Shown in pieces: positions 1-64,000 of a stretch of DNA of 64,000 nucleotides. The notes under the pieces were generated by a model that ran no database searches, was not told where the DNA came from, and was given only the letters and a program-made list of their open reading frames with translations. The DNA lies in IMG/VR virus record IMGVR_UViG_3300023174_000039, positions 124,001 through 188,000 of that record; one strand, written 5' to 3'. How positions within the stretch are numbered: position 1 is the first letter of the stretch; the number at the start of each line of letters is the position of its first letter. A program made the position numbers and the translations under genes.

Positions 1-222
1 CACGGTGCTAGAATCAAATGGGGCAGACCGTTTGATTCAATTACACAATGGGACGAAGTGGCCACCTGGGGCATAGAGTTCTTTGGCCTGCCTGGTGATC
101 GCTATGTCACCGACATCAACATCAACGAAATGGTTTGGTGGTTCCGAGACCCACGTGATCAAACCCTGTTTACCTTGCGCAATGGATCAGCACAATGCAT
201 CCAATTACAATTCGAGACGTGA
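1..222 (+). CDS. 5'-truncated small phage protein of the paralogous F-x-F...F-x-L family
   Basis: Frame 1 is open from base 1 to TGA at 220-222. C-terminal WWFRDPRDQTLFTLRNG resembles neighbouring paralogs. Confidence 0.6.
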   Translation, partial: HGARIKWGRPFDSITQWDEVATWGIEFFGLPGDRYVTDININEMVWWFRDPRDQTLFTLRNGSAQCIQLQFET

Positions 223-410
223 GTCCGTTTGACGCAATTGGATACAAGTTTCAATTGATACAGGCAGGCTTGGTCATGGATGATGATTTTTCTTGGTCGT
301 ATGTTCCATCCACCTGGGACAACTTCACCGGCGAAACACACGGCAAATATGTGGTGTTTCAATTTCGTGAAGCTAATCTAGCAACTTTTTATCAATTAAA
401 ATGGACATGA
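195..410 (+). CDS. small hypothetical phage protein (same family)
   Basis: 71-aa ORF ending VFQFREANLATFYQLKWT; ATGA overlap with the next gene. Confidence 0.7.
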   Translation: MHPITIRDVSPFDAIGYKFQLIQAGLVMDDDFSWSYVPSTWDNFTGETHGKYVVFQFREANLATFYQLKWT

Positions 411-1219
411 AATACTTTTTACTTGCACTTGCTCTTGTGGTGTCTCCAGCCTGGAGCAAGACCAAAACAGCTAACTTGCCCACAGAGTCCGTGTTGATAT
501 TCAATGTGTCAACCAATAAATCTGAATATGAACGCAACGCCACAGAGCAACGTGCCATTGCGTCGATCACCAAGATCATGACTGCCATGGTTACCCTGGA
601 TTATGATCGTGACCTGGGCAAACAACTCATGCACCGGCCAAGTGTGAGCACAAGTTTGCCCCGGCAACTGTACACACGACAAGACTTGCTCACTGCCATG
701 TTGGTCAAAAGTGACAATGGGGCCGCAGAGACCCTGGCCCAAGACTATCCCGGGGGTGTGTCTGCTTTTGTGCAACGCATGAATCTACAGGCACGCGAAT
801 GGGGCATGAGCCGAACTGAATTTGTAGATCCACATGGCCTTAGTTCTGGCAACATCAGCACAGCACATGATGTAGCTGACATGATTACTACCTCCACCGG
901 CTACTGGTTCATTCGAGAAACCTCAATCAAGAAACAAGTGGCCATTGAAACTCAACAAAAGAAACGAGTGCGTACCATCAGTCTTGCCCATACCAGCGCA
1001 CCCATGTTGTTTGAGTTTGACAACATCATTGTGAGCAAAACTGGACTGACATCGGCAGCAGGTTGGTGCGTGGGCATGGCAGTGAATCAGCGCCAGCAAC
1101 AGTATGTTATTGTGGTGTTGGGCGCACCCAACAAGGCACATCGTTTTGAAGTGGTCAAAGACATGATGTACAACCATGTGCTGGATCAGAATATTCCCTA
1201 CTCCTTGGATTTGCAATAA
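407..1219 (+). CDS. pbpG: D-alanyl-D-alanine endo/carboxypeptidase, peptidase S11 (PBP7-like), secreted
   Basis: Signal peptide MKYFLLALALVVSPAWS; SxxK (ASITKIMTAMV), SxN (SDN) and KTG motifs. Confidence 0.88.
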   Translation: MKYFLLALALVVSPAWSKTKTANLPTESVLIFNVSTNKSEYERNATEQRAIASITKIMTAMVTLDYDRDLGKQLMHRPSVSTSLPRQLYTRQDLLTAMLVKSDNGAAETLAQDYPGGVSAFVQRMNLQAREWGMSRTEFVDPHGLSSGNISTAHDVADMITTSTGYWFIRETSIKKQVAIETQQKKRVRTISLAHTSAPMLFEFDNIIVSKTGLTSAAGWCVGMAVNQRQQQYVIVVLGAPNKAHRFEVVKDMMYNHVLDQNIPYSLDLQ

Positions 1220-1226
1220 TTACAAC

Positions 1227-1460
1227 ATGCTAGAAGAAAGAGTTATAGACTCTAGAAAACGAGAAAGTTTCCAGTACTCCCGGGAAATTTCCAAACCTTT
1301 TGGCAAATTAGATCATGTGCTGGATTGGTGCAAAACCGAACTTGTAGGCGACTGGCGTTGGCAATTGGTAGATGTGAGTTCGGATAGTCGTCCGGGACGC
1401 TACATTTTCTACTTTGATTTGGAACGAGACTTTTTTGCCTTTACTCTACAATGGTCCTAG
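1227..1460 (+). CDS. small hypothetical phage protein (same family)
   Basis: Contains DWC...GDWRW and ends YIFYFDLERDFFAFTLQWS; ATG at 1227. Confidence 0.7.
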   Translation: MLEERVIDSRKRESFQYSREISKPFGKLDHVLDWCKTELVGDWRWQLVDVSSDSRPGRYIFYFDLERDFFAFTLQWS

Positions 1461-1465
1461 CCTGG

Positions 1466-1494
1466 TTGACCAATAAATCCCCTTATGCTATACT
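1466..1494 (+). promoter_or_regulatory. sigma70-type early promoter
   Basis: TTGACC-17 nt-TATACT. Confidence 0.75.
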
Positions 1495-1520
1495 GTTCAT
1501 AACACCTTGGGAGAAACTTT

Positions 1521-1754
1521 ATGATTCAAATTGAAAACCTTACACCCTACCAGTGCGAGATGCTGGACATAATGTGGGAACTAGAAAGCCAAGAACAATA
1601 TGTTGAATGGTATGAACTGTTGGATCCAGAAGATCAACTGTTGGCCGAATCCCTGCAATGCTTGATCATCATGGAAAGTCTTGAGCCCACAATTGCAGGC
1701 ATGGACAATTACTGGTTGGCCACTAACTACCTTAAGAAATTTCAACTGCAATGA
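1521..1754 (+). CDS. hypothetical acidic protein
   Basis: 77-aa ORF with GGGAGA RBS. Confidence 0.7.
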   Translation: MIQIENLTPYQCEMLDIMWELESQEQYVEWYELLDPEDQLLAESLQCLIIMESLEPTIAGMDNYWLATNYLKKFQLQ

Positions 1755-2083
1755 ATCACAAATTTTTGGTCATGTGGTGCAACGAAGGTCTTGAGTGTGT
1801 GGTTGACCTAACCGAGGATGAAAAAAATCGTACTTGGTCTGTACTCGCGGGAAAACCTCCGGTGAGTCAATTGCCCAGCCTACACCACTTGATTCTACGT
1901 GCTAGATACAACCAACAACGCCATTATGAAATTTACACCGTGGAAGCCACAGAAGGCATCTCAGCAGATGACATCCGCGATATGTTTGAAGGTTCTCCAC
2001 AGATGTCCGCTGACACCATACGTGAACGTGGTCATTGCATACACAGTGATCGAGCCAAATCTAATCGGGTATTGATTACCTAA
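1751..2083 (+). CDS. hypothetical phage protein
   Basis: 110-aa ORF, ATGA-coupled to the upstream gene. Confidence 0.75.
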   Translation: MNHKFLVMWCNEGLECVVDLTEDEKNRTWSVLAGKPPVSQLPSLHHLILRARYNQQRHYEIYTVEATEGISADDIRDMFEGSPQMSADTIRERGHCIHSDRAKSNRVLIT

Positions 2084-2091
2084 ATTAGAGG

Positions 2092-2120
2092 TTGACAACA
2101 TAGTATATTTGCTATATAAT
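2092..2120 (+). promoter_or_regulatory. consensus sigma70 promoter
   Basis: TTGACA-17 nt-TATAAT. Confidence 0.85.
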
Positions 2121-2196
2121 ACACACAAGCTAACCAAGTATGGTACTTGGCAGCTTATAACCCGACGCATGGTGCGTCATTACTAAAGGACCTAGC

Positions 2197-3249
2197 ATGG
2201 CACAAAAACGCCTTACTCGTAAACTCACTGACGTTATTGCAGAAGTTGAAAAGCAACTCAAAGCACATTACAACGTCACACAAAAAGACCTTGATGCTTG
2301 GCGAGCCCGAGCAAAGGCTCTATCACACAAATTCCCTATCAGTAGCATGATCCAGATTGAAGATCTGTGGATCGACTACGAAGTTCAACGAGATGTGTTA
2401 CACAAGCACATTATCAACATCATGCGGAAGTGGGATCCACGTATCTGCTCACCTGGATCTGCATGCCGCTTTGGTGGAAAACCCCCAATCTATTTGTACG
2501 ACGCCCAGCACCGTACCATTGCCGCTGGCATCTTGGGATTCACTGAGATTCCTTGTGCTGTGGTAGAAACAACAGATCCAAACTTTGCCAGTTATGCGTT
2601 TGAAATGCTCAACGACACAGGTGTAAAACGCCTTACTCCCGGCGACCTTCACCGCAACGCTCTGGTGCGTTACAAGAACGGCAGTCGAGACAGCAAGGTA
2701 GTCCATGCCAGAACCATGCAAGATCAATTTGATACCGTAGGCATTGACTTGCAAGACAAAGGCAGTCGCAACAGCGATAATCTGCGTGGCGACAACGACT
2801 ACTTCTTCAGTCACTTCAAGTATGCACAAAAAGGCATCGAAGTAGATGAGAAGGGCCGAGTACTGTTTGAAGTCTTGAATTCTATCAAGACAGCATTTCC
2901 ATTGCAAGAGGAAATTGATCAAGGTGTTTACATTGGACTGTTGGAATTGCACAAGTTAAGTCGTGCAGAGACAACCGAATTGCCTGACAGCTGGATGAAT
3001 GAATTGTTAAATGTAGTCAAGAAAACCTACAAGAGTTCTAGCCTGATCCATGCCAAGGCCAAGGTACAATGGGAACACGTTAACCCTGGTGGCACCTGGA
3101 CTGCTCCTACTGCTATGAGCAACTTCATGCGCGAATTGTATATTCGCAACGGTGGCACCCAATTGAACTTGCCCTATCACGGTGAAGGTGCTAAAATGGG
3201 TATTACTGATGGCAATGTTGCCCCAGGACTTTTTCCCGAGGAAAACTAA
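2197..3249 (+). CDS. ParB/Srx-superfamily (DGQHR-like) domain protein
   Basis: IDYEVQR...IYLYDAQHRT motif; AAGGA RBS; 350 aa. Confidence 0.6.
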   Translation: MAQKRLTRKLTDVIAEVEKQLKAHYNVTQKDLDAWRARAKALSHKFPISSMIQIEDLWIDYEVQRDVLHKHIINIMRKWDPRICSPGSACRFGGKPPIYLYDAQHRTIAAGILGFTEIPCAVVETTDPNFASYAFEMLNDTGVKRLTPGDLHRNALVRYKNGSRDSKVVHARTMQDQFDTVGIDLQDKGSRNSDNLRGDNDYFFSHFKYAQKGIEVDEKGRVLFEVLNSIKTAFPLQEEIDQGVYIGLLELHKLSRAETTELPDSWMNELLNVVKKTYKSSSLIHAKAKVQWEHVNPGGTWTAPTAMSNFMRELYIRNGGTQLNLPYHGEGAKMGITDGNVAPGLFPEEN

Positions 3250-3250
3250 A

Positions 3251-3772
3251 ATGAAAAATGCATTTCATAACTATCCTGCAATCTATTTGCCACTGGCGTC
3301 AATGACCGACCCTTGGGAAATCTGTGAATTTTTACATGATAGAAATATCAGACAATACACCTATTTCTTTGCTACTAGTTTGGGCATACTAAAATATGGG
3401 CAAAGCGCCAACGATAATAGTGTGTACTGTGGTAACCGTATATACAGACAAGCAGGCAATATACTTGGTTGGCCCAAGGGCCTAATAGGCAACAGTGGGG
3501 ACGACATGACTGGTATTAGTCGGGACTATGCAGAAATGTACAGAAAAACTTTACACAGGATGGATGTGGTAGTTGGTGTAATTGATATGTCTGGACACAC
3601 TGACAAAGACTGTGAAGAATTAGAACGAAATCTTATTGACCTGCATATCCAACAGCGCGGTCATGCCCCGATTGGAAACAAGGATAATCAGACTTTGTTA
3701 AATGAACGAAGATATCACAATCAACGACAGCTAGAAAAGTTCGGTGTTTATACCTTGGATAGTCATGCTTAA
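3251..3772 (+). CDS. hypothetical protein, possibly a divergent GIY-YIG-like nuclease
   Basis: Spacing of YTYFF...LKYGQS...RIYRQ...ELERNLI...PIGN. Confidence 0.45.
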   Translation: MKNAFHNYPAIYLPLASMTDPWEICEFLHDRNIRQYTYFFATSLGILKYGQSANDNSVYCGNRIYRQAGNILGWPKGLIGNSGDDMTGISRDYAEMYRKTLHRMDVVVGVIDMSGHTDKDCEELERNLIDLHIQQRGHAPIGNKDNQTLLNERRYHNQRQLEKFGVYTLDSHA

Positions 3773-4340
3773 AGAAAGCCTAGAACAATTTACAGCACCA
3801 GTGTACGGTAAGACTAAACGTACACCGGACACATACCGCACTGTGGCCGACCACTGCACCGGACACTTGACACGCCTGGTTGCAGAGTACCGCAGTGTCA
3901 AAAATAATCAACAATTGTTGCGTGAAATCCGTAACGACATTGACTACTATCTGCGCAGGTACCACGAGTACTGTATCAAACAACGTGATGGCATGAGTGC
4001 TCACTATCACGAACAAGGTGCAGATGAAGACACAGATTTTGAGCATCTAGTTCCGGCCGCAAGAATTCGAGATCTGTTGCTGGCCGGAGTCATCACTGTG
4101 GTACAGGCATTAAATGCACCTACAGTAAAATTGAGTAGAGCCAAACATGCTCTGCTCAAAGAAGCAGGTTGGGCCAGTACCACCCCAGACATGTGGTTGC
4201 CTTTCCGTAGATACAGTCAGGTGTTTTCAGCCGTTTTTGAAACACACGATGGAACTGCCGTTGATCCCGAGACCTGGACGTTGGAACAACATTTCAACTA
4301 TTTTAAACATTTGATTATTGAAACAAAGGAAACAGTATGA
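3765..4340 (+). CDS. hypothetical protein with an EHLVP (HNH/DUF1524-like) motif
   Basis: About 191 aa; contains DFEHLVPA. Confidence 0.5.
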   Translation: MLKESLEQFTAPVYGKTKRTPDTYRTVADHCTGHLTRLVAEYRSVKNNQQLLREIRNDIDYYLRRYHEYCIKQRDGMSAHYHEQGADEDTDFEHLVPAARIRDLLLAGVITVVQALNAPTVKLSRAKHALLKEAGWASTTPDMWLPFRRYSQVFSAVFETHDGTAVDPETWTLEQHFNYFKHLIIETKETV

Positions 4341-4588
4341 GCCGTTTAGCATTACACAGTCGCCCCTTCGTGGTGTTTGATCCTGCCAACAAAGACCATC
4401 GCAAGTGGTTTGCAGAATTCAATCGAAGTGCCCGATGGGGCTCTTGCCCTGTGAGATTTGTGGTAGAGGATGATAATGGAGACTTGGTCACAATGATCCA
4501 ACGCAGACTGATTCAGTACTATGTGAGTAGAGAGTTTGCCCCTGTGGCTGTGAGATCTGTTGTAAAAAAACAACACAAATTTGGTTGA
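4337..4588 (+). CDS. hypothetical phage protein
   Basis: 83 aa; AAGGA RBS and ATGA overlap. Confidence 0.75.
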   Translation: MSRLALHSRPFVVFDPANKDHRKWFAEFNRSARWGSCPVRFVVEDDNGDLVTMIQRRLIQYYVSREFAPVAVRSVVKKQHKFG

Positions 4589-4619
4589 CCAATAAAGCCC
4601 GATTTGCTATAATCATAGT

Positions 4620-4853
4620 ATGAAATTAGATACTAATGAAACTTTGCAGTGGATCGGGGCTGTTTTTATTGTAGCAGGCCACAGTCTCAACGCCGTGGGT
4701 CCTGCGGCCTATCCTTACAATATTCTTACATTTTTTATAGGTACCGTGCTGTTTTTAGCATGGACCATCCGTGTTGCAAATAAGCCACAGATGTTTGTAA
4801 ACCTTGTGAGTGTGGCAATTGGGCTTACAGGGCTTGTAAAAGCATATGGTTGA
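4620..4853 (+). CDS. small three-TM membrane protein
   Basis: Hydrophobic 77 aa; ATG lies 6 nt after TATAAT. Confidence 0.75.
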   Translation: MKLDTNETLQWIGAVFIVAGHSLNAVGPAAYPYNILTFFIGTVLFLAWTIRVANKPQMFVNLVSVAIGLTGLVKAYG

Positions 4854-4909
4854 CCAATAAATCCCGATTTGTTATAATACTTGTATAGTAATTAAAAAGG
4901 AGCTCAGAA

Positions 4910-5197
4910 ATGACAGCAACAGAATCAATCCGCACCGCAGTTGGCAACGACATGCAACGTCAACGTCAGATCAACATGTACGGTTGCACCGAACAAGATC
5001 TTCGTGACAGTGTTGAATCTTCAATCACATTCAGAACATCTGGTCCTGCCATGATTGTGGCCAGCATGATGAGTGATGCACAAGAGATGATGGCCTACGA
5101 GCAACCAGACTTCCGCACAATCGAATCCCAGCGTCAACTGTTAAATCGTGCAAAATTTGTGCTTTTTGAGTACATCATGGACCGTGCAAACGGTTGA
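4910..5197 (+). CDS. hypothetical early protein
   Basis: Own promoter and AAGGAG RBS. Confidence 0.8.
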   Translation: MTATESIRTAVGNDMQRQRQINMYGCTEQDLRDSVESSITFRTSGPAMIVASMMSDAQEMMAYEQPDFRTIESQRQLLNRAKFVLFEYIMDRANG

Positions 5198-5253
5198 CCA
5201 GAAATTCCCAATTTGTTATAATACTTGTATAGTAATTAAAAAGGAGCTCAGAA

Positions 5254-5607
5254 ATGACAGCAATCGCAACAGTAGTGACCCCAGAAGCAGTTCAGTCAGC
5301 TTGTCAAGAAGCCAGCATCCAGGCCCAGTCTGCGGCAAGAGCATTCCATGCCAAGCATGGTGATCGTGATGCCTGCGGCTTTGCCTGGGTCAATGTTTGG
5401 GGTGTTCGCTCAAACAGCAAGATCGGCAAAGCCTTGCAAGCTCAAGGCTTCCGCAAGGACTACACCGGTTCTTTGTGCATGTGGAACCCCAGCGGCTTCC
5501 CTACACAATCAATCAGCATCCTGGAAGCAGGTGCTGAAGCCTACGCTCAGGTGTTGAAAGATCGACTGGGCTTGGACCGTGTTTATGCAGGGTCACGTTT
5601 GGATTGA
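5254..5607 (+). CDS. hypothetical early protein (CGFAWV motif)
   Basis: Own promoter and AAGGAG RBS. Confidence 0.8.
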   Translation: MTAIATVVTPEAVQSACQEASIQAQSAARAFHAKHGDRDACGFAWVNVWGVRSNSKIGKALQAQGFRKDYTGSLCMWNPSGFPTQSISILEAGAEAYAQVLKDRLGLDRVYAGSRLD

Positions 5608-5662
5608 CCAATTAATCCCAATCTGTTATAATACTTGTATAGTAATTAAAAAGGAGTTCAAA

Positions 5663-6160
5663 ATGGGTACACGTTCAAGAATTGGTGTCATGCATGGTGA
5701 CGTTTGCAAGTCAGTTTACTGCCACTGGGATGGCTATCTGGACCACAATGGTCGCATCTTGCAGGAGCACTATGACTCTGCTCGGGCCAACCACTTGGTT
5801 GCAATGGGAGACATCAGCTCATTAGGCGCAAAGATTGGTGACGCACATCCTTTCTCAAAGTTTGAGATCAGCAAGGAGTCGCCAGATTTTGACAAGCTCA
5901 TGGCAGTACACGAACAGGCACAAGCAGAAGGTTGGACCACATTTTACGGTCGAGACCGTGGTGAGCAAGGTATAGAGTTTAAGTCAGCCATGACCTTTGC
6001 AGACTTCATGGTACAGGTTGAGAACTGTGGAGCAGAGTACTACTACATCATGAAGGACGGTGTGTGGTACACAGGTTGCCCTGGCGAGGGAGATGCTCTT
6101 GTGCCCCTGGCAACTGCCCTGGCACCTGTTGCAAAGACATGGGAAACGGTTGACCTTTAA
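5663..6160 (+). CDS. hypothetical early protein (MGTRSRIG...YCHWDGY)
   Basis: Own promoter and AAGGAG RBS; ATG at 5663. Confidence 0.8.
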   Translation: MGTRSRIGVMHGDVCKSVYCHWDGYLDHNGRILQEHYDSARANHLVAMGDISSLGAKIGDAHPFSKFEISKESPDFDKLMAVHEQAQAEGWTTFYGRDRGEQGIEFKSAMTFADFMVQVENCGAEYYYIMKDGVWYTGCPGEGDALVPLATALAPVAKTWETVDL

Positions 6161-6211
6161 TTGCCCTTTTGCTATAATACTTGTATTGTAAATTAATTAG
6201 GAGCTGAAATT

Positions 6212-6706
6212 ATGTTTGGTTTTTTTAGTAAAACAGAATCTAAAAAAGTGACAGAACAACTCACTGCCGACAGCCCGTTCTATCCAATAATAGATGTTGG
6301 GCAGGCTTGTACCTATGTTACTGTGGAATATACTGGCACAAGTTTAAGTCTGAAATTAAATACCAAAACTATTCAAGAATCAAAATTTGCACTCGAAGAA
6401 ATTGATCTTCTGAAGAAGACCGCTCAATCGATTAAAAAAGAAACTACTCTTAAGATTAAAGAACTTCGATTATCACATAGCAATCGAGTTGCCAATCGCG
6501 GCACTATGGTGCCTGGCGGAGGAAAAATTGGAACAGTTTTTCGATATCTAGAGAGATCTAGTCGTGCCTCTGAGAGAGGTGAAGTATCGTCTGCTATTAA
6601 AGAAGTTGAGGATAATATTATCAAACCAATGGACCAACTTCTATTAGGACTCGACAAATATAAACTAGTCTTGAAAAAAGAAATTTTGACAGGTGTAGTT
6701 GGTTGA
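6212..6706 (+). CDS. hypothetical coiled-coil protein (AT-rich cassette)
   Basis: Own promoter and AGGAG RBS. Confidence 0.75.
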   Translation: MFGFFSKTESKKVTEQLTADSPFYPIIDVGQACTYVTVEYTGTSLSLKLNTKTIQESKFALEEIDLLKKTAQSIKKETTLKIKELRLSHSNRVANRGTMVPGGGKIGTVFRYLERSSRASERGEVSSAIKEVEDNIIKPMDQLLLGLDKYKLVLKKEILTGVVG

Positions 6707-6762
6707 CCTTTAATTGCCGATTTGCTATAATACTTGTATTGTAAATTAATTAGGAGACCGAC

Positions 6763-7527
6763 ATGCCAGGATTTGTAGACGTAAGCAACATGACATCGCG
6801 AGAGATTCAACGTATAGGACACGCCGACGATGAGACTCCACGCCAAACTTGGAAGCCAAAATCTAAACCCCAAGGTGCCAAGCACTCAATAGACAATGTC
6901 TGGGGTGCGGCATGTGCGGCTCAACGCATTAATGGTTCCTACGTAAAAGAGACTCAATACCGGTTTGATGAGAATACAAATACCACTGTGGTTGTAAAAC
7001 AACGCAATCGCGACATCATGTCAGACATTCTGGCCAACCCTGCTGTACTCACAGTAGAGGATATTGCACAAGGTCAGGAGTGCCGTAAATTCCTAGAGCA
7101 AGACATTACCTTGCGTGGACTCAAAAGCCGGCTCACAGAATTTGATACTGTGATCAGCAGAGTGATTGCCATTACAGATGAGTTTGACTCTGCAAAACAC
7201 AAATACGAACTGGCAGTGGTTGCAAGTTTACCTGCAAGCCACCAACGTAGCCTAGCTCGTCAAGATGTTGACAGCCGTGTGCGTCAGACCACAGGCGGGT
7301 ACGTAGGTACTATGGACGTCAAAGTTGAATTTGATGTAGAAGTTGTGAGTGCCAATTACAGTCATACCTACAACATTTTTTGGGTCACTGCAATCACACA
7401 AGACAACCAAGCTGTGTTTTTCAGTTACCGATCTAAACTCACAACAGGATCTTGGATTCATATCAAAGGCACCGTCAAGGCACACCGCGATGGTAAAACT
7501 CAACTCAACCGTGTGAAGGTGATCTAA
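6763..7527 (+). CDS. hypothetical protein with a C-terminal OB-fold-like domain
   Basis: Ends WIHIKGTVKAHRDGKTQLNRVK; own promoter. Confidence 0.65.
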   Translation: MPGFVDVSNMTSREIQRIGHADDETPRQTWKPKSKPQGAKHSIDNVWGAACAAQRINGSYVKETQYRFDENTNTTVVVKQRNRDIMSDILANPAVLTVEDIAQGQECRKFLEQDITLRGLKSRLTEFDTVISRVIAITDEFDSAKHKYELAVVASLPASHQRSLARQDVDSRVRQTTGGYVGTMDVKVEFDVEVVSANYSHTYNIFWVTAITQDNQAVFFSYRSKLTTGSWIHIKGTVKAHRDGKTQLNRVKVI

Positions 7528-7655
7528 TGCGTAACTTAGCAATCGGATTCGTTTTTGGTTTGGTAGTCAGCTCAGTTGGATTTTCGGGCATTGCTCGAAT
7601 GTTTGACAAGGGCGTCCAAACCATCCAAACCCAAAGCAAGGAATTGGCCCAGTGA
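7527..7655 (+). CDS. small membrane-anchored protein (42 aa)
   Basis: TAATG coupling; begins MRNLAIGFVFGLVVSSVGFSGIAR. Confidence 0.6.
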   Translation: MRNLAIGFVFGLVVSSVGFSGIARMFDKGVQTIQTQSKELAQ

Positions 7656-7691
7656 AACGGGCAAACCCAATCAAAATTATTGCAAAAAGAC

Positions 7692-7720
7692 TTGACCATA
7701 AACTGTTCTTTTGCTATAAT
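7692..7720 (+). promoter_or_regulatory. sigma70-type early promoter
   Basis: TTGACC-17 nt-TATAAT. Confidence 0.8.
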
Positions 7721-7791
7721 ATTGATATGTTGTGTAAGAAGCAACATGTATTTTAACTTTAACTTAACAGGCAACCCCGAAAGGCAACACA

Positions 7792-8151
7792 ATGTCAGAA
7801 TCTAAACTTTTTACAGTAGCAGGCACCGCAACTAACGCAGACGGTACCACAAAGGCTCGCTTTGCGAACGACTTGGTAGCACGTATCAAGATCCTCAACA
7901 AGGCAGGCTGTACAGATATCAACTTGGTAGAATTGCCAAGCCCAATGACAAAACTGCAAGCTCTGCAGTATTTGACAGACACACAAGGCTACACTGGTGA
8001 CGCCAGCTATGCCGTAGCCAATAAATTGGCCGAGAAGACCAAGGTCGCCAAGAAAGGCGAAGTCAAGGTCACTGCTAAGAGCGTCAAGGCTCCCAAATCC
8101 AAGGTAACAGCCGAGGACTTGTTGGCAGCCGCAGAGGATGCACCTCTGTAA
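7792..8151 (+). CDS. hypothetical protein with a Lys/Ala-rich tail
   Basis: 119 aa, lying between a promoter and a terminator. Confidence 0.75.
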   Translation: MSESKLFTVAGTATNADGTTKARFANDLVARIKILNKAGCTDINLVELPSPMTKLQALQYLTDTQGYTGDASYAVANKLAEKTKVAKKGEVKVTAKSVKAPKSKVTAEDLLAAAEDAPL

Positions 8152-8168
8152 CAAATTGCAACTCTAAT

Positions 8169-8196
8169 AAAGCGGCTTTTGGGCCGCTTTTCTTTT
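8169..8196 (+). terminator. Rho-independent terminator
   Basis: AAAGCGGC-loop-GCCGCTTT followed by TCTTTT. Confidence 0.75.
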
Positions 8197-8214
8197 GACC
8201 GAGATAACTACTAC

Positions 8215-8463
8215 ATGCTTGACGAAGACCAACTACAAAAACGCATCAAAGAAATCATGGTTGATATCATGATTGTGCTGTATGAGCACGGCATCAAAGA
8301 AGCGCACATGGGCGCCATGATGAGGTTGCTGGGAGTGGATGATGAGAGTGCCGCCAAACATGATGATGAGAGTGTGGTGCTGGATGAAAAATTTGGTGAG
8401 ATGATAACCAAATTAAATAAACCAGTGCCAACAACGATCCCATCAGGCACCACCTTCCATTAA
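8215..8463 (+). CDS. hypothetical phage protein
   Basis: ATG at 8215; TAATG coupling to the next gene. Confidence 0.7.
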   Translation: MLDEDQLQKRIKEIMVDIMIVLYEHGIKEAHMGAMMRLLGVDDESAAKHDDESVVLDEKFGEMITKLNKPVPTTIPSGTTFH

Positions 8464-8711
8464 TGTCCATAACCTCATACCGTGCAGTAGAACCGCTGTA
8501 CATTGTTACCATGCGAAACAACACTCAGGCCGAGACCATGCTCAAGGCCTGGGTCAAGAGCAATCGCATTGAGCATGCCAATGTGAATGGTAATCGAATG
8601 ATGTTGCACGACCAGCGTGGGTTTGAGCAGTTCAGAGTTACTTGGAAGCACGAAGTGGACCATATCACCATTTGGGATACTTGGAACCGCAGGCACATAT
8701 ATTTAGACTAA
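8463..8711 (+). CDS. hypothetical phage protein
   Basis: 82 aa. Confidence 0.7.
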   Translation: MSITSYRAVEPLYIVTMRNNTQAETMLKAWVKSNRIEHANVNGNRMMLHDQRGFEQFRVTWKHEVDHITIWDTWNRRHIYLD

Positions 8712-8739
8712 ACTGGAGTGCCAAAATACAGGCTTTTTA

Positions 8740-8768
8740 TTGACATCGCCTCTGCAGGCGTGTATAAT
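8740..8768 (+). promoter_or_regulatory. consensus sigma70 promoter
   Basis: TTGACA-17 nt-TATAAT. Confidence 0.85.
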
Positions 8769-8795
8769 TACTATTGTTATTATAAAGGAAACATC

Positions 8796-8987
8796 ATGAC
8801 ACAACATGAACAAATCGTGGCCGCATACGAATCATATATCGCGGAAAATGAAAAGTTTACAACCAAGGGTGTGAAGGCAGCGGCAGCTCGTGCTCGCAAG
8901 GCATTGCAAGAAATGAGCAAGGGCATCAAAGAGCGTCGCAAAGAAATCACAGCTGAGAAAGAAGCATTAGCTACAGCGGCAAAATGA
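8796..8987 (+). CDS. histone H1-like (Hc1 family) protein
   Basis: ENEKFTTKGVKAAAARARKALQEM...RKEI signature; AAGGA RBS. Confidence 0.75.
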   Translation: MTQHEQIVAAYESYIAENEKFTTKGVKAAAARARKALQEMSKGIKERRKEITAEKEALATAAK

Positions 8988-9148
8988 TTGTAAAAGATAG
9001 TCAACTACATCAAACTGAATGGCCCTTGGTGCTTACTCCGGAACAGCGAGAACAACTGATACAAGAAAAGGTTGCTCGATTTACTGCCTGGTATCAGCAC
9101 TTGAAATCCAATGACCGCAATGACCGCAAAGATTGTAAATGTAGTTGA
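8984..9148 (+). CDS. small hypothetical protein (54 aa)
   Basis: ATGA coupling; fills the gap between genes. Confidence 0.4.
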   Translation: MIVKDSQLHQTEWPLVLTPEQREQLIQEKVARFTAWYQHLKSNDRNDRKDCKCS

Positions 9149-9293
9149 AGACCCAGAAACCGGCGATCTCATGCTGGATCTGGGTATGGAGTTGTGCGCC
9201 GAACTTGGGTGGCAAGAAGGCGACACACTCGACTGGCAAGACAACAAGGATGGCTCATGGATGATTCGAAAGATATCTCCTTCTCAAACTTAA
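9111..9293 (+). CDS. AbrB/MazE-like small DNA-binding protein
   Basis: GDLMLDLGMELCAELGWQEGDTLDW swapped-hairpin pattern. Confidence 0.6.
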   Translation: MTAMTAKIVNVVEDPETGDLMLDLGMELCAELGWQEGDTLDWQDNKDGSWMIRKISPSQT

Positions 9294-9766
9294 CAGACAC
9301 AATTTCTGCACAAGACTACAATTATAACACAATAGATTTGACAGATCTCAATAGTGGTATCACGGTGGCCAGCCCGACATACACCATGGCTCCAATGACA
9401 GTAAGCATGCCTACTATATCAATCAGTAGTATTACTGGTGCCAATGCGGGATATTCCAACACCATGTGGACCACAGGTACATCAGGGTTAAATGGTACGA
9501 GTGCCGCTGATCTAAATCAATCGGGCATGCTGAGTCTCCGAGGTAAAAATGCCGACATTGATATCAATGGCAAGAGCTTGATGAAAACTCTAGAAGCATT
9601 AGAGGAAAGATTAAATCTAATGACTCCCAATCCCGAACTTGAAAAAGAGTGGAATGACTTGAAGAAACTGGGCGATCGGTATCGTAAGTTGGAGAAGAAG
9701 TGCAAAGAAAAAGCCGAAATATGGAACAAACTCAAATCCATGCCCAAACCCAACGTAAAATTATGA
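9257..9766 (+). CDS. hypothetical protein with a Thr/Ser-rich N-terminus and coiled-coil C-terminus
   Basis: GKNADIDINGKSL...LEERL...PNPELEKEW. Confidence 0.7.
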   Translation: MDDSKDISFSNLTDTISAQDYNYNTIDLTDLNSGITVASPTYTMAPMTVSMPTISISSITGANAGYSNTMWTTGTSGLNGTSAADLNQSGMLSLRGKNADIDINGKSLMKTLEALEERLNLMTPNPELEKEWNDLKKLGDRYRKLEKKCKEKAEIWNKLKSMPKPNVKL

Positions 9767-10581
9767 CATCAAAACAAAGAATCAAACATATCTCTAAATG
9801 GATCAAAACATACGCTACCAAGAACAAGATTTCAACTCTTGTGGTGGGCATTTCAGGTGGCATTGACAGTTCGGTTGTGAGTGCCTTGTGCGCCGAAACT
9901 GGACTCAAAACCATTGTGGTACAGATGCCAATCCGTCAGGCCAAAACCTTGGACAACCGCAGTTCAATGCAAGCCAGTTGGTTGTTGGAACGCTACAAAG
10001 ACAACGTCACACACATGAGCTTGGATTTGACTCCTGTGTATGCCGCATTTGAGAAAAAGGTTGGACCATTCTGTTCAGTAGAACAAGAACCCAACCAATC
10101 TGAACAATTGGCATTTGCCAACAGCCGTGCTAGACTGCGCATGATGACCCTGTACCAAATTGCACAAAGCCATGGTGGTATTGTGGTAGGCACAGGCAAC
10201 AAGGTAGAAGACTTTGGTGTGGGCTTCTACACCAAGTATGGTGATGGTGGAGTGGACATCAGTCCTATTGGTGACTGTCTCAAAACCCAAGTTTGGGACA
10301 TGGGCAGAGAATTTGGCTTGCCACAAGAAATCATTGATGCTGCACCAACCGATGGATTATGGACAGACGGCCGCACAGACGAAGATCAATTGGGCATGAG
10401 CTATCCTGAATTGGAACGAGCCATGGCCAATGACGAGCTAGAGCGACAGGATGTGTACAACACCTTGCCCATAGAATTAGGCCGGGAAGAACGAGCACAA
10501 CTCAAGAAGTATCGTGCTATCCGTGCTCGAAACCTGCACAAGATGTTGCCGATCCCGGTTTGTGAGATCAAAACACAATGA
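9763..10581 (+). CDS. nadE: NH3-dependent NAD+ synthetase
   Basis: [41 protein letters not shown] and DEDQLG motifs. Confidence 0.95.
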
Positions 10582-10901
10582 CCTATGTTGTCACAGAAGC
10601 ATGTGTAAAATGCAAGTATACCGATTGTGTCAACGTCTGCCCTGTAGACTGTTTCAAAATGGGTCCCAACTTCCTGGTTATTGATCCAGACGAATGCATC
10701 GACTGTGCAGTGTGTGTGCCCGAATGTCCTGTGGATGCCATTTATGCCGAAGAGGATCTGCCAGAGGATCAGCTGGAGTTTGTACAAATCAATCGTGAAC
10801 TGGCTCTTTTGTGGCCCACTATTACCAAATCAATCGCACCACTAGATGATGCCGAACACTGGGCAACGGTAAAACTCAAACGTCATTTACTTGACAAATA
10901 A
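10578..10901 (+). CDS. fdxA: 7Fe ferredoxin (FdxA family)
   Basis: [26 protein letters not shown]...[12 protein letters not shown]. Confidence 0.93.
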
Positions 10902-10919
10902 CACACTCTAGTGTATACT
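10891..10919 (+). promoter_or_regulatory. sigma70-type promoter
   Basis: TTGACA-17 nt-TATACT. Confidence 0.75.
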
Positions 10920-11015
10920 GTATTGAGTGGAATAACTATCCACTTAATGGCAGTAATGAAGCATTTTGGCCCGGTCTGACCGGGGATCTCAACCCAAGTG
11001 AGTAAGTAAAAGCCT

Positions 11016-11594
11016 ATGGAAACAAACTTAACATTAACCAAATTTGACTTTGTGCCTTGGATTTCACGGTTCTTTAAAACTGTGGGACTCGTGGCAGTGG
11101 CAGTGGCAGTCGTGGCAGTTTGTGACGCTCGCTTAGAAAGTCTACGTAATGCGCAAAATGCCATGCCACCAGGGTATGTCACTGCCGCAGAACAAACACG
11201 CCAATTAGAGTGCCTAACACGCAACATCTATTGGGAAGCCGCAAGCGAGCCTTTTGAAGGCAAAGTAGCAGTGGCCCAGGTCACACTGAACCGTATGCAA
11301 TCGGGCAAGTTCCCAGATTCAGTCTGCGGTGTAGTACATCAAAAGAATGTGTTTTACGAAAAAGTTGTGTGTCAGTTCTCGTGGTATTGTGAAGGCAATC
11401 ACAAGATGAAACCAGTACACAAACCCTTGTGGCGTGAATCAGAAGAAGTGGCCAAAAAGGTCTTGCTGGAAGGCTTTCGCTTGCCCAGTTTGAAGAACGC
11501 ACTTTACTATCACGCTGACTATGTAAATCCCGGATGGAAGCATCCTAAAATTGAGCAAATCGGACATCATATTTTCTACGGAGAGCGCAAATGA
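11016..11594 (+). CDS. cell wall hydrolase (Hydrolase_2/SleB family), membrane-anchored
   Basis: CLTRNIYWEAASE...AVAQVTLNR...CQFSW...YYHADYVNPGW...IGHHIFY. Confidence 0.92.
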   Translation: METNLTLTKFDFVPWISRFFKTVGLVAVAVAVVAVCDARLESLRNAQNAMPPGYVTAAEQTRQLECLTRNIYWEAASEPFEGKVAVAQVTLNRMQSGKFPDSVCGVVHQKNVFYEKVVCQFSWYCEGNHKMKPVHKPLWRESEEVAKKVLLEGFRLPSLKNALYYHADYVNPGWKHPKIEQIGHHIFYGERK

Positions 11595-11887
11595 ATATCG
11601 AATCGGTACGTAACTTTCTTTCAACAACACTGACCAAAATCTCTGCAGAAACCCTGGGTTGGCTGGCAGCCATTGTGATCCATGCCGCAACTGTTCCTAC
11701 TCTGATTGCCCTAATGACCGGGCTTTCAGATCGCACACCCAATTTGGATATTGTGCTGTTTGCCTGGGCAGGTTTGGTGCTAATGTTCTTTAGAGCAGTG
11801 GTGCTCAAAGACCTGCTAAACATCATCACAATTGGCCTGGGCTTTATAGTGCAGGCTGTGTTGATGGCCTTGATCTTGTTCAAATAA
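11591..11887 (+). CDS. three-TM membrane protein (possibly PQ-loop-like)
   Basis: Hydrophobic 98 aa. Confidence 0.7.
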   Translation: MNIESVRNFLSTTLTKISAETLGWLAAIVIHAATVPTLIALMTGLSDRTPNLDIVLFAWAGLVLMFFRAVVLKDLLNIITIGLGFIVQAVLMALILFK

Positions 11888-11890
11888 CAG

Positions 11891-11919
11891 TTGACCACTA
11901 AATCCTGTTATGCTACAAT
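11891..11919 (+). promoter_or_regulatory. sigma70-type promoter (leaderless)
   Basis: TTGACC-17 nt-TACAAT; ATG 6 nt downstream. Confidence 0.7.
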
Positions 11920-11925
11920 AACAGC

Positions 11926-12189
11926 ATGAAACTTGTACATCCTCACTGTAATTTTGTTGTAGATACTGGCCCTTGGACACAGGATCTCATGGACATACTG
12001 GAAGGCAGGCACAAAGTAGGAGACTTTATTGAGGCTCGCAACGAACTGTCGGCTCGTCACGAACGCTGGGTAAAATGGCTGATCCAACACGGCTACGAAG
12101 CAGGCCGACACTACTGGACCTGCAAAGAAGGCTTTCGTTTTTCTTCTGGTGGCATTGCCATAGCATTCGCATTAGGGATAACAAAATGA
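11926..12189 (+). CDS. hypothetical phage protein
   Basis: 87 aa ending FRFSSGGIAIAFALG. Confidence 0.7.
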   Translation: MKLVHPHCNFVVDTGPWTQDLMDILEGRHKVGDFIEARNELSARHERWVKWLIQHGYEAGRHYWTCKEGFRFSSGGIAIAFALGITK

Positions 12190-12410
12190 TCAAGAGTGGT
12201 CGATCTGTTAAAACTCTGCGTCCTGGAGATCCAGACTTCACATTCTCACCGGATGGCATTCAAATAGTGTCACGAGCGGCATTTGAGATCAGCAATAACT
12301 GTCCTGCTGAATACAAGAGTATCTTTATCACTGCCATCAACGCAGGGTGGCTCAAACCTGTGGCCTACATGCGAGACACCGAATATACCATGGAGTTATT
12401 ACGAAAATGA
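12186..12410 (+). CDS. hypothetical phage protein
   Basis: ATGA coupling at 12186. Confidence 0.65.
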   Translation: MIKSGRSVKTLRPGDPDFTFSPDGIQIVSRAAFEISNNCPAEYKSIFITAINAGWLKPVAYMRDTEYTMELLRK

Positions 12411-12550
12411 TATAGATCAAGATCCTGTTGACATCAAGTATTCAGAAGAGTACGATGCCTACTACAATCAAAAGACCAACGAGTGGACCGAACCCAGGTG
12501 TGATGATCCTGCTTGTGAGTACTGTGCCAAGCGTCCAGATCATCCTCTAG

Positions 12551-12579
12551 TTGACAAATAAATTCGGGCATGCTATAAT
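12551..12579 (+). promoter_or_regulatory. consensus sigma70 promoter
   Basis: TTGACA-17 nt-TATAAT. Confidence 0.85.
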
Positions 12580-12603
12580 ACACACATACTTTGGAGATAC
12601 TCA

Positions 12604-12996
12604 ATGAGCATGCACCTACATCATCCTGCGCTTTCCTACAACGGCAAGAAGCGCGGCAAGATCAAATTCCGCAACGCAGAAGAAGCACGTAAGGCACGTG
12701 AGCTTGATGCAAGCTGGAAAGAGATGCAGTCCAAATGGCAATTGGATGCTGACGAAAAACGGCGCCAACGTGCGCTGGCGGCCGAGCCTCTGAGCTACAG
12801 TTTGACCACACCCATTGGTCGTAGCAACACACATGACATTCCCAGCCGAGTGACCCCAGGTTCTTCAACTGCAAGTGTGCATAAGGTCTACACCGGCACC
12901 AAGGTAAAAGGTATTGCTACCATGCACAAGTCAAATGCTGTGCCTGTGTTTAGTGATGAAGAGGCAGTAGAAATCTCCCGCATGCGCCGTGGTTAA
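12604..12996 (+). CDS. T4-like conserved hypothetical protein
   Basis: YTGTKVKGIATMHKSNAVPVF motif; GGAG RBS. Confidence 0.75.
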   Translation: MSMHLHHPALSYNGKKRGKIKFRNAEEARKARELDASWKEMQSKWQLDADEKRRQRALAAEPLSYSLTTPIGRSNTHDIPSRVTPGSSTASVHKVYTGTKVKGIATMHKSNAVPVFSDEEAVEISRMRRG

Positions 12997-13023
12997 CTCT
13001 CCCTATAATAGAAAGGCTTACTC

Positions 13024-13287
13024 ATGAAAATCTCATCACATTTCAGTCCCGAAAGAAATCTGGAACACGAGACCTTTATCGACATGCCTGTGCGAGTGCC
13101 GGTATCTCGATGGTTGGAAAAACAGTTTGGTCGGCCGTGGCATCCTTTGGACAATCCCAAAGGACGATGGACCATGGCCTGGGCAGGTCGCAACGGCAAC
13201 TTTACGGACCTAACCAATTTTGACAAGTATCAAGTTTACTTTGCTGATCAGCAAGACTTGTGTACTTTTAAGTTGACTTTTCCGTGA
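13024..13287 (+). CDS. small hypothetical protein (F-x-F...F-x-L family)
   Basis: Ends VYFADQQDLCTFKLTFP. Confidence 0.7.
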   Translation: MKISSHFSPERNLEHETFIDMPVRVPVSRWLEKQFGRPWHPLDNPKGRWTMAWAGRNGNFTDLTNFDKYQVYFADQQDLCTFKLTFP

Positions 13288-13727
13288 TCAAGAAACGTTT
13301 ACTAACCAATAGAGGATTTGATGTTATGAGTACAGATATGTGGGAAAAACAAGAAGTTGTGCGCTTGCTCAAAGGAGCACCAGGCACACTGTACCAAGAA
13401 GCAGATGATGTCAACAAGACTATCATGCGTGATTGGATCAAGAGTTTGTTGCAAAAACAACCTATAACTGTGAATTTTACCAAAGCAGATGGCACTGACC
13501 GTGACATGAAGTGTACACTAAATCACGATCTTATTCCACCTGCACCGCCAAAGTCAAACACAGGCAGAGTTGATGGGATTATGACAGAGTCTACAAAACC
13601 CAAAAAGGAGCCCAAAGAGTCGGATCCTGCTGTGATCAAAGTGTATGATTTAGAAGCTCAAGCCTGGCGCAGTTTCCGTATGGACCGACTAAAGAAGATC
13701 ACTGCGGAATTGGTGTTCGATAAGTAA
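13284..13727 (+). CDS. WYL_2/SH3-like beta-barrel protein
   Basis: VNFTKADGTDRDMKCTL...VYDLEAQAWRSFR. Confidence 0.75.
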   Translation: MIKKRLLTNRGFDVMSTDMWEKQEVVRLLKGAPGTLYQEADDVNKTIMRDWIKSLLQKQPITVNFTKADGTDRDMKCTLNHDLIPPAPPKSNTGRVDGIMTESTKPKKEPKESDPAVIKVYDLEAQAWRSFRMDRLKKITAELVFDK

Positions 13728-13733
13728 TTGCTT

Positions 13734-13952
13734 ATGGCAAAAGAAGAAACTATAAGCATGGAAGGTAAAGTGGAGGAGATTCTACCAGCCGCTATGTTTC
13801 GCATCAAATTAGACAACGTAAACAGCATGGTCCTGGGACATCTAAGTGGACGTATGCGCACCAACAATATCAAAGTATTACTGGGCGACCGTGTGGAAAT
13901 CGAGTTCACACCCTACGATCTCACTCGTGGTCGTATTACACGTCGCAAATAA
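13734..13952 (+). CDS. infA: translation initiation factor IF-1
   Basis: [18 protein letters not shown]...GHLSGRMR...GDRV...YDLTRGRI. Confidence 0.96.
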
Positions 13953-13959
13953 ATACAAG

Positions 13960-14508
13960 ATGGAACTACGTGACCACATCAATCTTGTAGAAGCAAGCAC
14001 CCGTCCGGCAAAACTGGAAACCACCCCTTTACCTTATGGAGTCAAAGACCTTGAACCCATAATGAGTAAAGAAACTATAGACTATCATTTTGAGCATTTG
14101 GCCAAAGGCTATGCCAAACGCTACAATGCAGGAGAAGGCAATGCGGATTTTAATCGTGCTGGCAGTTTTTTACACAACAAGTTTTTCCCTCAGCTTCGGG
14201 CTCCCAAAGGCGCCAACCGGCCCCGAGGTGCAGTACTTGCGCTCATAGAAGAACACTTCGAAACCTGGGAAGATTTCAAGGACGCTTTTAAAGAAACCGC
14301 AATGAAGATCCAAGGATCCGGTTGGGTGTATTTGAGCACCAGTGGTGCAATCAAAACCATTGCCAATCATGCTGTACGCACCGACATCTGTGTGCTGGTA
14401 GATTGGTGGGAGCATTCTTGGGCATTAGATTACCAAGCAGACAAAGAACGCTACCTAGACAATATCTGGAAGATCATTGACTGGGACGTTTGTAACGAAA
14501 GACTATAA
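13960..14508 (+). CDS. sod: Fe/Mn superoxide dismutase with an N-terminal extension
   Basis: [12 protein letters not shown] and LHN ligand segments, GSGWVYL, DWWEH; TAAATA 4 nt upstream. Confidence 0.9.
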
Positions 14509-14828
14509 TGAGATTAGACACAAGTGCAGTAACCAAATTACGTGATATCCTGGCAGAAGAAAACAATCCCGAGGCAAAGCTTCGTGTGTTTGTACAGGGC
14601 GGTGGATGCTCGGGCATGCAATACGGATTCTCTTTGGAAGAAACCAAGAACGAAGACGACTTTGATTTTGTTTACGAAGATGTTGTTGTGTTGGTAGATG
14701 CCATGAGCATGCAATACTTACAAAACGCCGAGATCAAATGGAGTGATTCAGACATGGGATCAAGTTTTATAATCAGCAATCCGCAAGCCCAAACCACATG
14801 TGGTTGCGGATCTAGTTTCTCAATTTAA
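14508..14828 (+). CDS. erpA: iron-sulfur cluster insertion protein (ErpA/IscA/HesB)
   Basis: [17 protein letters not shown]...[14 protein letters not shown]. Confidence 0.92.
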
Positions 14829-15427
14829 TTGTATCTTGCTTGGGTCATGTTAACCCAGGCGTTGGCTTGATAACACTGCACATAATTTTCCGTAGTGTTA
14901 TAAATCAAATCCCCATTTGACGGTGTTAGTAAATTTCTTTGAGAGCTGGTCAGTTTTGGCAATCCAATTGGTCCGCCAACAGCTGATATAGATCCTTGCG
15001 CAACAATGTTGCCTGTGGTTGAAATGTTGCCGCTCAATTGGTTTTGCACAAATGCTGTGGTAGCAATTTGACTGGTTGAAGTGCCGTTTGCGGCAGTAGG
15101 AGCAGTGGGGATTCCAGTAAATTCAGGACTTATTTTTTGTGCATCCACGTAGGCAGTGCTGGCCAATCCAATCCACACATTGCCAGTGGAATAAGAATTC
15201 AGTGTATCTGTGGTGCTGTTGTACCAAAGTTGTCCCAAAGTAGGCTGTAGCGGAGCATTGGGTGCTGCAAAATTTTCCAGCAAATACACCCAGTTTTCAT
15301 TTTCTGCAGTACCGTAATTGGTCACACCTTGACCCACCAGGCTTAAACTGGTGCTAGAGGTATTGGTAGTACCATCAGGTATTACTGCTACAATATTTCC
15401 ACGACTGTTGTTGATAATATATGACAT
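14825..15427 (-). CDS. tail/fibre-associated structural protein
   Basis: LLENFA...GQLWYNS and [10 protein letters not shown]...QIATTAFV fibre motifs; late promoter on the minus strand at 15447-15452. Confidence 0.75.
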
Positions 15428-15446
15428 TGATCACTCCGACTCTGGG

Positions 15447-15496
15447 TATTTAGCCCTGCAACGACTGTAGCCCGTGGGCTGTGTATTTGGTAAATA
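15447..15496. promoter_or_regulatory. divergent T4-like late promoters (TAAATA)
   Basis: TATTTA at 15447-15452 and TAAATA at 15491-15496. Confidence 0.65.
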
Positions 15497-15515
15497 CAGC
15501 ACAAGGACTCAGAAT

Positions 15516-18098
15516 ATGGTACAGCAAGTAATCAACGTAGGTAACGTGGCTAACGATGGTGACGGTGATCCGTTACGAACTGCGTTTAGTAAAACCAACG
15601 ACAACTTCACAGAATTATTCAACATTGGCGGTATTACTGGTATTGCCAATGGAAACAGCAACATTGCCATTCTAAATAGCGGTGTTATTAACATGAGCAG
15701 TGCCGGAGTGGCCAATGTAGTAGTGGTCACAAGTACCGGGGTCAACTTCACTGGAACCACAGTGGCCAATGTTGTTAGTGCAGTTGGTAATATTTCGGGA
15801 AATTACATACTTGGTAACGGAGCACTATTAAGCAACGTTACTTCAACCACTGACGCAAATACCCTTACAGGAACCACCCTAAAATCCACAGTCATCAACT
15901 CCAGTTTGACCAGTGTTGGTACATTGGTTGCACTAAGCGTTAGCGGAAACGTGGATGGGGGCAATTTACGAACATCTGGGCAAATATCATCTGCAGGTAA
16001 CGTACTTGGGCAAAACTTAAACACAGGTGGTCAACTCAGCGCCACTGGTAATGTCACAGGCGGCAACTTTAATACTGGTGGATTAATCAGCGCAGTTGGT
16101 GCAATCTCATCAGGCGCTAATATTACCAGTAGCTATTTCATTGGTAATGGCAGACTATTATCAGGAATTAATGCCAGCACAGATGCCAATTTATTAACTG
16201 GTACAACATTAAATTCAAACATTGTTAACTCCAGTTTGACTAGCCTTGGCACACTGTTTTCATTAACTGTGGCAGCTAGTGGACTTGGCGGAAATGGCAA
16301 TGCTATTATTGGAAATATCAGTTCAGCAGGCATAGCTAGCATTGCAGGCAACATCACTGGTGGCAATTTATTAACTGGTGGCCTAATATCAGTTGGCGGC
16401 GGCATCACAGCCGGCGGCGATATCACTGGTGGTAACGTAAGCGCATCAGGCGGTGGTAATGTTGCCGGCGGTAACGTAAATGCTACAAATTCAGTAACAG
16501 GTACAATAGTCAGTGCCACAGGTAATGTGGTTGGTGGTAACATAAGAACCGCCGGCCAGGTAAGTGCCACTGGCACAATTACATCAGCAGCCAACATTGT
16601 TGCTGGTAACATCACAACCGGTGGATTGATATCTGCAACTGGTAACGTAACTGGTAACAATATCAGTGCCATTGGCAACATTGACGGCGGTAACCTACGT
16701 ACCGGCGGATTGATTTCAGTAACCGGTGCTATTACTACAGGAAGTAGCGTATTGGCTACAGGCAATATTGACGGCGGCAACATAAACTCTGTTGGGAATA
16801 TCAGCGCAGTAGCCAATGTCAAGGCTAATTTCTTCATTGGCAATGGCAGTCTGCTGAGTAATATCAATGCTGGAAACATAACCGGTGCCTACGGCAATTC
16901 AAATGTGGCTGCATACTTGCCCACATATACTGGTACTTTGGCAGCCTTAACAGGCAACGTCACAACCACTGCCAATTTACAAGGCGGCAATATATCTACT
17001 GGTGGACTGATCAGTGCAACCGGTGGTATAACAAGTTTGGCCAATATCGTAGGTGGCAACCTTACCACTACAGGTATTGCCAATATCAACACACTGGCAA
17101 TCAATGGCGCGGCCACTGTGGGATCTACCATTACAGGTGTTGGCAACATCACGGGCGGTAACTTGTTAACAGCTGGTCTGGCAAATGTAACAGGCAATAT
17201 AACCGGCGGAAATATTCTAACAGTGGGCAATGTCAGTGCCACAGCCAATGTTGTTGGGGGAAATATCAACACTGCTGGATTGGTAACAGCAACTGGTAAC
17301 ATTACAGGTGGTAATGTCAGTGCCGCAGGCAATGTTGTTGGCGGCAATATTACCACTGCAGGACTATTAAGTGCAACTGGCAATGTTACTGGTAATGTAC
17401 ACATTGGTAACGGTGCTGGATTAACATCACTTGTGGGTGCCAATGTCACAGGTACTGTGGCCAACGCCACTTATGCACTGAACTCTAATGCTGCAACCTT
17501 TGCTGGCACCGTGACCACAGCGGCACAACCAAATATTACATCAGTTGGCATACTGTCGAGTGTAACAATAACAGGTAATACCACAAGTGGAAATGTGTTA
17601 ACAGGCGGGTTAATAAGTGTTACAGGCAATATCACAGGCGGTAATTTAATCACTGGTGGTTCACTCAGCATTGGTGGTAATGTCATTGGTAATTTATTGC
17701 CAAGTGCTAACGTCACTTATGATTTAGGATCAACAACACAACGCTGGAAAGACTTGTGGTTGAGTAATAGCACAATCTATTTAGGCAACAGCACAATCAG
17801 TGCCAATGCTACTGCTATTGTTATGACCAATCCTGCAGGCGGCCAAACAGTATTGGCAGGTGCAAGTGGCAATAGTCAGGTCACTGGTGCTGTTGTTAGT
17901 GCAAGCGGTAACGTCACTGGCGGCAATTTGTTGACTGCCGGTGTAATATCAGCAACCGGTAATATCACAGGCGGTAATTTAATATCCAATGGAAACATTG
18001 CTATGCTCTCTAACATTGCTCGGTACACTTGGGTATCTAACGTTGCCCCAACAGCAGGACAAGGGTCAGTTGGTGATATTTGGTATCAGACTGTTTAA
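15516..18098 (+). CDS. long fibre/baseplate-like structural protein with GN(I/V)TGGN repeats
   Basis: T4 gp9/gp10-like N-terminus INVGNVANDGDGDPLRTAF; many Gly/Asn/Thr repeats. Confidence 0.8.
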   Translation: MVQQVINVGNVANDGDGDPLRTAFSKTNDNFTELFNIGGITGIANGNSNIAILNSGVINMSSAGVANVVVVTSTGVNFTGTTVANVVSAVGNISGNYILGNGALLSNVTSTTDANTLTGTTLKSTVINSSLTSVGTLVALSVSGNVDGGNLRTSGQISSAGNVLGQNLNTGGQLSATGNVTGGNFNTGGLISAVGAISSGANITSSYFIGNGRLLSGINASTDANLLTGTTLNSNIVNSSLTSLGTLFSLTVAASGLGGNGNAIIGNISSAGIASIAGNITGGNLLTGGLISVGGGITAGGDITGGNVSASGGGNVAGGNVNATNSVTGTIVSATGNVVGGNIRTAGQVSATGTITSAANIVAGNITTGGLISATGNVTGNNISAIGNIDGGNLRTGGLISVTGAITTGSSVLATGNIDGGNINSVGNISAVANVKANFFIGNGSLLSNINAGNITGAYGNSNVAAYLPTYTGTLAALTGNVTTTANLQGGNISTGGLISATGGITSLANIVGGNLTTTGIANINTLAINGAATVGSTITGVGNITGGNLLTAGLANVTGNITGGNILTVGNVSATANVVGGNINTAGLVTATGNITGGNVSAAGNVVGGNITTAGLLSATGNVTGNVHIGNGAGLTSLVGANVTGTVANATYALNSNAATFAGTVTTAAQPNITSVGILSSVTITGNTTSGNVLTGGLISVTGNITGGNLITGGSLSIGGNVIGNLLPSANVTYDLGSTTQRWKDLWLSNSTIYLGNSTISANATAIVMTNPAGGQTVLAGASGNSQVTGAVVSASGNVTGGNLLTAGVISATGNITGGNLISNGNIAMLSNIARYTWVSNVAPTAGQGSVGDIWYQTV

Positions 18099-18100
18099 AT

Positions 18101-19852
18101 ATGCAAACAAAAGAATATATTGTTATCCTTGAGAAAGGTATTAATTACGACCAAGTATGGACAGATATAGAATCACCTACTAACGGGTTACCTCACATAC
18201 CAGATCGTCCAGTAAGCATTTTAAATAATCTAGATGCATTTAATCGTATGTGCTCTTATGCCCTAACAGATAATGAAGTAGAGAAATTAAAGCAAGATCC
18301 AAGAGTTGTAGGAGTTGAAGTTCCAATTGAACAAATGCCCGGAATTGAAATTAAAGGATTTACAGTTCAAAATCCATCAACCTACAGCCCTCCAGGTAAT
18401 TTTACAAAACCCGCAACAAGTTCATCTGCGGGTACAAGTATAAATTGGGGATTAATACGACATAGTAATCCTACTAATGTTTATGGCACTACAACTACTA
18501 CCTCATTAAATTATGACTATGCGTTGGATGGAACAGGTGTAGACGTAGTGATTTCAGATTCCGGAATTCAAGCAGACCATCCAGAATTTCAATACACAGG
18601 AAACTCTACCTCTAGGGTACAGCAAATAGACTGGGCTAGCTATGTTCCAGCACTCTCAACCGTGGGAAATTGTTACCAAGACAACAATGGTCACGGGACT
18701 CACGTTGCTGGAACGGCAGTAGGAAAAACGTATGGCTGGGCCAAAGGCGCTCAAATATATTCTATACTTGCCTATGGCACCGGTGCCCCTACTGCGCTCA
18801 ACCAATTTTCTGCAATTAAGCTATGGCATCAATCTAAGGGTGCAACAGGCAGACCTACTGTAGTTAACATGAGTTGGGGATCTATCTACCCTTGGTATTA
18901 TTTAGGGAATCTGCCTTCCAATACATCACCTACATTGTCTAATGTAGTGTTAGCTATGAATAATTTCTTATCAACAGTTACTAGCGTTACTTGGCAAGGT
19001 AATACTTATGCTGGCAATGTTAATGTTACAAGTAGAGGCCTATTACTAGACACAACCAATGCTAACTGTGTGAATAGTTTTTATGCCGGTATCCCATCTC
19101 ATACTTTGCAAACTGATGTTGCTCTTGCTGATTTAATTGATTCAGGAGTAGTTGTAGTTAATGCTGCCGGAAATAGTTATTATAAAATTGATATCCCAAC
19201 CGGCGTAGATTATAACAACTATGTCACCACTACTAATGGAAATATTTTATATCAGCGAGGTAGTAGTCCAGGAACTGCAAATGCGATCTGTGTAGGCGCC
19301 CTTAATTCAGTATCCTACAGTTCTACGCAAGATCAAAAAACTGCATTTTCTAATACTGGGCCCGGTGTGGATATATATTCTGCTGGTAATTGTATAATGA
19401 GTTGTACTACAAGCAATGTATCTGCAACATTGTATGCTACTTCATCGCCATACTTTTTAAATAATGGTTACAGACAGCTAAACATAAACGGGACTAGCAT
19501 GGCAAGCCCGCAAATTGCTGGTATGGCAGCATTGTATTTGCAAGCTCATCCACCTGCAAATAATCTTAGTTCAGTTAATTGTACACAAGTGAAATCTTGG
19601 ATAACATCTAGTTCTACAAGCACTATGTATTCGCCTGGCAATGCAACCACTTATACTAATTTTACATCGACCCTTGGCGGTAATGCTATAACTGCATACC
19701 AACCAATTCAGGGACTTACTCAAATCAAAGGAACAGGTAACACCTGGCAATCTCCTGCTAATATTAGTATAAAAACTAGTGCAAACACTTGGACCACAGT
19801 CAACAAGGTATGGACCAAGACCACAGCTAATACCTGGATTCAGACATATTAA
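18101..19852 (+). CDS. subtilisin-like S8 serine protease
   Basis: Catalytic triad motifs VISDSG, HGTHVAG and GTSMASP; oxyanion motif AAGN; propeptide-like N-terminus. Confidence 0.92.
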   Translation: MQTKEYIVILEKGINYDQVWTDIESPTNGLPHIPDRPVSILNNLDAFNRMCSYALTDNEVEKLKQDPRVVGVEVPIEQMPGIEIKGFTVQNPSTYSPPGNFTKPATSSSAGTSINWGLIRHSNPTNVYGTTTTTSLNYDYALDGTGVDVVISDSGIQADHPEFQYTGNSTSRVQQIDWASYVPALSTVGNCYQDNNGHGTHVAGTAVGKTYGWAKGAQIYSILAYGTGAPTALNQFSAIKLWHQSKGATGRPTVVNMSWGSIYPWYYLGNLPSNTSPTLSNVVLAMNNFLSTVTSVTWQGNTYAGNVNVTSRGLLLDTTNANCVNSFYAGIPSHTLQTDVALADLIDSGVVVVNAAGNSYYKIDIPTGVDYNNYVTTTNGNILYQRGSSPGTANAICVGALNSVSYSSTQDQKTAFSNTGPGVDIYSAGNCIMSCTTSNVSATLYATSSPYFLNNGYRQLNINGTSMASPQIAGMAALYLQAHPPANNLSSVNCTQVKSWITSSSTSTMYSPGNATTYTNFTSTLGGNAITAYQPIQGLTQIKGTGNTWQSPANISIKTSANTWTTVNKVWTKTTANTWIQTY

Positions 19853-19879
19853 ATATACCAGACTAGGAACATAATAACA

Positions 19880-22800
19880 ATGGCACAACCAACCTGGATC
19901 ACTCCCGCAGGCAGTTTAGGGATCATACCCGAAGGCGTTTTTTATCAGCAGACTTTGCTGGGATCAACTGATTCGTTGCCAAACACGCCAACTGTTACTG
20001 CCGCCAATGGAGTCACCAACAGATTTACCTGTACCAGTTTAAACGGAATATACCCGCGACTGAACGTGACATTTGCCGGCACAACATTTGGCGGTGTCGA
20101 CGAATACACTAGATATTTTGTACTAGAAGTATTTCCGTTGACCAACGAGTTTTCTATTGCACCCACTGAGTTTACTACAACTCCTACACCATTGACCACA
20201 GCAACAGGGTCAATGACTGCGGTGTTTACTCAACACATCTATTATTATTTGATTTCTGGATCACTTCCTCCGGGCATCCAGGTCAGCGACAACGGAACCA
20301 TTGTGGGTGTGCCGCAGGCCATTGCCAGTTTCCAAGGCGTTCCCCTGGAAGTCAGCCGCGATGTTGTGAGCAAATTTACTTTGCGTGCCTACACTGAAAA
20401 ATATGAAGCTGGGCAGTATGTGCGGGACCGCATTAGAGATAGAACATTTGAATTGACAGTGACCGGTAATGATCCCCCGGCCTGGATCACACCTGCCGGC
20501 GAAATTGGCACATATTATGATGGCGGTGAAGTCAATTTCCAGTTTGCTTATACTGATACTGATCCGGCTGACATTGTGGCTGTGAGCCTGGTAGCAGGTG
20601 AATTCCCGCCAGGAATATCTTTGGGTGCCAAAGGCCTGTTGTACGGATACATTGAACCAATTGTTCCTATTGATGATAACTCTGGTTATGATCTATCTCC
20701 ATCTGGCACACAACCCTATGACTTTGTGTCATCCTATGTGAGCAGAAACTATCAATTCACTCTAGAGATCACTGACGGCAAGTCCAGAGATCTACGAACA
20801 TTCACAATGTTTGTGTATGCTCGAAATGAGATGACTGCCGATACCACGCAGATCACTGCAGATAACACAGTTGTCACTGCTGACGAAACAACTATTCGAG
20901 CACCATTCTTGACCAACGCACTGCCTACCAACTTGGGCAGTGTTCGCAGTGACAACTACTATGTGCATCAGTTTATAGGCGATGATTATGACACTGCTAG
21001 TATTGCCTATGCAATCAATGTTAACCAAGGGTCCGGACTGCCACCATTACAAAACAGCAAAACAGACACTGGTACTACCAATGCTGGACTGGATCCCAAA
21101 ACAGGATTTTTGTATGGTTATATTCCTGACCAAGGTACCACACAGATTGAATACAGTTTCAACATCACTGTGTATCAAACTGAAAGTGTTGCTGTTCCTG
21201 TTTTGTGTACAGCTACCACAGCCGGTACAAATCGTATCACGTGCGCCAGCACTGCCAGCTTGGCTATCCCTAGTGAATGGTACGCTCCCGGGGACCCACC
21301 GTTGTATGTGCCTATCAAGCTGAGTGGTACTGGACTTGGAGGGTTGAGTACAGTGGGAGAAACACTGTATTATGTACTGTACGTTTACAGTGATACTGAA
21401 TTCTCTGTAACTGCCAGTGCCACATCAACAACCCTGGTGATGTTGACCACTTCTGCTGGCACAATGACAGCCAGTGTGGTTATTACCAGCCAACCGTATC
21501 CGTTTACCTTGACCATTGTGGGTGCCATTGACAGTGAGATCACTTGGTTAACTCCGGAACATCTTGGCACCTTGGTCAATGGCGAAACCAGCTTGTTGTA
21601 TATAGAAGCTGTGAACCGTGGTGGCAGAACCTTGCAATACCGCTTGGCCTCTGGCGAATACAACAGCTTGCCCCAGGGCCTGGAACTGTTGCCCACAGGA
21701 GAGATTGCAGGGCGTGTTACATTCAACACATTTGCTGTGGATCTGGGTGCCACAACTTTTGATAACAAAACCACAAACTGGGATAGCTCTTACACATTCA
21801 ATGTGAATGCTTATGCACCTGACACTCAACAAAAATTATACGATGTAGCCAGCATTGGCATTGTGGCCACAGGATCTGGCTACAGCAGTGCCAGCCCGCC
21901 AACCATTGTGTTCTCTACTCCAGTTGGTGCCAGTGCCGAAACAGCCATGGTAGGCAATGTTACCATTGGGTATACAGATGCAATCACATCAGTGAGACGT
22001 GTGGGTAATGTTGCCTATGTAACTGCCAACAACAAACTGGCACCAGGTGATGTAGCCAATGTCAATTGTTCAATCAACTCTTTTGACAATTCCACAGCCA
22101 CAGTGCTGGCCTCCAGTGCCACACAGTTTATCTATGCCAATTCTGGTCCAGATATTGCGTCAACCATTGCAACAGGTACTGTGAAATACGGTACAGGAAT
22201 CACCGCAGTTGAAGTAAGCAATGCAGGTGCAGGATACACAGGCCAGGCCACTATTACCATCACAGAAGGTTATGGCGGGGCAGGAGCCAATCTGCAGGCC
22301 ATAATGCAACAGACTGGCACACGCGATGTGGTGTCAGTGTTCAAGAAGTTTACCATAAAAGTCAACAGAGAATACAATGCACCGTATCAAAGTTTATATG
22401 TGCAGGCCATGCCGCCGGAAAACGATCGTGCCCTGGTGGCCAGCCTATTGAGCAATCAAAATATTTTCATACCCGATTATATCTATAGACCTACTGATCC
22501 AAATTTTGGACTCAGCACCCAGGTGGTATATCAACATGCATTTGGACTTGCTCCGGATGCCTTGGACATATACACTGAAAGTTTGTACCTAAATCACTAC
22601 TGGAAGAATCTCACACTGGGCGAAATCAAAACAGCCGTGGCCAGAGATGCCAACGACAACATTGTGTATGAAGTGGTTTACAGCCAGATTGTTGACAATC
22701 TAGTGAATGCCAGTGGCCAAAGTGTGGCCAAAATTGAAGCCACTGCATACCCCATTGTTGATCCTGCCGACGGTAGTAGTGTACTGAATGTGGTTTACCC

Positions 22801-24226
22801 CAACAGTTTGATCAACATGCGAAATCAAGTTATTGACACTGTGGGGCAAATATCAACAGGACTGCCACTCTGGATGACCAGTAAACAAGACAACGGGCGT
22901 GTGCTTGGGTTCACTCCAGCCTGGGTCATTGCTTATGTCAAGCCCGGTCGCGGCGCACAAGTTGCGTACTATCTAAATCGGCAATTTGGTGTGCAATTGA
23001 ACCGTGTGGACTTCAAAGTTGACCGTTACATACTGGATCGTAGCTTGAGCTTGAACTGGGACACTACCACACAAGACTGGACACCACAGCCAAGTTTGAC
23101 CACCTTTGATCGATTTGACACGTCGGGGTATAAATTTGTTGGTAACGTGACTTTTGCCACAAATTTAGCCTACTCAGATGTAAATGCAAGATCAGTGTCT
23201 TACATCAATGATCTGGGTGGACTTGATGGATACATAAACACTGGCCAACCGGTCAACACTGGCGATACCTTGATATTTGTCAAGCAGGAAAACTACAATG
23301 GGCCACCGGGCAGTAAGTACAGCACCACAGACCAGGCCTGGCAAGATTATGTGGTCACCTATGGTGAAGAAGGGTTTGATCAGGCAGGAACAGAATTTGA
23401 TCAAAGTTACACTGTGAGTGGTGGTGATGTTTTGATATGTACCAGTACCAATGCTGTGACCAATCGTATAACGTATAACAATGTCACTGGAATTCCCAAA
23501 GTGTATGCTGGATTGCCACTAAGATTGTTCACTCCCATTGGCGGACTAAGTGCGGGATTGCATGTGGTATTGACTGCTCCTAACAACAATACATTTACAG
23601 TGGGCAAGGCAACCACGGTAACACAAGTAGAAGTCAGTACAGATTTAATCACAGTGGCTGATGTCACTGGGTTTGCTGTCAATAGTCCAGTGCAATTTTA
23701 TCAGACCACATTTGGTGGCCTAGTTGCGGGTGTTACCTATTACATCTTGTCAATCACAGAAATTGCTGCTGGATATCAAATAACTGTATCGTTAACTCCT
23801 GGCGGAGTCAGAGAAGTTTTGGCCGGTGGAACAGGATCATGTTTGATGTACAGTAACACTGTGCCTGTCACAACTGACACAGGTACCATGGAAGCAGGAA
23901 TATTCAACGAACGAATGGCCATTTATAGAATCAATCGAGACCCGGTATCCAGTGTGATATCATTGACTTTGGTAGATCAAACTCAATCCAATGAATATGT
24001 GCAGGTCAGCCGAGGTGTGCAGTACAGAAACGCTCAATTGTATAGACCAGCCGCGCCTGCAGTTGATTTAACAAGAGTGAGTTGGTTACCGTTGGTCACT
24101 GTGGTAACCAACGAAACAACATTTGACCGAGATAGTATGCAGTTTATTGAACCAGTGGATATGTACAACGCTGGACAAATCAACGATAAATATCTTGTAT
24201 TCCCCAAGAGCAATATTTTGGTATAA
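19880..24226 (+). CDS. large virion structural protein with repeated Ig-like domains
   Basis: 1448 aa; repeated WITPAG.LG and GSLPPGI/GEFPPGI/LPQGL units. Confidence 0.75.
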   Translation: MAQPTWITPAGSLGIIPEGVFYQQTLLGSTDSLPNTPTVTAANGVTNRFTCTSLNGIYPRLNVTFAGTTFGGVDEYTRYFVLEVFPLTNEFSIAPTEFTTTPTPLTTATGSMTAVFTQHIYYYLISGSLPPGIQVSDNGTIVGVPQAIASFQGVPLEVSRDVVSKFTLRAYTEKYEAGQYVRDRIRDRTFELTVTGNDPPAWITPAGEIGTYYDGGEVNFQFAYTDTDPADIVAVSLVAGEFPPGISLGAKGLLYGYIEPIVPIDDNSGYDLSPSGTQPYDFVSSYVSRNYQFTLEITDGKSRDLRTFTMFVYARNEMTADTTQITADNTVVTADETTIRAPFLTNALPTNLGSVRSDNYYVHQFIGDDYDTASIAYAINVNQGSGLPPLQNSKTDTGTTNAGLDPKTGFLYGYIPDQGTTQIEYSFNITVYQTESVAVPVLCTATTAGTNRITCASTASLAIPSEWYAPGDPPLYVPIKLSGTGLGGLSTVGETLYYVLYVYSDTEFSVTASATSTTLVMLTTSAGTMTASVVITSQPYPFTLTIVGAIDSEITWLTPEHLGTLVNGETSLLYIEAVNRGGRTLQYRLASGEYNSLPQGLELLPTGEIAGRVTFNTFAVDLGATTFDNKTTNWDSSYTFNVNAYAPDTQQKLYDVASIGIVATGSGYSSASPPTIVFSTPVGASAETAMVGNVTIGYTDAITSVRRVGNVAYVTANNKLAPGDVANVNCSINSFDNSTATVLASSATQFIYANSGPDIASTIATGTVKYGTGITAVEVSNAGAGYTGQATITITEGYGGAGANLQAIMQQTGTRDVVSVFKKFTIKVNREYNAPYQSLYVQAMPPENDRALVASLLSNQNIFIPDYIYRPTDPNFGLSTQVVYQHAFGLAPDALDIYTESLYLNHYWKNLTLGEIKTAVARDANDNIVYEVVYSQIVDNLVNASGQSVAKIEATAYPIVDPADGSSVLNVVYPNSLINMRNQVIDTVGQISTGLPLWMTSKQDNGRVLGFTPAWVIAYVKPGRGAQVAYYLNRQFGVQLNRVDFKVDRYILDRSLSLNWDTTTQDWTPQPSLTTFDRFDTSGYKFVGNVTFATNLAYSDVNARSVSYINDLGGLDGYINTGQPVNTGDTLIFVKQENYNGPPGSKYSTTDQAWQDYVVTYGEEGFDQAGTEFDQSYTVSGGDVLICTSTNAVTNRITYNNVTGIPKVYAGLPLRLFTPIGGLSAGLHVVLTAPNNNTFTVGKATTVTQVEVSTDLITVADVTGFAVNSPVQFYQTTFGGLVAGVTYYILSITEIAAGYQITVSLTPGGVREVLAGGTGSCLMYSNTVPVTTDTGTMEAGIFNERMAIYRINRDPVSSVISLTLVDQTQSNEYVQVSRGVQYRNAQLYRPAAPAVDLTRVSWLPLVTVVTNETTFDRDSMQFIEPVDMYNAGQINDKYLVFPKSNILV

Positions 24227-24239
24227 CAAGGACAACTAA

Positions 24240-25715
24240 ATGACAAGTAGCATCAACCCCAACAACATCGACGGCTCGTATCCAGTCGCTGGACAAGACA
24301 ATAACTCACAAGGTTTTCGAGATAACTTTACGAATACCAAAGTTAACTTTCAGTATGCTGAAGATGAAATCAATGACCTACAAAACAAAGTGGTACTGAA
24401 GGCAGCATTGACTGGTAGTTCACTCAACAATGACATGAATGATGCTCTATTAATTGCTGCCCAAATTCAAGATTTTTCGGCTCTGAGAGTTGGTATATCC
24501 AGCACCAGCGGCAGTATTGCCGTTAATTATGCTTCAGGTCACTACCAAACAATCAGTACAACTGGATCAATTTCGCTGAGTTTTAACAATTTCCCGCCAT
24601 CTGGTCAGTATGGATATGTCAAACTACAAATCAACATTACCAACATAGCGCACACAGTGACTTTACCAGCGGCTGTTACTCTGGGCACATCGGGTTTGCA
24701 AGGATACAGTGCCGGTACAATCACTTTTGGTGCAACTGGAACCTATGAGTTTGCGTTTGGTACTTATAATGCTGGATCAACTATCACAATCTTTGACTTG
24801 AATCGCGCACTAACAAATTTTACTGCGGCTGATCTCACAATTGATGATCTTACTGCATCTGGCAATGTGATTGCCACAGGCAACGTAACTGGAGGCAATA
24901 TTCGCACTGCTGGATCTGTATCTTCAACTGGCAATGTCACCAGTGGTAACGTTAGCACAGTGGGACTGGTCACTGCCACAGGCAATGTGGGCGGCGGCAA
25001 TATCAATTCAGGTGGTACAGTAAGTGCTGTGGGCAATGTAACTGGTGGTAATGTCAACGCATTTGTAAGACCAACTATTGGCACAAGTAGTGTTGCTCCT
25101 GTGGTGTTTACCGCTGGTACCAATATGACCACCCCTGCTGCCGGTGCATTTGAATACGACGGTGTTGTATTTTATGGTTCGCCACAGGCCAATCAACGTG
25201 GCGTGATTGCCGCAGAACAATTCATTGCACTGACAGCAGGCTACACCGGTGCTGACTCAGCAACTGCGCAAAAAGTCTTTAACAGCAGTACCAATGGTGC
25301 AGTGACCTTGGCCGCAAGCACAACCTACTTTATGGAAGGTGTGTATTATATCACACGTGCCGCTGGTACAACCAGTCACACACTCAGCACCTTGTTTGCA
25401 CTGGGTGGTACGCTGACCAGTATTGCTTACACAGCCGATACCACCAGCACAACTGGCAATGCTTTGGGTGCTGTCAGTCGAATCTATGCCACAGGAGCCA
25501 CTGCCACAGTGGTCACTGCGGCCAGCACAAGTGCTACAGAAAACATCACAGTGACCATCCGTGGCATTGTGAGAACCAATTCTGCTGGTACATTTACTCC
25601 ACAAATTCAGTATTCGGCTGCACCTGGCGGTGCACCAACTGTTTTGGCCAACAGTTTCTTCAAACTCACCCCAATTGGCAACAACACAGTGGCCACTGTG
25701 GGCAATTGGAGTTAA
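24240..25715 (+). CDS. virion structural/fibre protein
   Basis: YPVAGQDNNSQGFRDNF N-terminus; GNVTGGN repeats. Confidence 0.75.
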   Translation: MTSSINPNNIDGSYPVAGQDNNSQGFRDNFTNTKVNFQYAEDEINDLQNKVVLKAALTGSSLNNDMNDALLIAAQIQDFSALRVGISSTSGSIAVNYASGHYQTISTTGSISLSFNNFPPSGQYGYVKLQINITNIAHTVTLPAAVTLGTSGLQGYSAGTITFGATGTYEFAFGTYNAGSTITIFDLNRALTNFTAADLTIDDLTASGNVIATGNVTGGNIRTAGSVSSTGNVTSGNVSTVGLVTATGNVGGGNINSGGTVSAVGNVTGGNVNAFVRPTIGTSSVAPVVFTAGTNMTTPAAGAFEYDGVVFYGSPQANQRGVIAAEQFIALTAGYTGADSATAQKVFNSSTNGAVTLAASTTYFMEGVYYITRAAGTTSHTLSTLFALGGTLTSIAYTADTTSTTGNALGAVSRIYATGATATVVTAASTSATENITVTIRGIVRTNSAGTFTPQIQYSAAPGGAPTVLANSFFKLTPIGNNTVATVGNWS

Positions 25716-25724
25716 CCAAACAAT

Positions 25725-25753
25725 TTGACTTTGCTGACTAACTGTATTATAAT
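25725..25753 (+). promoter_or_regulatory. sigma70-type promoter (leaderless)
   Basis: TTGACT-17 nt-TATAAT; ATG 6 nt downstream. Confidence 0.75.
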
Positions 25754-25759
25754 TACAGT

Positions 25760-25990
25760 ATGGAGCATCCACTAATAGGCAATATTGATCATCTCACTGA
25801 GGACCAACTCAGTGAGAAAATCAACGAGCTAAACAGAAAATTAAACATGGCGGTGCGTTCGGGTAACGGACACATGTGTAATCAACTGCGCATGGCCTTA
25901 GAGTCATTTCAAAGCAAATATCAACAAAAACTTCAAGAGGCCCGTAAAGGCCAATCCACAAACTTTGACGACAAGATCGACATTAAATGA
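25760..25990 (+). CDS. hypothetical coiled-coil protein
   Basis: 76 aa. Confidence 0.75.
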   Translation: MEHPLIGNIDHLTEDQLSEKINELNRKLNMAVRSGNGHMCNQLRMALESFQSKYQQKLQEARKGQSTNFDDKIDIK

Positions 25991-26598
25991 ACGTTAGACT
26001 ACAATACGACCTAGAGTTTCTGGGCGGCATATATTTTGAAGATCAACTGCAGATGAATCAGTACTCAGTGAGTTTGAGTTTTGTAACAGGAACAGCTGAT
26101 CCTGCAGACACAAACATAGCCATGGATCGAGTAAAAGCATTTGTGTTTGGAGAGCTAGAACATTCGGTGTTTATGAATGGTGCTCAAAGAGAACGAGCAG
26201 AGCTCATGCACATGATGGGTATCAATGTTACCACCCTGCCCGAAGAACCAGTAGACCAGATCATTGGTATGATGTTATACTACAAACTCAATGCTGTGAT
26301 GGAGGGTCGTATGATTGTGCGCAGTCTAGATATCAGTTCCACACTGGGCGATTCAGTTTGGTATCAACACGATGATGAAGACTCCGCAGGACCGTTTGCT
26401 CAAGATGGATGGTGGCACGATTCCACAGTAAAACACAACACAGTGGACTTTGCAGAAGCAGATGAACATGTGCTAAAGGTCGAACCCAATGTCTGGGCAG
26501 ACTATGGATTGTTATGGCCCAATGAGCAACCATTAACAGCCAAAACAGAAGCAGGCAACACAGTGGTATTTGGAAACTTCCCAAAAAATGAAAACTGA
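25987..26598 (+). CDS. hypothetical phage protein
   Basis: 203 aa; ATGA coupling. Confidence 0.75.
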   Translation: MNVRLQYDLEFLGGIYFEDQLQMNQYSVSLSFVTGTADPADTNIAMDRVKAFVFGELEHSVFMNGAQRERAELMHMMGINVTTLPEEPVDQIIGMMLYYKLNAVMEGRMIVRSLDISSTLGDSVWYQHDDEDSAGPFAQDGWWHDSTVKHNTVDFAEADEHVLKVEPNVWADYGLLWPNEQPLTAKTEAGNTVVFGNFPKNEN

Positions 26599-27097
26599 CG
26601 CAGTAGGACAAATTGTACTAGATGAAACAGACTTGATCAACATGATCATGACTGGTCGCGATCTAGAAAGTATTAGCAATGCCTTGGTAGATGGTACTGT
26701 AGACTTGGAAGCAGCCGCCTATTGGCTCGAGCATGTGCCAGCATTTACCTACTGGACTGAGCCACCAACTCAGGAAGTATTTGATACAGTGCAACGACAG
26801 AACTGGCACATGCCTGATCGGTACAAGCAGTTGGACATTGCAGAATATGTGCTGAATCTTTGTACCACAGACGCAGAACTACAACGCTGTGGGCACGAAC
26901 TCATGCTGTATCAAGAACGTGGCTTGTTTAATTTACTGCGTTTCTTGACATATCTGGTAGACATCATGCGTGAGAATCGTGTGATCTGGGGTGTGGGGCG
27001 TGGGTCCAGCGTCAGCAGTTATGTGTTGTATAAATTGGGTATTCATAGAATTGATTCGATGTTCTATGATTTAGACGTAGAAGAGTTTTTACGTTAA
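26588..27097 (+). CDS. DNA polymerase III alpha (DnaE)-like fragment
   Basis: WGVGRGSSVSSYVLYKLGIHRIDS matches the DnaE GPGRGS motif; only about 169 aa. Confidence 0.8.
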   Translation: MKTDAVGQIVLDETDLINMIMTGRDLESISNALVDGTVDLEAAAYWLEHVPAFTYWTEPPTQEVFDTVQRQNWHMPDRYKQLDIAEYVLNLCTTDAELQRCGHELMLYQERGLFNLLRFLTYLVDIMRENRVIWGVGRGSSVSSYVLYKLGIHRIDSMFYDLDVEEFLR

Positions 27098-27119
27098 ATA
27101 TTGTTTTAGGAGAACTACA

Positions 27120-27320
27120 ATGACAAGCAAAGTATATAAATCTGCACAAGGTAAAACAGTTGACATGGGTCGTTTACAATTGCAAAACGAAAATGTTCGT
27201 GCTGTGGGCAATATGAAAGTCAACGCACGTGGCGACATGGTAGATGACATGAATCGAGTTATCAGCACCAAAGCAGAGCAAGTGAACAAGCAGTACACCA
27301 CACAAACCACAAAGAAATAA
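27120..27320 (+). CDS. hypothetical late protein
   Basis: TAAATA and AGGAG upstream; AVGNMKVNARGD motif. Confidence 0.75.
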   Translation: MTSKVYKSAQGKTVDMGRLQLQNENVRAVGNMKVNARGDMVDDMNRVISTKAEQVNKQYTTQTTKK

Positions 27321-27321
27321 C

Positions 27322-27726
27322 ATGACGGCCAAAGCAGCATTTGAACCACACCGAATTGATCGCGAACAACTAAAGCCCTTACGGGACGCTGTGATTGTAA
27401 GCGACATGAATTTTAAAGAACGTATCAGCCGTGGTGGACTTATCCTGCCCACTGACAATGGCAAGAGTTCTGGCATTCGTCCACGCTGGGGGCAAGTGTA
27501 TGCAGTAGGACCTGATCAAAAAGATATCCGAGTGGGCACATGGATCTGTGTAGAACACGGTCGCTGGACACGTGGCATTGATATTGAAGACGAAAACGGT
27601 CGACAAACACTGCGCAGAGTTGACCCCAAAGATGTTATGATGGAATCAGACGATGAGCCACAGGACACAACCTTTTCAGATGCTATCCATGTGGAAGCCA
27701 AACCCGACTGGATGCAACACAATTGA
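27322..27726 (+). CDS. groES: co-chaperonin GroES-like protein
   Basis: LKPLRDAVIV...GGLILP...GQVYAVGP...IRVG. Confidence 0.82.
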   Translation: MTAKAAFEPHRIDREQLKPLRDAVIVSDMNFKERISRGGLILPTDNGKSSGIRPRWGQVYAVGPDQKDIRVGTWICVEHGRWTRGIDIEDENGRQTLRRVDPKDVMMESDDEPQDTTFSDAIHVEAKPDWMQHN

Positions 27727-27980
27727 TACGCAATTGGAATGCTGGTGAAATCATCAGCGAAATACAAAAAATTTATTTTGCCACAACAGACCCCAGGATG
27801 GACGGTTATACCACTTGGGCTTGCAAACAAGACCTGTATCGTGTACAATTTGCACTAGAGCGTATGTTAAAGAATTGCCCAACCTATTCGCTGGAAAATG
27901 AATGGCTAGAAGAGCAACGATTAGAACGCGAGAAACAACAAGTCTGGAGAACACTTAATGATAAAAAAGGATTGGAATAA
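27723..27980 (+). CDS. hypothetical phage protein
   Basis: 85 aa. Confidence 0.65.
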   Translation: MIRNWNAGEIISEIQKIYFATTDPRMDGYTTWACKQDLYRVQFALERMLKNCPTYSLENEWLEEQRLEREKQQVWRTLNDKKGLE

Positions 27981-28171
27981 TGAGTAAAGGTTCAAGACCC
28001 CGACCATCAATTGTCAGTCAAGAAGAATTGGCAGCTAGACACGCAGAGATCTTTGGCACAAAAGAGCCAAAGCCTCGCTATGTTCCGCCACCATTGCCAG
28101 AGGACATGCAAAACATCGAGTCGTCACATGCACGACAATTGGGCAAGAACATTCCACAAGGAAGAACATGA
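27980..28171 (+). CDS. hypothetical protein (MSKGSRPRP)
   Basis: 63 aa, coupled to genes on both sides. Confidence 0.65.
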   Translation: MSKGSRPRPSIVSQEELAARHAEIFGTKEPKPRYVPPPLPEDMQNIESSHARQLGKNIPQGRT

Positions 28172-29091
28172 AAGAGTTATGGGTAGAGCAGTATCGGCCA
28201 AAAACAGTAGACGGCTATGTGTTTGTGGATGACGCACAACGTGATCAAGTACAGCAATGGATTCAGGACGGATCAATTCCGCACTTGATGCTGTCAGGAT
28301 CTGCAGGTACAGGTAAAACAACCTTGGCCAAACTGTTGATTAATGAACTGGGTGTGGATGAATATGATGTGATGTGGGCCAATGGTTCCAAGGAAGCTCG
28401 CAAGATTGAATGGGTCGACAAGCTGATTGGCTTTTGTCAAACCATGCCATTTGGCCGGTTCAAGGTTGTGCTCATAGACGAAGCAGACTACATGAACAAG
28501 GATTCGGTACAGCCTGCCTTGCGTAACTTGATGGAAGACTATTCGCAGACTGTGCGCTTTATTCTTACTTGTAACTACCCACACAAGATCATTGCACCCA
28601 TCCACAGTCGTTGTCAAGGCTTTCACATTGTCAAAACAGATCACGTGGAGTTCACTGCTAGAGTTGCCACTGTGTTGCTGGAAGAGAGCGTGGCATTTGA
28701 CATGGATGTGTTGGACAGTTATGTCAAGGCCACATACCCAGATCTACGCAAGTGTTTGAATCTTGTGCAACTGAACAGTCAAGGTGGTGAACTCAAACAA
28801 CCCAGTGCCACAGACAAGAGTGCTAGAGACTGGCGATTGGAATGTGTGGACTTGTTCAAGCGTGGCAAAATACGTGATGCACGAGCAGTACTGTGCCAAA
28901 ACTCATCACCAGAAGAAGCGGAAGATGTGTTCCGTTGGATGTACGACAACTTGGACTTGTGGGGCGACACACCTGAACGCCAGGATCAAGCAATTGTGAT
29001 CATTCGCAATGGCCTGGTCAATCACAATGCAGTGGCAGATGTAGAGATCAACTTGAGTGCAACCCTAATTGAATTGGCAGGAATACAATGA
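28168..29091 (+). CDS. sliding-clamp loader ATPase subunit (T4 gp44/RFC-like)
   Basis: LWVEQYRP, GSAGTGKTT, DEADY and SRC motifs. Confidence 0.93.
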   Translation: MKELWVEQYRPKTVDGYVFVDDAQRDQVQQWIQDGSIPHLMLSGSAGTGKTTLAKLLINELGVDEYDVMWANGSKEARKIEWVDKLIGFCQTMPFGRFKVVLIDEADYMNKDSVQPALRNLMEDYSQTVRFILTCNYPHKIIAPIHSRCQGFHIVKTDHVEFTARVATVLLEESVAFDMDVLDSYVKATYPDLRKCLNLVQLNSQGGELKQPSATDKSARDWRLECVDLFKRGKIRDARAVLCQNSSPEEAEDVFRWMYDNLDLWGDTPERQDQAIVIIRNGLVNHNAVADVEINLSATLIELAGIQ

Positions 29092-29405
29092 GATATCTCA
29101 CAATGACTTATGTTACTCGTGCCAACGGCAAAGTGGACGAAGTAATGGCCGTGGCCCGAAATATCAAAAAGGCAGACCTCCAGACCTGCAATGTAATACT
29201 TGACTTTCGACGGCTAGAAGTAGTAAAATGCACAATGAATGGTACTATTGTTCCCCGTGATTGGGATCGAGTGGTAGGATACTATCATCAACACTACGCA
29301 AGCACTATCGAACGCTTGTTCAACGAAAACGGATACGAAATTGTCAAACCTGAAGAACCCAAACCCGCTGTTGAGTCAGCAAGTGATCCTAGTACCCCAG
29401 TTTAA
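29088..29405 (+). CDS. hypothetical phage protein
   Basis: 105 aa. Confidence 0.7.
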   Translation: MRYLTMTYVTRANGKVDEVMAVARNIKKADLQTCNVILDFRRLEVVKCTMNGTIVPRDWDRVVGYYHQHYASTIERLFNENGYEIVKPEEPKPAVESASDPSTPV

Positions 29406-29428
29406 TAGAACCTTGTATAAATACTTGC

Positions 29429-29953
29429 ATGAAGCAAGTATTACATAAACATCACATTATACCAAGGCATGCCGGCGGGACTGATGATCCTACTAATCTT
29501 GTTAATTTAACCATTGAAGAACATGCTAACGCTCATCGCCTGTTATACAAACATTATAATAGACAAGAAGATTATCTGGCTTGGAAAGGATTAGCAGGCT
29601 TGATAGGTAAGGACGAGATGCTACATGCAAAATGCTCTCTTAATTCATCCCGTCCTGGTTCGTTGAACACTTTTTATGGTATGAAACATTCTGAAGAAAC
29701 AAAAAGAAAAATATCCGAAAAGCGTCAAGGGCACTCGGACAACAAAGGTATTCCAAAATCTGAAGAGCATAAAAAGAAAATAAGTGAGCGTCGAAAAAGT
29801 GAAGCAAAGAATTATACTTTTGAACACATAGACGGATCTGTGTTTGTTGGCTCTTGTAAAGAGTTAGCAAGTATAACAAAATCGCACCCAGCCGAACCGT
29901 GGAAATTAGTAGCAGGGCAATATAAAACACACAAAGGATGGAAAGTCAAATGA
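29429..29953 (+). CDS. HNH homing endonuclease with NUMOD3 repeats
   Basis: HKHHIIPRHAGGTDDPTNLVNLTIEEHANAH; HSEETKRKIS and KSEEHKKKIS; own TATAAATA at 29416-29423. Confidence 0.88.
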   Translation: MKQVLHKHHIIPRHAGGTDDPTNLVNLTIEEHANAHRLLYKHYNRQEDYLAWKGLAGLIGKDEMLHAKCSLNSSRPGSLNTFYGMKHSEETKRKISEKRQGHSDNKGIPKSEEHKKKISERRKSEAKNYTFEHIDGSVFVGSCKELASITKSHPAEPWKLVAGQYKTHKGWKVK

Positions 29954-30546
29954 AAGACAATGTAATTTTAGCGGATTGTGACGGTGTGCTGGTTAACTGG
30001 GAGTACGCATTTAGCATCTGGATGGAAACACACGGGTTTGTAAAACAACCTGGCAGTGAGTTTGAGTATGACATTGGTCGTCGCTACAACATAGACCATG
30101 CCCAAGGTCGCAAACTGATCAAGATCTTCAACGAGTCGGCCGCAATTGGTTTCTTGCCGCCCCTGCGTGATGCCATGTTCTGGGTCAAACGACTGCACGA
30201 AGAACATGGCTATGTGTTTCACTGTATCACCAGCTTGAGCTTGGACCCGTCAGCAGGCAAACTGCGCGAAATGAACCTGAACAAATTGTTTGGTCCTACA
30301 GCATTTGAACGAGTTGTTTGTTTGGATACTGGTGCAGACAAACATGATGCACTTGCTGAATATCGTGACTCAGGTTGCTGGTGGGTAGAAGACAAGCCGG
30401 AAAATGCCGAGGTAGGATTGAAACTTGGGCTCAAAGCTGTGCTGGTAGAACACGGACACAACATGTCATGTGAAAACACAAAAATTCCAGTGGCCAAAAA
30501 CTGGAAAGAAATATATCACCTTATAACCGGTACTGAGTTCAACTGA
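29950..30546 (+). CDS. HAD-family phosphatase / 5'-nucleotidase (T4 30.2-like)
   Basis: DCDGVL and WVEDK motifs. Confidence 0.8.
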   Translation: MKDNVILADCDGVLVNWEYAFSIWMETHGFVKQPGSEFEYDIGRRYNIDHAQGRKLIKIFNESAAIGFLPPLRDAMFWVKRLHEEHGYVFHCITSLSLDPSAGKLREMNLNKLFGPTAFERVVCLDTGADKHDALAEYRDSGCWWVEDKPENAEVGLKLGLKAVLVEHGHNMSCENTKIPVAKNWKEIYHLITGTEFN

Positions 30547-31384
30547 ACTTGTGTGGGAACATTGCAGTGATTATGTTTTTGCATTCTTGCTCTATGTCTG
30601 TCTTGCGCCAAGTTTTACCCAGTGCAATAATTTCAGTTGGTGCAGATGCCATTGCCAATCCCCGGGCCCAGAGTTCATGATCTCGGGGGCTGATTTCTAG
30701 ATTCAAGCAATCTGCTATAACGTGACTGCCTTGTGGGGATACTATATCTTTGTAGCGCACATTCACAATGTTCAATGAATCATCCAGGCGTGGGGGAGGT
30801 GTGTTTATAGTTGTTGACAGCACTGTGATCTGGTGCTGTATCATTTTTTCTATTAGATGTACTTTATCATGGTCCGTGGCAATTTGTTCTAGGTCTTGAT
30901 CAGATCTAAACCAGCGCAGTAGGTCAATATCAAAAACTCCTGACAAAAAAGTCTTTGATGTAAATTCCCAAACTATAGTAATCAAATCGTCAAAATCTAT
31001 TGTCACATTGATCACTGTGGTGTACGGAATTAACTCAACAGGTATTGGCAAGTATTCTGCTGACTTGTGAGTTTTTTGAACAATAACCGGAGCTGACTCA
31101 TGATGTACACTTGACAGCCAATTTATGAATTCAACGTCTTGAGTGTCATCAAACAATGCCTGTTCAAAAATATTCCCGCCTTGATGCATGCATGTTCGGC
31201 CGCCACGAACCGAAATAACCCACGGGGTTCGGATAGGGTGACTTATTGACGCTTCTGTCAACCAACAAGCAATAAAATCTGATCTTGCTCCACCATCTGC
31301 TCGCACAATATAACAATGCCCCCAACGAAAATTGGCTGGAGGCATTGTGTAGTCTTTTAATAATTTATCAATGTTTTTGGACAT
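30539..31384 (-). CDS. hypothetical protein, possibly sulfotransferase/P-loop-like
   Basis: 281 aa; GGARSDFIA, KTH and VRYKDI; TAAATA 4 nt upstream. Confidence 0.55.
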   Translation of the reverse strand: MSKNIDKLLKDYTMPPANFRWGHCYIVRADGGARSDFIACWLTEASISHPIRTPWVISVRGGRTCMHQGGNIFEQALFDDTQDVEFINWLSSVHHESAPVIVQKTHKSAEYLPIPVELIPYTTVINVTIDFDDLITIVWEFTSKTFLSGVFDIDLLRWFRSDQDLEQIATDHDKVHLIEKMIQHQITVLSTTINTPPPRLDDSLNIVNVRYKDIVSPQGSHVIADCLNLEISPRDHELWARGLAMASAPTEIIALGKTWRKTDIEQECKNIITAMFPHKFS

Positions 31385-31396
31385 TGACTATTTACT

Positions 31397-32134
31397 TTAG
31401 GAATATAGCTTGAGGATAGATTCAATAATCTGATGACGTTGTACGTCACGATTTTGAAGCTCGCACATTGCGATACCGTTTACACCCCCTTTCTTCAACC
31501 TTTCGCAGAGGTCCAGCAGACCGTTATCTCCATTATTACGGTCTGCTTGCTCAACGTCTCCGGTTATTACTATCTTGCTATTCGTTCCTATGCGGGTCAT
31601 TAACATCTTGGCCTGGGCCGGAGTTGCGTTTTGCATTTCATCGGCTATAATCCAACTGTTTTTAAAGGTGCGGCCGCGCATGAATGCCAGAGGCGCAATC
31701 TCCACTACCTGATCTTCTATCATGGTTACGATGTCCTGAGGGCGATAATATTCTCGCATGACATCCAACAAGGGACGAGTCCATGGCTCCATTTTGGCCA
31801 CTAAATTACCTGGTAAAAATCCGTGTTGTTCTCCTTCAACGCCCACGGCTGGGCGGGTCATTACTATCCTATCGCATCGTCCCTCTTTCAGAGACTTAAT
31901 AGCGGCCAGCATGGCAAGGTAAGTCTTACCAGTACCTGCAGGTCCTACTGTGACTACAATGTGTTGACTTTCATCTTGTAGAGCCATGACCAGTCTTTCC
32001 TGATTTCGTGTTCGAGGGATCAGGTCTATGCGGCGTGCAGCCACTCTAGGTGCTTGTTGGGTAAAGCTGATGGTATTTTCTACAGATTGAATCATACGTT
32101 TGTTTTGTGCTTTCGCAGCGCGATTTCTACTCAA
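31397..32134 (-). CDS. phoH: PhoH-family ATPase
   Basis: GPAGTGKT, GFLPG, AFMRGRTF, DEMQN and TGDVEQ motifs; TTG start after AGGAGA. Confidence 0.95.
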   Translation of the reverse strand: MSRNRAAKAQNKRMIQSVENTISFTQQAPRVAARRIDLIPRTRNQERLVMALQDESQHIVVTVGPAGTGKTYLAMLAAIKSLKEGRCDRIVMTRPAVGVEGEQHGFLPGNLVAKMEPWTRPLLDVMREYYRPQDIVTMIEDQVVEIAPLAFMRGRTFKNSWIIADEMQNATPAQAKMLMTRIGTNSKIVITGDVEQADRNNGDNGLLDLCERLKKGGVNGIAMCELQNRDVQRHQIIESILKLYS

Positions 32135-32295
32135 GTGCAATTCTCCTATGGGTTAGTCCTCTCGGACTTTTTATTTACGGATGCAAAAATATCTAGATAT
32201 GTGGACAGATAATGCCAAAAATTCAGGCTAAGTACTGACCAGGCGAGAGAAAATCCAAGCAACAGGATTTAGAAACACAAAATAAATATACGACT

Positions 32296-33804
32296 ATGCC
32301 TATATTTGACCCACCAATCTCCCCAAATTCAAACTCTGTAGTACCACAGAGTGCTATAGATCGAGTGCCAGCGCCAGTAGACGTTGGCACACCTGCAGTG
32401 AACGTGATACCACGCAGTGCTGTGGATCGCAAACCGGCACCGGTAGACGTTGGGATACTACCAGTTCCTGTAGTACCAGTTAGTGCCGTGGATCGCAAAC
32501 CAGACCCGGTGGATCCCAGTGTTGCACTAGGTACACCCAGTGGCCCAGCTGCCCCGATATCAGTTGCCGCACCTATAAAAGAAACCCCGGTGATACCTGC
32601 TCCTGCGTTTACACCCACAACCGTTGCTCCTGCCACTGTGGTAAAATATCTGAGCATTTCTGATGAAGGTGTTGGAATCAATACCAATGTAACTGCAATG
32701 AATTTCACCGGAGACGGAGTTGTTGTTACCAATAACTCCAACGGAGCAAATGCAGTAAATGTCACCATCAACGGCGGCGGAGCCTCATACGGCAATTCAA
32801 ATGTGGTCACATTATTGGCTGGATTTGGATCTAATGTACTCAGCACCACAGGCAATGTCACTGGTGGTAATTTAATAACCAGCGCACAAGTTGTGGCCAG
32901 CGGTGTGATACAGTCTGGCACAGGACTCAGCACTGGTGGCTATCTAAGTGTGAATGGCACAGCCGACCTACACAATACCACAGTAACTGGTAATTTATCA
33001 GCCACTGGCAATGTCACTGGCAATTATGTTTTGGGCAACGGAAGTCAGTTAACAGGATTGCCTGCCACTTATTCAAATGCCAATGTGCAGTCCTACTTGC
33101 CCACGTATTCAGGCAACGTTGGTGCACTAACAGTGACAGGCAATTTGACTGTCACTGGAACAACTACAACTGTGAATACAGAGATTGTAAATGTCAGTGA
33201 AAGTGTTGTGGGCAATGTGGATGCCGGTAATTTACGCACAGTTGGTCAAGTAACTGCTACTGGCAACATCACAGCAGGCAACATCAGTACTGTTGGTAAA
33301 GTTATTGCTGGTAATTTAGATGCTATCAATCTAGTGGTCAACAATATCTCCAGTGACGATTCAACCCTTGTGTCAGTGCAAGATGGACTACAGGTATATG
33401 GCGACATTATTGCTGACAATATAATTGTAGCTAATTCAATGAGTTTTTCCAATGGCAGTACATTATCGTCGGCAGCTTGGGAATTAGTAGATAGCATTTC
33501 TGCTAACTTTGTTGGTTGCGCTACTCCCACGGTAACCGGAACTTATTCAATGCAGTATTACATTGACAATTACAACGAACTATGGATTTCTTTTCAGTCT
33601 GGACAAAACTACCCAGGATGGATTGGCTCAACACATATTCCTACAGTTGCATTATTTGCTAATTCTGTTTATACAAGTACTTGTACCACTAGCGGAAGTC
33701 CTAATGTGCCATCAATTCAATGGTTTGATATTAGCAATACACGAGTTCGTATTAGTATGGCAACTACTCAGTATACTGGCAATATCAACATTTATGCAAG
33801 ATAA
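32296..33804 (+). CDS. fibre-like structural protein with Pro/Val-rich N-terminal repeats
   Basis: Three SA(I/V)DR.P.PVD repeats; GNVTGGN repeats. Confidence 0.7.
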   Translation: MPIFDPPISPNSNSVVPQSAIDRVPAPVDVGTPAVNVIPRSAVDRKPAPVDVGILPVPVVPVSAVDRKPDPVDPSVALGTPSGPAAPISVAAPIKETPVIPAPAFTPTTVAPATVVKYLSISDEGVGINTNVTAMNFTGDGVVVTNNSNGANAVNVTINGGGASYGNSNVVTLLAGFGSNVLSTTGNVTGGNLITSAQVVASGVIQSGTGLSTGGYLSVNGTADLHNTTVTGNLSATGNVTGNYVLGNGSQLTGLPATYSNANVQSYLPTYSGNVGALTVTGNLTVTGTTTTVNTEIVNVSESVVGNVDAGNLRTVGQVTATGNITAGNISTVGKVIAGNLDAINLVVNNISSDDSTLVSVQDGLQVYGDIIADNIIVANSMSFSNGSTLSSAAWELVDSISANFVGCATPTVTGTYSMQYYIDNYNELWISFQSGQNYPGWIGSTHIPTVALFANSVYTSTCTTSGSPNVPSIQWFDISNTRVRISMATTQYTGNINIYAR

Positions 33805-33834
33805 ATGCTCTTGGTGAACGGGGCTAAATATAGC

Positions 33835-34434
33835 ATGGATAAAGAACTCTTTAAAGATCATTCAGACTACTGGCAAGTGGCCGACAACATACGCGATATC
33901 TACATGAGCGATGGTAGTATCACCACGCTGTTGGACTTTGAACGTGTGCTAGACGAAGTAGATATCTACGCATTTCGAAATTGGGAAATTGGCGAACTAG
34001 TGGCCGGACCCGAAATCACCAAATATCGTGTGGGCTGTACATTTATGTGGCCGGAAAATCTCATGCCTGATCCCCGTGGCGGCAAAAGATTGCTGCCATT
34101 TGATTGTGAAGTCAGCTACCGCAGAGTGGAAATGAAAATCCCGATCAAGATTACAGATCCTTCAGATTATATCCCCGGCACACACAAGGCCAAGATTGTT
34201 AAAAAGCCTGTGTGGTTGGTGGAAATTGTGATGCCAAAAAGCCTAATGAGTGACATCAAAACAGGCTCAATTGAAATGGAAGATCAGGATATTGATCTGG
34301 AAGAATTGGATGACGCATACGAAAAAGATCTTGACAAGCAAGAGAATCAAAGTGATGCCAAAGCCGAAGACGCACAACAAGACTTGGCTGCTGTGCCCGG
34401 ACAGCCACAAGCACCAGCCCCAGGAGTAGTATAA
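33835..34434 (+). CDS. conserved hypothetical late protein
   Basis: LLDFERVLDE...MPDPRGG; TAAATA at 33825. Confidence 0.75.
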   Translation: MDKELFKDHSDYWQVADNIRDIYMSDGSITTLLDFERVLDEVDIYAFRNWEIGELVAGPEITKYRVGCTFMWPENLMPDPRGGKRLLPFDCEVSYRRVEMKIPIKITDPSDYIPGTHKAKIVKKPVWLVEIVMPKSLMSDIKTGSIEMEDQDIDLEELDDAYEKDLDKQENQSDAKAEDAQQDLAAVPGQPQAPAPGVV

Positions 34435-34973
34435 TGTTTAGACACTTGTTAGAAGGCCTACAGTACAAAGACCTAGAAGGCATCATGAAATCAACTGTGC
34501 ATATTGATGAATTTGCATCAAAAATGGGCGACGATGACGACATTGTGGTAGTGAGCTTTTTTGTAAGAGACCTACAGGCCGCAAAAGATCTAGTGGGTTG
34601 GTTTGAAAAGGGCTATGATTTTGTGCTGGATGCTGATCGCTCACCCGGTGAAATCAAGCCCAGTCGCTATCTAGTGTATGTGGAACTGCGTCGCCGTCCC
34701 GCAGTGGCCAAACAAGTGGGCACATTGATTGATGACCTGGGCACGCTCACAGAATTTGATGCCAAAGACTGGACCATGCGTTACGATGGCCGGACACAGC
34801 CTTGGTCAGTGGATGCAATGAAGGCAACTGTGCCACTTACTCCTGCTGACTATCGGTCAGCACATGGTGATGATCTAAATGATGTACGCACAGCCGCTGG
34901 TATTGAACCCAAGAAAGTTCACAAGCCCACACCAGAGACCTTGGCCATGCAGTCGGCTGCTGGGATAAGATAA
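34434..34973 (+). CDS. hypothetical late protein (putative head-associated)
   Basis: MFRHLLEG start; C-terminal AAGI motifs. Confidence 0.7.
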   Translation: MFRHLLEGLQYKDLEGIMKSTVHIDEFASKMGDDDDIVVVSFFVRDLQAAKDLVGWFEKGYDFVLDADRSPGEIKPSRYLVYVELRRRPAVAKQVGTLIDDLGTLTEFDAKDWTMRYDGRTQPWSVDAMKATVPLTPADYRSAHGDDLNDVRTAAGIEPKKVHKPTPETLAMQSAAGIR

Positions 34974-36166
34974 TGAAGATCACAGACGTTATTAAAGAAG
35001 ATGTTGCTCTTGAAGGTGAAGTTGTTCCACTGGGTAAAAAACATCGTGGTGATCTAGACAGCGTAAATTCATGCTCCAAGTGCGGTGGCAAGTTAGAAGG
35101 CGGAACATACATGGGGCAAAGAATCAAAGTATGCCAACCATGTAAGCAAGTTTATCTACCACCTAACAGCGGTATTGATCAACAGGGTAATAAAATTAAA
35201 GAACAAGGTGTGGCGGAAGGCTCATTGCGTGAACAGGCCAGTAAATTATTGTCTGCTGAAGATAAAGATGGCGTGATCACTATCATAGTACAAGCACCCG
35301 ATGGTACCAAGAGATCAGTAGCCGATACCAATCCAAACTATATCAATAGATGGTTAATGAAATATGGACTACGACTTCCTGCCAGTATTACCAGCAAGTT
35401 TGTGGGTGTGACAGAAGAATTCAGACCCACCACAGGGCAAGCCATGGGCATACGCAGTCAGACTGCACAAAAGATGAATCCTGGCAGCAGTAAATTCATT
35501 TGGAAACGACCAAATCAAATCATGGGCAGTCACACTGAAAATGAACTTCGTGCATTGAAATTTAGGTACTCAGCCAAACACAACGTCTGGGGCGGCACAC
35601 AACAGATGTGGAGTCAACTGGAGGGCACACTAAAAGAATTTGCTCCCAGTGCTCCTGGTGGTGCTGATCGCGGAGGTGGCAACTACTTTAAATCTTTGGC
35701 CCAGGCCTGGTATTATAATGGCGTACACGACTTTGATCTACAAGGTGGTGTCAAGACTCAACAAGACGTGGAACGCTTGCTACAACGTGGTATTGTATGT
35801 CCTGATGGTGTCACACGCAAGTTTGGAATAGATTACAATTCAGGTTTTAACGGTGTCGTGATATCCAGCGATGATTACTATGAACATTCTGATCATGGCA
35901 AACGACCTGGTACAATGATAGATGTTCGCACCGGGCGGCCCTGGGGACCATATGATTATATGGAATTCTCTGAAGATGATTTGGACGAAGATGTAGAAGA
36001 AGGCATCCGTGTGCCAGCACAGCAGATCTTGGGCACAAAAAACCGTGCGCAGTCAGCTTACTATCCCACCAATGTCAAGCCCAAGGTGCCTAAACTAGAC
36101 ACTCCCCTGACAGACAAGGAACTGGCAAGACTCTCACAGTTGGCCGGTGTCAACACAAATAAATAA
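34973..36166 (+). CDS. modular putative internal-head polyprotein (Zn ribbon plus several modules)
   Basis: MKITDVIKE start; CSKC...CQPC; linkers QGVAEG, GVTEE and LKEFAP. Confidence 0.65.
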   Translation: MKITDVIKEDVALEGEVVPLGKKHRGDLDSVNSCSKCGGKLEGGTYMGQRIKVCQPCKQVYLPPNSGIDQQGNKIKEQGVAEGSLREQASKLLSAEDKDGVITIIVQAPDGTKRSVADTNPNYINRWLMKYGLRLPASITSKFVGVTEEFRPTTGQAMGIRSQTAQKMNPGSSKFIWKRPNQIMGSHTENELRALKFRYSAKHNVWGGTQQMWSQLEGTLKEFAPSAPGGADRGGGNYFKSLAQAWYYNGVHDFDLQGGVKTQQDVERLLQRGIVCPDGVTRKFGIDYNSGFNGVVISSDDYYEHSDHGKRPGTMIDVRTGRPWGPYDYMEFSEDDLDEDVEEGIRVPAQQILGTKNRAQSAYYPTNVKPKVPKLDTPLTDKELARLSQLAGVNTNK

Positions 36167-36172
36167 CATATC

Positions 36173-37465
36173 ATGAAAATAAACGACGTTGTTACATTAA
36201 TGGAATTTGGTGCTCCCGGCAGTCGCGCACTGGGCACTGGAAACTTTGCTCTGCTACACCGAGCCTATGTGAACAAACGTCCTAGACTCAGTAGATACTT
36301 GCAGTTGGATTTTGGCAACAATCAAATTATCGAACTTGACGATGATGACATTGAAGCAGTGGCCAACTACTATGATACATTGCCCACAGATCAAGATCGA
36401 TACACCTTTGTGTACGATGTCATGAGTCGTGGGGACAAATTTGATGCATTGTTGAAAAAACTGGGTCGCAGATCTGGTGCTCCTGAGCAACCCAGCTTGC
36501 TGGAGCAAAGCGACGACCCTGATCTAAGTCGCAGTGGTGTGCGTAGTGCGGCATTGAGCACAGCTTTGCGCCAGGCCTACGCCAAGTATCCACAAGCACA
36601 GAGTGATATCGAAGCCTTGATCATGCACGACATGGATGTTCAAAAAGACACCAAACAAGAGCTACAGGCACAAGATAAAATAAATCAACGTCAGGACGAT
36701 ATTGATGTGCAACTGCGCAATGTTGCCGGTAAACAAAGCAAAAAGATTTCCAGCTTAGATCAAGAAAATGATGACTTGACAGCAGAACTAGATCGGCTCA
36801 GCAGAGAACTGGATGCCATGCATGCTCAAACAGGTTCTGAACCTGAGCGCAAGAAACGCAGTGACAGCAAGGGCCAGCCTCCAGTGTACAACGTCAATAT
36901 CAAGTCAGCTGATCGTGCTGAAAAATCACAACAACGAGCAGCCGATGCTGAAAAACGCAAACCAGAACCAGCAAAACTCCGTCCAGGTGCCAGCACATTC
37001 AAACCTGTGGGATCTACTTTGCCCGTGACTCCTGCGGTCAAGCCACCTGCACCCACTATCAACGTGATTGATCGTCCAGATCCCAGTGCTGCCATGAGTC
37101 AAGTGGCATTTCAGGCTCCTGCCCCGCAACCAGACATTGCATTGCCTACCAAGCTGGGAGCAGATCTTGATGAGCCTGAAACGGACGCAACTCAACCAGA
37201 TCTGTTTGCAGAACCCAAAGATAACATAACGGTAGATCAGCCCGTGCCGCAAAGCATGTCCTCAATAGATGCTGAACCTGAACCTGAATTGCCGCCCAAC
37301 GTTACTAACCTGGCCACTCGCCGCAACAGAGTTGCAGAACCAGGCAGTGATCAGTATCGTAGAGACACTGTGGACCGAGCAAGAGATCTCATGCAAAAAC
37401 AAATGGCCATGCACGAAGCACAAGACTTGCGCCGCATGCAAAAACTAGCAGGATTACTGCAATGA
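36173..37465 (+). CDS. putative internal-head/core protein, coiled-coil plus Pro-rich
   Basis: MKINDVVTLME start; ends LRRMQKLAGL. Confidence 0.65.
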   Translation: MKINDVVTLMEFGAPGSRALGTGNFALLHRAYVNKRPRLSRYLQLDFGNNQIIELDDDDIEAVANYYDTLPTDQDRYTFVYDVMSRGDKFDALLKKLGRRSGAPEQPSLLEQSDDPDLSRSGVRSAALSTALRQAYAKYPQAQSDIEALIMHDMDVQKDTKQELQAQDKINQRQDDIDVQLRNVAGKQSKKISSLDQENDDLTAELDRLSRELDAMHAQTGSEPERKKRSDSKGQPPVYNVNIKSADRAEKSQQRAADAEKRKPEPAKLRPGASTFKPVGSTLPVTPAVKPPAPTINVIDRPDPSAAMSQVAFQAPAPQPDIALPTKLGADLDEPETDATQPDLFAEPKDNITVDQPVPQSMSSIDAEPEPELPPNVTNLATRRNRVAEPGSDQYRRDTVDRARDLMQKQMAMHEAQDLRRMQKLAGLLQ

Positions 37466-38670
37466 AAATAAATCAGATTATACACGAAGCAGGTACTGGA
37501 TTAGAAATTGATCGTAGCATTCCTGGCCGCACTATTGCCAGGATCAGTGGAGATCTAGCACACAGAACAGGGTCTCTGACAGATAAAAGATTACCTGATC
37601 ACCATCCTGATGATGATTATGTTCCTTGGTCTGGCAAGGTAGGTGCATCAACCCGTGATGACGAAGAAGACACGTTTGATATAGATTACACCGGCGACGA
37701 TGGTGAATTAAACGAATTTGTTACGCCACAAGCAGTGGCACAAGATCCTGGACTAGAACGTGAAAAGGATGTGGATGTTATTTTCTTTGGCTTTATGCCC
37801 CAAGACTTCACTGCCCGAACTGCATGGAAGGCACTAGAAGATGTGTTGCCTAGAGAATATCCTGCTGGTAGTGAACGAGCACAAAATAAAATAGCAGAAG
37901 TTAGCAAGAATAATGGTGCCGTAGTCACAACCAAGCCCCTGAGCATAGCACAGAAACTGGTTAAAGAATTCCAAGCACGTGGCATCAAGTGTAGAATTGA
38001 TGATTCAGGTCTGGAAGAAGACATAACCCGCAGAGGATTCTTGAAGGGTGCAGGAGCAGCCGCTATGGCAGCAGCCGGCGGATCAGCACTAGGCCAGTCC
38101 ATACAAATGCCCACAGTAGACCAAGTTGACAGACAAAAAATGACAATTGTGGTAGATGGTCAAGAGTATCCCTTAGTCATATTATCTCCTACAGACTTTA
38201 GACCACGTGGCGGACAACAATTGCATATAACCTGTGCGCAGATGGGCGAACGCTGTATGGGTAGATATGATGCTGTGTTAGCACAAAACCGAGTGTTTGT
38301 GTTGCCAGGAACAAAGCCACCGGTTATTCCAGCCGGAGTTGACGAAAGTCGCCGAGGCAGCATGCCTGAGCCTGAAAACTTTGACAGTGACTGGGACTAT
38401 GAAGACGCTATGACACGTTGGAGAAACAGCGACTCTGACCAAGACATTGACTACGAGAATATAATAGACGATGAACCTGATGACTGGTTTGACGAATCTC
38501 GAGAGAAAGTAGGCAATATGGATGCTGATGCATTTGATGCTGCCTTGTCACGTATGAAAAAGCTAGCCGGTGCAGGTCCGCTAAAGACCGTGTATGATCC
38601 CAACAAACGTGTGTACCGAAATGTACCGCATGCTGTGCAACCCGCACAACAACCCAAGAAGGCAAGATAA
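37462..38670 (+). CDS. modular putative internal-head polyprotein with an internal Tat signal
   Basis: MKINQIIHE start; internal LEE-DITRRGFLKGAGAAAMAAAG. Confidence 0.65.
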   Translation: MKINQIIHEAGTGLEIDRSIPGRTIARISGDLAHRTGSLTDKRLPDHHPDDDYVPWSGKVGASTRDDEEDTFDIDYTGDDGELNEFVTPQAVAQDPGLEREKDVDVIFFGFMPQDFTARTAWKALEDVLPREYPAGSERAQNKIAEVSKNNGAVVTTKPLSIAQKLVKEFQARGIKCRIDDSGLEEDITRRGFLKGAGAAAMAAAGGSALGQSIQMPTVDQVDRQKMTIVVDGQEYPLVILSPTDFRPRGGQQLHITCAQMGERCMGRYDAVLAQNRVFVLPGTKPPVIPAGVDESRRGSMPEPENFDSDWDYEDAMTRWRNSDSDQDIDYENIIDDEPDDWFDESREKVGNMDADAFDAALSRMKKLAGAGPLKTVYDPNKRVYRNVPHAVQPAQQPKKAR

Positions 38671-40073
38671 TGAAGATAAAAGATTTTCAAACAGAATCAT
38701 GGAGCGAAAAATACAAGAACAGTATCAACTGCTCGCACCCCAAAGGTTTTAGCCAACGTGCGCATTGTGCCGGCAAAAAGAAGCATAATGAATCTGTTGA
38801 AATGGAAATGGTGTGTGAAGACTGTGGCATGTGCAAGTCACATGGTAGTCTCAATGAAATTCGAAAGGGTCAAAAAGACTCAAATGGCTACACACGTTGC
38901 TGGCCTGGCAAGCATGCCGAAGGTACCAAAAAGGGCAAGAATGGCGGCCAAGTTCGCAACTGTGTGCCCAATGAAAGTGTAGCGGAAGCAGATATGAGTC
39001 GCAGAGGTTTCCTTGGTGCGTTGGCAGGTGCAGGTTTAGCTGCCGCAGGATTAGGTGCCAGTGGTAATGCTCAGGCAGGCACCAACGATGCGGCATTTTT
39101 TAACAAAGTAAACGATCTACATCAAAAAACAGCTCAAACAAATCCTCGTTATGCCAAAGAACATGCATCCTTGAACATAGGTATTGTTAGAGGCATGTCT
39201 GGTGCCTCTGCTGAAAACAACAAGCAATGGGCACAAAAAACTGCTCAACTGTTACAAAAATACGGAGTTGCTGTAAACGAAAGTGTAGTAGAAGGTGAAC
39301 AGCGTGTGGATTCACTTGTGACCGACGCACTGAAAATCATGCAGGGTTCAGAAGTAACTGATGCTGTGCAAGCACTAAAGACTGTGCTGGGAGATAGAGA
39401 GTATAACGGTCGCCGTGGTCATTATAATTTCTATATTAGACAAATAATGGATATGTATAACCAGCAAGGCCTAGCAGAAGACTTCAACGGTGAATACGAT
39501 GACGAAGCAGGCATGGTCAAGAATAACCTTCACACTATTATTCGCGTGTTGACACACCTGGGCAAAGATATCGACAACAACGAAAATTTCCCTGAATGGG
39601 TGCAAGAAAAGATTGCCATGATCAAGCAAACCAGTGTTGAAGTTATGAACTACATGATTAGTCAGCACAAAATGGACGTTGATCCTGAAGTAGAAGAAAT
39701 GTACGAAGCCATGGATCAACTGGCAGAAGAAATGGCAGCCAAAAAAGGCATCAGTGCTGACCTAGTATGGGAAAGCTTCGAAGCTCTAGACGATCACATG
39801 CTGTACGAAACAGCCGCCTGGCGCAGAAAAGAAGGCAAGAGCAAAAAGGGCGGCCTAAACGCCAAAGGTGTTGCTAGCTATAGACGCGAGCATCCTGGTT
39901 CAAAACTGCAAACAGCAGTGACCACAAAGCCTAGTAAATTAAAGCCTGGATCAAAAGCAGCCAAGCGTCGCAAGAGTTTCTGCGCACGTATGTCAGGTGT
40001 TAAAGGACCTGCCAAAAAGCCCAACGGTGAACCCACACGCAAGACTCTGGCCTTGCGCAAATGGAACTGCTGA
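38670..40073 (+). CDS. modular putative internal-head polyprotein with an internal Tat signal and basic Cys modules
   Basis: MKIKDFQTE start; VAE-ADMSRRGFLGALAGAGLAAAG...AQA; C-terminal RRKSFCARM...LRKWNC module. Confidence 0.65.
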   Translation: MKIKDFQTESWSEKYKNSINCSHPKGFSQRAHCAGKKKHNESVEMEMVCEDCGMCKSHGSLNEIRKGQKDSNGYTRCWPGKHAEGTKKGKNGGQVRNCVPNESVAEADMSRRGFLGALAGAGLAAAGLGASGNAQAGTNDAAFFNKVNDLHQKTAQTNPRYAKEHASLNIGIVRGMSGASAENNKQWAQKTAQLLQKYGVAVNESVVEGEQRVDSLVTDALKIMQGSEVTDAVQALKTVLGDREYNGRRGHYNFYIRQIMDMYNQQGLAEDFNGEYDDEAGMVKNNLHTIIRVLTHLGKDIDNNENFPEWVQEKIAMIKQTSVEVMNYMISQHKMDVDPEVEEMYEAMDQLAEEMAAKKGISADLVWESFEALDDHMLYETAAWRRKEGKSKKGGLNAKGVASYRREHPGSKLQTAVTTKPSKLKPGSKAAKRRKSFCARMSGVKGPAKKPNGEPTRKTLALRKWNC

Positions 40074-40723
40074 TGCTGGTTGATGAACTGTTTACCACGT
40101 CGTGGCTGACAGAATCCACGGACTCTGCACCTGATCTTGACCGGATCTTGGTAGACCTGTGTGCCATGGTTGTAAAGGGTAAGCAACGCAAGCCCGACTA
40201 CTACGGCATGGTTGCGGCTGCTGTGGTTGATCCCAAAGGCCGTGTGGTCCGGGCTGTGAATCACTTTGATGACGCAACTGACAAACGCATACATGGTGAA
40301 CGTGCTGCCATTCAAGCGTATGAACGCCGGTACGGTCGAGTCACACCAGATTGTACTATAGTAACCACCCTGAGTCCTTGCAGTGAGCGCATGGACGATC
40401 GTTATGGTGAGAGCTGTGAAGATCTTTTAGATGACTATGGTATCACTGATATCTACTGTGGCTATCAAGACCCCACACAAGACTCGGGCTACACAGTTAC
40501 TAGCAATGAAAAAATACAGGAACTGTGCAAGGCCTTTGCTGACACGTTCCTGGGTGATCAACAACTGGATGAACTCAGCTTCTTGGGTAGCCCTTGCACC
40601 AAAGACTGTTCTGGGCATCGCGCAGGATATGATTGGTCAGCACGTAAAGGCAACATCCCGGGCACGAGCCCTTACAGTCCCAGCTTCAACAACGGCGCCA
40701 ATTTAAGAGCCGCTGGCAAATAA
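40073..40723 (+). CDS. Zn-dependent nucleotide deaminase-like protein plus a small C-terminal module
   Basis: HGERAAI...TTLSPC...C deaminase motif; start MLVDELF coupled by TGATG. Confidence 0.75.
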   Translation: MLVDELFTTSWLTESTDSAPDLDRILVDLCAMVVKGKQRKPDYYGMVAAAVVDPKGRVVRAVNHFDDATDKRIHGERAAIQAYERRYGRVTPDCTIVTTLSPCSERMDDRYGESCEDLLDDYGITDIYCGYQDPTQDSGYTVTSNEKIQELCKAFADTFLGDQQLDELSFLGSPCTKDCSGHRAGYDWSARKGNIPGTSPYSPSFNNGANLRAAGK

Positions 40724-41452
40724 TTATTTTTTAGTGTACACAAAGTACAATCTATCATTGGCATCTTTTTTAAATGTATCCAAATGTAAATTGAATTTTT
40801 CTGCCAATTCATTCACAACTTCAAACGACCAAGCAAACACATCCACATAAGGCCCTGTCTTGTGTGTTATTCCCGGGTTGGCTCGCAAAAAGAATTTGCC
40901 ACCCTTGGCCAACAAATCAACACAGTTGGCAATTCTAGCTTCAATTTCGTCTTGTGAATTAAAGTTAATTGATCCCAGTGCCATTACCACATCATATGTG
41001 CCGGGCTTGACTCGGTAATCCAGGATATCAACCATATAATCAGCAGAAGCATTAAATGGATCAATGCCCACAATATTGTGTATCCTCCCTTTAAACGGAT
41101 GATAGCCACATCCAACGTCAAGAACTTGTGTAGGGTTGAGCTTGTTGATTTCTTCTGCCAGCTGCCATCCTGTGTAGCTGAATGTTTCTGTGCGGGGCTT
41201 CCACATTTCTCCAAAGAACCTGTTGAGGTATCTTCGGTCAAAGTCTGCGACGATTTCATAAAGCGTTCCTTTAAATTCTGATGTTAACTGTAGTTCTTGT
41301 TCCACTGTTTCTTTAAACTTGTTAAAGCGAGCAGGAGTCCAAGGTAAGTCTTGTACTACAGTAGTGGTGTCTAACACAAGGTTAGAGTACTTGGGCAAAT
41401 GGAATGATTGTTTGAGATTTTGTTGTAAGAGATTAAAAATTTTGCTATTCAT
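40724..41452 (-). CDS. class I SAM-dependent methyltransferase
   Basis: VLDVGCG, VGIDP and YDVVMALGSINF motifs. Confidence 0.85.
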   Translation of the reverse strand: MNSKIFNLLQQNLKQSFHLPKYSNLVLDTTTVVQDLPWTPARFNKFKETVEQELQLTSEFKGTLYEIVADFDRRYLNRFFGEMWKPRTETFSYTGWQLAEEINKLNPTQVLDVGCGYHPFKGRIHNIVGIDPFNASADYMVDILDYRVKPGTYDVVMALGSINFNSQDEIEARIANCVDLLAKGGKFFLRANPGITHKTGPYVDVFAWSFEVVNELAEKFNLHLDTFKKDANDRLYFVYTKK

Positions 41453-41576
41453 TAAAAAATTTCCGTGTTAGGTAAATAAAAGTACAATACCACTAAAAAT
41501 TTTGTGGCTCTTGTGTTTTTCTAATACATATTTAACTTATGTATCACATACGTCAAAAATTTTCAAAAGGATCAAA

Positions 41577-42554
41577 ATGAAACGATTATTAGCTATATTG
41601 GCACTGGTTCCTATGCTGGTGTTTGCTCAGTCTTGGACCCCGCCCAAGACAGTCACTGCCATAGTGGGAAATGCACCCGGGGCAGGCAACGAAATTGCAT
41701 TTAGAAAAGCCGCAGAGATTGTGACACGCACAACAGGCATTAACTTTGTGATAGAAAACCGCCCGGGTGCAGACAGTGTTATTGCCATGAACATGATGAT
41801 GACCAAGCCCAGTGACGGAAGTGTTGTGGCACTGCCCAGTCACATGAGCACCTATGTCACAAATGATATCTGGGAAAAGAATGTCAAGAAATTTGAATGG
41901 AATAGTTTTGAAGAAGTCTTAAGCTATGGCAAAGCACCATTGGTGGTTGTGAGTGCTGCCCGTAGTTCAATTAACACGCCAGCAGATTTGCTAAAGATGT
42001 TTCAAACAGTTGACAGGCCCATTAATGTGGCCATCGGCGGTGGTGCACATAGAATGGCGTTTGAGTACATGATGGTTAAAACTCGAGCAGATCGCAATCA
42101 AATCAAACATATCAAATTTAATGGACCAGCACAAGCGGTGAGCAGTGTGGCTGCATATGATGGCAAAATTGGCACAGAACTTGGTATTATGCCTGCTGCC
42201 ATTGCTCTGCCCCTGGTGCAAGCAGGCAAGGTCAAATTCATTGGACTAACAGGCACAAAGAAACTACAACAAATACCCACAGTACCTTTGCTAAGTGATG
42301 CTATACCTGGTGTTATGGCACAGGCAGGGTGGAATCTTGTGTTGCCACCCATGACACCGCGTCCCATTGTTGATTGGTATGTGAAAGAATTTGGCCGTGC
42401 ATTAAAGACACAAGAATATCGCCAATGGGCCGAAGACAACTTAATTATAGTAGACGAAAAGGATCACACTCCCGAAGGAGTGCGAGCACACATGGCAGAC
42501 TTGCGCCAGCGATTCTTGCCCATGGCACAGTATATTTCACAAGAAGGCAATTGA
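41577..42554 (+). CDS. Bug/TctC tripartite tricarboxylate transporter substrate-binding protein
   Basis: Signal peptide; PGAGNEI, VIENRPGA, GKVKFIG and LVLPPMTP motifs. Confidence 0.85.
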   Translation: MKRLLAILALVPMLVFAQSWTPPKTVTAIVGNAPGAGNEIAFRKAAEIVTRTTGINFVIENRPGADSVIAMNMMMTKPSDGSVVALPSHMSTYVTNDIWEKNVKKFEWNSFEEVLSYGKAPLVVVSAARSSINTPADLLKMFQTVDRPINVAIGGGAHRMAFEYMMVKTRADRNQIKHIKFNGPAQAVSSVAAYDGKIGTELGIMPAAIALPLVQAGKVKFIGLTGTKKLQQIPTVPLLSDAIPGVMAQAGWNLVLPPMTPRPIVDWYVKEFGRALKTQEYRQWAEDNLIIVDEKDHTPEGVRAHMADLRQRFLPMAQYISQEGN

Positions 42555-42555
42555 C

Positions 42556-43272
42556 ATGAACAAACAATTCAACTGGGGCGGTAGCCGATGGGAAGGTACC
42601 CGTGCTGCCAGCAAATGGCACTTTGATACCACACGTCCACCTGAGCCCGGTGCAGACAGCTTTACCTATGTGGGTAGATTTACCACAGACTTTGCTGATG
42701 TTGTTGAACGTTATTTGCCCCGTGCAGACAGTGTGGGATGGGGCACACGCAACAAAGAAAAGATCCCCGGGGAACTGTATACAGCGTCGGCAGAAGAAGC
42801 TGATTTAATTCGTGCAGGTGCCAACCCCAAAATGGAGATTTATGCCAGGGTTGCTGCCGAAGATGAGCCGGTGTTTAATGCCATGGCAGCAGTGCTGGGC
42901 ATTGATGACCCGCAGATCAAGTTCCACAATCAAAAGACTGGGCAAGTACTGGTCTGGCACATCGACAACTTTGCCGCACGAGCAGAACGTGAAAACAGTT
43001 TCAAAGTCACCAACCTAGACACACACCCTGAACAGATACGACGCTTTGCCATCATGTTAGCAGACTGGCAGCCCGGGCAAATTTGGCAAATAGGCAATGC
43101 CACCTGGACACACTGGAAGTCTGGTGACTGTATCACCTGGGAATGGCAGGACATGCCACATGCTACCTGCAACATGGGCTGGTGGGATCGTCCCTTGTGT
43201 CAAATCACGGGCTATGTCACACCCAAGACTCAAGCTATCTTGAACAATCCAGGGCAGACGTTCCACATATGA
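42556..43272 (+). CDS. 2OG-Fe(II) oxygenase-like (cupin) protein
   Basis: HxD (HIDNF) ... H (HATCN) ... R (RPLCQITG). Confidence 0.65.
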   Translation: MNKQFNWGGSRWEGTRAASKWHFDTTRPPEPGADSFTYVGRFTTDFADVVERYLPRADSVGWGTRNKEKIPGELYTASAEEADLIRAGANPKMEIYARVAAEDEPVFNAMAAVLGIDDPQIKFHNQKTGQVLVWHIDNFAARAERENSFKVTNLDTHPEQIRRFAIMLADWQPGQIWQIGNATWTHWKSGDCITWEWQDMPHATCNMGWWDRPLCQITGYVTPKTQAILNNPGQTFHI

Positions 43273-43895
43273 AATACATCTTTATAGCAGGTGCTCCTGG
43301 CTCAAAATGGTCCAGCGTGAGCAAAAACATCTATCACAGTCCCGACATAGACACAAGTGATCACTCAGAGGCTCGCACATATTACCACGACGCTTCGGGA
43401 GAACGACAACTCATGCACCAGGGTGCATACTTTGATCCAGGTATGGAATTTGGCAAATTCTTTGATCGTATAGAAAGATATTCCAAGCAAGAATGCGAAG
43501 CAGAATTCAACAGGCCATTTACAGGCACAGGTGTTCGCATTATCAAAAGCCATGTGTTTGCCAATCACATTGACTTTTTGCGAGCACACTGGCCCAACTG
43601 CCCTATAGTACTTGTACATCGCTCAGATGATGCTTGCCTGGGTTGGTGGGTCAAATGCGGGCATTTTGATATAACATATCCTGATTATGCAGAATATTAT
43701 CAAAATTTACGCAAAATGGCGCAGATAATTCATGAACAAAATCAAGGACTAGCAGTGGCCGAAACCACGTATGCAGACAGCAAAAAGACACCAGCTACAA
43801 ATTTAGAACTATGTGACCTACTGGGCATTGCTCGCCCAGTTAACCGTGTGCAACATTATCACAGTAATGATATCAGGGTAAATTTGATTCAATAA
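43269..43895 (+). CDS. sulfotransferase/P-loop-like protein
   Basis: IFIAGAPGSKWS, IIKSH and IVLVHR motifs. Confidence 0.55.
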   Translation: MKYIFIAGAPGSKWSSVSKNIYHSPDIDTSDHSEARTYYHDASGERQLMHQGAYFDPGMEFGKFFDRIERYSKQECEAEFNRPFTGTGVRIIKSHVFANHIDFLRAHWPNCPIVLVHRSDDACLGWWVKCGHFDITYPDYAEYYQNLRKMAQIIHEQNQGLAVAETTYADSKKTPATNLELCDLLGIARPVNRVQHYHSNDIRVNLIQ

Positions 43896-43903
43896 ATATT
43901 TTG

Positions 43904-44965
43904 ATGAATTTGCCAAGAGTTAACAGCTATACCAATTGGGGTCGTTTAGAAGAAGTATGGCTAGGTGACTGCTATCCCGCACACTTTTATGATCATTTAA
44001 ATTCTGAAGTACGTGATGTATTTTACGAGCTGACAGAAAACACCCAGCATGATCTAAATATAATACAAAAAAAACTTGAAGAATTTGATATAGTAGTTCA
44101 ACGTCCGCAATACAAAAATATTGATCATTATTTAACACCCAATGACACACTGACAAAACCTGCCATTACCCCAAGAGACTATTATCTAGTGGCTGGCAAC
44201 ATGTTCATTGGCAGTCATAATATAGATGTATGGAGCCATGCCATTGAACAGTATCGAGCTGACCCTGGATCAATTGTGATGGGAACTATTGAAACACAGC
44301 ACCTGGGCTGGATATGCGGTGCTAACTCAGTGCGAGCAGGACGAGACATTTATCTGGATCTATTTCAAAGTTACAACAAACAGTCAGCACTGGACCAACA
44401 ACTTGAAGAATATCATCGGGTGGTACAACCACATTTTAAAGATTATCGTGTGCATCTACTGTTCAACGGCGGACACATTGACGGATGCTTTGCCGCGGTC
44501 AAACCAGGGTTATTGTTGACATCGGTGTACTTCGACAATTATGATCAGACTTTTCCAGACTGGCAAAAGATCAACATTGCTTCTCCTGAATTTTTCACAC
44601 ATCAGACCAAGAAAACACCTATCAGCAACGGCCGCTGGTGGGACACAGCATCGTCGCCATCCAAAGCATTTAATGATCATATTATTGCTCATGCTCTGGA
44701 CTGGGTGGGCAATTACACAGAAACTTACTTTGAAGTCAATTGCCTTGTGATTGACCAAAAGAATATTTTCATGCTGGGGGAAGATGACCGGGTATTTCGT
44801 GAGTTTGAACGCCACGGTATTACTGCACACAGTTTGCCATTCAGAACCAGAACATTCTGGGACGGAGGATTGCATTGTTTGACTCTGGACATACGTAGAC
44901 AAGACTCAATGATCGACTTGTTTCCCAACAGAACCCAAACACTGTACTTGTACAACAATCCATAA
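43904..44965 (+). CDS. amidinotransferase (glycine/inosamine-phosphate type)
   Basis: LEEVWLG, PRD, GHIDG and DGGLHCLTLDIRR motifs. Confidence 0.85.
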   Translation: MNLPRVNSYTNWGRLEEVWLGDCYPAHFYDHLNSEVRDVFYELTENTQHDLNIIQKKLEEFDIVVQRPQYKNIDHYLTPNDTLTKPAITPRDYYLVAGNMFIGSHNIDVWSHAIEQYRADPGSIVMGTIETQHLGWICGANSVRAGRDIYLDLFQSYNKQSALDQQLEEYHRVVQPHFKDYRVHLLFNGGHIDGCFAAVKPGLLLTSVYFDNYDQTFPDWQKINIASPEFFTHQTKKTPISNGRWWDTASSPSKAFNDHIIAHALDWVGNYTETYFEVNCLVIDQKNIFMLGEDDRVFREFERHGITAHSLPFRTRTFWDGGLHCLTLDIRRQDSMIDLFPNRTQTLYLYNNP

Positions 44966-44988
44966 ATACTCCCATATAAAGGACTGGT

Positions 44989-45612
44989 ATGTCACAGATT
45001 GTATGGATGTTTAGCCTACTGCCTGACAGCATTTTTGTCATGTTGACCTATGCGATATTTGCACTAGGCGTACTGTTGTACATTGCAAGCAAGCTGGTCA
45101 AGTGGATTCCCATGATGATGCAATACCGCATGCCTGCTGAACTGGTGGGTGTGGTGTGCCTGTGTATTGGCGCTTATTTCTTTGGTTGGCGCGGTAACGA
45201 AGAGAAATGGCTGGCTAGAATTAAAGAGCTAGAACAAAAAGTTCAAATTGCTGAAGCCCGGAGTCGTGAAGTCAACACCGTAATTGAAACCAAAGTTGTT
45301 ACCAAGATCAAAGTTGTAAAGGAAACAGTATATGCAAACCGAGAAATCATTCGAGAAGTTGCTGGCGCTCAGCTTGACAGTCAGTGTACTTTGCCTAAGT
45401 CTAGCGTCGTGCTCCACGACAGTGCCAGTCGTAATGAAGTGGCCCGAGGTCCCGGCAGTGTTGATGGAACCCCCTCAGGCATTGAAGCCCATAGACTCCT
45501 CGAAACCGTTGTCGACAACTACGGAAGCTGTAACGAAAACATCGAAAAACTAAAAGCCTGGCAGGAATGGTATCGAACACAAAAACAAATATTTGAAAGT
45601 GTTGCCAAATGA
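44989..45612 (+). CDS. inner-membrane spanin (Rz-like)
   Basis: N-terminal TM segments, coiled coil, CTLP...NYGSC...LKAWQEW; lies in the lysis cassette. Confidence 0.75.
   Translation: MSQIVWMFSLLPDSIFVMLTYAIFALGVLLYIASKLVKWIPMMMQYRMPAELVGVVCLCIGAYFFGWRGNEEKWLARIKELEQKVQIAEARSREVNTVIETKVVTKIKVVKETVYANREIIREVAGAQLDSQCTLPKSSVVLHDSASRNEVARGPGSVDGTPSGIEAHRLLETVVDNYGSCNENIEKLKAWQEWYRTQKQIFESVAK
45332..45553 (+). CDS. embedded outer-membrane spanin lipoprotein (Rz1-like)
   Basis: +1 frame inside the Rz-like gene; AAGGA RBS; lipobox LASC; Pro-rich mature part. Confidence 0.75.
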   Translation: MQTEKSFEKLLALSLTVSVLCLSLASCSTTVPVVMKWPEVPAVLMEPPQALKPIDSSKPLSTTTEAVTKTSKN

Positions 45613-46187
45613 GAGCCAGGGAATTCACTACAGAAGCACATCACTATCGCATGGCCACACAAAAAATGGGTAACTGGAAAGTGCACCTAGATAGTCATGC
45701 TGTGGTAACCATGGCAGATCGTGACATTGACAGTGGCAGTGTGATCAACATACTGGGATTTGCCTGTAGAAACGTTCCTGAACTCGGAACAATACCGCTG
45801 GGCAAAGGAGCGTATTTTCAAGACACAAACACCTTGATATCTTTATATCTCAAACGATCAGATCATTACCCCGATGAAATTACCCTGGAGACTGTGTTAT
45901 CGCCAGACATGCGACCTACTCCGCCACTGTTCCGCAGACCAGTCCCGCCTGCTCCGCGCGACATGCAAGATAACGCATTAGTGAGGGCAAATAAACAGGC
46001 CATGAAACAAAAAACTCAAGCTCGTGGTCGTGATGCTGTGAGTCAAGATATTGAAAGCATGATGCCAACCTTAAAGGCCTCAATGAATCAGCCACCAGCA
46101 CCAGACGCACCTTTGAACCGAGAACAGCGTAGGGCCTGGAGTAAATACCTACAAAAAAACAAATACTTAAAAGGAGTCATTGAATGA
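45609..46187 (+). CDS. hypothetical protein with a capsid-targeting-like N-terminus
   Basis: MRAREFTTE start. Confidence 0.65.
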   Translation: MRAREFTTEAHHYRMATQKMGNWKVHLDSHAVVTMADRDIDSGSVINILGFACRNVPELGTIPLGKGAYFQDTNTLISLYLKRSDHYPDEITLETVLSPDMRPTPPLFRRPVPPAPRDMQDNALVRANKQAMKQKTQARGRDAVSQDIESMMPTLKASMNQPPAPDAPLNREQRRAWSKYLQKNKYLKGVIE

Positions 46188-46801
46188 GTACAATACTGAC
46201 TAGAGAGCAACTGAAACAAATGGTCAAAAATCCACATATCGATCACTGGTATGATGCACTAGAGCAGTTGTTGGATGATTATGAAATCAACACGCCACAG
46301 CGTGTGGCAGCCTTTATTGCACAATGCGCACATGAGTCAGGAAATTTTGTTTTTATCAAAGAAAATCTTAATTATAAAGCGGCCAGCTTGAGAAAAGTTT
46401 TCCCCAAGTATTTCCCCACAGACGCACTTGCGGCACAGTATGCCAACCGGCCTGAACAGATTGCCAACAGAGTGTATGCCAATCGCATGGGCAACAGTGA
46501 TGAAGCATCCGGTGATGGCTACAAGTACTGCGGGCGTGGCTTAATACAGTTGACAGGCAAGGACAACTACACATTCTTTGCAGGATCATTGGGCATTGCT
46601 GATGAAGAAGCCGCTGACTATCTGGCCACATTTGAAGGTGCTTGTCAAAGTGCCTGCTGGTTCTGGGAACAAAACAATCTAAATCGCTTTGCAGATGCAG
46701 GCGATATCAAAGGGCTCACAAGAGCCATCAATGGTGGTTACATTGGTCTAGAAGATCGTATCAAGCACTATGAACATGCCTTACATGTAATGGGAGTATA
46801 A
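46184..46801 (+). CDS. glycoside hydrolase family 19 endolysin
   Basis: FIAQCAHES, ENLNY, GRGLIQLTG and INGGYIGLEDR motifs. Confidence 0.92.
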   Translation: MSTILTREQLKQMVKNPHIDHWYDALEQLLDDYEINTPQRVAAFIAQCAHESGNFVFIKENLNYKAASLRKVFPKYFPTDALAAQYANRPEQIANRVYANRMGNSDEASGDGYKYCGRGLIQLTGKDNYTFFAGSLGIADEEAADYLATFEGACQSACWFWEQNNLNRFADAGDIKGLTRAINGGYIGLEDRIKHYEHALHVMGV

Positions 46802-46802
46802 A

Positions 46803-47339
46803 ATGGCAGAAGAAAAAAAACCTTTATCACGCAGTGAACGTGAAGCCTTAATCAAAGACAAAGCAGGACTGGTCATTGTGTTCATGGCGCTGTTTTTGGC
46901 AGCAAACACTTACTTGTCCAACACCTTTAGTGGCACAGCACAAACCAACCTGTTGCAGGCCAGCAACACATATGGATTTTATCAGTCAAAGTCGATCAAG
47001 CAAACCATTGCTGAAGGACAGCTAGAAGAAGCTCGAAAAGGCACAGACAAAGCCAGAATTGAAAAGCTAGAAGCCAAGATTGCTCGCTATGAAAGCGATC
47101 CCAAGACTGGCGAAGGCAAAGTAGAACTCTTGGCCAAAGCACGAGCACAAGAAGCCGCACGTGAAGAAGCCCGAGCACATGGACCATGGCTTACATTCTC
47201 GGGCATGCTGTTCCAACTGGCCATCGTGTTATTGTCAGCAAGTATTTTAGCAGTTAATAACAAAATGTACAAAGCCAGCTTGGGAGTAGGAGCACTAGGA
47301 CTAGTATTAATGGCCCAGGGCTATTGGTTGTGGATTTAA
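46803..47339 (+). CDS. DUF4337-like membrane protein
   Basis: TM-YQSKSIKQ-coiled coil-LFQLAIVLLSASI architecture. Confidence 0.7.
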   Translation: MAEEKKPLSRSEREALIKDKAGLVIVFMALFLAANTYLSNTFSGTAQTNLLQASNTYGFYQSKSIKQTIAEGQLEEARKGTDKARIEKLEAKIARYESDPKTGEGKVELLAKARAQEAAREEARAHGPWLTFSGMLFQLAIVLLSASILAVNNKMYKASLGVGALGLVLMAQGYWLWI

Positions 47340-47354
47340 TATCAAGGAGTTGAC

Positions 47355-47894
47355 ATGGCAGAAAAAATGAGTGAGAGTGAAAAGAAAAAAGAAGACTGGA
47401 TGAATTCAAAATGGCGTCCCATGATGGGGTGGTCATACATGTTGACTTGCATTGCAGACTTTGTGATATTCCCTGTGTTATGGAGCATATTGCAAAGTGT
47501 TTCAAAAGGTCAAGTAAATGTACAGTGGCAACCTATTACACTGCAAGGTGCTGGCCTGTACCACATTGCAATGGGTGCTGTGCTGGGTATTGCGGCTTAT
47601 GGTCGTACACAGGAAAAACTAGGAGGAGCAAACAATGGCGGAATCAACTTACCACAGAATGTCGGTACAACATATCAAGTACCTGGAGCAACACCGCAGT
47701 CCGGGGCCGGTGCGTTTGGTTCACCAGCACCAGTCACAAACTCCTGGGGCTCACAACCCTTGGGTGTATCAGTCTCTCCCGCTCCAAGTTGGGGCACAAC
47801 TCCTGTCTCAACAGGGTTCGGTGCTGCCGGAGTGACCACAGGTTTTGGGGGTAAACTTGCTCCTCCACAACCTGACTTTTATCCAGAAAGATAA
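47355..47894 (+). CDS. putative holin (3TM/GTA type)
   Basis: KWRPMMGWSY...MGAVLGIAAYGRTQEK. Confidence 0.75.
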   Translation: MAEKMSESEKKKEDWMNSKWRPMMGWSYMLTCIADFVIFPVLWSILQSVSKGQVNVQWQPITLQGAGLYHIAMGAVLGIAAYGRTQEKLGGANNGGINLPQNVGTTYQVPGATPQSGAGAFGSPAPVTNSWGSQPLGVSVSPAPSWGTTPVSTGFGAAGVTTGFGGKLAPPQPDFYPER

Positions 47895-48112
47895 TGATGA
47901 AAAAACTATTATTAATATTAGCCCTGACACTAGGTGGCCAATTTGCTGTGGCCAATGAGCCCGCACATGAAACCAAAAAGATCTGTGTTGATGTCAAAGA
48001 CAAGGAAGGCAAAGATGTAATTGATCCCAAAACCAAACAGGTCAAACAGAACTGCAAACAGGTCAAACAACACAAAAAACTAGAAGGTACTGATGTGCCG
48101 GTCAAGAAGTAA
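47894..48112 (+). CDS. small secreted protein
   Basis: Signal peptide; two Cys residues. Confidence 0.7.
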   Translation: MMKKLLLILALTLGGQFAVANEPAHETKKICVDVKDKEGKDVIDPKTKQVKQNCKQVKQHKKLEGTDVPVKK

Positions 48113-48161
48113 TTGACACCACTCTGAAAATCCTGTATAATTATGTGTACAGGATTTTTTT
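48113..48161 (+). promoter_or_regulatory. sigma70 promoter overlapped by a terminator-like inverted repeat
   Basis: TTGACA-17 nt-TATAAT; AAAATCCTGTA...TACAGGATTTT followed by a T run. Confidence 0.7.
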
Positions 48162-48938
48162 ATGACCGATCATTATGCCGCCTTAGGTGTGCCTCGAACT
48201 GCCAGTGCAGATGAAATTAAACGAGCATTTCGCAAGTTGGCCAGCCAGCACCATCCCGACAAAGGTGGAGACACTGCCAAGTTCCAGGCCATCCAGGCAG
48301 CCTATGCCACTATAGGTGATGAACAAAAACGTGCCGAGTATGATAACCCGCAACCACAGTTTGGTGGATTTGGCGGCGGGCATCCACAGTTCAACGATAT
48401 CTTTGCACAGATGTTTGGAGGTGGTGGGTTTCCAGGACAACAGCCACGCAGAAATCATGTGCGTATGACCTTGTATGTGAGTCTGTTGGACATAGCACAG
48501 GGTGGACGTAAACCCGTGAGCATAGGCACAGCACAAGGACAAAGCACCATTGAAATTGATATCCCATTGGGATTAAATGATGGAGACAATGTGCAGTACG
48601 CTGGGCTTGCACCTGGCGGACAGGATCTGGTGGTCACTTTCAGAACACGGCCAGACCCGGTATGGGAACGAGACGGACTTAATCTAACCAGAGAATACAC
48701 TGTGAGTGTTTGGGATCTAATCTTGGGCACAGATGTCGATGTGCAGAACATACTGGGACACACTCTGACAATTCGTGTGCCTGCTCGTTGCCAACCAGGT
48801 ACTGTGTTACGATGCCGCGGCCAAGGCATTAGAGATCGTCGTGGTATTCAGGGCGACATGTTTGTGAAACTACGAGCAACTATTCCGGATAACCTCCCAC
48901 TCGAATTACTGGAAGCAATAGAAAAATATCGGCAATAA
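48162..48938 (+). CDS. dnaJ: DnaJ-class chaperone (J domain plus C-terminal domain, no Zn finger)
   Basis: HHPDKGG motif, G/F-rich region and DnaJ_C domain. Confidence 0.9.
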   Translation: MTDHYAALGVPRTASADEIKRAFRKLASQHHPDKGGDTAKFQAIQAAYATIGDEQKRAEYDNPQPQFGGFGGGHPQFNDIFAQMFGGGGFPGQQPRRNHVRMTLYVSLLDIAQGGRKPVSIGTAQGQSTIEIDIPLGLNDGDNVQYAGLAPGGQDLVVTFRTRPDPVWERDGLNLTREYTVSVWDLILGTDVDVQNILGHTLTIRVPARCQPGTVLRCRGQGIRDRRGIQGDMFVKLRATIPDNLPLELLEAIEKYRQ

Positions 48939-49011
48939 ATATTTTCGTAATGGTTGCTTGTTGTTGATCAACACAGTATAATAACAATATAATTGGTAAA
49001 AAAGGAACTTG

Positions 49012-51273
49012 ATGCAGAACAATCCTGAAGTAGAACAAGTGGTTGAAACCGCTGTTAATTTGGCTAGAGAAAAACAGCACGAATACGTGCTGACCGAACA
49101 CCTGTTGCTGGGCATGTTACGACACATGCCATTTAGGCGAGTGGTTGAAAAGTTTGGTGCCGATGCTGACCTACTGGATATTGAATTAAATGTATACCTA
49201 GACAGTCAGGTCAACCTAGTTAGCAACGCCAAAGATGTCCAACCTCGCAAAACACAGGCGTTGGAACGTATCTTTAATCGTGCCAATGTGCAGGTGATGT
49301 TTACCGGTCGCAGAACCATGAATGTGATTGACATTTATCTGAGCATCATGGCCGAAACCAATAGTCATGCACATTACTTTTTGCTCAAGTACGGTATTCG
49401 CAAAGCAGAATTCATCGAGTTCTATCAAAAGAATCACCAGCCCGAGAGTGTGAAAATGAATGCCCAGCAGGCCACAGACATTCTGGAAGAGCATTGCACA
49501 AACATTTCAGCAATGGCAGCCAAGAATCAGTTAGAACCCTTGATTGGTCGCAGTCAAGAACTGGAGGACATGATCACTGTGTTGGCACGGCGCTTCAAGG
49601 CCAATGTGCTCATGGTAGGTGATCCTGGGGTGGGCAAAACTGCCATCATCGACGGACTTGCACAAGAGATACACAACAACTGTGTGCCCGAGTTCCTTAA
49701 AGGACACGAAGTATGGGGTCTTGAGATTGGGTCATTACTGGCAGGAAGCAAGTATCGCGGAGAGTTTGAAGAAAAGTTCAAGCAGGTTATTGCCGCACTA
49801 GAAGCCAAGAAGAACTGTATATTGTTTGTGGATGAAGCACACACCATGCGTGGCGCAGGATCATCGGGACAGAGCAACTTGGACTTTGCCAACATGCTGA
49901 AACCAGCAATTACCAAGGGCAACCTCAAAGTCATTGCATCAACCACTTGGGAAGAATACTACGAGAGTTTTGAAAAGGATCGTGCCTTGATGCGCAGATT
50001 CCACAGACTGTCAATTGATGAACCCAATGATGCAACCACAGAACAAATCCTCATTGGGCTGAGTCCACGACTAGAAAAGTTCCACAATGTCATGATTGAT
50101 ACAGAAGCCATGACAGCGGCTGTGGAACTGAGCGGACGTTACATTCATGACAAAAAGAATCCCGACAAATCAATTGACTTGTTGGATGGTGCTTGTGCTC
50201 GACAGCGTGTGCGGGATGCAGGACTGGTAACAGTTACCAAAGACATGATCATGGCGCAGGTCAGCAAGGTAGCAGGTGTGCCCATGGATCGCTTGCAGAA
50301 CGAGCGTAGCACAAACATTGTGGATCTTGAAAGCAATATCAAGCAGAAGCTCTACGGCCAAGATGCCGCTGTGGATTCAGTGCTAGAGCGTGTGTACATT
50401 AACTTTGCAGGCATTGGTGCAACAACTCGCCCTATGGCAAGTTTCCTGTTCTTGGGTCCAACAGGTACAGGCAAAACAGAACTGGCCAAACTGCTGAGTG
50501 AAAACTTGGACATGAAACTGCTCAAGTACGACATGAGTGAGTATCAAGAAAAGCACACAGTATCCAGCTTGATCGGTGCGCCGCCAGGTTATGTGGGCTT
50601 TGAGGATGGCAATGTAGGTGGCGGCAAGCTGATCAGTGATCTTACTAAAAACCCATTCTCGATTATCTTGTTTGATGAAATTGAAAAAGCACACCCTGAT
50701 GTTTCCAATATCCTGTTGCAGATGCTGGACGAAGGACACATCACAAGCTCTGCAGGCAAGCGTGTGGATGTCAAAAACACCATCATTATCCTGACTTCAA
50801 ATTTGGGTGCGCGAGACAACGAAAGCAATGCCATTGGTTTTGGATCACAGGAAAAGACCGGCAACGAAGACCGGGCAATGAAAGAGTTCTTCAAGCCTGA
50901 ACTGCGTAATCGTATTGATCAGATCTGTAGATTTAACAAGCTGGACCGGCTGGCCATCAAGAAGATTGTGATCAAGTTTGCAGATCAACTCAAAGCCAGT
51001 TTAGATGAAAAACACATTCGACTCACACTCAGTGAAGATGTCATAGACATGCTGGCCGACAAAGGCTACGATCCCAAGATGGGTGCTAGACCCTTGGCAC
51101 GCAAGATTGATGAATTGATCAAAGTACCTTTATCTAAGAAAATTCTATTTGATCGACTCGGCAACTGCGAAGTGTTTGTGACCATGCAAGGTGATTCAGT
51201 ACATTTTGAATCTGTTGCACACCTTGTGCCCGTGGTAGACAACGATGGCATTATCCGATTCCCAGATGTTTGA
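49012..51273 (+). CDS. clpA: ATP-dependent Clp protease ATP-binding subunit ClpA
   Basis: Clp N-domain; two AAA modules (GDPGVGKT, GPTGTGKT); LIGAPPGYVG; MGARPL. Confidence 0.92.
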   Translation: MQNNPEVEQVVETAVNLAREKQHEYVLTEHLLLGMLRHMPFRRVVEKFGADADLLDIELNVYLDSQVNLVSNAKDVQPRKTQALERIFNRANVQVMFTGRRTMNVIDIYLSIMAETNSHAHYFLLKYGIRKAEFIEFYQKNHQPESVKMNAQQATDILEEHCTNISAMAAKNQLEPLIGRSQELEDMITVLARRFKANVLMVGDPGVGKTAIIDGLAQEIHNNCVPEFLKGHEVWGLEIGSLLAGSKYRGEFEEKFKQVIAALEAKKNCILFVDEAHTMRGAGSSGQSNLDFANMLKPAITKGNLKVIASTTWEEYYESFEKDRALMRRFHRLSIDEPNDATTEQILIGLSPRLEKFHNVMIDTEAMTAAVELSGRYIHDKKNPDKSIDLLDGACARQRVRDAGLVTVTKDMIMAQVSKVAGVPMDRLQNERSTNIVDLESNIKQKLYGQDAAVDSVLERVYINFAGIGATTRPMASFLFLGPTGTGKTELAKLLSENLDMKLLKYDMSEYQEKHTVSSLIGAPPGYVGFEDGNVGGGKLISDLTKNPFSIILFDEIEKAHPDVSNILLQMLDEGHITSSAGKRVDVKNTIIILTSNLGARDNESNAIGFGSQEKTGNEDRAMKEFFKPELRNRIDQICRFNKLDRLAIKKIVIKFADQLKASLDEKHIRLTLSEDVIDMLADKGYDPKMGARPLARKIDELIKVPLSKKILFDRLGNCEVFVTMQGDSVHFESVAHLVPVVDNDGIIRFPDV

Positions 51274-51928
51274 TATTGACACAACAATAGACCAACGTAG
51301 CGAACCGTACTACAAGCAGTATCACCACTGCTTGATATGGTGGATCCCCGAAGGCAACATGATGCGCAAGTTGGATCACAAAAGTATTGACACCAATATT
51401 TTTTGGCGCAACAACTATCTACAGCATTGGCGTAGCACACATCAACGAACAAACATAACTGAACAAGATCAACTGCGACTACACGAGGTTTGTGATATGT
51501 TGCTGGCCGTAACCACCCCGTTTAAAAAAGTGGTATGTAACAACACAATGTGGCTGTATACCAATACGCCAGAAGATTTTGAGATAATTGTATCGCAACC
51601 AGGTACCAAACTGATCGAACGCAGACAAGCAGATGTATGTTTGCCCACTGACTGTGTGGTGCTGAATCGTCCTCGACACCGGTTTAGAACCTACTTCCGT
51701 GAACGTTTTGTAGACGAGTCACAACGCAAAATAATAACAAAATACTTTGTGACACGGCCTGAGCAATATCGTCCAGGGCCAGGATTCAAGCAGTTCTTGC
51801 GTGGTGCACGTATGTGGATTCCGGCAAACTATTTTGTAGATCATGATGATGAACAGGATGCACTGCTTATAAACATAGCATGCCCGCAACTGGTTAGAAA
51901 AACTCTACCGATACAGGCTCGTAACTAA
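51245..51928 (+). CDS. hypothetical phage protein
   Basis: 227 aa. Confidence 0.7.
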   Translation: MALSDSQMFDIDTTIDQRSEPYYKQYHHCLIWWIPEGNMMRKLDHKSIDTNIFWRNNYLQHWRSTHQRTNITEQDQLRLHEVCDMLLAVTTPFKKVVCNNTMWLYTNTPEDFEIIVSQPGTKLIERRQADVCLPTDCVVLNRPRHRFRTYFRERFVDESQRKIITKYFVTRPEQYRPGPGFKQFLRGARMWIPANYFVDHDDEQDALLINIACPQLVRKTLPIQARN

Positions 51929-51938
51929 ATACAACACT

Positions 51939-52106
51939 ATGGCAAAAATACACGAAGAAGTAGTTGTGATCAAACTCTCAAAATTGGTCAAAGACAGCGA
52001 TCCTGGTACTGATATTGCAACCGCTGACATTGTGGCTGCATTGCAAAGCGTGGCTGAAGAATTGGCAGGTGTGGGCGTGATTGTAGAAGCAGAACGAGCA
52101 CAATGA
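51939..52106 (+). CDS. small late protein (55 aa)
   Basis: Begins MAKIHEEVVVIKLSKLVKD; TAAATA upstream; ATGA overlap downstream. Confidence 0.7.
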   Translation: MAKIHEEVVVIKLSKLVKDSDPGTDIATADIVAALQSVAEELAGVGVIVEAERAQ

Positions 52107-52471
52107 CCGTTACTACCCAGTCGATCTTGACCAACGTTGTGTACAGTGAGCCGTCGGGCAACTATGACGGCAGTAGTCAAGACTGGGTCAGTGATGCTGT
52201 GCGAGCCGCAAACTACTATCGCGGACAAGGAAATTTACAAACAGTCACTTTCAGTGTGACTGATTTTGAAGGCATCTTGTATGCAGAAGCAACACTTGAT
52301 GCTGATGCACAAACAGCCACATGGTTTACCACTTACACATATGGAGACGGATCAACCACCCCATTGAGTGATTATCACCCGGCAACTATCACAGGAAACT
52401 TCACATGGATGCGAATGCGTGTTGAAGGTTTTTCAGGTGGTACAATAAATTCTGTCACCATTACCTATTAA
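52103..52471 (+). CDS. hypothetical beta-rich, probably structural, protein
   Basis: 122 aa; contains GNFTWMR. Confidence 0.7.
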   Translation: MTVTTQSILTNVVYSEPSGNYDGSSQDWVSDAVRAANYYRGQGNLQTVTFSVTDFEGILYAEATLDADAQTATWFTTYTYGDGSTTPLSDYHPATITGNFTWMRMRVEGFSGGTINSVTITY

Positions 52472-52485
52472 TTTTAAGGATTATC

Positions 52486-52923
52486 ATGAGCAATTTTACA
52501 ACCATTTCTGGATCAATAGATTCCAACGACAAACAAGTACCGTTAGGTACAGAAGTTTGGATTGATGATACTTGTATCATCAATGTAGAACATGTGGATC
52601 AGATCATACATTTTTCACATGAACTAACAGACGAAGATGGTGAACACGAGCTTCGTATTGTGATGAAAAACAAGACCTCAGAGCATACAGATGTGAATGA
52701 AGACGGTAAAATTGTACGAGATGCAAGATTAATCATCAATGATATCAAATTTGATGAGGTTAAATTAACTTACAATCAACTGATAAAAATCATCTACAAA
52801 CATGATTTTAATGGCAGTGCAGAAGAAATAGAAGACCAATTTTATGAAGAGTTAGGTTGCAATGGCACCGCTAGTTTGAAGTTCACTACACCTACATATC
52901 TTTGGTTGCTAGAAAATCAGTAA
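52486..52923 (+). CDS. hypothetical phage protein
   Basis: 145 aa; ends FTTPTYLWLLEN. Confidence 0.7.
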   Translation: MSNFTTISGSIDSNDKQVPLGTEVWIDDTCIINVEHVDQIIHFSHELTDEDGEHELRIVMKNKTSEHTDVNEDGKIVRDARLIINDIKFDEVKLTYNQLIKIIYKHDFNGSAEEIEDQFYEELGCNGTASLKFTTPTYLWLLENQ

Positions 52924-52938
52924 TACTAAATACTAGCT

Positions 52939-54738
52939 ATGAAACAGCTAGTAATCATGCCCGGGGGATTCCACCCCTTTCATGCGGGACACGCCGCTCT
53001 TTATCAATCTGCCGTTGAAGCATTTCCCGGTGCTGATGTATATGTGGCTGCCACCAACGATACCAGCACACGCCCTTTTCCGTTTCCTGTCAAAGAAAAA
53101 CTAGCACAATTGGCCGGGGTTCCCAAAGGCCGATTCATGCAGGTTAAATCGCCTTTTCGAGCAGAAGAAATCACAGCACCTTACGATCCCAACAACACAC
53201 AGTTGATCTTTGTGCGTTCAGATAAAGACGCAGGATCACAACCTCGTCCAGGTGGCAACAAAAAAGACGGATCACCTGCATACCTACAACCATATGATGA
53301 TGCCAGTGATCTGCCCATGAGTCAACATGCTTACATGGCCTACTTGCCTACTGTGGAGTTCGGACCTGGCATGACATCAGCCACAGAGATTCGCAGTGCA
53401 TGGCCCCGGCTAAATGAAAAACGCAAAACAGCTCTGGTCATGAGCCTGTATCCCAAGGCACAGACTAATCCCAAGCTGGCAGCCACAGTGGTTAAACTGT
53501 TGGACACAGCTATGGGCGCAGAACTAAATGAGTTTGCGTCTGCAGGCATTGACGACGGTAATGATAGTGACGATGAGAAAACATATCTGTTACAGCTGGC
53601 AGAAGATCTCAGTGAAGCCATGTACGGTCCCAATAAAAACAAACAAGCAATAGAAAATATAATGGCCAAGATCCGTGCTGTGGGAGGCGATGTAAAGATA
53701 ACATGGAATCCTGACGGCACATTTAATGTGGCAATGTATCATCCGGTACACTTCAAGCAAGGCTATCTAATTAGACTGGTTGGCCGGGGCAATCAAGGCC
53801 TGGACGAAAATACAGCGCCAAACCCACGTGTGAATTTAACCCCTAACTTTCCCAACTACGCTACCTTAATTGGAGAGTTTGTTGGCATTAAAAAGAATCG
53901 TGCGCTGTTTCGTATCATTGCCGCAGAGCTCCGGCCAGGACAAGGTGAAACTGAAAAGATCTTTCGAGCCATGAGTACCAACACTCCCATTGGCATTGAG
54001 ATTGGCAAAGTAAAAAATCGTGCTGTAGTAGAAAATGTAGGCAAAGAATTTATATTGTATATCAATGGTAAACCTGCTGCCAAGTATGTGGACCAACAAC
54101 AGGCCATACTAGACATGGCCGCGGTAAGAAAGAAATATCCTGCCGCTAGACTAGAACTCAAACACGAAGTGTGTGACATGCAAACTGTGAAACAAATCAA
54201 CGAAGGCGGCAGCATACTAGAAGCACTCAAGCCGGATGCGTTTGCTGTCTTGCAAAAAGCCAAACAAAACATAAAACAAAATCGTCAGCAAGAGCAACAG
54301 GCCAAACAACAGATTGAACCGGAACGTCAGCAAGAAGTTGATCAATGGGCACAAGACTTCCGGGCCAACAGTGCAAAATTAGCAGGACGTCAGCTGAAAC
54401 AAAGATTTGCCGCGCCTCCACCGGCTCCAATCCCTGTGGCTAAACCGGGTGAGGGATATTACGCATTAAAAGATAGATTGGCACAGTTAGATATTGCCAA
54501 ACAAAAGTTTGAAGAATTTAACAAATTGATTGCGTCAATTAAAAAGAAATATCCTTTAGTGGCAGACACGCTAGATCAACTGGAAAACAGTTTGTTACAA
54601 GATGTCAAGGACGGTGCCGCAGATAATTACGCATCTCTACTGACTAAATTAAACAAGTACAAAAATGCGTTGACAACCAGGTTTCCTGGCATAGTCAAAG
54701 AAGACCCCGATTACATCGAAGAAGGTCGCAAAATTTAA
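52939..54738 (+). CDS. HxGH cytidylyl/adenylyltransferase-like domain fused to several modules
   Basis: PGGFHPFHAGH and SATEIR; linkers LNEFAS, QGLDE, VVE and INE. Confidence 0.75.
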   Translation: MKQLVIMPGGFHPFHAGHAALYQSAVEAFPGADVYVAATNDTSTRPFPFPVKEKLAQLAGVPKGRFMQVKSPFRAEEITAPYDPNNTQLIFVRSDKDAGSQPRPGGNKKDGSPAYLQPYDDASDLPMSQHAYMAYLPTVEFGPGMTSATEIRSAWPRLNEKRKTALVMSLYPKAQTNPKLAATVVKLLDTAMGAELNEFASAGIDDGNDSDDEKTYLLQLAEDLSEAMYGPNKNKQAIENIMAKIRAVGGDVKITWNPDGTFNVAMYHPVHFKQGYLIRLVGRGNQGLDENTAPNPRVNLTPNFPNYATLIGEFVGIKKNRALFRIIAAELRPGQGETEKIFRAMSTNTPIGIEIGKVKNRAVVENVGKEFILYINGKPAAKYVDQQQAILDMAAVRKKYPAARLELKHEVCDMQTVKQINEGGSILEALKPDAFAVLQKAKQNIKQNRQQEQQAKQQIEPERQQEVDQWAQDFRANSAKLAGRQLKQRFAAPPPAPIPVAKPGEGYYALKDRLAQLDIAKQKFEEFNKLIASIKKKYPLVADTLDQLENSLLQDVKDGAADNYASLLTKLNKYKNALTTRFPGIVKEDPDYIEEGRKI

Positions 54739-54789
54739 CGCTGTCTGCTATACTCTGTAAATACTAGCATATTTTTAACGGAGAACCCA

Positions 54790-55677
54790 ATGGCTGAACA
54801 GCAAATACAAGTCAATATTGACTACCTAAGAACTACCCGAGTGCATATCTGTATGCCATGTTACGGCGGGCAGTTAACTGAATCCACATTCATGAGCTTT
54901 ATCAAATGGGCCAACACATGCCGCCAACTAGGCATCGACTGGACTGTGGAAACAATGACCAATGAAAGTTTGATTTCACGTGCTCGTAACACACTCACAG
55001 CCAAGTTCTTGAACACAGAAGGTTCCACTCACCTGATGTTTATTGATGCTGACATTGGCTGGGAACCTTGGCATTTGTTGGCATTGTTAAATGCCGACAA
55101 AGATGTCATTGGTGGCTTGTACCCAATGAAATCCCTGCCAGTCAAATGGTGTGTGAATGGCATTCCTGGTGCAGACGAAAATGATCCCAGCGGCCTGGTA
55201 GAAGTCACCAAAACAGGCACAGGTTTCTTGTTGATGAAACGCCATGTGTTTGAAAAGCTCAATCAGCACCCTGCTGTGAAGCCATTTACCAACGACATTG
55301 GACTTGACCCTGCACTCAACGTACACATGAAAACCTACTTTGACACAGCCGTGCGCGAAGGACGTTACTACTCTGAAGACTGGACATTCTGTGAAAACTG
55401 GCGTGATCTAGGCGGACAGATCTTTGTGGACAAACGTGTGTTGCTCAAGCACACAGGTACCTATGTGTTTGACTTTGGTACACACGAAAAACTCTATCAC
55501 GATCTTGCAGAGATGTACAACAACGGTGGGTTGCCCACAACTATGCCACAATCTTTGCCAGCACCTGTTGTTGACCCAACTCCGCATCAGCTGGCAGCGG
55601 CACCTGCACCAGTGGCAGAAGCCAAAGTTATGGCAACAAGCAAGGCCAAATCCAAGAAAACATCTAAAGCAGCCTGA
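54790..55677 (+). CDS. GT-A-fold glycosyltransferase-like protein
   Basis: ISRARN, LMFIDADI (DxD) and SEDWTFC motifs. Confidence 0.75.
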   Translation: MAEQQIQVNIDYLRTTRVHICMPCYGGQLTESTFMSFIKWANTCRQLGIDWTVETMTNESLISRARNTLTAKFLNTEGSTHLMFIDADIGWEPWHLLALLNADKDVIGGLYPMKSLPVKWCVNGIPGADENDPSGLVEVTKTGTGFLLMKRHVFEKLNQHPAVKPFTNDIGLDPALNVHMKTYFDTAVREGRYYSEDWTFCENWRDLGGQIFVDKRVLLKHTGTYVFDFGTHEKLYHDLAEMYNNGGLPTTMPQSLPAPVVDPTPHQLAAAPAPVAEAKVMATSKAKSKKTSKAA

Positions 55678-55694
55678 CGGTAAATATAGTTCGT

Positions 55695-58600
55695 ATGAAC
55701 ATCAACGAACTAGATTCCTATAACCTTGCCGATGCTGTTAAGTTTAATGAAGAACTTAACCCACGCATCTGGCAAGGTTCTCGCATGCGCCCAGAAGTGC
55801 GCCGAAAATTACTGGCCATTGCTCGAGATTTTAAACAAAGTCTAGGACTCAGTGACCTAGAAGTCAAAGACATCACACTCAGCGGAAGCAACGCTGGTTA
55901 CACATATACCCCGCACTCGGATATTGACCTACACCTTGTGGTAGATGTTCCACAAGCAGAAACTGACGAAGTGTATCGTGAGTTGTTCAATGCCAAAAAG
56001 TACCAATATAATGATGAGCACAACTTGGCCATTGGCGGCTATCCTGTTGAGTTGTATGTTCAGCCGGCCAATCAAACACATCACTCACAAGGAATCTATT
56101 CAGTATTAAACAACGACTGGACTGCTATTCCTCGCAAGCGAGAAAGCACAGTGAATGACGGTGCTGTAAAAAGCAAGTACGAACTCATGAAGCATCGTAT
56201 TAACTCTGCCATCAACAGCGGCAACATCAAACAGTTGACCAAAACTGCCGCACGTATCAAACAAATGCGGCAAGCAGGTCTAGACAAAAACGGTGAACTG
56301 GGTCCTGAGAATCTGGCCTACAAAATGTTGCGTACACAAGGGCTGATTGAAAAGTTGTACACTGCTCGCACCGCGGCCAAAGATCGGCTGCTGAGTCTAC
56401 AAGAGCAACCTGTGGCAGAACACGTAACGTACGGTTTTGCAGAAGATGCAACCATATCTCCTTACGGTGTTAGTCCCACGACACAGATGTTTCTAAATGA
56501 AACAGGTGACAGTGAACAAACTGTACATGATTTTATTTCTCATACCGCTGAACAACTGGGCATTGAAAACATGCCGCATATTGAATTGCACACAGACCCT
56601 GAATGGTCAGAACGTGAACACAGCTTTGGTCGTTACACTCCTGAAACACATACCTTGGAAGTGAACTTGGCCAATCGTCACATCATGGACATCCTGCGTA
56701 CCACAGCACACGAACTGGTACATTGCAGACAACATGAACTATCTCCACTGCCCAACGAAGCAGGAGAAACTGGCAGTCGTTGGGAAAACGAAGCACATGC
56801 CAAAGCTGGGGTGATCATGCGTGACTATGCTGATGCCAATCCTGAAAAGTTTGGCGAACATGCCCTGGCAGAAGCATCAGGATATATTCCCACTAGGGCG
56901 CAGGTTCGAGATCCACGTTTCAGTACTGCACTTACTGTGGATGTGCATCCAGGGCAAACAGGCAAGGAAGCCAACAAGATGGCTTTGCAAACAGATGCAC
57001 AAGGTCGTCCTGCCTTGTTGACGAAGGGGCTGGCAAATCAACTGCACGAAGAGTTTGCACAGTTTGATGAGTCAACTGCGCTATTTGAAATCAAAATGAC
57101 CGGCAAGAACCTGCGAGCCGAAGCTGCCAAAACAGGTGCCATTGCCGGCATGGAATTTGAAATGATTGTGCCCAACATGGAGGGCGACCCTGACGATGAT
57201 CAGGAAATGGAGCCTGATTGGGAATATGATGAAAGTGTTATTAGTATTGATGATGCATGTAACTTCTTTGAAAACGGTGAGGGCAACACCAGTGGTGACA
57301 TTAGACGCCTGCGTGAACGCATGCAAAACTATTATTACGATTGGTTAGATGAGCAGTTTGACAGTCGCTGGGACGGCGATGAGTTAGAGTTTATTTACAA
57401 CTACATTAAAGAAAATGCCAGCGCAGAAGAAATTGCAGAAATATTGGGCACAGAACCCAACGAAGATGGTGAGTATCCTGACCCAGGTAAACAAGATTAT
57501 CTTGATGCCGCAAACAAAATTAGCGAACAAGGCTACGACAACCAATGGTATAGTCAAGCACGTGAAGACGCACAAGAAGATTATAACAGAAATGCTGACC
57601 AAGAACGAGAATGGCTAGCAGACCAAGACATCAACACCATGAAGGATGTGATGGACACGTTTGGCAATGTCAATTGGCCTTACTACTATAATTCCAATGT
57701 CGGTGGTGATAGAAGTATAGATGATGTGGCTAATGATTTCCAAGACGCAATAGGCCGTGATGTTCAAGCTAGCACTAGATATCACTCAGGGAGTGTGGAT
57801 AGACCCAGCCCAAGTTCACATCATTATGTGGTCGAGCCCGACGGCAGTTTAGATGGCGACAACTACGGGGACCGAGGCCTGGAGTTTGTGAGCCCACCAT
57901 TGCCCATTGATGTAATCCTTAATGATCTAAGCAAAGTCAAACGCTGGGCAGACAGCTATGGTTGCTACACTAACGATTCAACTGGATTGCACATCAATAT
58001 TTCAGTGCCTGAATACAACAGAGACAAGCTGGACTTTGTAAAGTTGGCTATCCTGATGGGCGACGAACATGTGTCCGACAGCTTTGGACGATTAGGTGCA
58101 TACTACGCAAAAAGTGCTATGGCTGCAATTCGCGACAATGTTCGCAGTCGCCCTGAGGCCGTGACAGATGCCCTGGAAAAAATGCGAACACACATGAATA
58201 CAGCGGCATCAAAAGCTATTCATGCCGGTGTGACTCAGAAATTTACCAGTATCAACGTCAAAGACGGCCACATTGAATTTCGCTCACCTGGCGGTGATTG
58301 GTTGGGCGAGAACTTTGACAAGATTGAAAACACCCTGTTGCGTTTCACAGTGGCCATGAGTGCTGCCTTAAACCCAGAAATGTATCGCGAAGAATACCTG
58401 AAGAAACTGTACAAGTTATTGACTCCGGAAGGACAGAAAGACGAGTACGGAGACATGATCGAAGAGTTCTCCAAGTACATGGTATCACTGCAAGGCAGTG
58501 GTGCAGAAGCGAGTGGCAAGTTGAGCAAAGAAACACAGCAGGCCATCAAGGACTTTAGAACAGCGGCCAGCAAAGAACTAAAACAAAAAAATCTGGCCAA

Positions 58601-60572
58601 CAAGCTGAAAAAGGGCAACACTGCTGGTCAAAAGTACTGGTGGAAAGTTTCTAATCCTGGAAACAGTAATGCTGGTATAGAAGTTGTGGCCACAACCAAA
58701 GAGGAAGCAATTGAAAAAGCCACGGGTGAAGATGGGTATCCAAGCTGGGCTAACTATCTAAGTTCCCTGGTTGCAAAGCCGTTGAGTCCTTATTATGAAA
58801 AATCCAAACCTTCCCAACAAACTGCCAGATATGAAATCTACAACAAACAAACTGGTAACTCGGTAGAGACTGCTGATGGCATTACCAACGATGCAGACGC
58901 ACTAGTTCGCCTGAATGATTATATTGAACACGGTCCGCATGCACTACAACGCGGGCAAGCCTCACGTATGTTTGGTATTCGCACCACCAATGGGGTTGAG
59001 ATTGTGGACATAGACATACCCATGGCCCAAGGTCGTGCTGCCACAAGTCCAACCGGAAAATGGAAAATAACAGACGGATTGGGTCGTTACCTATATGTGT
59101 TCCGTCCTGCAGAGAACACCCGATCAGCAGCCAACGAGTTAGCCGCATTATGGGCAAGAGAAAACAACTTTGATGGCAACTATCAAGTTGAGCCAGTAGA
59201 AGATACTGCGCAAACTGGCACACAGGATCAACAACAAGGCGGCTTGATTGACGTTGTGCCAGGATCTACAAATGATCTAGCACGTCAGCGAGCAACACCT
59301 GGTGCATTTACAGGTGCATGGAAGGTTCTAGATGCCGACGGCAACGAGCTGTATAGATTCTCAGGCGTAGGCAACAATCAAAGTGATGCTAACCGTGTAG
59401 CAGTACAATGGATGCAGAACAATGGTTATGATCACGGCACAGAAATGTCTGTAGTGCCTGTCATGAGCGAAAGCATTGCGGAAGGTGCAGATAAAAAATA
59501 CACAATTAAAAAATCTTACACCATGTCCAAGGCTGGTGTAGAAAAATCTGTATGGCACATTATGGACGGTGACTTTGTGGTGGACGTTACTGACTTGAGA
59601 CGCGATGCCAAGTACTACGCTGACAAGTGGAATGCTGCCGAGAAGGAATCATCAGACGCATCTCAAAATCTACACAAGCAAGGCATGGCAGAAGGTCTGA
59701 ATGAATTTGCACCTAGCAGCCAAGGTGGAGGTAATTCAGGACGCTGGTACACTGATGACGAGCTTGCAGATATCATTGGTGATGATTGGTTTGAAGACTT
59801 TGATGTCAGCCACGATGGGTTTAATATTGATACACATGGCGAAAAAGCCAAGCAAAATCTAGTGGGTTATGCCAACTCCTGGTTCGATGATCGAGGTTAT
59901 AATGTCAACGTAATGGGCGTGGAACACAATGATGTTGACCACGATTTAAAATGGTACATTGTTGGTAGTTTCCACAATCCCCGCTTTGCCAACGAAGGTG
60001 TGACGGAAGCCAGTTTATCAACCATGCGAGACTTTTTTGCCGGTGATGAAAAGGCACGTGATCCATACGAAATTACCAAACAACGGTTACACTTTAGTAA
60101 AGATCCCAAAACTGCTGCAACCAATAGAAAAGAATTTAGAAGCAAAGAAGAGTATGAACAATGGGCAAAACAAAATAAAATAGTAAATGCACCTAAGGTT
60201 AACGAGGCTCCAGAATTTTTCTCTATGCCATTGCGCATGAGCGAATATCGTGGTAAACATCATCCTGCAACCGAAGAGCCGTACGATGCCAAGTTCAAGT
60301 TCTCGGGTGATTTAAAAGATCGTGTACACAGTCTATTAGATGCAGGAACCAAGCCCAAGCTGTTACAAGTCAATCCGCGTCATTTGTTGGCCACACAAGA
60401 CTGGCTGAGCAATCAAGGCGGCGGCAAGCCACCATTTGCCACAATGAAACAACATCCTGTGGTGCTACAAAAAAACAACAAGTTGTACATTCTCGACGGC
60501 CATCATAGATCAGCAGATGCGCTCAACTCTGGCTCACCAATTGAAGTATACCTATTCCAGGATGAATTATGA
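55695..60572 (+). CDS. 1625-aa polyvalent protein: Pol-beta nucleotidyltransferase, HExxH metallopeptidase, putative amidoligase, repeats and ParB-like domain
   Basis: GSNAGY...SDIDLH; AHELVH; GMEFE...EPDGSL...LEFVSPP...STGLHINIS...IEFRSPGG; ILDGHHR. Confidence 0.8.
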   Translation: MNINELDSYNLADAVKFNEELNPRIWQGSRMRPEVRRKLLAIARDFKQSLGLSDLEVKDITLSGSNAGYTYTPHSDIDLHLVVDVPQAETDEVYRELFNAKKYQYNDEHNLAIGGYPVELYVQPANQTHHSQGIYSVLNNDWTAIPRKRESTVNDGAVKSKYELMKHRINSAINSGNIKQLTKTAARIKQMRQAGLDKNGELGPENLAYKMLRTQGLIEKLYTARTAAKDRLLSLQEQPVAEHVTYGFAEDATISPYGVSPTTQMFLNETGDSEQTVHDFISHTAEQLGIENMPHIELHTDPEWSEREHSFGRYTPETHTLEVNLANRHIMDILRTTAHELVHCRQHELSPLPNEAGETGSRWENEAHAKAGVIMRDYADANPEKFGEHALAEASGYIPTRAQVRDPRFSTALTVDVHPGQTGKEANKMALQTDAQGRPALLTKGLANQLHEEFAQFDESTALFEIKMTGKNLRAEAAKTGAIAGMEFEMIVPNMEGDPDDDQEMEPDWEYDESVISIDDACNFFENGEGNTSGDIRRLRERMQNYYYDWLDEQFDSRWDGDELEFIYNYIKENASAEEIAEILGTEPNEDGEYPDPGKQDYLDAANKISEQGYDNQWYSQAREDAQEDYNRNADQEREWLADQDINTMKDVMDTFGNVNWPYYYNSNVGGDRSIDDVANDFQDAIGRDVQASTRYHSGSVDRPSPSSHHYVVEPDGSLDGDNYGDRGLEFVSPPLPIDVILNDLSKVKRWADSYGCYTNDSTGLHINISVPEYNRDKLDFVKLAILMGDEHVSDSFGRLGAYYAKSAMAAIRDNVRSRPEAVTDALEKMRTHMNTAASKAIHAGVTQKFTSINVKDGHIEFRSPGGDWLGENFDKIENTLLRFTVAMSAALNPEMYREEYLKKLYKLLTPEGQKDEYGDMIEEFSKYMVSLQGSGAEASGKLSKETQQAIKDFRTAASKELKQKNLANKLKKGNTAGQKYWWKVSNPGNSNAGIEVVATTKEEAIEKATGEDGYPSWANYLSSLVAKPLSPYYEKSKPSQQTARYEIYNKQTGNSVETADGITNDADALVRLNDYIEHGPHALQRGQASRMFGIRTTNGVEIVDIDIPMAQGRAATSPTGKWKITDGLGRYLYVFRPAENTRSAANELAALWARENNFDGNYQVEPVEDTAQTGTQDQQQGGLIDVVPGSTNDLARQRATPGAFTGAWKVLDADGNELYRFSGVGNNQSDANRVAVQWMQNNGYDHGTEMSVVPVMSESIAEGADKKYTIKKSYTMSKAGVEKSVWHIMDGDFVVDVTDLRRDAKYYADKWNAAEKESSDASQNLHKQGMAEGLNEFAPSSQGGGNSGRWYTDDELADIIGDDWFEDFDVSHDGFNIDTHGEKAKQNLVGYANSWFDDRGYNVNVMGVEHNDVDHDLKWYIVGSFHNPRFANEGVTEASLSTMRDFFAGDEKARDPYEITKQRLHFSKDPKTAATNRKEFRSKEEYEQWAKQNKIVNAPKVNEAPEFFSMPLRMSEYRGKHHPATEEPYDAKFKFSGDLKDRVHSLLDAGTKPKLLQVNPRHLLATQDWLSNQGGGKPPFATMKQHPVVLQKNNKLYILDGHHRSADALNSGSPIEVYLFQDEL

Positions 60573-61576
60573 GAGCACATGAATTTTTATCCGAAGGTCA
60601 AGAAGAATTTAACCAAGAAATAATGCAACACGGTTTTGAGTTCAGTCAGAAAATTGCCGGTGTTACATATAAAGTAATAAACGATCTTGGTGTACTCTTG
60701 GTCACAGCCTTAGATCCAGCAGGAGAACAAATCGGACATGCAAGTTTTTGGAAACATCAAACTCGTTCAGGACTAGAAAGTCTAAGTACCGAAGTTGACG
60801 ACAAATGGCAAGGCAAAGGCATTGCCGCAAACATGTATGCCGTTGTACGTATGCTGGGCGCAAACATAAATCCATCATTATTCCAAAGCAAGCAAGGAAA
60901 AAACATGTGGAAGAAGTGGCAACAACAAGGCGACGTTGCACATCTAAAACGCATGAATGCAAAAAACAAAGACCAAGATATAGCAGAAACAATAAACTCC
61001 GCCATACTCAATAAGAGATTCCGACACAAACAAGTAATTGGCAATTATACTTACAGAGCATCAGTTGAAATGTTTATGGGTGAGCCGTTATTGTCAATCA
61101 AAGCCTATGACGGAGATAGGGAAATAGGTCATATTCTGTTTGAAATAATTGTAAGATCTCCAGGAGGGAAGAGAGATCCATCCGCGGATTACTTAGAAAG
61201 CGGCGGCACTGAGGTTGATCCAGCATATAGAAACAAAGGTGTGGCATCCACAATGTATGCGTATGCCAAAATGTTAGGCAATGATATTCGACCCAGTTAT
61301 AATCAAACAAGTCAAGGCCAAGCAATGTGGGCGGCCTGGAACAAGACAGGTGATGCAAAGCATTTGATCGGTACTGCCGCGGAATCCACTATGGCGGAAA
61401 ACTTTGCTGATGGCAAAGTAAAAGGCAAAAGCCGCCCTGGGCGTGTGAAACGGTCAGGTGCCAGTTGTGATGGCAGTGTGACAGATCTACGTGCTCGTGC
61501 AAAGAATGCATCAGGTGAAAAGGCCAAAATGTATCACTGGTGTGCCAACATGAAGTCTGGTCGCAAAAAAAGTTAA
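60569..61576 (+). CDS. tandem GNAT acetyltransferase domains plus a basic C-terminal module
   Basis: EVDDKWQGKGIA and EVDPAYRNKGVA acetyl-CoA motifs; MRAHEFLSE start. Confidence 0.8.
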   Translation: MRAHEFLSEGQEEFNQEIMQHGFEFSQKIAGVTYKVINDLGVLLVTALDPAGEQIGHASFWKHQTRSGLESLSTEVDDKWQGKGIAANMYAVVRMLGANINPSLFQSKQGKNMWKKWQQQGDVAHLKRMNAKNKDQDIAETINSAILNKRFRHKQVIGNYTYRASVEMFMGEPLLSIKAYDGDREIGHILFEIIVRSPGGKRDPSADYLESGGTEVDPAYRNKGVASTMYAYAKMLGNDIRPSYNQTSQGQAMWAAWNKTGDAKHLIGTAAESTMAENFADGKVKGKSRPGRVKRSGASCDGSVTDLRARAKNASGEKAKMYHWCANMKSGRKKS

Positions 61577-62277
61577 TTGCGCAGTTTTGCAAGACCCACA
61601 AGTCTAAATACATTTAACCACATCCAACCTATATCAAATTCAAACCAGCGGCGACTGAGACAAGGATTGCCGGGTTCAAGGTGATGATTATTATGAAGAC
61701 ATTCACCGCCAATAATAATACCCCAAGGCATAATGTTCCTACTATTATCTTTGGTTTTGCCATTTCTATATCCCCACCAATGACCTAGGCCGTTGATAAC
61801 ACCTGCGGCCCAGAATGGAATCCATATCATTTGGATGCCCCATACTAACAGTCCCCAAGCACCAAACAACACAAGATTGATCAATAACATTAACACAATG
61901 CCCAAGCGACTGTGTTTGGTGTATATGTTGCGCTCAATCCAGTCATCAGGTGTGCCAGCACCATACTGTGCTATCATTTGATCATCACGGCTGGCCAAAT
62001 GATAAAGCCCTGCGCCCTTGAACAACACACGCCAAATACCATACACATGTGGGCTGTGCGGATCTTGTGTTTCTTCTGTGAATCTATGATGTTTGCGATG
62101 TATAGCCACCCATTGACGGGTGACCATGCCAGTGGTTAACCATAACCAGGCTCTCATAAAATGTTCCAGTATAGGATGAAATACAATGCTTCTGTGTGCT
62201 TGTCCACGATGTAAAAACAACGTGACACATATTATAGTGATGTGTGTAACTGTTAGGGTGTAAATTAGTTCAGTCAT
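61573..62277 (-). CDS. delta-9-type fatty acid desaturase
   Basis: His boxes HRGQAH, HRKHH and HNNHH; TM segments. Confidence 0.92.
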   Translation of the reverse strand: MTELIYTLTVTHITIICVTLFLHRGQAHRSIVFHPILEHFMRAWLWLTTGMVTRQWVAIHRKHHRFTEETQDPHSPHVYGIWRVLFKGAGLYHLASRDDQMIAQYGAGTPDDWIERNIYTKHSRLGIVLMLLINLVLFGAWGLLVWGIQMIWIPFWAAGVINGLGHWWGYRNGKTKDNSRNIMPWGIIIGGECLHNNHHLEPGNPCLSRRWFEFDIGWMWLNVFRLVGLAKLRN

Positions 62278-62281
62278 TGTT

Positions 62282-62321
62282 TATTTACTTGAATCTACGC
62301 AAGTAAAACTCCAACTAAATA
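62282..62321. promoter_or_regulatory. divergent late promoters, each 4 nt from an ATG
   Basis: TATTTA at 62282-62287 and TAAATA at 62316-62321. Confidence 0.65.
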
Positions 62322-62325
62322 CAGG

Positions 62326-62616
62326 ATGGGATTACAAAGCGTTCAATTTGAATACGAAGTACATTGCGACTGGACCGGCACACCACCTGTTTATCGCTTG
62401 TACATCAATGACGAACTGTTTACTGAACGCACATACATCTGGAATAACAAATATCTTGAAGAAGCAGTGTCAATCGAAGCACTGCCTGGGGACTATGTTG
62501 TTCGTTATGAATTACACGGTAACGGAACGCTGACTGCAAAAAACCCCAAAGTCACCATTGGCACAGCAGAGTTTATAGACAATAACACATTAAGGATTCC
62601 GCATGAGAGCTCATGA
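62326..62616 (+). CDS. hypothetical late protein
   Basis: PVYRLYINDELFTERTYIW. Confidence 0.7.
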   Translation: MGLQSVQFEYEVHCDWTGTPPVYRLYINDELFTERTYIWNNKYLEEAVSIEALPGDYVVRYELHGNGTLTAKNPKVTIGTAEFIDNNTLRIPHESS

Positions 62617-62821
62617 GATTATGGAAAATGCCAGTGCAGGCGCCACTTGTGCAGGGTCAATTGCTCCTGTAGAAAGCACCATGGGCATGGTATCAAGAAA
62701 CGGCGGATCAATGCTAACAGGTAAATATGTAACAGGTTCAGATCCCACACCGAACACACCTAAAGAATACAAAAGGAACAAGAATGTTAGCGGACGCTTT
62801 AAAAATTCTCCTGGCAACTGA
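62603..62821 (+). CDS. small protein with a capsid-targeting-like N-terminus
   Basis: MRAHEIMENASAGAT. Confidence 0.65.
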   Translation: MRAHEIMENASAGATCAGSIAPVESTMGMVSRNGGSMLTGKYVTGSDPTPNTPKEYKRNKNVSGRFKNSPGN

Positions 62822-63224
62822 AGAAGCTTTTGCTCTAAAAGCCAAACAGTTTCACTGGAACGTAGAAGGCCCAGATTTTGGCCAGCTACATGCTTTCTTT
62901 GACGCGATCCACGACGATGTGTATGGTGCTACTGACCCTACCGCTGAATACATTCGTGCCATGGGCGATTATGCTCCAGGGTCATTTGAACGATTTATAG
63001 AACTAACAAAAATACAGGGACAAACAAAGATCCCACGTGCTAGACTTATGTTAGAAGAACTCTTGGCCAACAATGGTCAAATGCTGGATCTTCTTAACGA
63101 AACCTTCCAAGTAGCAACCAATGAAAATCAGCAAGGTATTGCCAACTTCATTGCCGAACGAATTGATGCCCACCAGAAACATGGATGGATGTTGAGAAGT
63201 TATTTGAAAGAGCAACGAGCATGA
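62784..63224 (+). CDS. dps: Dps/ferritin-like DNA protection protein
   Basis: FHWNVEGPDFGQLH...AEYIR...HQKHGWML. Confidence 0.92.
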   Translation: MLADALKILLATEEAFALKAKQFHWNVEGPDFGQLHAFFDAIHDDVYGATDPTAEYIRAMGDYAPGSFERFIELTKIQGQTKIPRARLMLEELLANNGQMLDLLNETFQVATNENQQGIANFIAERIDAHQKHGWMLRSYLKEQRA

Positions 63225-63913
63225 GTTCATCAGCAGACATTAGATCAATTCTAGATCGCTTGGCCACAGTAGAAGAAAGCAAACTTACTCCTGTCAACGT
63301 CAAGCATGGGTTAAACAAACAGCAGAAGTCTGCGGACCAATTGCCTGCGCTGTTCAAACCCCGAGACATTAGTCCCACATTGGCCAAAAAGCCTTATCAA
63401 AAACATCCCATGGACGGCAAACTAGTTGGCGACTCAATTGAGCCTACCAAGAGTCCGCTAGAAGAAGCCATGCAAGACATTGAAGAAGACATGCTCAGCA
63501 AAGTCAAGCGCAGTTTTGTTGATTACTTGGAGCAATTAGAAGACGATAACAAAATTGACGGCCACTTGGTCCGCAAGGCCAAGGCTGAACTAGATATTGC
63601 CAATGACCCAGATCCTGAAAACGAATCAGAGATAGATGAAGATCCTACACAACAAGACCTTGATGTGGTGCCTGCACAAGCACCTGCTGAAGATCCTACA
63701 TTGGCAGAAGCACCTGTAAAAACCTATCCCATGGAAGATGGTAGCATGCTAGAGTGTTATGGTAATGAATCACAAGGATTTGAAATTCGTCATGGAGAAC
63801 GACGATTACCCACACGTTTCCGCAATGTCAATGATGCCGACATGGCAGTAAAGATATTCCAGAAACGTAAAAACAAGCCCCAGGGCAACGAAGATTATTT
63901 GGAAGAACGCTGA
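63221..63913 (+). CDS. hypothetical late protein (putative head-associated)
   Basis: DIRSILDRLATVEE near the N-terminus; ends EDYLEER. Confidence 0.7.
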   Translation: MSSSADIRSILDRLATVEESKLTPVNVKHGLNKQQKSADQLPALFKPRDISPTLAKKPYQKHPMDGKLVGDSIEPTKSPLEEAMQDIEEDMLSKVKRSFVDYLEQLEDDNKIDGHLVRKAKAELDIANDPDPENESEIDEDPTQQDLDVVPAQAPAEDPTLAEAPVKTYPMEDGSMLECYGNESQGFEIRHGERRLPTRFRNVNDADMAVKIFQKRKNKPQGNEDYLEER

Positions 63914-63914
63914 A

Positions 63915-64000
63915 ATGATAGTAGATCAATTATTCACAACCCCTGCTGTAGTTGGTAACACCAAGCAGTTTTTTGGTGAAAGCCGTCACAACAAGTTGCT
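63915..64000 (+). CDS. 3'-truncated protein beginning MIVDQLFTT
   Basis: Open to the window end; N-terminus resembles MLVDELFTT at 40073. Confidence 0.55.
   Translation, partial: MIVDQLFTTPAVVGNTKQFFGESRHNKL

What the first reader, a model, noticed from the sequence alone, without database searches (positions are those of the whole stretch)
4583..6763. Promoter-repeat cassette array in which stop codons lie inside the next -35 box
Seen: six consecutive genes each have their own TTGACC-17-TATAAT unit. Five of the units share a TATAATACTTGTAT...AGGAG leader, and one pair is identical over 53 bp, extending into the codons MTA. Five upstream genes stop at the TGA within TTGACC (4588, 4853, 5197, 5607, 6706); the sixth stops in the spacer (6160). 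Established: repeated early-promoter elements mediate modular gene shuffling in T4-type phages. Inference: an integrase-free cassette array in which the repeat supplies stop codon, promoter, RBS and start.
Basis: partly seen in the sequence, partly recalled or inferred. Interest (0 to 1): 0.6.

Follow-up and report, generated by a model that had tools for sequence, protein, structure and literature searches.

The report
Repeated early promoters that shuffle phage genes
A giant T4-type lake phage puts the same ~66-base promoter-plus-ribosome-site unit in front of each small early gene, and related phages show that genes have been swapped, inserted and reordered at these units; this is a compact variant of the promoter repeats (PeSLs) already known to do this in T4-like phages.

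Summary
Window 4583-6763 holds six GGTTGACC-17-TATAAT units. Five share one leader, one pair is identical over 53 bp, five upstream genes stop at the TGA inside the -35 box and one at a TAA in the spacer.

The window lies in a 331.7-kb uncultured freshwater phage. It has a T4-type capsid and portal, a RecA/UvsX-like recombinase and no integrase.

About 25 copies of the unit sit in clusters, all on the + strand. The exact 30-base leader occurs in at least 82 other IMG/VR stretches.

Five 320-353 kb relatives and many fragments carry different cassette content and order, and the joins lie in the units:
- One low-GC gene (6212-6706) sits between two near-identical units and is absent from the closest relative.
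- Two cassettes occur in the opposite order in two independent contigs.
- One gene's 3' end is joined to four different downstream genes.
- Junctions with a unit keep their neighbours in 13 of 28 comparisons; junctions without one do so in 46 of 55.

The promoter spacer follows the upstream gene and the SD-ATG stretch follows the downstream gene. This places the crossover in the invariant -10/5'UTR core.

The six units have no stem-loop, so they fail the strict PeSL definition. Promoter activity, timing and mini-circles remain untested.

The parts
4337..4588 (+). Upstream gene (83 aa, family F8). Its last residues and its TGA are encoded by the first unit (..TTT GGT TGA).
   Evidence: Orthologues that are not followed by a unit have different C-termini.
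4583..4619 (+). Unit 1: GG + TTGACC-17-TATAAT, then 6 nt and the ATG. A candidate leaderless promoter.
   Evidence: The same leaderless form stands before the orthologues in G001, G002 and G004.
4620..4853 (+). Cassette gene F9: 77 aa, DUF6552-like, just under the Pfam cut-off.
   Evidence: The allele resembles G001/G002/G004 (about 80% nt) and not G005, the relative that is closest across the flanking genes.
4848..4909 (+). Unit 2: -35, spacer, extended -10, conserved 5'UTR, SD.
4910..5197 (+). Cassette gene F10: 95 aa, no family match.
5192..5253 (+). Unit 3. Positions 5211-5263 are identical to 4867-4919, a probable gene-conversion tract that reaches codon 3.
   Evidence: The next gene starts MKA in G005, G001 and G002 but MTA here, and the SD-ATG spacer matches unit 2.
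5254..5607 (+). Cassette gene F11: 117 aa, phrog_22149.
   Evidence: Its 3' end with its half-unit is joined to four different downstream genes in other contigs.
5602..5662 (+). Unit 4.
5663..6160 (+). Cassette gene F12: 165 aa, phrog_1987, widespread in large phages. Its last residues V-D-L are encoded by the -35 and spacer of unit 5, with a TAA stop.
6148..6211 (+). Unit 5: a rare leader variant, 96% identical to unit 6 over 56 nt.
6212..6706 (+). Cassette gene F13: 164 aa, GC 36.6%, GC3 25.5%. Absent from all five jumbo relatives.
   Evidence: Homologues elsewhere sit between other neighbours.
6701..6762 (+). Unit 6. The single unit of G005 has the left flank of unit 5 and the body of unit 6.
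6763..7527 (+). Gene F14: 254 aa, with a weak OB-fold hit at the C-terminus.
7690..7748 (+). A seventh, more diverged unit ahead of gene 7792-8151.
8169..8190 (+). First + strand terminator-like hairpin with a T-run after the array. The likely end of the multi-promoter transcription unit.
   Evidence: No terminator-like site lies between the units.

Best explanation
The region is a hyperplastic block of small early genes in an uncultured freshwater T4-type jumbo phage.

Each gene is preceded by a ~66-bp unit made of these parts:
- GG plus a near-consensus host sigma-70 promoter (TTGACC, 17-bp spacer, TGn-TATAAT).
- A predicted start at the A seven bases after the -10.
- A ~24-nt unstructured A/U-rich 5'UTR and a strong AAGGAG ribosome site.
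- The ATG at a fixed 30 +/- 1 nt after the -10.

There is no terminator between genes. The array should therefore give nested read-through transcripts that end near 8169-8190.

The unit closes all three reading frames, so an upstream gene can run into it. It most often ends at the TGA inside the -35.

The -10/5'UTR core of about 30-35 bp is nearly invariant within and between related genomes. It therefore acts as portable homology for the phage's (or host's) general recombination machinery. Crossovers in the core swap, insert, delete and reorder gene-plus-half-unit modules, without an integrase.

Shown here: the anatomy, the copy number, the lack of hairpins, the variable neighbours, and the linkage of each half-unit to its flanking gene.

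Inferred: promoter use by host RNA polymerase, early timing, and homologous recombination as the agent.
For: Anatomy and copy number:
- Unit anatomy.
- 35 perfect TTGAC-N18-TATAAT sites in the genome, all on the + strand; about 25 copies of the extended unit, in clusters.
- The exact 30-mer leader occurs in 82 IMG/VR stretches.
- The leaders fold no better than shuffled sequence, with z +1 to +2 for units 2-5. No terminators lie between the genes.

Lineage and recombinases:
- Gp23 capsid E 1e-97, portal E 2e-106, a RecA-like gene, and no integrase or resolvase.

Shuffling:
- Cassette maps of five relatives differ.
- Window versus G005 homology breaks at 1456, 1521, 4848, 6203, 6701, 10891 and 11928 fall in units. 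That is 7 of 14 ends against 7.6% of the sequence, P 3e-5.
- F13 is missing from G005 exactly between the two units.
- The order F11 then F10 occurs in L079 and L088, which come from different metagenomes.
- 18 of 41 recurring upstream ends and 23 of 35 recurring downstream starts have two or more different partners.
- Adjacency is kept in 13 of 28 comparisons at unit junctions and 46 of 55 elsewhere, Fisher P 7e-4.

Crossover position:
- Spacer identity follows the upstream gene (0.84 against 0.73). SD-ATG identity follows the downstream gene (0.70 against 0.59).
- There is a conversion tract between units 2 and 3.

Precedent:
- PeSL-mediated shuffling in T4-like phages (PMC2839356, PMC4122927).
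Against: - No transcript data were obtained. The public runs are held only as contigs, which break at the units and cannot show starts, circles or rare deletions.
- Set against gene boundaries rather than random positions, the excess of homology breaks at units is modest. About 7 of 10 boundary-located breaks fall at units, while about 45% of boundaries carry a unit.
- The comparisons are not phylogenetically independent; G002 and G004 are near-duplicates.
- All genomes are metagenome assemblies.
- The direction of the F13 event (insertion here or deletion in G005) is unresolved.
- The two units that flank F13 share a spacer type. A simple core crossover does not predict this, so a later conversion or a duplication has to be assumed.
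Confidence: 0.75

Rival explanations
1. The units are only expression signals kept alike by selection for strong transcription and translation. Gene content differs among relatives through ordinary indels that have nothing to do with the repeats.
For: Near-consensus promoter and SD, a fixed geometry and unstructured leaders are what selection for expression would give. Breaks are only modestly enriched at units relative to gene boundaries in general.
Against: - The same 3' end with its half-unit is joined through an identical core to four different genes.
- The half-units are linked to their flanking genes.
- F13 is present or absent exactly between two units.
- Adjacency is lost mainly at unit junctions.
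- There is a conversion tract between neighbouring units.
Confidence: 0.12
2. The apparent shuffling is an assembly artefact: short-read assemblers jump between co-occurring relatives at the shared repeat.
For: Logan contigs break at the units. Depth there is 5-40 times that of the flanks, with many different loose ends.
Against: - The invariant core is only about 30-35 nt and the whole unit about 66 nt. This is shorter than a read and than the usual largest k-mers.
- Each unusual order recurs in independent metagenomes. F11 then F10 occurs in L079 and L088. One arrangement is shared by L021, L034 and L061, and another by L022, L026, L072 and L082.
- A 357-nt contig of another run spans F12, unit 5 and F13 without a mismatch (record 12).
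Confidence: 0.06
3. The repeat is the site of an unrecognised site-specific recombinase, making this a true integron-like system.
For: The core sequence is very strongly conserved, beyond what a promoter needs. Much of the genome consists of unknown proteins.
Against: - No tyrosine or serine recombinase was found in the 95%-complete record.
- A RecA/UvsX-like gene is present.
- The T4-type precedent works with general recombination (PMC2839356).
- F13 homologues in other contigs (L111-L117) are flanked by a different repeat sequence with the same layout. This argues for homology rather than a specific site.
Confidence: 0.05

Closest known systems
PeSLs (promoter-early stem-loops) of T4-like phages RB49/phi1, T4/PST and KVP40/nt-1 (Arbiol et al. 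2010, PMC2839356; Comeau et al. 2014, PMC4122927)
   Same: - Repeated, near-consensus sigma-70-type promoters in front of small ORFans in hyperplastic regions of a T4-type genome.
- Indels, replacements and reordering among relatives with the joins in the repeats.
- No integrase.
- The motif begins at the stop codon of the upstream gene.
   Different: - The six units here have no stem-loop or terminator.
- The stop lies inside the -35 (or in the spacer) rather than in an AT-rich stretch upstream of it.
- The repeat extends through a conserved 5'UTR and SD to a fixed-distance ATG.
- The crossover maps to the -10/5'UTR core, whereas the crossovers sequenced in RB49 and phi1 lay in or next to the stem-loop.
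- The host lineage is an uncultured 320-350 kb freshwater group.
- Mini-circles have not been shown here.
Integron gene cassettes
   Same: Arrays of single promoterless-size genes bounded by a recurring sequence, with variable content between relatives.
   Different: There is no integrase and no attC-type folded site. Every cassette has its own promoter. Exchange appears to be homology-driven.
T4 early promoters in general
   Same: Many strong host-polymerase promoters with conservation beyond the two hexamers, all reading the same way through blocks of small early genes.
   Different: The hexamers here are near-perfect sigma-70 consensus, as in RB49, rather than the T4 GTTTAC type. The transcribed leader is also repeated.

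Membership tests
PeSL (promoter-early stem-loop) | Strong sigma-70-like promoter (-35, about 17 bp, -10) repeated many times in the genome | tested here: met
   Sequence match only: 11 of 12 to consensus plus the TG extension. 35 perfect sites, all on the + strand; about 25 extended copies. Promoter activity was not measured.
PeSL (promoter-early stem-loop) | A stable stem-loop (terminator or attenuator) within or next to the promoter | tested here: not met
   No terminator-like site lies in or between the six units. Units 2-5 fold no better than shuffles, z +1 to +2.1. Other promoters in the same genome do carry one, for example genome 74,922-74,991, window 8740 and window 48113.
PeSL (promoter-early stem-loop) | Located in hyperplastic regions, next to ORFans that differ between related phages | tested here: met
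PeSL (promoter-early stem-loop) | Exchange points between relatives lie in or at the motif | tested here: met
PeSL (promoter-early stem-loop) | Mini-circles formed by recombination between neighbouring motifs | not testable with these tools
   Only assembled contigs of the runs were available. The 'goes back' joints at the repeats are ambiguous.
T4-type phage (T4 superfamily) | Gp23-family major capsid protein and gp20-family portal | tested here: met
   PF07068 at 324.6 bits and PF07230 at 352.5 bits in the same record.
Integron | IntI-type tyrosine recombinase next to the array | tested here: not met
   No PF00589 or PF00239 match in the 331-kb record. The positive controls gave matches.

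The most novel reading that the evidence does not exclude
The invariant ~30-35-nt -10/5'UTR core is a lineage-wide exchange site. It lets co-occurring freshwater T4-type jumbo phages draw on a common pool of early ORFans. Each gene travels with the right half of its own unit and the left half of the next one, stop codon included. This would be an integrase-free, promoter-borne analogue of an integron. A differently sequenced repeat with the same layout plays the same role in other phage contigs.
Probability: 0.35. Interest if true: 0.6.

Novelty: new variant of a known kind. Interest (0 to 1): 0.45.

Why it matters
- It extends repeat-mediated modular shuffling from a few cultured T4-like phages to an abundant, uncultured group of 320-350 kb lake phages.
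- It shows that a stem-loop is not needed: a promoter plus a conserved leader is enough.
- It maps the exchange zone by linkage: the spacer goes with the upstream gene and the SD-ATG stretch with the downstream gene.
- The units mark where such phages keep their fast-turnover early genes, which are the likely host-takeover and anti-defence functions.
- The units give a compact natural part (stop, strong promoter, 5'UTR and ribosome site in 66 bp), and they include a leaderless subclass.

Tried and rejected
- Megablast of 4000-8000 against cultured phage records found no match. The lineage has no close cultured relative; protein hits were remote only.
- A search for close F13 relatives in IMG/VR by peptide patterns found none. 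The word-based protein search did find 52-71% homologues.
- Laying runs X2-X5 was meant to reveal circles or deletions. All four are Logan contigs that fragment at the repeats, and the joints are ambiguous repeat placements. This counts neither for nor against circles.
- The control region 30-43 kb was too diverged at the DNA level to serve as a clean synteny control. It was replaced by the test of junctions with and without a unit inside 1-14 kb.
- Nothing informative came from an Rfam scan of 3500-9000, a PDB sequence search with F12 and F14, or a tRNA scan.
- RegB and RegA family searches in the genome were blank, but the control genomes were blank too, so the result is uninformative.
- The idea that F13's low GC marks a recent foreign origin was weakened. 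Its homologues are low-GC in every context, so this is a trait of the gene family.
Full report
**What is there**

Six units of GG-TTGACC, a 17-bp spacer and TATAAT start at 4585, 4850, 5194, 5604, 6150 and 6703. All are on the + strand, and each has TG one base before the -10, which is an extended -10.

Five units continue with a shared leader that begins ACTTGTAT and ends in AGGAG. The first unit has the ATG six bases after the -10.

Positions 4867-4919 and 5211-5263 are identical over 53 nt and include ATG ACA GCA A. The ORFs ending at 4588, 4853, 5197, 5607 and 6706 stop at the TGA inside TTGACC. The ORF ending at 6160 stops at a TAA in the spacer.

The window has 16 matches to TTGAC-N18-TATAAT at up to one mismatch, against 1.2 expected.

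**Where it lies**

The window is bases 124,001-188,000 of a 331,654-bp IMG/VR virus record judged 95% complete. The record encodes:
- a Gp23-family capsid protein (E 1e-97) and a T4-type portal (E 2e-106);
- a RecA/UvsX-like protein;
- no tyrosine or serine recombinase and no sigma-70 region 2.

It is therefore a very large T4-type phage. It has no close cultured relative. Runs that hold it are lake, river and other freshwater metagenomes.

**The unit across the genome and the lineage**

The genome has 35 perfect TTGAC-N18-TATAAT sites, all on the + strand. About 25 copies of the extended unit sit in clusters near genome positions 40.5, 75, 116, 125-136 (the start of the window), 214-216 and 235-236 kb.

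The exact 30-base -10-plus-leader occurs in 82 further IMG/VR stretches. These include five genomes of 320-353 kb.

From 146 non-identical units, the consensus runs from GG before the -35 to the ATG. The spacer is partly conserved, the -10/leader core is nearly invariant, the SD is AAGGAG-like, and the ATG lies 30 +/- 1 nt after the -10.

The predicted start is the A seven bases after the -10. In 15 units that A is the A of the start codon, which makes them leaderless candidates.

Units 2-5 fold no better than shuffled sequence (z +1 to +2.1). No terminator-like site lies between the genes. The first one on the + strand is at 8169-8190. Rfam has nothing for the units.

**The stop codon**

The unit closes all three frames: TGA at +1 of the -35, usually TAA at +8, and TAG at +36.

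Of the upstream genes that run into a unit, 9 of 15 in this genome use the TGA. In the wider set the counts are 42, 11 and 4 for the three stops.

Orthologues change their C-termini depending on whether a unit follows:
- F8 ends in ..KFG here and differently in four relatives.
- F12 ends in ..TVDL, encoded by the -35 and spacer, where a unit follows, and in unrelated residues where none does.
- F47 ends in ..EFG where a unit follows and in ..EFSE where none does.

So the repeat really does supply the last residues and the stop.

**Do the units mediate shuffling?**

Five relatives (G001-G005) were compared.

- *G005.* This relative is closest over the array (90% nt from F10 to F12). It has the same run F10-F11-F12-F14 but lacks F13. 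Its single unit there carries the left flank of unit 5 and the body of unit 6. It also has a 658-aa gene between F8 and the F9 unit, and a diverged F9 allele. The window's F9 is closer to that of G001, G002 and G004.
- *G001.* It has two extra genes between F11 and F12.
- *G003, G002 and G004.* The same cassettes lie at separate genomic places, next to other genes.
- *Smaller contigs.* F11 precedes F10 in L079 and L088, which come from two different metagenomes.
- *F11's partners.* The 3' end of F11 with its half-unit is joined through the same core to four different genes.

Across 193 non-identical junctions, 18 of 41 recurring upstream ends and 23 of 35 recurring downstream starts have two or more different partners.

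Within window 1-14,000, gene junctions with a promoter unit keep their adjacency in relatives in 13 of 28 comparisons. Junctions without one do so in 46 of 55 (Fisher P 7e-4).

Seven of the 14 ends of window-G005 homology blocks fall in units, which cover 7.6% of the sequence (P 3e-5). Set against gene boundaries rather than random positions, this excess is modest. These tests are not phylogenetically independent.

**Where the crossover lies**

Among 93 units with the common core:
- Pairs with the same upstream gene but different downstream genes have spacers 84% alike. Pairs with only the downstream gene in common reach 73%, and the background is 68%.
- The last 10 nt before the ATG follow the downstream gene: 70% against 59%, with a background of 51%.

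The left half of a unit is therefore inherited with the gene before it and the right end with the gene after it. The join falls in the invariant -10/5'UTR core.

Units 2 and 3 in the window also share an SD-ATG stretch and a second codon that the orthologous units of the relatives do not share. F11 starts MKA in three relatives and MTA here. This indicates a recent conversion between neighbouring units.

**F13**

F13 has GC 36.6% and GC3 25.5%, against 43-54% for its neighbours.

Homologues of 52-71% identity sit in other metagenome contigs between different neighbours. There they are flanked by a differently sequenced promoter repeat with the same layout, again with the TGA of the -35 as the stop. 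Some of those units have GC-rich hairpins upstream.

The homologues are low-GC everywhere, so low GC is a trait of the gene family. Whether the window gained F13 or G005 lost it cannot be decided.

**Comparison with what is known**

PeSLs of T4-like phages are repeated sigma-70-like early promoters with a stem-loop. They flank ORFans in hyperplastic regions, begin at the upstream stop codon, mediate indels and swaps by recombination, and form mini-circles (PMC2839356, PMC4122927).

The present units share the promoter, the location, the ORFan association and the exchange points. They lack the stem-loop, so they fail the strict definition. Other promoters in the same genome do carry terminator hairpins.

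The differences from PeSLs are:
- the stop lies inside the -35;
- the repeated 5'UTR and SD;
- a crossover zone in the -10/leader core;
- the host lineage.

**Limits**

No transcript or raw-read evidence could be obtained. The runs are held only as contigs, which break at the units and show many different flanks there.

One contig of an independent run spans F12, unit 5 and F13 without a mismatch (record 12). The unusual orders recur in independent assemblies, which argues against chimeras.

Promoter use, early timing and the recombination agent are inferences.

**Verdict**

This is a compact, stem-loop-less variant of a known mechanism in a new and abundant phage group. It is of moderate interest.

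Noticed in passing
window 4608-4622 and 11914-11929; the same in G001, G002, G004 and G005: A subclass of units has the ATG exactly six bases after the -10 and no SD. These are probably leaderless early mRNAs. 15 of 146 units are of this kind. The A of the ATG sits where the leadered units have their predicted +1.
   Followed up: partly
L111:975-1605 and L114:670-1352: A second promoter-leader repeat of different sequence (a TTGACA-type -35, a different spacer and leader) flanks F13 homologues in other phage contigs. The TGA stop again lies inside the -35, and some units have GC hairpins upstream.
   Followed up: partly
window 8740-8768 and 48113-48160; genome 74,922-74,991 and 107,660-107,710: Other promoters of this genome are true promoter-plus-hairpin composites. 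The hairpin is in the spacer, around the -10 and followed by a T-run, or forms a terminator just upstream of GGTTGACC.
   Followed up: partly
window 6212-6706: The F13 family is low in GC (GC3 about 26-38%) in every contig where it occurs, against 45-48% around it.
   Followed up: yes
window 32296-33804: A 502-aa protein with repeated short Gly/Asn/Thr-rich motifs (T-G-N-V/I-T-G-G-N type), tail-fibre-like. Pieces of it match several places in the relatives.
   Followed up: partly
window 18080-19852, 19880-24226 and 49009-51273: An S8 subtilase; a 1448-aa protein with an S8-like segment remotely similar to proteins of Agrobacterium phage Atu_ph07 and Sinorhizobium phage Phosso; and a full-length ClpB-type double AAA+ chaperone. 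All are phage-encoded.
   Followed up: no
window 6148-6203 and 6701-6756; G005; L119:7126-7156: A rare leader variant (..GTATTGTAAATTAATTAGGAG) occurs twice here, once in G005, and once in an unrelated context in one other IMG/VR contig, where it sits behind a hairpin.
   Followed up: partly
window 4500-5700: In four freshwater runs the word depth at the units is 5-40 times that of the flanking genes, with many different sequences adjoining. The repeat is a hub shared by many co-occurring genomes or cassettes.
   Followed up: no

What the first reader, a model, noticed from the sequence alone, without database searches (positions are those of the whole stretch)
34434..64000. Candidate head-packaged cargo polyprotein system: shared capsid-targeting-like N-termini and Glu-ending protease linkers
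Seen: about a dozen late genes begin with a related short leader, usually reaching a Glu. Examples are MKITDVIKE (34973), MKINDVVTLME (36173), MKINQIIHE (37462), MKIKDFQTE (38670), MLVDELFTTSWLTE (40073), MRAREFTTE (45609), MNINE (55695), MRAHEFLSE (60569), MRAHEIME (62603) and MIVDQLFTT (63915). Inside these proteins, unrelated modules are separated by a recurring hydrophobic-x-E linker: QGVAE/G, ESVAE/A, QGLAE/D, QGMAE/G, ESIAE/G, EGVTE/A, QDIAE/T, TMAE/N, L(N/K)E/FAP. Established: T4 internal proteins carry a 10-residue capsid-targeting sequence (IPIII MKTYQEFIAE) that prohead protease gp21 removes by cutting after Glu. Inference: these ORFs are polyproteins packaged in the prohead, cut into many small effectors, and injected with the DNA. 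The payloads would include a nucleotidyltransferase, metallopeptidase, amidoligase, GNATs, an HxGH transferase and a deaminase.
Basis: partly seen in the sequence, partly recalled or inferred. Interest (0 to 1): 0.88.

Follow-up and report, generated by a model that had tools for sequence, protein, structure and literature searches.

The report
Head-targeting leaders on modular phage proteins
In this fragment of an uncultured giant phage, seven genes start with the short tag that phage T4 uses to load proteins into its head, and their building blocks are joined by the motif that the T4-type head protease cuts, which points to a large, shuffled set of proteins carried inside the capsid, although no cutting or packaging has been shown.

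Summary
Seven window genes start with M-[RK]-x-x-[EDQ]-hydrophobic-…-E. In the window plus relatives, 47 of 1498 genes start this way, against 6 of 6997 internal Met. Selection is on the protein: codons vary and there is no conserved upstream DNA.

The leaders match N-terminal propeptides read from the T4 record (IPII/IPIII, gp24, gp22). They also match PA5oct gp333, a small portal-adjacent protein detected in virions by mass spectrometry.

Conserved modules (NFADGK…, KWSxKYK…, FAPxGG…, a Tat-signal-like segment) sit either directly after a leader or internally after hydrophobic-x-Glu. P1 is Glu in 92 of 92 NFADGK contexts and P3 is hydrophobic in 83 of 92. G-hydrophobic-A-E is about 7-fold enriched in leader-bearing proteins of other contigs.

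Every cultured relative encodes a gp21-type prohead protease. The window phage's own protease gene was not retrieved.

Best reading: T4-style capsid-targeting propeptides plus gp21-type cleavage sites on cassette-built cargo proteins. Cleavage, packaging and injection remain inferred. MNINE, the MLVD/MIVD starts, "late genes" and the metallopeptidase call are not supported. I class it as a new variant of a known kind.

The parts
33805..34973 (+). Two virion structural protein genes (33805-34434 and 34434-34973). Their stop and start codons overlap with each other and with the first leader-bearing gene.
   Evidence: PHROG 12928 and 13138, 'virion structural protein'. 38% identity to PA5oct gp189, which was detected by ESI-MS/MS.
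34973..36166 (+). Leader-bearing protein, 397 aa. Leader MKITDVIKE at 34973-34999. Linker QGVAE at 35204-35218. Junction TLKE|FAP at 35627-35638.
   Evidence: The FAPxGG module follows either a leader or a linker in other contigs.
36173..37465 (+). Leader-bearing protein, 430 aa. Leader MKINDVVTLME at 36173-36205, followed directly by an FGAP-type module.
37462..38670 (+). Leader-bearing protein, 402 aa. Leader MKINQIIHE at 37462-37488. Junction SGLEE at 38005-38019, then a Tat-signal-like segment at 38020-38094. Conserved C-terminal module of about 100 aa.
   Evidence: Pfam TAT_signal 22.2 bits against a cut-off of 22.7. Database relatives nearly all start MKI[NKR][HQ]II.E and share the C-terminal module around variable middles.
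38670..40073 (+). Leader-bearing protein, 467 aa. Leader MKIKDFQTE at 38670-38696, then the KWSxKYK..SINC module. Linker NESVAE at 38970-38987, then a Tat-like segment at 38988-39077. Linker QQGLAE at 39462-39479. DUF6321 module at 39813-40070.
40073..40723 (+). dCMP-deaminase-like protein with the atypical start MLVDELFTTSWLTE (40073-40114). Junction QQLDE at 40559-40573 precedes a CTKDCSGH..AGY.W module.
   Evidence: Pfam dCMP_cyt_deam_1, E = 1e-11. In L296 the same module sits directly after a leader, next to the major capsid gene.
45609..46187 (+). Leader-bearing protein, 192 aa. Leader MRAREFTTE at 45609-45635.
   Evidence: No family hit.
52939..54738 (+). Leaderless multi-module protein. 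HxGH nucleotidyltransferase-like N-terminus, junction GAELNE|FAS at 53515-53532, C-terminal DYIEE at 54709-54723.
   Evidence: Pfam CTP_transf_like, E = 4.9e-4, just below the cut-off. Alignments to relatives end at residues 193-198.
55695..60572 (+). Polyvalent protein, 1625 aa: nucleotidyltransferase (residues 1-235), HExxH segment, amidoligase (675-868), small modules, ParB-like C-terminus. Junctions: QPVAE 56406-56420, HALAE 56859-56873, ESIAE 59469-59483, QGMAE+GLNE|FAP 59679-59705, EGVTE 59994-60008, KVNE 60195-60206.
   Evidence: Pfam Amidoligase_2 E = 1.6e-6 and NTP_transf_2 E = 5e-4. ParBc_2 E = 5e-4. Stand-alone nucleotidyltransferase hits end at residues 235-238, just before QPVAE. 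Alignment ends cluster at 1257-1258.
60569..61576 (+). Leader MRAHEFLSE (60569-60595), GNAT, QDIAE (60974-60988), GNAT, STMAE (61385-61399), then the NFADGK module (61400-61573).
   Evidence: Pfam GNAT hits in both halves. Relative L080 has a leader directly followed by the second GNAT. The module is 83-98% identical in more than 600 viral contigs.
62603..62821 (+). Small leader-bearing protein, 72 aa. Leader MRAHEIME at 62603-62626.
   Evidence: Homologues in 19 loci all align from residue 1.

Best explanation
The window comes from an uncultured giant myophage related to Pseudomonas phage PA5oct and the Rak2-like phages. I propose that the 8-11-residue N-terminal leader is a T4-type capsid-targeting propeptide. 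It would bind the assembling prohead core and be removed by the phage's gp21-family prohead protease, which cuts after Glu in hydrophobic-x-Glu. The internal G-hydrophobic-A-E and L-N/K-E linkers would be further sites for the same protease. Cassette-built precursors would then be cut inside the prohead into separate modules: enzymes, small basic Cys-containing modules, and Tat-signal-bearing modules. These modules would stay in the head and enter the next cell with the DNA.

Shown: the motifs, their enrichment, their position at module boundaries, their match to T4 propeptides, and a virion-detected PA5oct protein with the same leader.

Inferred: targeting, cleavage, retention in the head, and injection.
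For: (1) Leader enrichment is about 36-fold at true N-termini. Selection acts on the protein, with aliphatic P3 in 122 of 134 leaders.
(2) N-termini read from the T4 record: IPII/IPIII MKTYQEFIAE|A, gp24 MAKINELLRE|S, gp22 MLKEQLIAE|A, gp23 ..FLTE|A. Window leaders MRAHEFLSE|G and MKINQIIHE|A match them. The gp21 motif is L/I-x-E; CTS residues 4 and 7 do the targeting and residues 8 and 10 the processing (PMC9026906).
(3) PA5oct gp333 lies between the portal and gp21-like protease genes, is flagged ESI-MS/MS, and starts MKINDIITE|G. Its homologues carry either leader type.
(4) The NFADGK, KWSxKYK, FAPxGG, AANPAQQ, Tat-like and CTKDCSGH modules occur after a leader or after hydrophobic-x-E in unrelated contexts. 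P1 is E in 92 of 92 and P3 is hydrophobic in 83 of 92, against a background of 0.19.
(5) Out-of-window enrichment of [GS][VLIM]AE: 53 against 7.2+-2.2, with clean D and K controls.
(6) A gp21-type protease is present in every cultured phage that shares the window's structural protein. It is also in the 328-kb contig L296, where a leader+module gene follows the capsid gene.
(7) The capsid protein of that clade has a conserved L-x-E|[AS]ATAG at about residue 41.
(8) The Tat-like segment always begins 2-4 residues after the Glu. It would be N-terminal only after cleavage.
(9) The leader genes overlap stop/start with virion-protein genes.
Against: - There is no proteomic or biochemical evidence for any window protein.
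- The gp21-type protease of the window's own contig was not retrieved; three scans were capped at the best 80 hits.
- Hydrophobic-x-E is short and common, so individual sites cannot be called.
- Some multi-module proteins have no leader: 52939, and probably the 1625-aa protein.
- The Glu could simply be the first residue of each module.
- The DUF6321 module is a free-standing gene in T7-like pelagiphages, where no prohead protease gene is annotated in the head-gene region examined.
- Modules of 60-100 aa might escape from the prohead, as T4 core peptides do.
- The interval that holds the leader genes also contains non-cargo genes and varies from 57 bp to more than 10 kb among relatives.
Confidence: 0.6

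Rival explanations
1. Only the N-terminal leader is a targeting or cleavage signal. The internal hydrophobic-x-E linkers are not cut. They are flexible spacers or scars of cassette fusion (a leader+module gene fused in frame behind another gene), and the multi-domain proteins are packaged whole.
For: Leader+module genes and the same modules in internal positions coexist, as gene fusion would produce. The N4 virion RNA polymerase and ArdC are transferred unprocessed (PMC5512222). Leaderless multi-module proteins exist.
Against: The linkers have their own consensus, [QE][GS]-hydrophobic-A-E, with P2 mostly Ala. Leaders end in hydrophobic-T/S/x-E, so the linkers are not simply left-over leaders. 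The consensus is 7-fold enriched, and the D and K variants are not. An internal Tat-like signal placed 2-4 residues after the Glu makes sense only if it is exposed.
Confidence: 0.22
2. The precursors are cut in the cytoplasm by a different protease and are not capsid cargo. Candidates are the HExxH segment of the polyvalent protein, the phage ClpP/ClpA-like system, or a host enzyme. The leader would serve another purpose, and the Tat-bearing modules would be exported in the producing cell.
For: Iyer et al. predict autoprocessing of polyvalent proteins by a zincin-like peptidase. The lineage carries ClpA-like and DnaJ genes next to the locus, and ClpP in relatives. The window phage's prohead protease was not seen.
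Against: The leader equals T4 propeptides and the N-terminus of a virion-detected head protein. A leader+module gene sits in the head-gene cluster of L296. The HExxH segment has no family match. ClpP has no such sequence specificity (established knowledge).
Confidence: 0.1
3. The motifs reflect composition, chance, or DNA-level elements (translation-initiation or recombination sequences) and have no function in the protein.
For: Hydrophobic-x-E is frequent in any Glu-rich protein. The region is hypervariable.
Against: Synonymous codon variation with conserved residues, and no conserved upstream DNA. Shuffle controls and D/K controls. A 36-fold excess at N-termini over internal Met.
Confidence: 0.03

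Closest known systems
Phage T4 internal proteins IPI/IPII/IPIII and Alt, with the capsid-targeting sequence and the gp21 prohead protease
   Same: A short N-terminal leader ending in hydrophobic-x-Glu. The leader is shared by otherwise unrelated proteins. The core E-F-[IV]-x-E is almost identical. Like the T4 internal proteins, which share only the conserved CTS (PMC3012670), the proteins behind the leader are very diverse and sit in a variable locus. Enzymes are among the cargo, as with Alt.
   Different: The leader is one residue shorter. The host phage is a PA5oct/Rak2-related giant phage, not a Tevenvirinae member. Many precursors are multi-module with internal sites, whereas T4 IPs are single proteins with a single cut. 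Nothing has been tested experimentally.
T4 core proteins gp22, gp67 and gp68, and the inner-body/ejection proteins of phiKZ, 201phi2-1 and SPN3US
   Same: A gp21-family protease makes several cuts after Glu in one precursor. N-terminal propeptides are conserved among diverged paralogues. The mature SPN3US gp47 has an N-terminal transmembrane segment (PMC5694885), which parallels the Tat-like segments here.
   Different: In those phages the cut pieces are mostly discarded propeptide or scaffold, and the motif is S/A/G-x-E. Here the pieces are conserved, mobile modules, and the motif is hydrophobic-x-E as in T4.
Polyvalent proteins (Iyer, Burroughs, Anand, de Souza, Aravind 2017, PMC5512222)
   Same: The 1625-aa ORF joins nucleotidyltransferase, HExxH, amidoligase and ParB-like parts in one chain, in a phage. 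That paper predicts packaging and delivery with the DNA.
   Different: The paper proposes processing by a built-in metallopeptidase. It does not describe a shared N-terminal leader or Glu-ending junctions: a term search of the full text found no 'linker' and no 'amidoligase'.

Membership tests
T4-type capsid-targeting propeptide / gp21 substrate | N-terminal propeptide of about 10-20 residues ending in L/I-x-Glu | tested here: met
   Seven window genes. P3 is I/L/V in 122 of 134 leaders. Compared directly with the T4 record.
T4-type capsid-targeting propeptide / gp21 substrate | The same phage encodes a gp21-family (T4-type) prohead protease | tested here: inconclusive
   Not in the window. 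The parent contig was not among the best 80 hits of three scans. The protease is present in all cultured relatives and in L296 next to a leader gene.
T4-type capsid-targeting propeptide / gp21 substrate | The protein is found in the virion | not testable with these tools
   Indirect evidence only: PA5oct gp333, which has the same leader, is flagged ESI-MS/MS in its record.
T4-type capsid-targeting propeptide / gp21 substrate | Cleavage after the Glu is demonstrated | not testable with these tools
   Needs N-terminomics or an in vitro assay.
Polyvalent proteins (Iyer et al. 2017) | Several unrelated conflict-type domains in one polypeptide of a phage or conjugative element | tested here: met
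   NTP_transf_2, Amidoligase_2 and ParBc_2 in the 1625-aa ORF. Two GNAT domains in the 60569 protein.
Polyvalent proteins (Iyer et al. 2017) | Zincin-like metallopeptidase domain | tested here: inconclusive
   An HExxH string is present in residues 243-393, but Pfam gives no hit at E <= 0.1.
Twin-arginine (Tat) signal peptide | S/T-R-R-x-F-L-K motif followed by a hydrophobic stretch | tested here: inconclusive
   The motif is read directly in two window proteins. Pfam TAT_signal scores 22.2 bits, just under its 22.7 cut-off. PF10518 is precomputed on relative P0126.
Twin-arginine (Tat) signal peptide | Located at the N-terminus of the protein | tested here: not met
   It is internal in the precursor (residues 187 and 107). 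It always lies 2-4 residues after a leader or linker Glu and would be N-terminal only after cleavage.

The most novel reading that the evidence does not exclude
The leader may be a general, sequence-readable tag for capsid cargo across a large clade of uncultured freshwater and marine giant phages. Prohead proteolysis would then do more than trim. It would release interchangeable modules from cassette-built polyproteins and expose Tat signal peptides, so that some injected modules are re-exported by the new host's Tat system into its periplasm. That would be a two-step delivery route not described for any phage.
Probability: 0.2. Interest if true: 0.9.

Novelty: new variant of a known kind. 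Interest (0 to 1): 0.72.

Why it matters
If the leader marks capsid cargo, the injected-protein repertoire of many uncultured giant phages could be listed from sequence alone. That repertoire probably includes anti-defence and host-takeover factors. In these data it includes nucleotidyltransferases, acetyltransferases, an amidoligase, a deaminase, J-domain proteins, ParB-like nucleases, and very highly conserved small modules of unknown function.

It would also give polyvalent proteins a concrete processing mechanism. It would extend the T4 expression-packaging-processing principle to another phage lineage. The Tat-like modules raise the testable idea that a phage delivers proteins to the periplasm of the cell it has just infected.

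Tried and rejected
- PA5oct gp212, annotated 'head maturation protease', was my first protease query. Its homologue in L096 reads as ClpP, so those hits say nothing about a prohead protease. The true gp21-like gene of PA5oct is at record positions 84091-84705.
- Three attempts to find the parent contig's gp21-type protease failed because only the best 80 hits are returned. tblastn of the ClpP-like PA5oct gp212 found nothing in the window; the window was not searched with a true gp21-type sequence.
- The T4 late-promoter string TATAAATA occurs once in the window against 1.7 expected, which gives no information on timing.
- tblastn of the NFADGK module against GenBank phages found no match, and it has no PHROG.
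- The AlphaFold model of the NFADGK module is three short helices (pLDDT 72) and has no PDB match.
- Pfam on pieces of the polyvalent protein gave only a weak ParB-like hit.
- The label 'T4-GC0119 structural protein' on a cyanophage DUF6321 protein is not backed by Sullivan et al. 2010, which calls it hypothetical.
- The virion-detected cyanophage cytidylyltransferase T4-GC190 is only a loose precedent. The window's HxGH domain finds no marine cyanophage homologue.
- I rejected the idea that the leader is a DNA-level element.
- I rejected the idea that the module-bearing contigs are unrelated phage types. 57 of 77 share other window genes, and the neighbourhoods are syntenic.
Full report
What the window is. 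It lies at positions 124001-188000 of a 331,654-bp viral contig, IMGVR_UViG_3300023174_000039. The protein of 33805-34434 is 38% identical to the virion protein gp189 of Pseudomonas giant phage PA5oct. It has weaker relatives in Atu_ph07, Phosso, a Vibrio giant phage, XaC1 and the Rak2-like phages. The local order is the same as in PA5oct: PhoH on the minus strand, two structural genes, then DnaJ-like, ClpA-like and another structural gene. In the window, however, 13 kb lie between the second structural gene and the DnaJ gene. In 40 relatives where both ends are visible, this interval runs from 57 bp to 9 kb, and in 35 more it exceeds the 10 kb fetched. It is a hypervariable locus.

The leaders. 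Genes at 34973, 36173, 37462, 38670, 45609, 60569 and 62603 start M-[RK]-x-x-[EDQ]-hydrophobic-…-E. The first four follow the two structural genes with overlapping stop and start codons. In the window plus 76 related loci, 47 of 1498 genes start this way against 6 of 6997 internal Met. In the relatives these genes sit just after the two structural genes. Among 134 unique leaders, Arg, Ala, Glu, Phe and Ile each use several codons. Position 7, which the search pattern left free, is I/L/V in 122. Upstream there is only an RBS-like purine run. Selection is therefore on the peptide, with consensus M-[RK]-[AI]-x-[ED]-[FI]-[ILV]-x-E.

Starts that do not fit. MNINE (55695) is the conserved start of a nucleotidyltransferase module that is a free-standing gene in Maribacter phages and cyanophages. 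MLVDELFTT and MIVDQLFTT are a different type of start. The 63915 ORF is 772 aa and lies just upstream of the family-B DNA polymerase gene.

Comparison with T4. The following were read from the T4 record, not from memory. IPII and IPIII start MKTYQEFIAE|A. IPI starts MKTFKEFTS…. gp24 starts MAKINELLRE|S. gp22 starts MLKEQLIAE|A. gp23 is cut at ..FLTE|A. The window's MRAHEFLSE|G and MRAREFTTE|A match the IP leader. MKINQIIHE|A and MKITDVIKE|D match the gp24 propeptide. A review states that gp21 cuts after L/I-x-E, that the first 10 residues of IPIII suffice for head incorporation, and that residues 4 and 7 serve targeting while residues 8 and 10 serve processing (PMC9026906).

A cultured relative. 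The PA5oct head cluster reads portal, gp333, acidic gp332, gp21-like protease gp331, scaffold, capsid. gp333 is 73 aa, is marked as detected by ESI-MS/MS, and starts MKINDIITE|G. Its homologues in environmental contigs start MRLLEFTDE or MLLREFVYF. Both leader types therefore head one portal-adjacent head protein. The capsid proteins carry a conserved L-x-E|[AS/N] at about residue 41, which fits a T4-like specificity.

The protease. PA5oct gp212, annotated 'head maturation protease', is ClpP-like and misled my first scan. The true gp21 family is present in PA5oct, Atu_ph07, Phosso, the Vibrio phage, XaC1 and the Rak2-like phages. That is every cultured phage that shares the window's structural protein. 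It is also abundant in contigs from the same kinds of samples. I did not retrieve the parent contig's own copy. In L296, a 328-kb contig, a 67-aa gene follows the capsid gene. It consists of a leader plus the CTKDCSGH module, the same module that ends the window's deaminase-like protein.

The junctions. The last 58 residues of the 60569 protein (NFADGK…HWCANMK…) are 83-98% identical in more than 600 viral contigs. In 74 distinct ORFs the module follows Glu. Some 66-aa genes are simply leader plus module. In the large protein database the residue before the module is Glu in 92 of 92 distinct contexts. P3 is V/I/L/M/F/Y in 83 of 92, against a background of 0.19. No protein starts with Met directly followed by the module. 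The same holds for KWSxKYK..SINC (24 of 24), FAPxGG and AANPAQQ. Relative L080 has a leader directly followed by the second GNAT, which in the window follows QDIAE. Free-standing nucleotidyltransferase hits end at residues 235-238, just before QPVAE-242. Alignment end-points lie within 4 residues of a hydrophobic-x-E in 37 of 88 cases against 15.8+-3.6. Outside the window, in 214 leader-bearing proteins with the leader removed, [GS][VLIM]AE occurs 53 times against 7.2+-2.2. The D and K variants are not enriched.

Tat-like segments. Two window proteins carry ..E|DITRRGFLKGAG… and ..E|ADMSRRGFLGALAG…AQA. Pfam TAT_signal scores 22.2 bits, just below its cut-off. In relatives the segment always starts 2-4 residues after a linker Glu, or directly after a leader as in MKINHIVDE|DITRRGFL. 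It would be N-terminal only after cleavage.

The 37462-protein family. In the large database this family nearly always starts MKI[NKR][HQ]II.E. It keeps a C-terminal module of about 100 residues and swaps its middle parts (J-domain, Tat module, DUF6321), which are joined by G[VLM]AE or GLEE.

How widespread it is. 57 of 77 module-bearing loci share other window genes, and the neighbourhoods are syntenic: polyvalent gene, small leader gene, ferritin-like gene, DNA polymerase. This is one broad lineage, not all phages. No cultured phage carries the NFADGK module.

Interpretation. The most economical reading is a T4-style system of targeting and processing applied to cassette-built cargo. I put about 0.6 on this overall. 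I have more confidence in the leader than in cutting at the internal sites, and least in injection. The main rival is that only the leader is functional. Other possibilities are a different protease or no protein-level function.

Payloads. The deaminase, GNAT and amidoligase calls are sound. The nucleotidyltransferase, HxGH and ParB-like calls are borderline by Pfam. The metallopeptidase call is unsupported.

Noticed in passing
window 38020-38094 and 38988-39077; proteins P0129, P0140, P0216: Twin-arginine-signal-like segments (RRGFL plus an Ala/Gly-rich stretch) lie inside proteins. They always start 2-4 residues after a leader or linker Glu and are never at a plain Met start.
   Followed up: partly
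L001:3735-4406 (PA5oct gp212); L096:17316-17918: The PA5oct gene annotated 'head maturation protease' (gp212) is ClpP-like. The lineage also carries ClpA-like (window 49009-51273) and DnaJ-like (48162-48938) genes. This suggests a phage-encoded Clp system separate from the gp21-type prohead protease.
   Followed up: partly
window 61400-61573: The NFADGK…HWCANMK module (58 aa) is 83-98% identical across hundreds of contigs whose other genes have diverged. The model shows three short helices. The invariant first 11 residues are predicted disordered, and there is no PDB or PHROG match.
   Followed up: partly
window 39936-40069; L159:5884-6129: The DUF6321 module is 72-76% identical at the DNA level to genes of T7-like Pelagibacter phages. 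There it is a free-standing 81-aa basic protein encoded between the scaffold and capsid genes. It also ends large basic multi-module proteins encoded between the terminase genes of cyanomyophages.
   Followed up: partly
window 54709-54723 and 63893-63907; L102, L140: The motif D-Y-[IL]-E-E recurs 1-4 residues from the C-terminus of two window proteins, and as a junction before KWSxKYK modules elsewhere. These may be linker stumps left by module loss, or C-terminal processing sites.
   Followed up: no
window 36137-36163, 37439-37462, 38575-38600: A [RK]-x-x-[KQ]-L-A-G motif lies near the C-termini of three consecutive leader-bearing proteins. Across all 11 candidate proteins [KQ]LAG occurs 5 times against 0.2 expected, and it does not occur in the other window proteins.
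   Followed up: no
window 46184-48112: A likely lysis cassette lies inside the variable locus: a GH19-like lysozyme, a DUF4337 membrane protein, a holin-like protein and a 72-aa signal-peptide protein.
   Followed up: no
window 9700-10901, 14508-14828, 31397-32140, 41502-42554, 62784-63224: Host-like metabolic genes: NAD synthetase, ferredoxin-like, HesB/IscA-like, PhoH, a TctC-family binding protein and a ferritin/Dps-like protein.
   Followed up: no
window 38787-38801, 38970-38987, 39276-39293: The 38670 protein repeats N-E-S-V-(A/V)-E three times, as HNESVE|M, PNESVAE|A and VNESVVE|G. This looks like a reused linker cassette.
   Followed up: no

What the first reader, a model, noticed from the sequence alone, without database searches (positions are those of the whole stretch)
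35204..61402. Inter-module linkers are similar at DNA level and could act as shuffling joints
Seen: CAAGGTGTGGCGGAAGGC (35204), GAAAGTGTAGCGGAAGCA (about 38973), CAAGGCCTAGCAGAAGAC (about 39465), GAAAGCATTGCGGAAGGT (about 59469), CAAGGCATGGCAGAAGGT (about 59679), GAAGGTGTGACGGAAGCC (about 59994) and ACTATGGCGGAAAAC (61388). NCG-GAA codon pairs recur. Inference: the linkers double as microhomology sites that let modules be gained, lost or swapped in frame, giving a cassette system inside ORFs.
Basis: inference. Interest (0 to 1): 0.6.

Follow-up and report, generated by a model that had tools for sequence, protein, structure and literature searches.

The report
In-frame 18-base joints between phage cargo modules
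In a lake-water jumbo phage related to T4, several multi-domain genes are built from modules joined by one short linker that looks like a head-protease cutting site. Its DNA is conserved beyond what the protein needs, and related phages have gained, lost and swapped modules exactly at it.

Summary
All seven strings sit at the stated coordinates, in frame, in four + strand ORFs. They encode [Q/E]-[G/S]-[V/I/L/M]-[A/T]-E-[G/A/D].

The window lies in a 331.6-kb T4-like jumbo phage from freshwater. The phage has a gp21-type prohead protease, portal, scaffold and gp23-type capsid protein.

The linker fits the gp21 site (L/I-x-E, cut after Glu). The genes begin with T4-CTS-like N-termini (MRAHEFLSE against T4 MKTYQEFIAE). 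Tat signal peptides sit directly after linkers, which makes sense only if the linker is cut. Cleavage is inferred, not shown.

- Across 123 unrelated contexts in relatives, the linker is encoded by CAAGGTGTGGCGGAAGGC. The Ala codon is GCG in 79% of cases against a 7% background.
- The word, with up to 2 mismatches, occurs 202 times in 2.18 Mb of related loci. Every copy is in frame, and about 0.09 are expected by chance.
- At least six A-L-B against A-L-X-L-B cassette indels switch nucleotide identity inside the 18-mer.
- The closest orthologue and independent metagenome contigs break at the window's own linkers.

No tyrosine or serine recombinase is encoded, but a RecA/UvsX homologue is. The best reading is that protease-site linkers double as short-homology recombination joints for head-packaged polyprotein cargo.

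The parts
35204..35221 (+). Linker 1, CAAGGTGTGGCGGAAGGC (QGVAEG). This is the exact clade consensus 18-mer. It lies between a Zn-ribbon module (aa 1-83) and the rest of the 397-aa ORF.
   Evidence: In relatives the Zn-ribbon module recurs internally and is followed by different modules.
38973..38990 (+). Linker 2, GAAAGTGTAGCGGAAGCA (ESVAEA). It ends the N-terminal ..CVPN module of the 467-aa ORF. A Tat signal follows it.
   Evidence: HSP ends cluster at aa 103-107. The family has 12 distinct downstream partners.
39279..39296 (+).
   Evidence: Five HSP starts fall at aa 206.
39465..39482 (+). Linker 3, CAAGGCCTAGCAGAAGAC (QGLAED). It ends the ..DMYNQ module.
   Evidence: HSP ends fall at aa 270 and starts at aa 257-268.
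59469..59486 (+). Linker 4, GAAAGCATTGCGGAAGGT (ESIAEG). It ends the ..VVPVMS module of the 1625-aa ORF.
   Evidence: Matches in relatives end at aa 1257-1267. Contigs X6 rec29 and X4 rec19/20 break at 59486/59488.
59679..59696 (+). Linker 5, CAAGGCATGGCAGAAGGT (QGMAEG), followed by LNE|FAP.
   Evidence: HSP starts fall at aa 1333. The L012 against L029 cassette indel lies at the homologous site. Colinearity with the closest orthologue, L010, ends at aa 1336. Contig X6 rec31 breaks at 59694.
59994..60011 (+). Linker 6, GAAGGTGTGACGGAAGCC (EGVTEA). It ends the promiscuous ..RFAN module (aa 1334-1438).
   Evidence: HSP ends fall at aa 1438-1445, with different downstream modules. In contig X4 rec21 the stretch 59996-60225 is replaced by 219 other bases.
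61388..61402 (+). Junction 7, ACTATGGCGGAAAAC (TMAE|N). It lies before the basic C-terminal tail module NFADGK...
   Evidence: In 26 distinct upstream contexts in relatives the tail module follows a hydrophobic-x-E|NFADGK junction.
34973..40073 (+). Cluster of four modular genes: 34973-36166, 36173-37465, 37462-38670 and 38670-40073. Their N-termini are MKITDVIKE, MKINDVVTLME, MKINQIIHE and MKIKDFQTE. It is an accessory island next to homologues of virion proteins.
   Evidence: Relative to PA5oct, the cluster is inserted between the gp188 homologue and ClpA.
52939..61576 (+). Second cluster of four ORFs. The 599-aa modular ORF has a cytidylyltransferase-like N-terminus and a junction ELNE|FASAG. 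The 295-aa ORF follows. The 1625-aa polyvalent ORF carries a nucleotidyltransferase domain, an HExxH motif (read by eye only), an amidoligase domain, two repeat modules, three linkers and a weak ParB-like C-terminus. The 335-aa ORF is a double GNAT that starts MRAHEFLSE.
38991..39077 (+). Tat-type signal peptide (MSRRGFLGALAGAGLAAAGLGASGNAQA) directly after linker 2.
   Evidence: Pfam TAT_signal. In relatives, 13 of 13 internal Tat-like motifs follow a hydrophobic-x-Glu site.
38020..38097 (+). Tat-type signal peptide inside the 402-aa ORF, after GLEE|D.
   Evidence: Pfam TAT_signal, E = 1.2e-4.
33805..34973 (+). Two homologues of virion structural proteins (phrog_12928 and phrog_13138; PA5oct gp189 and gp188) directly upstream of the first cluster.

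Best explanation
The window holds two clusters of polyprotein-like genes in a T4-related jumbo phage from freshwater. I read them as head cargo.

- Entry: a T4-CTS-like N-terminus takes each protein into the prohead.
- Processing: the gp21-type prohead protease then cuts after the Glu of each [V/I/L/M]-x-E linker and frees the modules. Some freed modules carry a newly exposed Tat signal.
- Exchange: because each module works alone after cutting, any in-frame join at a linker gives a viable product.
- DNA level: across the clade the linker is kept as one 18-base word, CAA GGT GTG GCG GAA GGC. The word gives short sequence identity at which general recombination deletes, inserts or swaps modules in frame, within a genome or between co-infecting relatives. 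The phage has a RecA/UvsX homologue. Replication slippage could also produce such events.

Shown:
- The in-frame linkers.
- Their DNA conservation beyond codon bias.
- Module shuffling, with breakpoints inside the word.
- The protease gene.
- The CTS-like N-termini.
- The Tat signals placed after linkers.

Inferred:
- Cleavage.
- Packaging and ejection.
- That short homology, rather than a dedicated enzyme, drives the exchange.
For: Genome context:
- The record is a 331,654-bp virus with Peptidase_S77 (E = 1.3e-23), a T4-type portal and Gp23. The capsid protein is 65% identical to those of PA5oct-like jumbo phages.

The peptide fits the protease:
- gp21 cuts after L/I-x-E (PMC9026906). phiKZ and SPN3US cut after S/A/G-x-E and A-x-E (PMC5694885).
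- In decayed linkers P3 stays mostly hydrophobic, P2 varies and P1 is mostly Glu (28 of 41 in the largest family).

N-termini:
- T4 IPIII and IPII begin MKTYQEFIAE.
- The window has MRAHEFLSE and MRAREFTTE. Relatives have MRAQEFIIE and MRAQEFITE.

Tat signals:
- All 13 internal Tat-like motifs in relatives directly follow such a site.

DNA level:
- Codon counts at 123 unrelated contexts are far from background.
- A control peptide motif, xNEFAx, has ordinary codon usage.
- The 18-mer with up to 2 mismatches gives 202 hits in 2.18 Mb, all on the coding strand and all in frame. Conservation ends sharply at its edges.
- Whole 350-kb relatives hold 0-4 copies each, all in one cluster.
- IMG/VR holds at least 120 exact copies.

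Recombination:
- Six cassette indels switch identity inside the word, and some carry chimeric linkers.
- The closest orthologue has a replaced cassette that begins at linker 5.
- Contigs from other studies break at linkers 4, 5 and 6.
- HSP breakpoints lie near motifs in 83 of 394 cases, against 21.7 expected.

Enzymes:
- No tyrosine or serine recombinase is encoded. A RecA-family gene is present.
Against: - There are no proteomic, expression or cleavage data for this phage or any close relative. No cultured phage carries these modules.
- Many similarity breakpoints lie away from the linkers (311 of 394; many loose ends).
- In the window only one linker is the exact consensus, and the others share only 7-9 identical bases in a row. 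Exchange within this genome would therefore be inefficient.
- Linkers seen in several contexts are no closer to the consensus than the others. The test of synonymous change in stable contexts was dominated by a single site that is not a linker. So homogenisation by recombination cannot be told apart from direct selection on the DNA or RNA word.
- The AlphaFold model of the 467-aa protein is poor (mean pLDDT 56). It adds only weak support for a beads-on-a-string layout.
Confidence: 0.65

Rival explanations
1. A dedicated, sequence-specific enzyme recognises the 18-base word and drives programmed cassette exchange. It could be a free-standing homing-type endonuclease or a nuclease module carried in the polyproteins. 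The DNA would then be conserved because it is a recognition site.
For: - Conservation has razor-sharp edges, and the same word is kept across phages whose orthologous modules are only 40-60% identical.
- Position-specific synonymous choices (GGT at P4 but GGC at P1') resemble a recognition sequence.
- Homing endonuclease genes exist in the genome, for example at window 29429-29950.
- A weak ParB-like nuclease module ends the 1625-aa protein.
Against: - No tyrosine or serine recombinase is encoded.
- The word is not palindromic.
- Crossover points inferred from chimeric linkers lie at different positions within the word, as expected for homology-guided exchange.
- No gene was found that travels with the linker clusters. 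This was not searched for systematically.
Confidence: 0.12
2. Protein-only explanation. The linker is conserved only as a protease site or spacer. Modules are shuffled by random illegitimate recombination filtered by selection, and the DNA similarity is a by-product.
For: - The peptide pattern hydrophobic-x-Glu largely survives where the DNA word has decayed.
- Some junctions lack the word altogether (NKIKE|A, VNE|A, xxE|NFADGK).
- Many breakpoints lie elsewhere.
Against: - The rarest Ala codon, GCG, is used in 79% of independent contexts against 7% background.
- Different Gly codons are preferred at the two Gly positions.
- The control motif xNEFAx shows normal synonymous variation.
- Breakpoints map inside the word, with chimeric linkers.
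Confidence: 0.08
3. The linker is only a flexible spacer in polyvalent proteins that stay uncut, as N4 vRNAP does. The DNA-level joint function could still hold, but there would be no proteolytic release.
For: - Some polyvalent proteins are packaged unprocessed (PMC5512222).
- No cleavage data exist for this clade.
- The structural model is uninformative.
Against: - The peptide matches the gp21 motif, with Glu mostly kept at P1.
- Tat signals, which need a free N-terminus, sit directly after linkers in 13 of 13 internal cases.
- CTS-like N-termini themselves end in hydrophobic-x-E.
Confidence: 0.2
4. The word acts in the mRNA, for example as an internal Shine-Dalgarno-like pause site (AGGUG, GGAAGG) that lets the upstream module fold, or as a binding site for a regulator.
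For: - The word is conserved at synonymous positions and is always on the coding strand.
- It contains AGGTG, read directly from the sequence.
Against: - A pause site would not need the full 18 bases or the rare GCG codon.
- The flanks are unrelated, so there is no conserved RNA structure.
- The word sits at recombination breakpoints, which an RNA role does not predict.
Confidence: 0.04
5. The apparent shuffling is a metagenome assembly artefact, with chimeric contigs joined at the repeat.
For: All relatives are metagenome contigs.
Against: - From general knowledge of de Bruijn assemblers, an 18-base repeat is shorter than the k-mers they commonly use.
- Identical architectures recur in contigs from different samples, for example L005, L006, L008, L009, L016 and L022.
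- Codon bias at the linker does not depend on assembly.
Confidence: 0.02

Closest known systems
T4 internal proteins (IPI-III, Alt): capsid targeting sequence plus gp21 processing
   Same: - A T4-type prohead protease gene is present.
- N-termini resemble MKTYQEFIAE and end in hydrophobic-x-Glu.
- The putative cut sites fit L/I-x-E.
- The cargo is diverse and fast-evolving, and is encoded as accessory genes.
   Different: - T4 internal proteins are single modules with one N-terminal propeptide. Here up to five or more modules are strung in one ORF with internal sites.
- No DNA-level conservation of the T4 site is known to me.
- Packaging and cleavage are untested here.
Polyvalent proteins of phages and conjugative elements (Iyer et al. 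2017, PMC5512222)
   Same: - The 1625-aa ORF combines nucleotidyltransferase, amidoligase and (weakly) ParB-like nuclease domains.
- It is encoded by a phage alongside virion-protein homologues (these adjoin the first cluster; the 1625-aa ORF lies in the second).
- Extensive mosaicism of architectures.
   Different: - That work predicts processing, where it occurs, by embedded metallopeptidase domains.
- The word 'linker' occurs nowhere in that paper's main text, so I found no conserved linker, protease-site junction or DNA-level joint described there.
phiKZ, 201phi2-1 and SPN3US inner-body and ejection proteins cut by gp21-like proteases
   Same: - Jumbo phages with many head-internal proteins.
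- Cleavage after Glu at a three-residue motif.
- Several sites per precursor.
   Different: - A different phage lineage (the capsid protein here is closest to PA5oct-like phages).
- Those sites remove propeptides rather than separate interchangeable modules.
- No shared DNA word has been reported.
Conserved boundary (linker) sequences in the modular theory of phage evolution (Susskind and Botstein; Clark et al. 2001, as cited in PMC3029335)
   Same: Short conserved DNA at module junctions at which homologous recombination reassorts modules. Here the breakpoints map inside the conserved word.
   Different: - The classical boundary sequences lie between genes of lambdoid phages and are absent from most mosaic joints.
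- Here they lie inside ORFs, are phase-locked to one reading frame, and appear to double as a functional peptide.
Shufflons and integron cassettes (site-specific cassette systems)
   Same: Short repeated sites flank interchangeable coding segments. A shufflon changes the C-terminus of one protein in frame.
   Different: - All copies here are direct repeats, not inverted.
- No tyrosine or serine recombinase is encoded.
- Variation is seen between genomes, not as switching within one genome.

Membership tests
Substrate of a T4 gp21-type prohead protease with capsid targeting sequence | The genome encodes a gp21-family (Peptidase_S77) prohead protease in a T4-type head gene block | tested here: met
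   - PF03420, E = 1.3e-23, at C1:319159-319602.
- Portal PF07230, E = 2e-106.
- Gp23 PF07068, E = 1e-97.
Substrate of a T4 gp21-type prohead protease with capsid targeting sequence | Cleavage motif: hydrophobic (L/I)-x-Glu, cut after Glu | tested here: met
   - Every listed linker has [V/I/L/M]-[A/T]-E.
- In relatives P3 is mostly hydrophobic, P2 is variable and P1 is mostly Glu.
- The motif is taken from PMC9026906.
Substrate of a T4 gp21-type prohead protease with capsid targeting sequence | Short (10-19 aa) N-terminal propeptide resembling the T4 CTS and ending in the cleavage motif | tested here: met
   MRAHEFLSE, MKINQIIHE and MKITDVIKE in the window, and MRAQEFIIE in relatives, against T4 MKTYQEFIAE. 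This is resemblance only. Its function was not tested.
Substrate of a T4 gp21-type prohead protease with capsid targeting sequence | The protein is found in the virion and its mature N-termini start after the Glu | not testable with these tools
   - There is no cultured relative with these modules.
- Only the neighbouring gene has a homologue (PA5oct gp189) detected in virions by ESI-MS/MS.
Polyvalent protein (Iyer et al. 2017) | A single polypeptide that combines several unrelated effector or enzymatic domains | tested here: met
   - NTP_transf_2 / phrog_36119 at aa 11-234.
- Amidoligase_2 at aa 675-868.
- ParBc_2 at aa about 1581-1614, below the cut-off.
- An HExxH motif was read by eye only.
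Polyvalent protein (Iyer et al. 2017) | Encoded by a phage or conjugative element, with genes for virion or transfer apparatus nearby | tested here: inconclusive
   - The record is a phage genome.
- The first cluster directly follows two homologues of virion structural proteins.
- The second cluster, which holds the 1625-aa ORF, follows ClpA, so its own virion context is looser.
Conserved boundary sequences for homologous module exchange | Short DNA sequence conserved at module junctions beyond coding needs | tested here: met
   - Codon counts against background.
- 202 in-frame copies against about 0.09 expected.
- The control motif is ordinary.
Conserved boundary sequences for homologous module exchange | Recombinant junctions map within the conserved sequence | tested here: met
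   - Six cassette indels with the identity switch inside the 18-mer.
- The closest orthologue, L010.
- Contigs from other studies.
Site-specific cassette system (shufflon or integron type) | Dedicated tyrosine or serine recombinase | tested here: not met
   PF00589 and PF00239 give no match in the 95% complete genome.
Site-specific cassette system (shufflon or integron type) | Recombination sites with inverted symmetry or in inverted orientation | tested here: not met
   All 202 copies lie on one strand. The word has no dyad symmetry, as read from the sequence.

The most novel reading that the evidence does not exclude
The 18-base word is a recognition site of a dedicated phage-encoded nuclease or recombination factor. 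The polyprotein clusters would then be a programmed, in-frame cassette-exchange system. It would diversify the set of effectors a jumbo phage packs into its head and ejects, including modules that the host's own Tat pathway then exports to the periplasm.
Probability: 0.12. Interest if true: 0.92.

Novelty: new variant of a known kind. Interest (0 to 1): 0.8.

Why it matters
Phage mosaicism has long been argued to arise either at conserved boundary sequences or by random illegitimate joins. Clear boundary sequences are rarely found (PMC3029335). This clade offers an unusually clean case:
- one 18-base word;
- phase-locked to a reading frame;
- present at over a hundred unrelated module junctions;
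- with breakpoints mapped inside it.

That makes the old hypothesis directly testable.

It also suggests a design rule. A protease site that frees each module makes any in-frame join viable, so head cargo can be recombined like beads on a string. If the cleavage and Tat inferences hold, these phages deliver processed proteins that the host then exports to its periplasm. I know of no described case of that route. The linker and the CTS-like N-terminus could also be useful for engineering phage-delivered proteins in laboratory systems.

Tried and rejected
- Megablast of 34973-40723 against cultured phages found no match. tblastn of the C-terminal modules of the 1625-aa protein also found none.
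- A Chi-like or genome-wide oriented motif is rejected. Whole 350-kb relatives hold only 0-4 copies, all in one cluster.
- A classical site-specific recombinase is rejected.
- I tested whether linkers seen in several contexts are closer to the consensus. They are not (3.04 against 2.6-2.7 mismatches).
- I compared synonymous change at linkers with that of their flanks in stable orthologous contexts. Of the 18 pairs, 15 came from one site inside a domain (ESLTED), so the test is uninformative.
- The first MAFFT alignment of module fragments (A1) was misaligned and was discarded.
- The AlphaFold2 model from alignment A2 has mean pLDDT 56 and pTM 0.29. The linkers fall in low-confidence stretches, but so does half of the protein, so this is weak evidence only.
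- A literature search for QGVAEG and for related concepts found no description of such linkers.
- After the locus set includes loci chosen by the exact 18-mer. The linker counts are therefore biased, and only its control motif is used. The unbiased counts are those.
- Not run: the large protein searches, complex prediction, and any alternative genetic code. None was needed.
- Read laying was given 5,801 letters.
Full report
**1. The observation**

All seven strings exist at the stated coordinates on the + strand. Each is in frame in a long + ORF.

| ORF | Linker peptides |
|---|---|
| 34973-36166 (397 aa) | QGVAEG |
| 38670-40073 (467 aa) | ESVAEA, QGLAED |
| 55695-60572 (1625 aa) | ESIAEG, QGMAEG, EGVTEA |
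| 60569-61576 (335 aa) | TMAEN |

The peptide pattern is [Q/E]-[G/S]-[V/I/L/M]-[A/T]-E-[G/A/D].

Statistics within the window and its genome:
- The strict pattern occurs 8 times in the genome's 400 ORFs against 0.5 in shuffles. Six of the eight lie in three window ORFs. The pattern was defined after seeing the sites.
- Four of six Ala codons at the sites are GCG. GCG is 6.7% of Ala codons in this genome and 5.7% of those before GAA (P about 2e-4). The one Thr codon is ACG (4.6% of Thr codons).
- Given the peptides and the genome's codon usage, the six 18-mers are more alike than back-translation predicts (0.693 against 0.619, P = 0.0036). They are also closer to the clade consensus (P = 1.5e-4).

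**2. Context**

The window is C1:124001-188000 of a 331,654-bp virus record, 95% complete. It carries:
- a T4-type portal, a Peptidase_S77 (gp21-type) prohead protease, an acidic core protein, a scaffold protein and a Gp23-type capsid protein;
- a capsid protein 65% identical to those of PA5oct-like jumbo phages.

The DNA is found in lake and freshwater metagenomes.

The first gene cluster (34973-40073) directly follows homologues of PA5oct gp189 and gp188. PA5oct gp189 is a virion protein detected by ESI-MS/MS. Compared with the PA5oct gene order (PhoH, gp189, gp188, DnaJ, ClpA), the cluster is an inserted accessory island.

The 1625-aa ORF is a polyvalent-type protein. It has a nucleotidyltransferase domain, an amidoligase domain and a weak ParB-like C-terminus. 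An HExxH motif was read by eye only. The 335-aa ORF has two GNAT domains.

**3. The protein-level reading**

The literature gives the cutting rules. T4 gp21 cuts after Glu in L/I-x-E (PMC9026906). phiKZ and SPN3US proteases cut after S/A/G-x-E and A-x-E. T4 internal proteins enter the prohead through a 10-19 residue N-terminal capsid targeting sequence (CTS), which is then cut off (PMC5694885 and PMC9026906).

The linkers fit that rule:
- Where the linker has decayed in relatives, P3 stays mostly V/I/L/M, P2 varies (A, T, D, E, N, Q) and P1 is mostly Glu (28 of 41 in the largest family).
- The basic C-terminal tail module NFADGK.. follows a hydrophobic-x-E|N junction in 26 different proteins.

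The N-termini resemble the T4 CTS:
- T4 IPIII and IPII start MKTYQEFIAE.
- The window has MRAHEFLSE (335-aa ORF), MRAREFTTE (45609), MKINQIIHE and MKITDVIKE.
- Linker-bearing ORFs in relatives start MRAQEFIIE, MRAQEFITE, MIIDDLFEA and MNLNDLFTEE.

Tat signal peptides argue for cutting. Tat-type signals sit inside the polyproteins directly after such sites. In the window these are ESVAE|ADMSRRGFLG.. and GLEE|DITRRGFLKG... In relatives, 13 of 13 internal Tat-like motifs are placed this way, and two more follow a CTS-like N-terminus. A Tat signal needs a free N-terminus, so this is indirect evidence that the linker is cut.

Cleavage, packaging and ejection remain inferences. There are no experimental data for this clade.

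**4. The DNA-level reading**

I fetched 132 related IMG/VR loci by protein similarity alone. Sites were defined by peptide only, and one site was taken per upstream family (123 families). The codon counts are far from background.

| Position | Dominant codon | Count | Background share |
|---|---|---|---|
| Gln | CAA | 91/93 | 69% |
| Gly (P4) | GGT | 87/104 | 38% |
| Val (P3) | GTG | 73/91 | 32% |
| Ala (P2) | GCG | 88/112 | 7% |
| Gly (P1') | GGC | 58/74 | 36% |

The consensus, CAAGGTGTGGCGGAAGGC, is exactly the window's first linker at 35204.

Further properties of the word:
- With up to 2 mismatches it occurs 202 times in 2.18 Mb of these loci. My calculation gives about 0.09 expected by chance.
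- It is never on the opposite strand and always in the same reading frame. It occurs in 122 contexts whose flanks are unrelated, and conservation stops at its edges.
- Five whole genomes of about 350 kb hold only 0-4 copies each, all within one cluster of about 10 kb. It is therefore not a genome-wide signal.
- Another conserved junction peptide, xNEFAx, shows ordinary synonymous variation. This serves as an internal control.
- The genome is depleted in CpG (observed/expected 0.67), with an excess of TpG (1.44) and CpA (1.38). The common GCA and ACA variants therefore look like decayed GCG and ACG.

**5. Module exchange at the linkers**

*Breakpoints cluster at the linkers.* BLAST breakpoints between window proteins and relatives cluster at the linkers: 83 of 394 internal breakpoints lie within 8 residues, against 21.7 expected. 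The same upstream module is followed by up to 12 different downstream modules. The Zn-ribbon module before 35204 recurs inside longer proteins with different partners.

*Cassette indels.* At least six pairs show A-L-B in one phage and A-L-X-L-B in another:

| Short form | Long form | Size of the indel |
|---|---|---|
| L101 | L098 | 54 aa |
| L012 | L029 | 184 aa |
| L103 | L101 | 133 aa |
| L091 | L097 | 171 aa |
| L111 | L090 | 69 aa |
| L021 | L111 | 107 aa |

The L012/L029 indel lies at the site homologous to window linker 59679. In these pairs nucleotide identity switches from one partner to the other inside the 18-mer. Some linkers are chimeric, and the switch lies at different positions within the word.

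*The closest orthologue.* L010 is 64% identical to the 1625-aa protein. It is colinear to residue 1336, carries about 250 unrelated residues in place of 1337-1501, and resumes at 89% identity right after its own QGVAEG. The window has VNE|A at that point.

*Independent metagenome contigs.* Contigs from other studies lose similarity at 59486/59488 and at 59694. One replaces 59996-60225 with 219 other bases. These positions are window linkers 4, 5 and 6. Many other loose ends lie elsewhere.

*Assembly artefact is unlikely.* From general knowledge of de Bruijn assemblers, the repeat is shorter than the k-mers they commonly use. Identical architectures also recur across samples.

**6. Mechanism**

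The genome encodes no tyrosine or serine recombinase. It does encode a RecA/UvsX-family protein.

The simplest account is short-homology recombination at the linker word, within a genome or between co-infecting relatives. Cleavage makes every in-frame product viable.

Why the word stays uniform is unresolved. The orthologous modules of these phages are only 40-60% identical. The word could be kept uniform by ongoing exchange, by direct selection on the word, or by recognition by an enzyme. My two tests of this were uninformative.

Most of the window's own linkers are decayed and share only 7-9 identical bases in a row. The system is therefore seen most clearly in relatives.

**7. Comparison with what is known**

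The finding combines three known things:
- T4-type CTS and gp21 processing.
- Polyvalent proteins (PMC5512222).
- The boundary-sequence model of phage mosaicism (as cited in PMC3029335).

The combination is one I could not find described: an intragenic, frame-locked DNA word that also appears to be a protease site. It fails the tests for a shufflon- or integron-type system. I rate it a new variant of a known kind.

**8. Limits**

- All relatives are metagenome contigs.
- No RNA, proteomic or raw-read data were available.
- The AlphaFold model of the 467-aa protein is poor (mean pLDDT 56).
- No step needed referral.

Noticed in passing
window 38991-39077 and 38020-38097; relatives such as L082, L270 and L055: Tat-type signal peptides lie inside ORFs, always just after a hydrophobic-x-Glu site (13 of 13 internal cases in relatives) or just after a CTS-like N-terminus. 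This suggests head-packaged modules that the host Tat system exports to the periplasm after ejection.
   Followed up: partly
window 36133-36166, 37433-37465 and about 38551-38580; genome C1:320820-320844: The motif [K/R/Q]-x-LAG-[L/V/A] ends or nearly ends the 397-, 430- and 402-aa proteins (..SQLAGVNTNK, ..MQKLAGLLQ, ..MKKLAGAG..). It also ends the scaffold protein (..DLKRLAGL). It may be a second signal for binding the prohead core.
   Followed up: no
window 61403-61573; 26 proteins in relatives: A very basic C-terminal tail module, NFADGK..., caps many unrelated polyproteins. It always follows a hydrophobic-x-E|N junction. The related DUF6321 tail of the 467-aa protein is widespread in cyanomyoviruses and pelagiphages, and is annotated 'structural protein' in phage S-P4.
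   Followed up: partly
whole genome G000: CpG is depleted (observed/expected 0.67), with an excess of TpG (1.44) and CpA (1.38). NCG codons are the rarest in every family checked. The pattern is what methyl-cytosine deamination would give.
   Followed up: no
window 41502-42554: A phage-borne TctC/Bug-family periplasmic solute-binding protein (PF03401, E = 6.6e-18) with a signal-like N-terminus. It is an auxiliary gene that may hint at a betaproteobacterial host.
   Followed up: no
window 58800-59468 (1625-aa protein, aa about 1040-1258); L010 aa 1133-1400: Two tandem repeat modules, each ending in ..VEPVE or ..VVPVM. The closest orthologue carries a further copy (query 1065-1246 matches twice), so the number of modules varies by tandem duplication as well.
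   Followed up: partly
window 60193-60210: A junction of a different kind, KVNE|APEFF, starts the ParB-like C-terminal module (aa 1502-1625). The closest orthologue has QGVAEG|IEFF at the same point, so the consensus word has been lost or was never present here.
   Followed up: partly
window 29429-29950: A homing-endonuclease-like ORF (phrog_655, HNH type) lies immediately after the clamp-loader gene (28168-29091).
   Followed up: no
window 32296-33804: A 502-aa ORF with three N-terminal copies of a ..SAVDRKPAPVDVG.. repeat and a Gly/Asn/Thr-rich, fibre-like body. It has no Pfam or PHROG match and sits between PhoH and the virion-protein homologues.
   Followed up: no
genome C1:274994-289804 (outside the window): A single ORF of 4,936 aa on the minus strand.
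   Followed up: no
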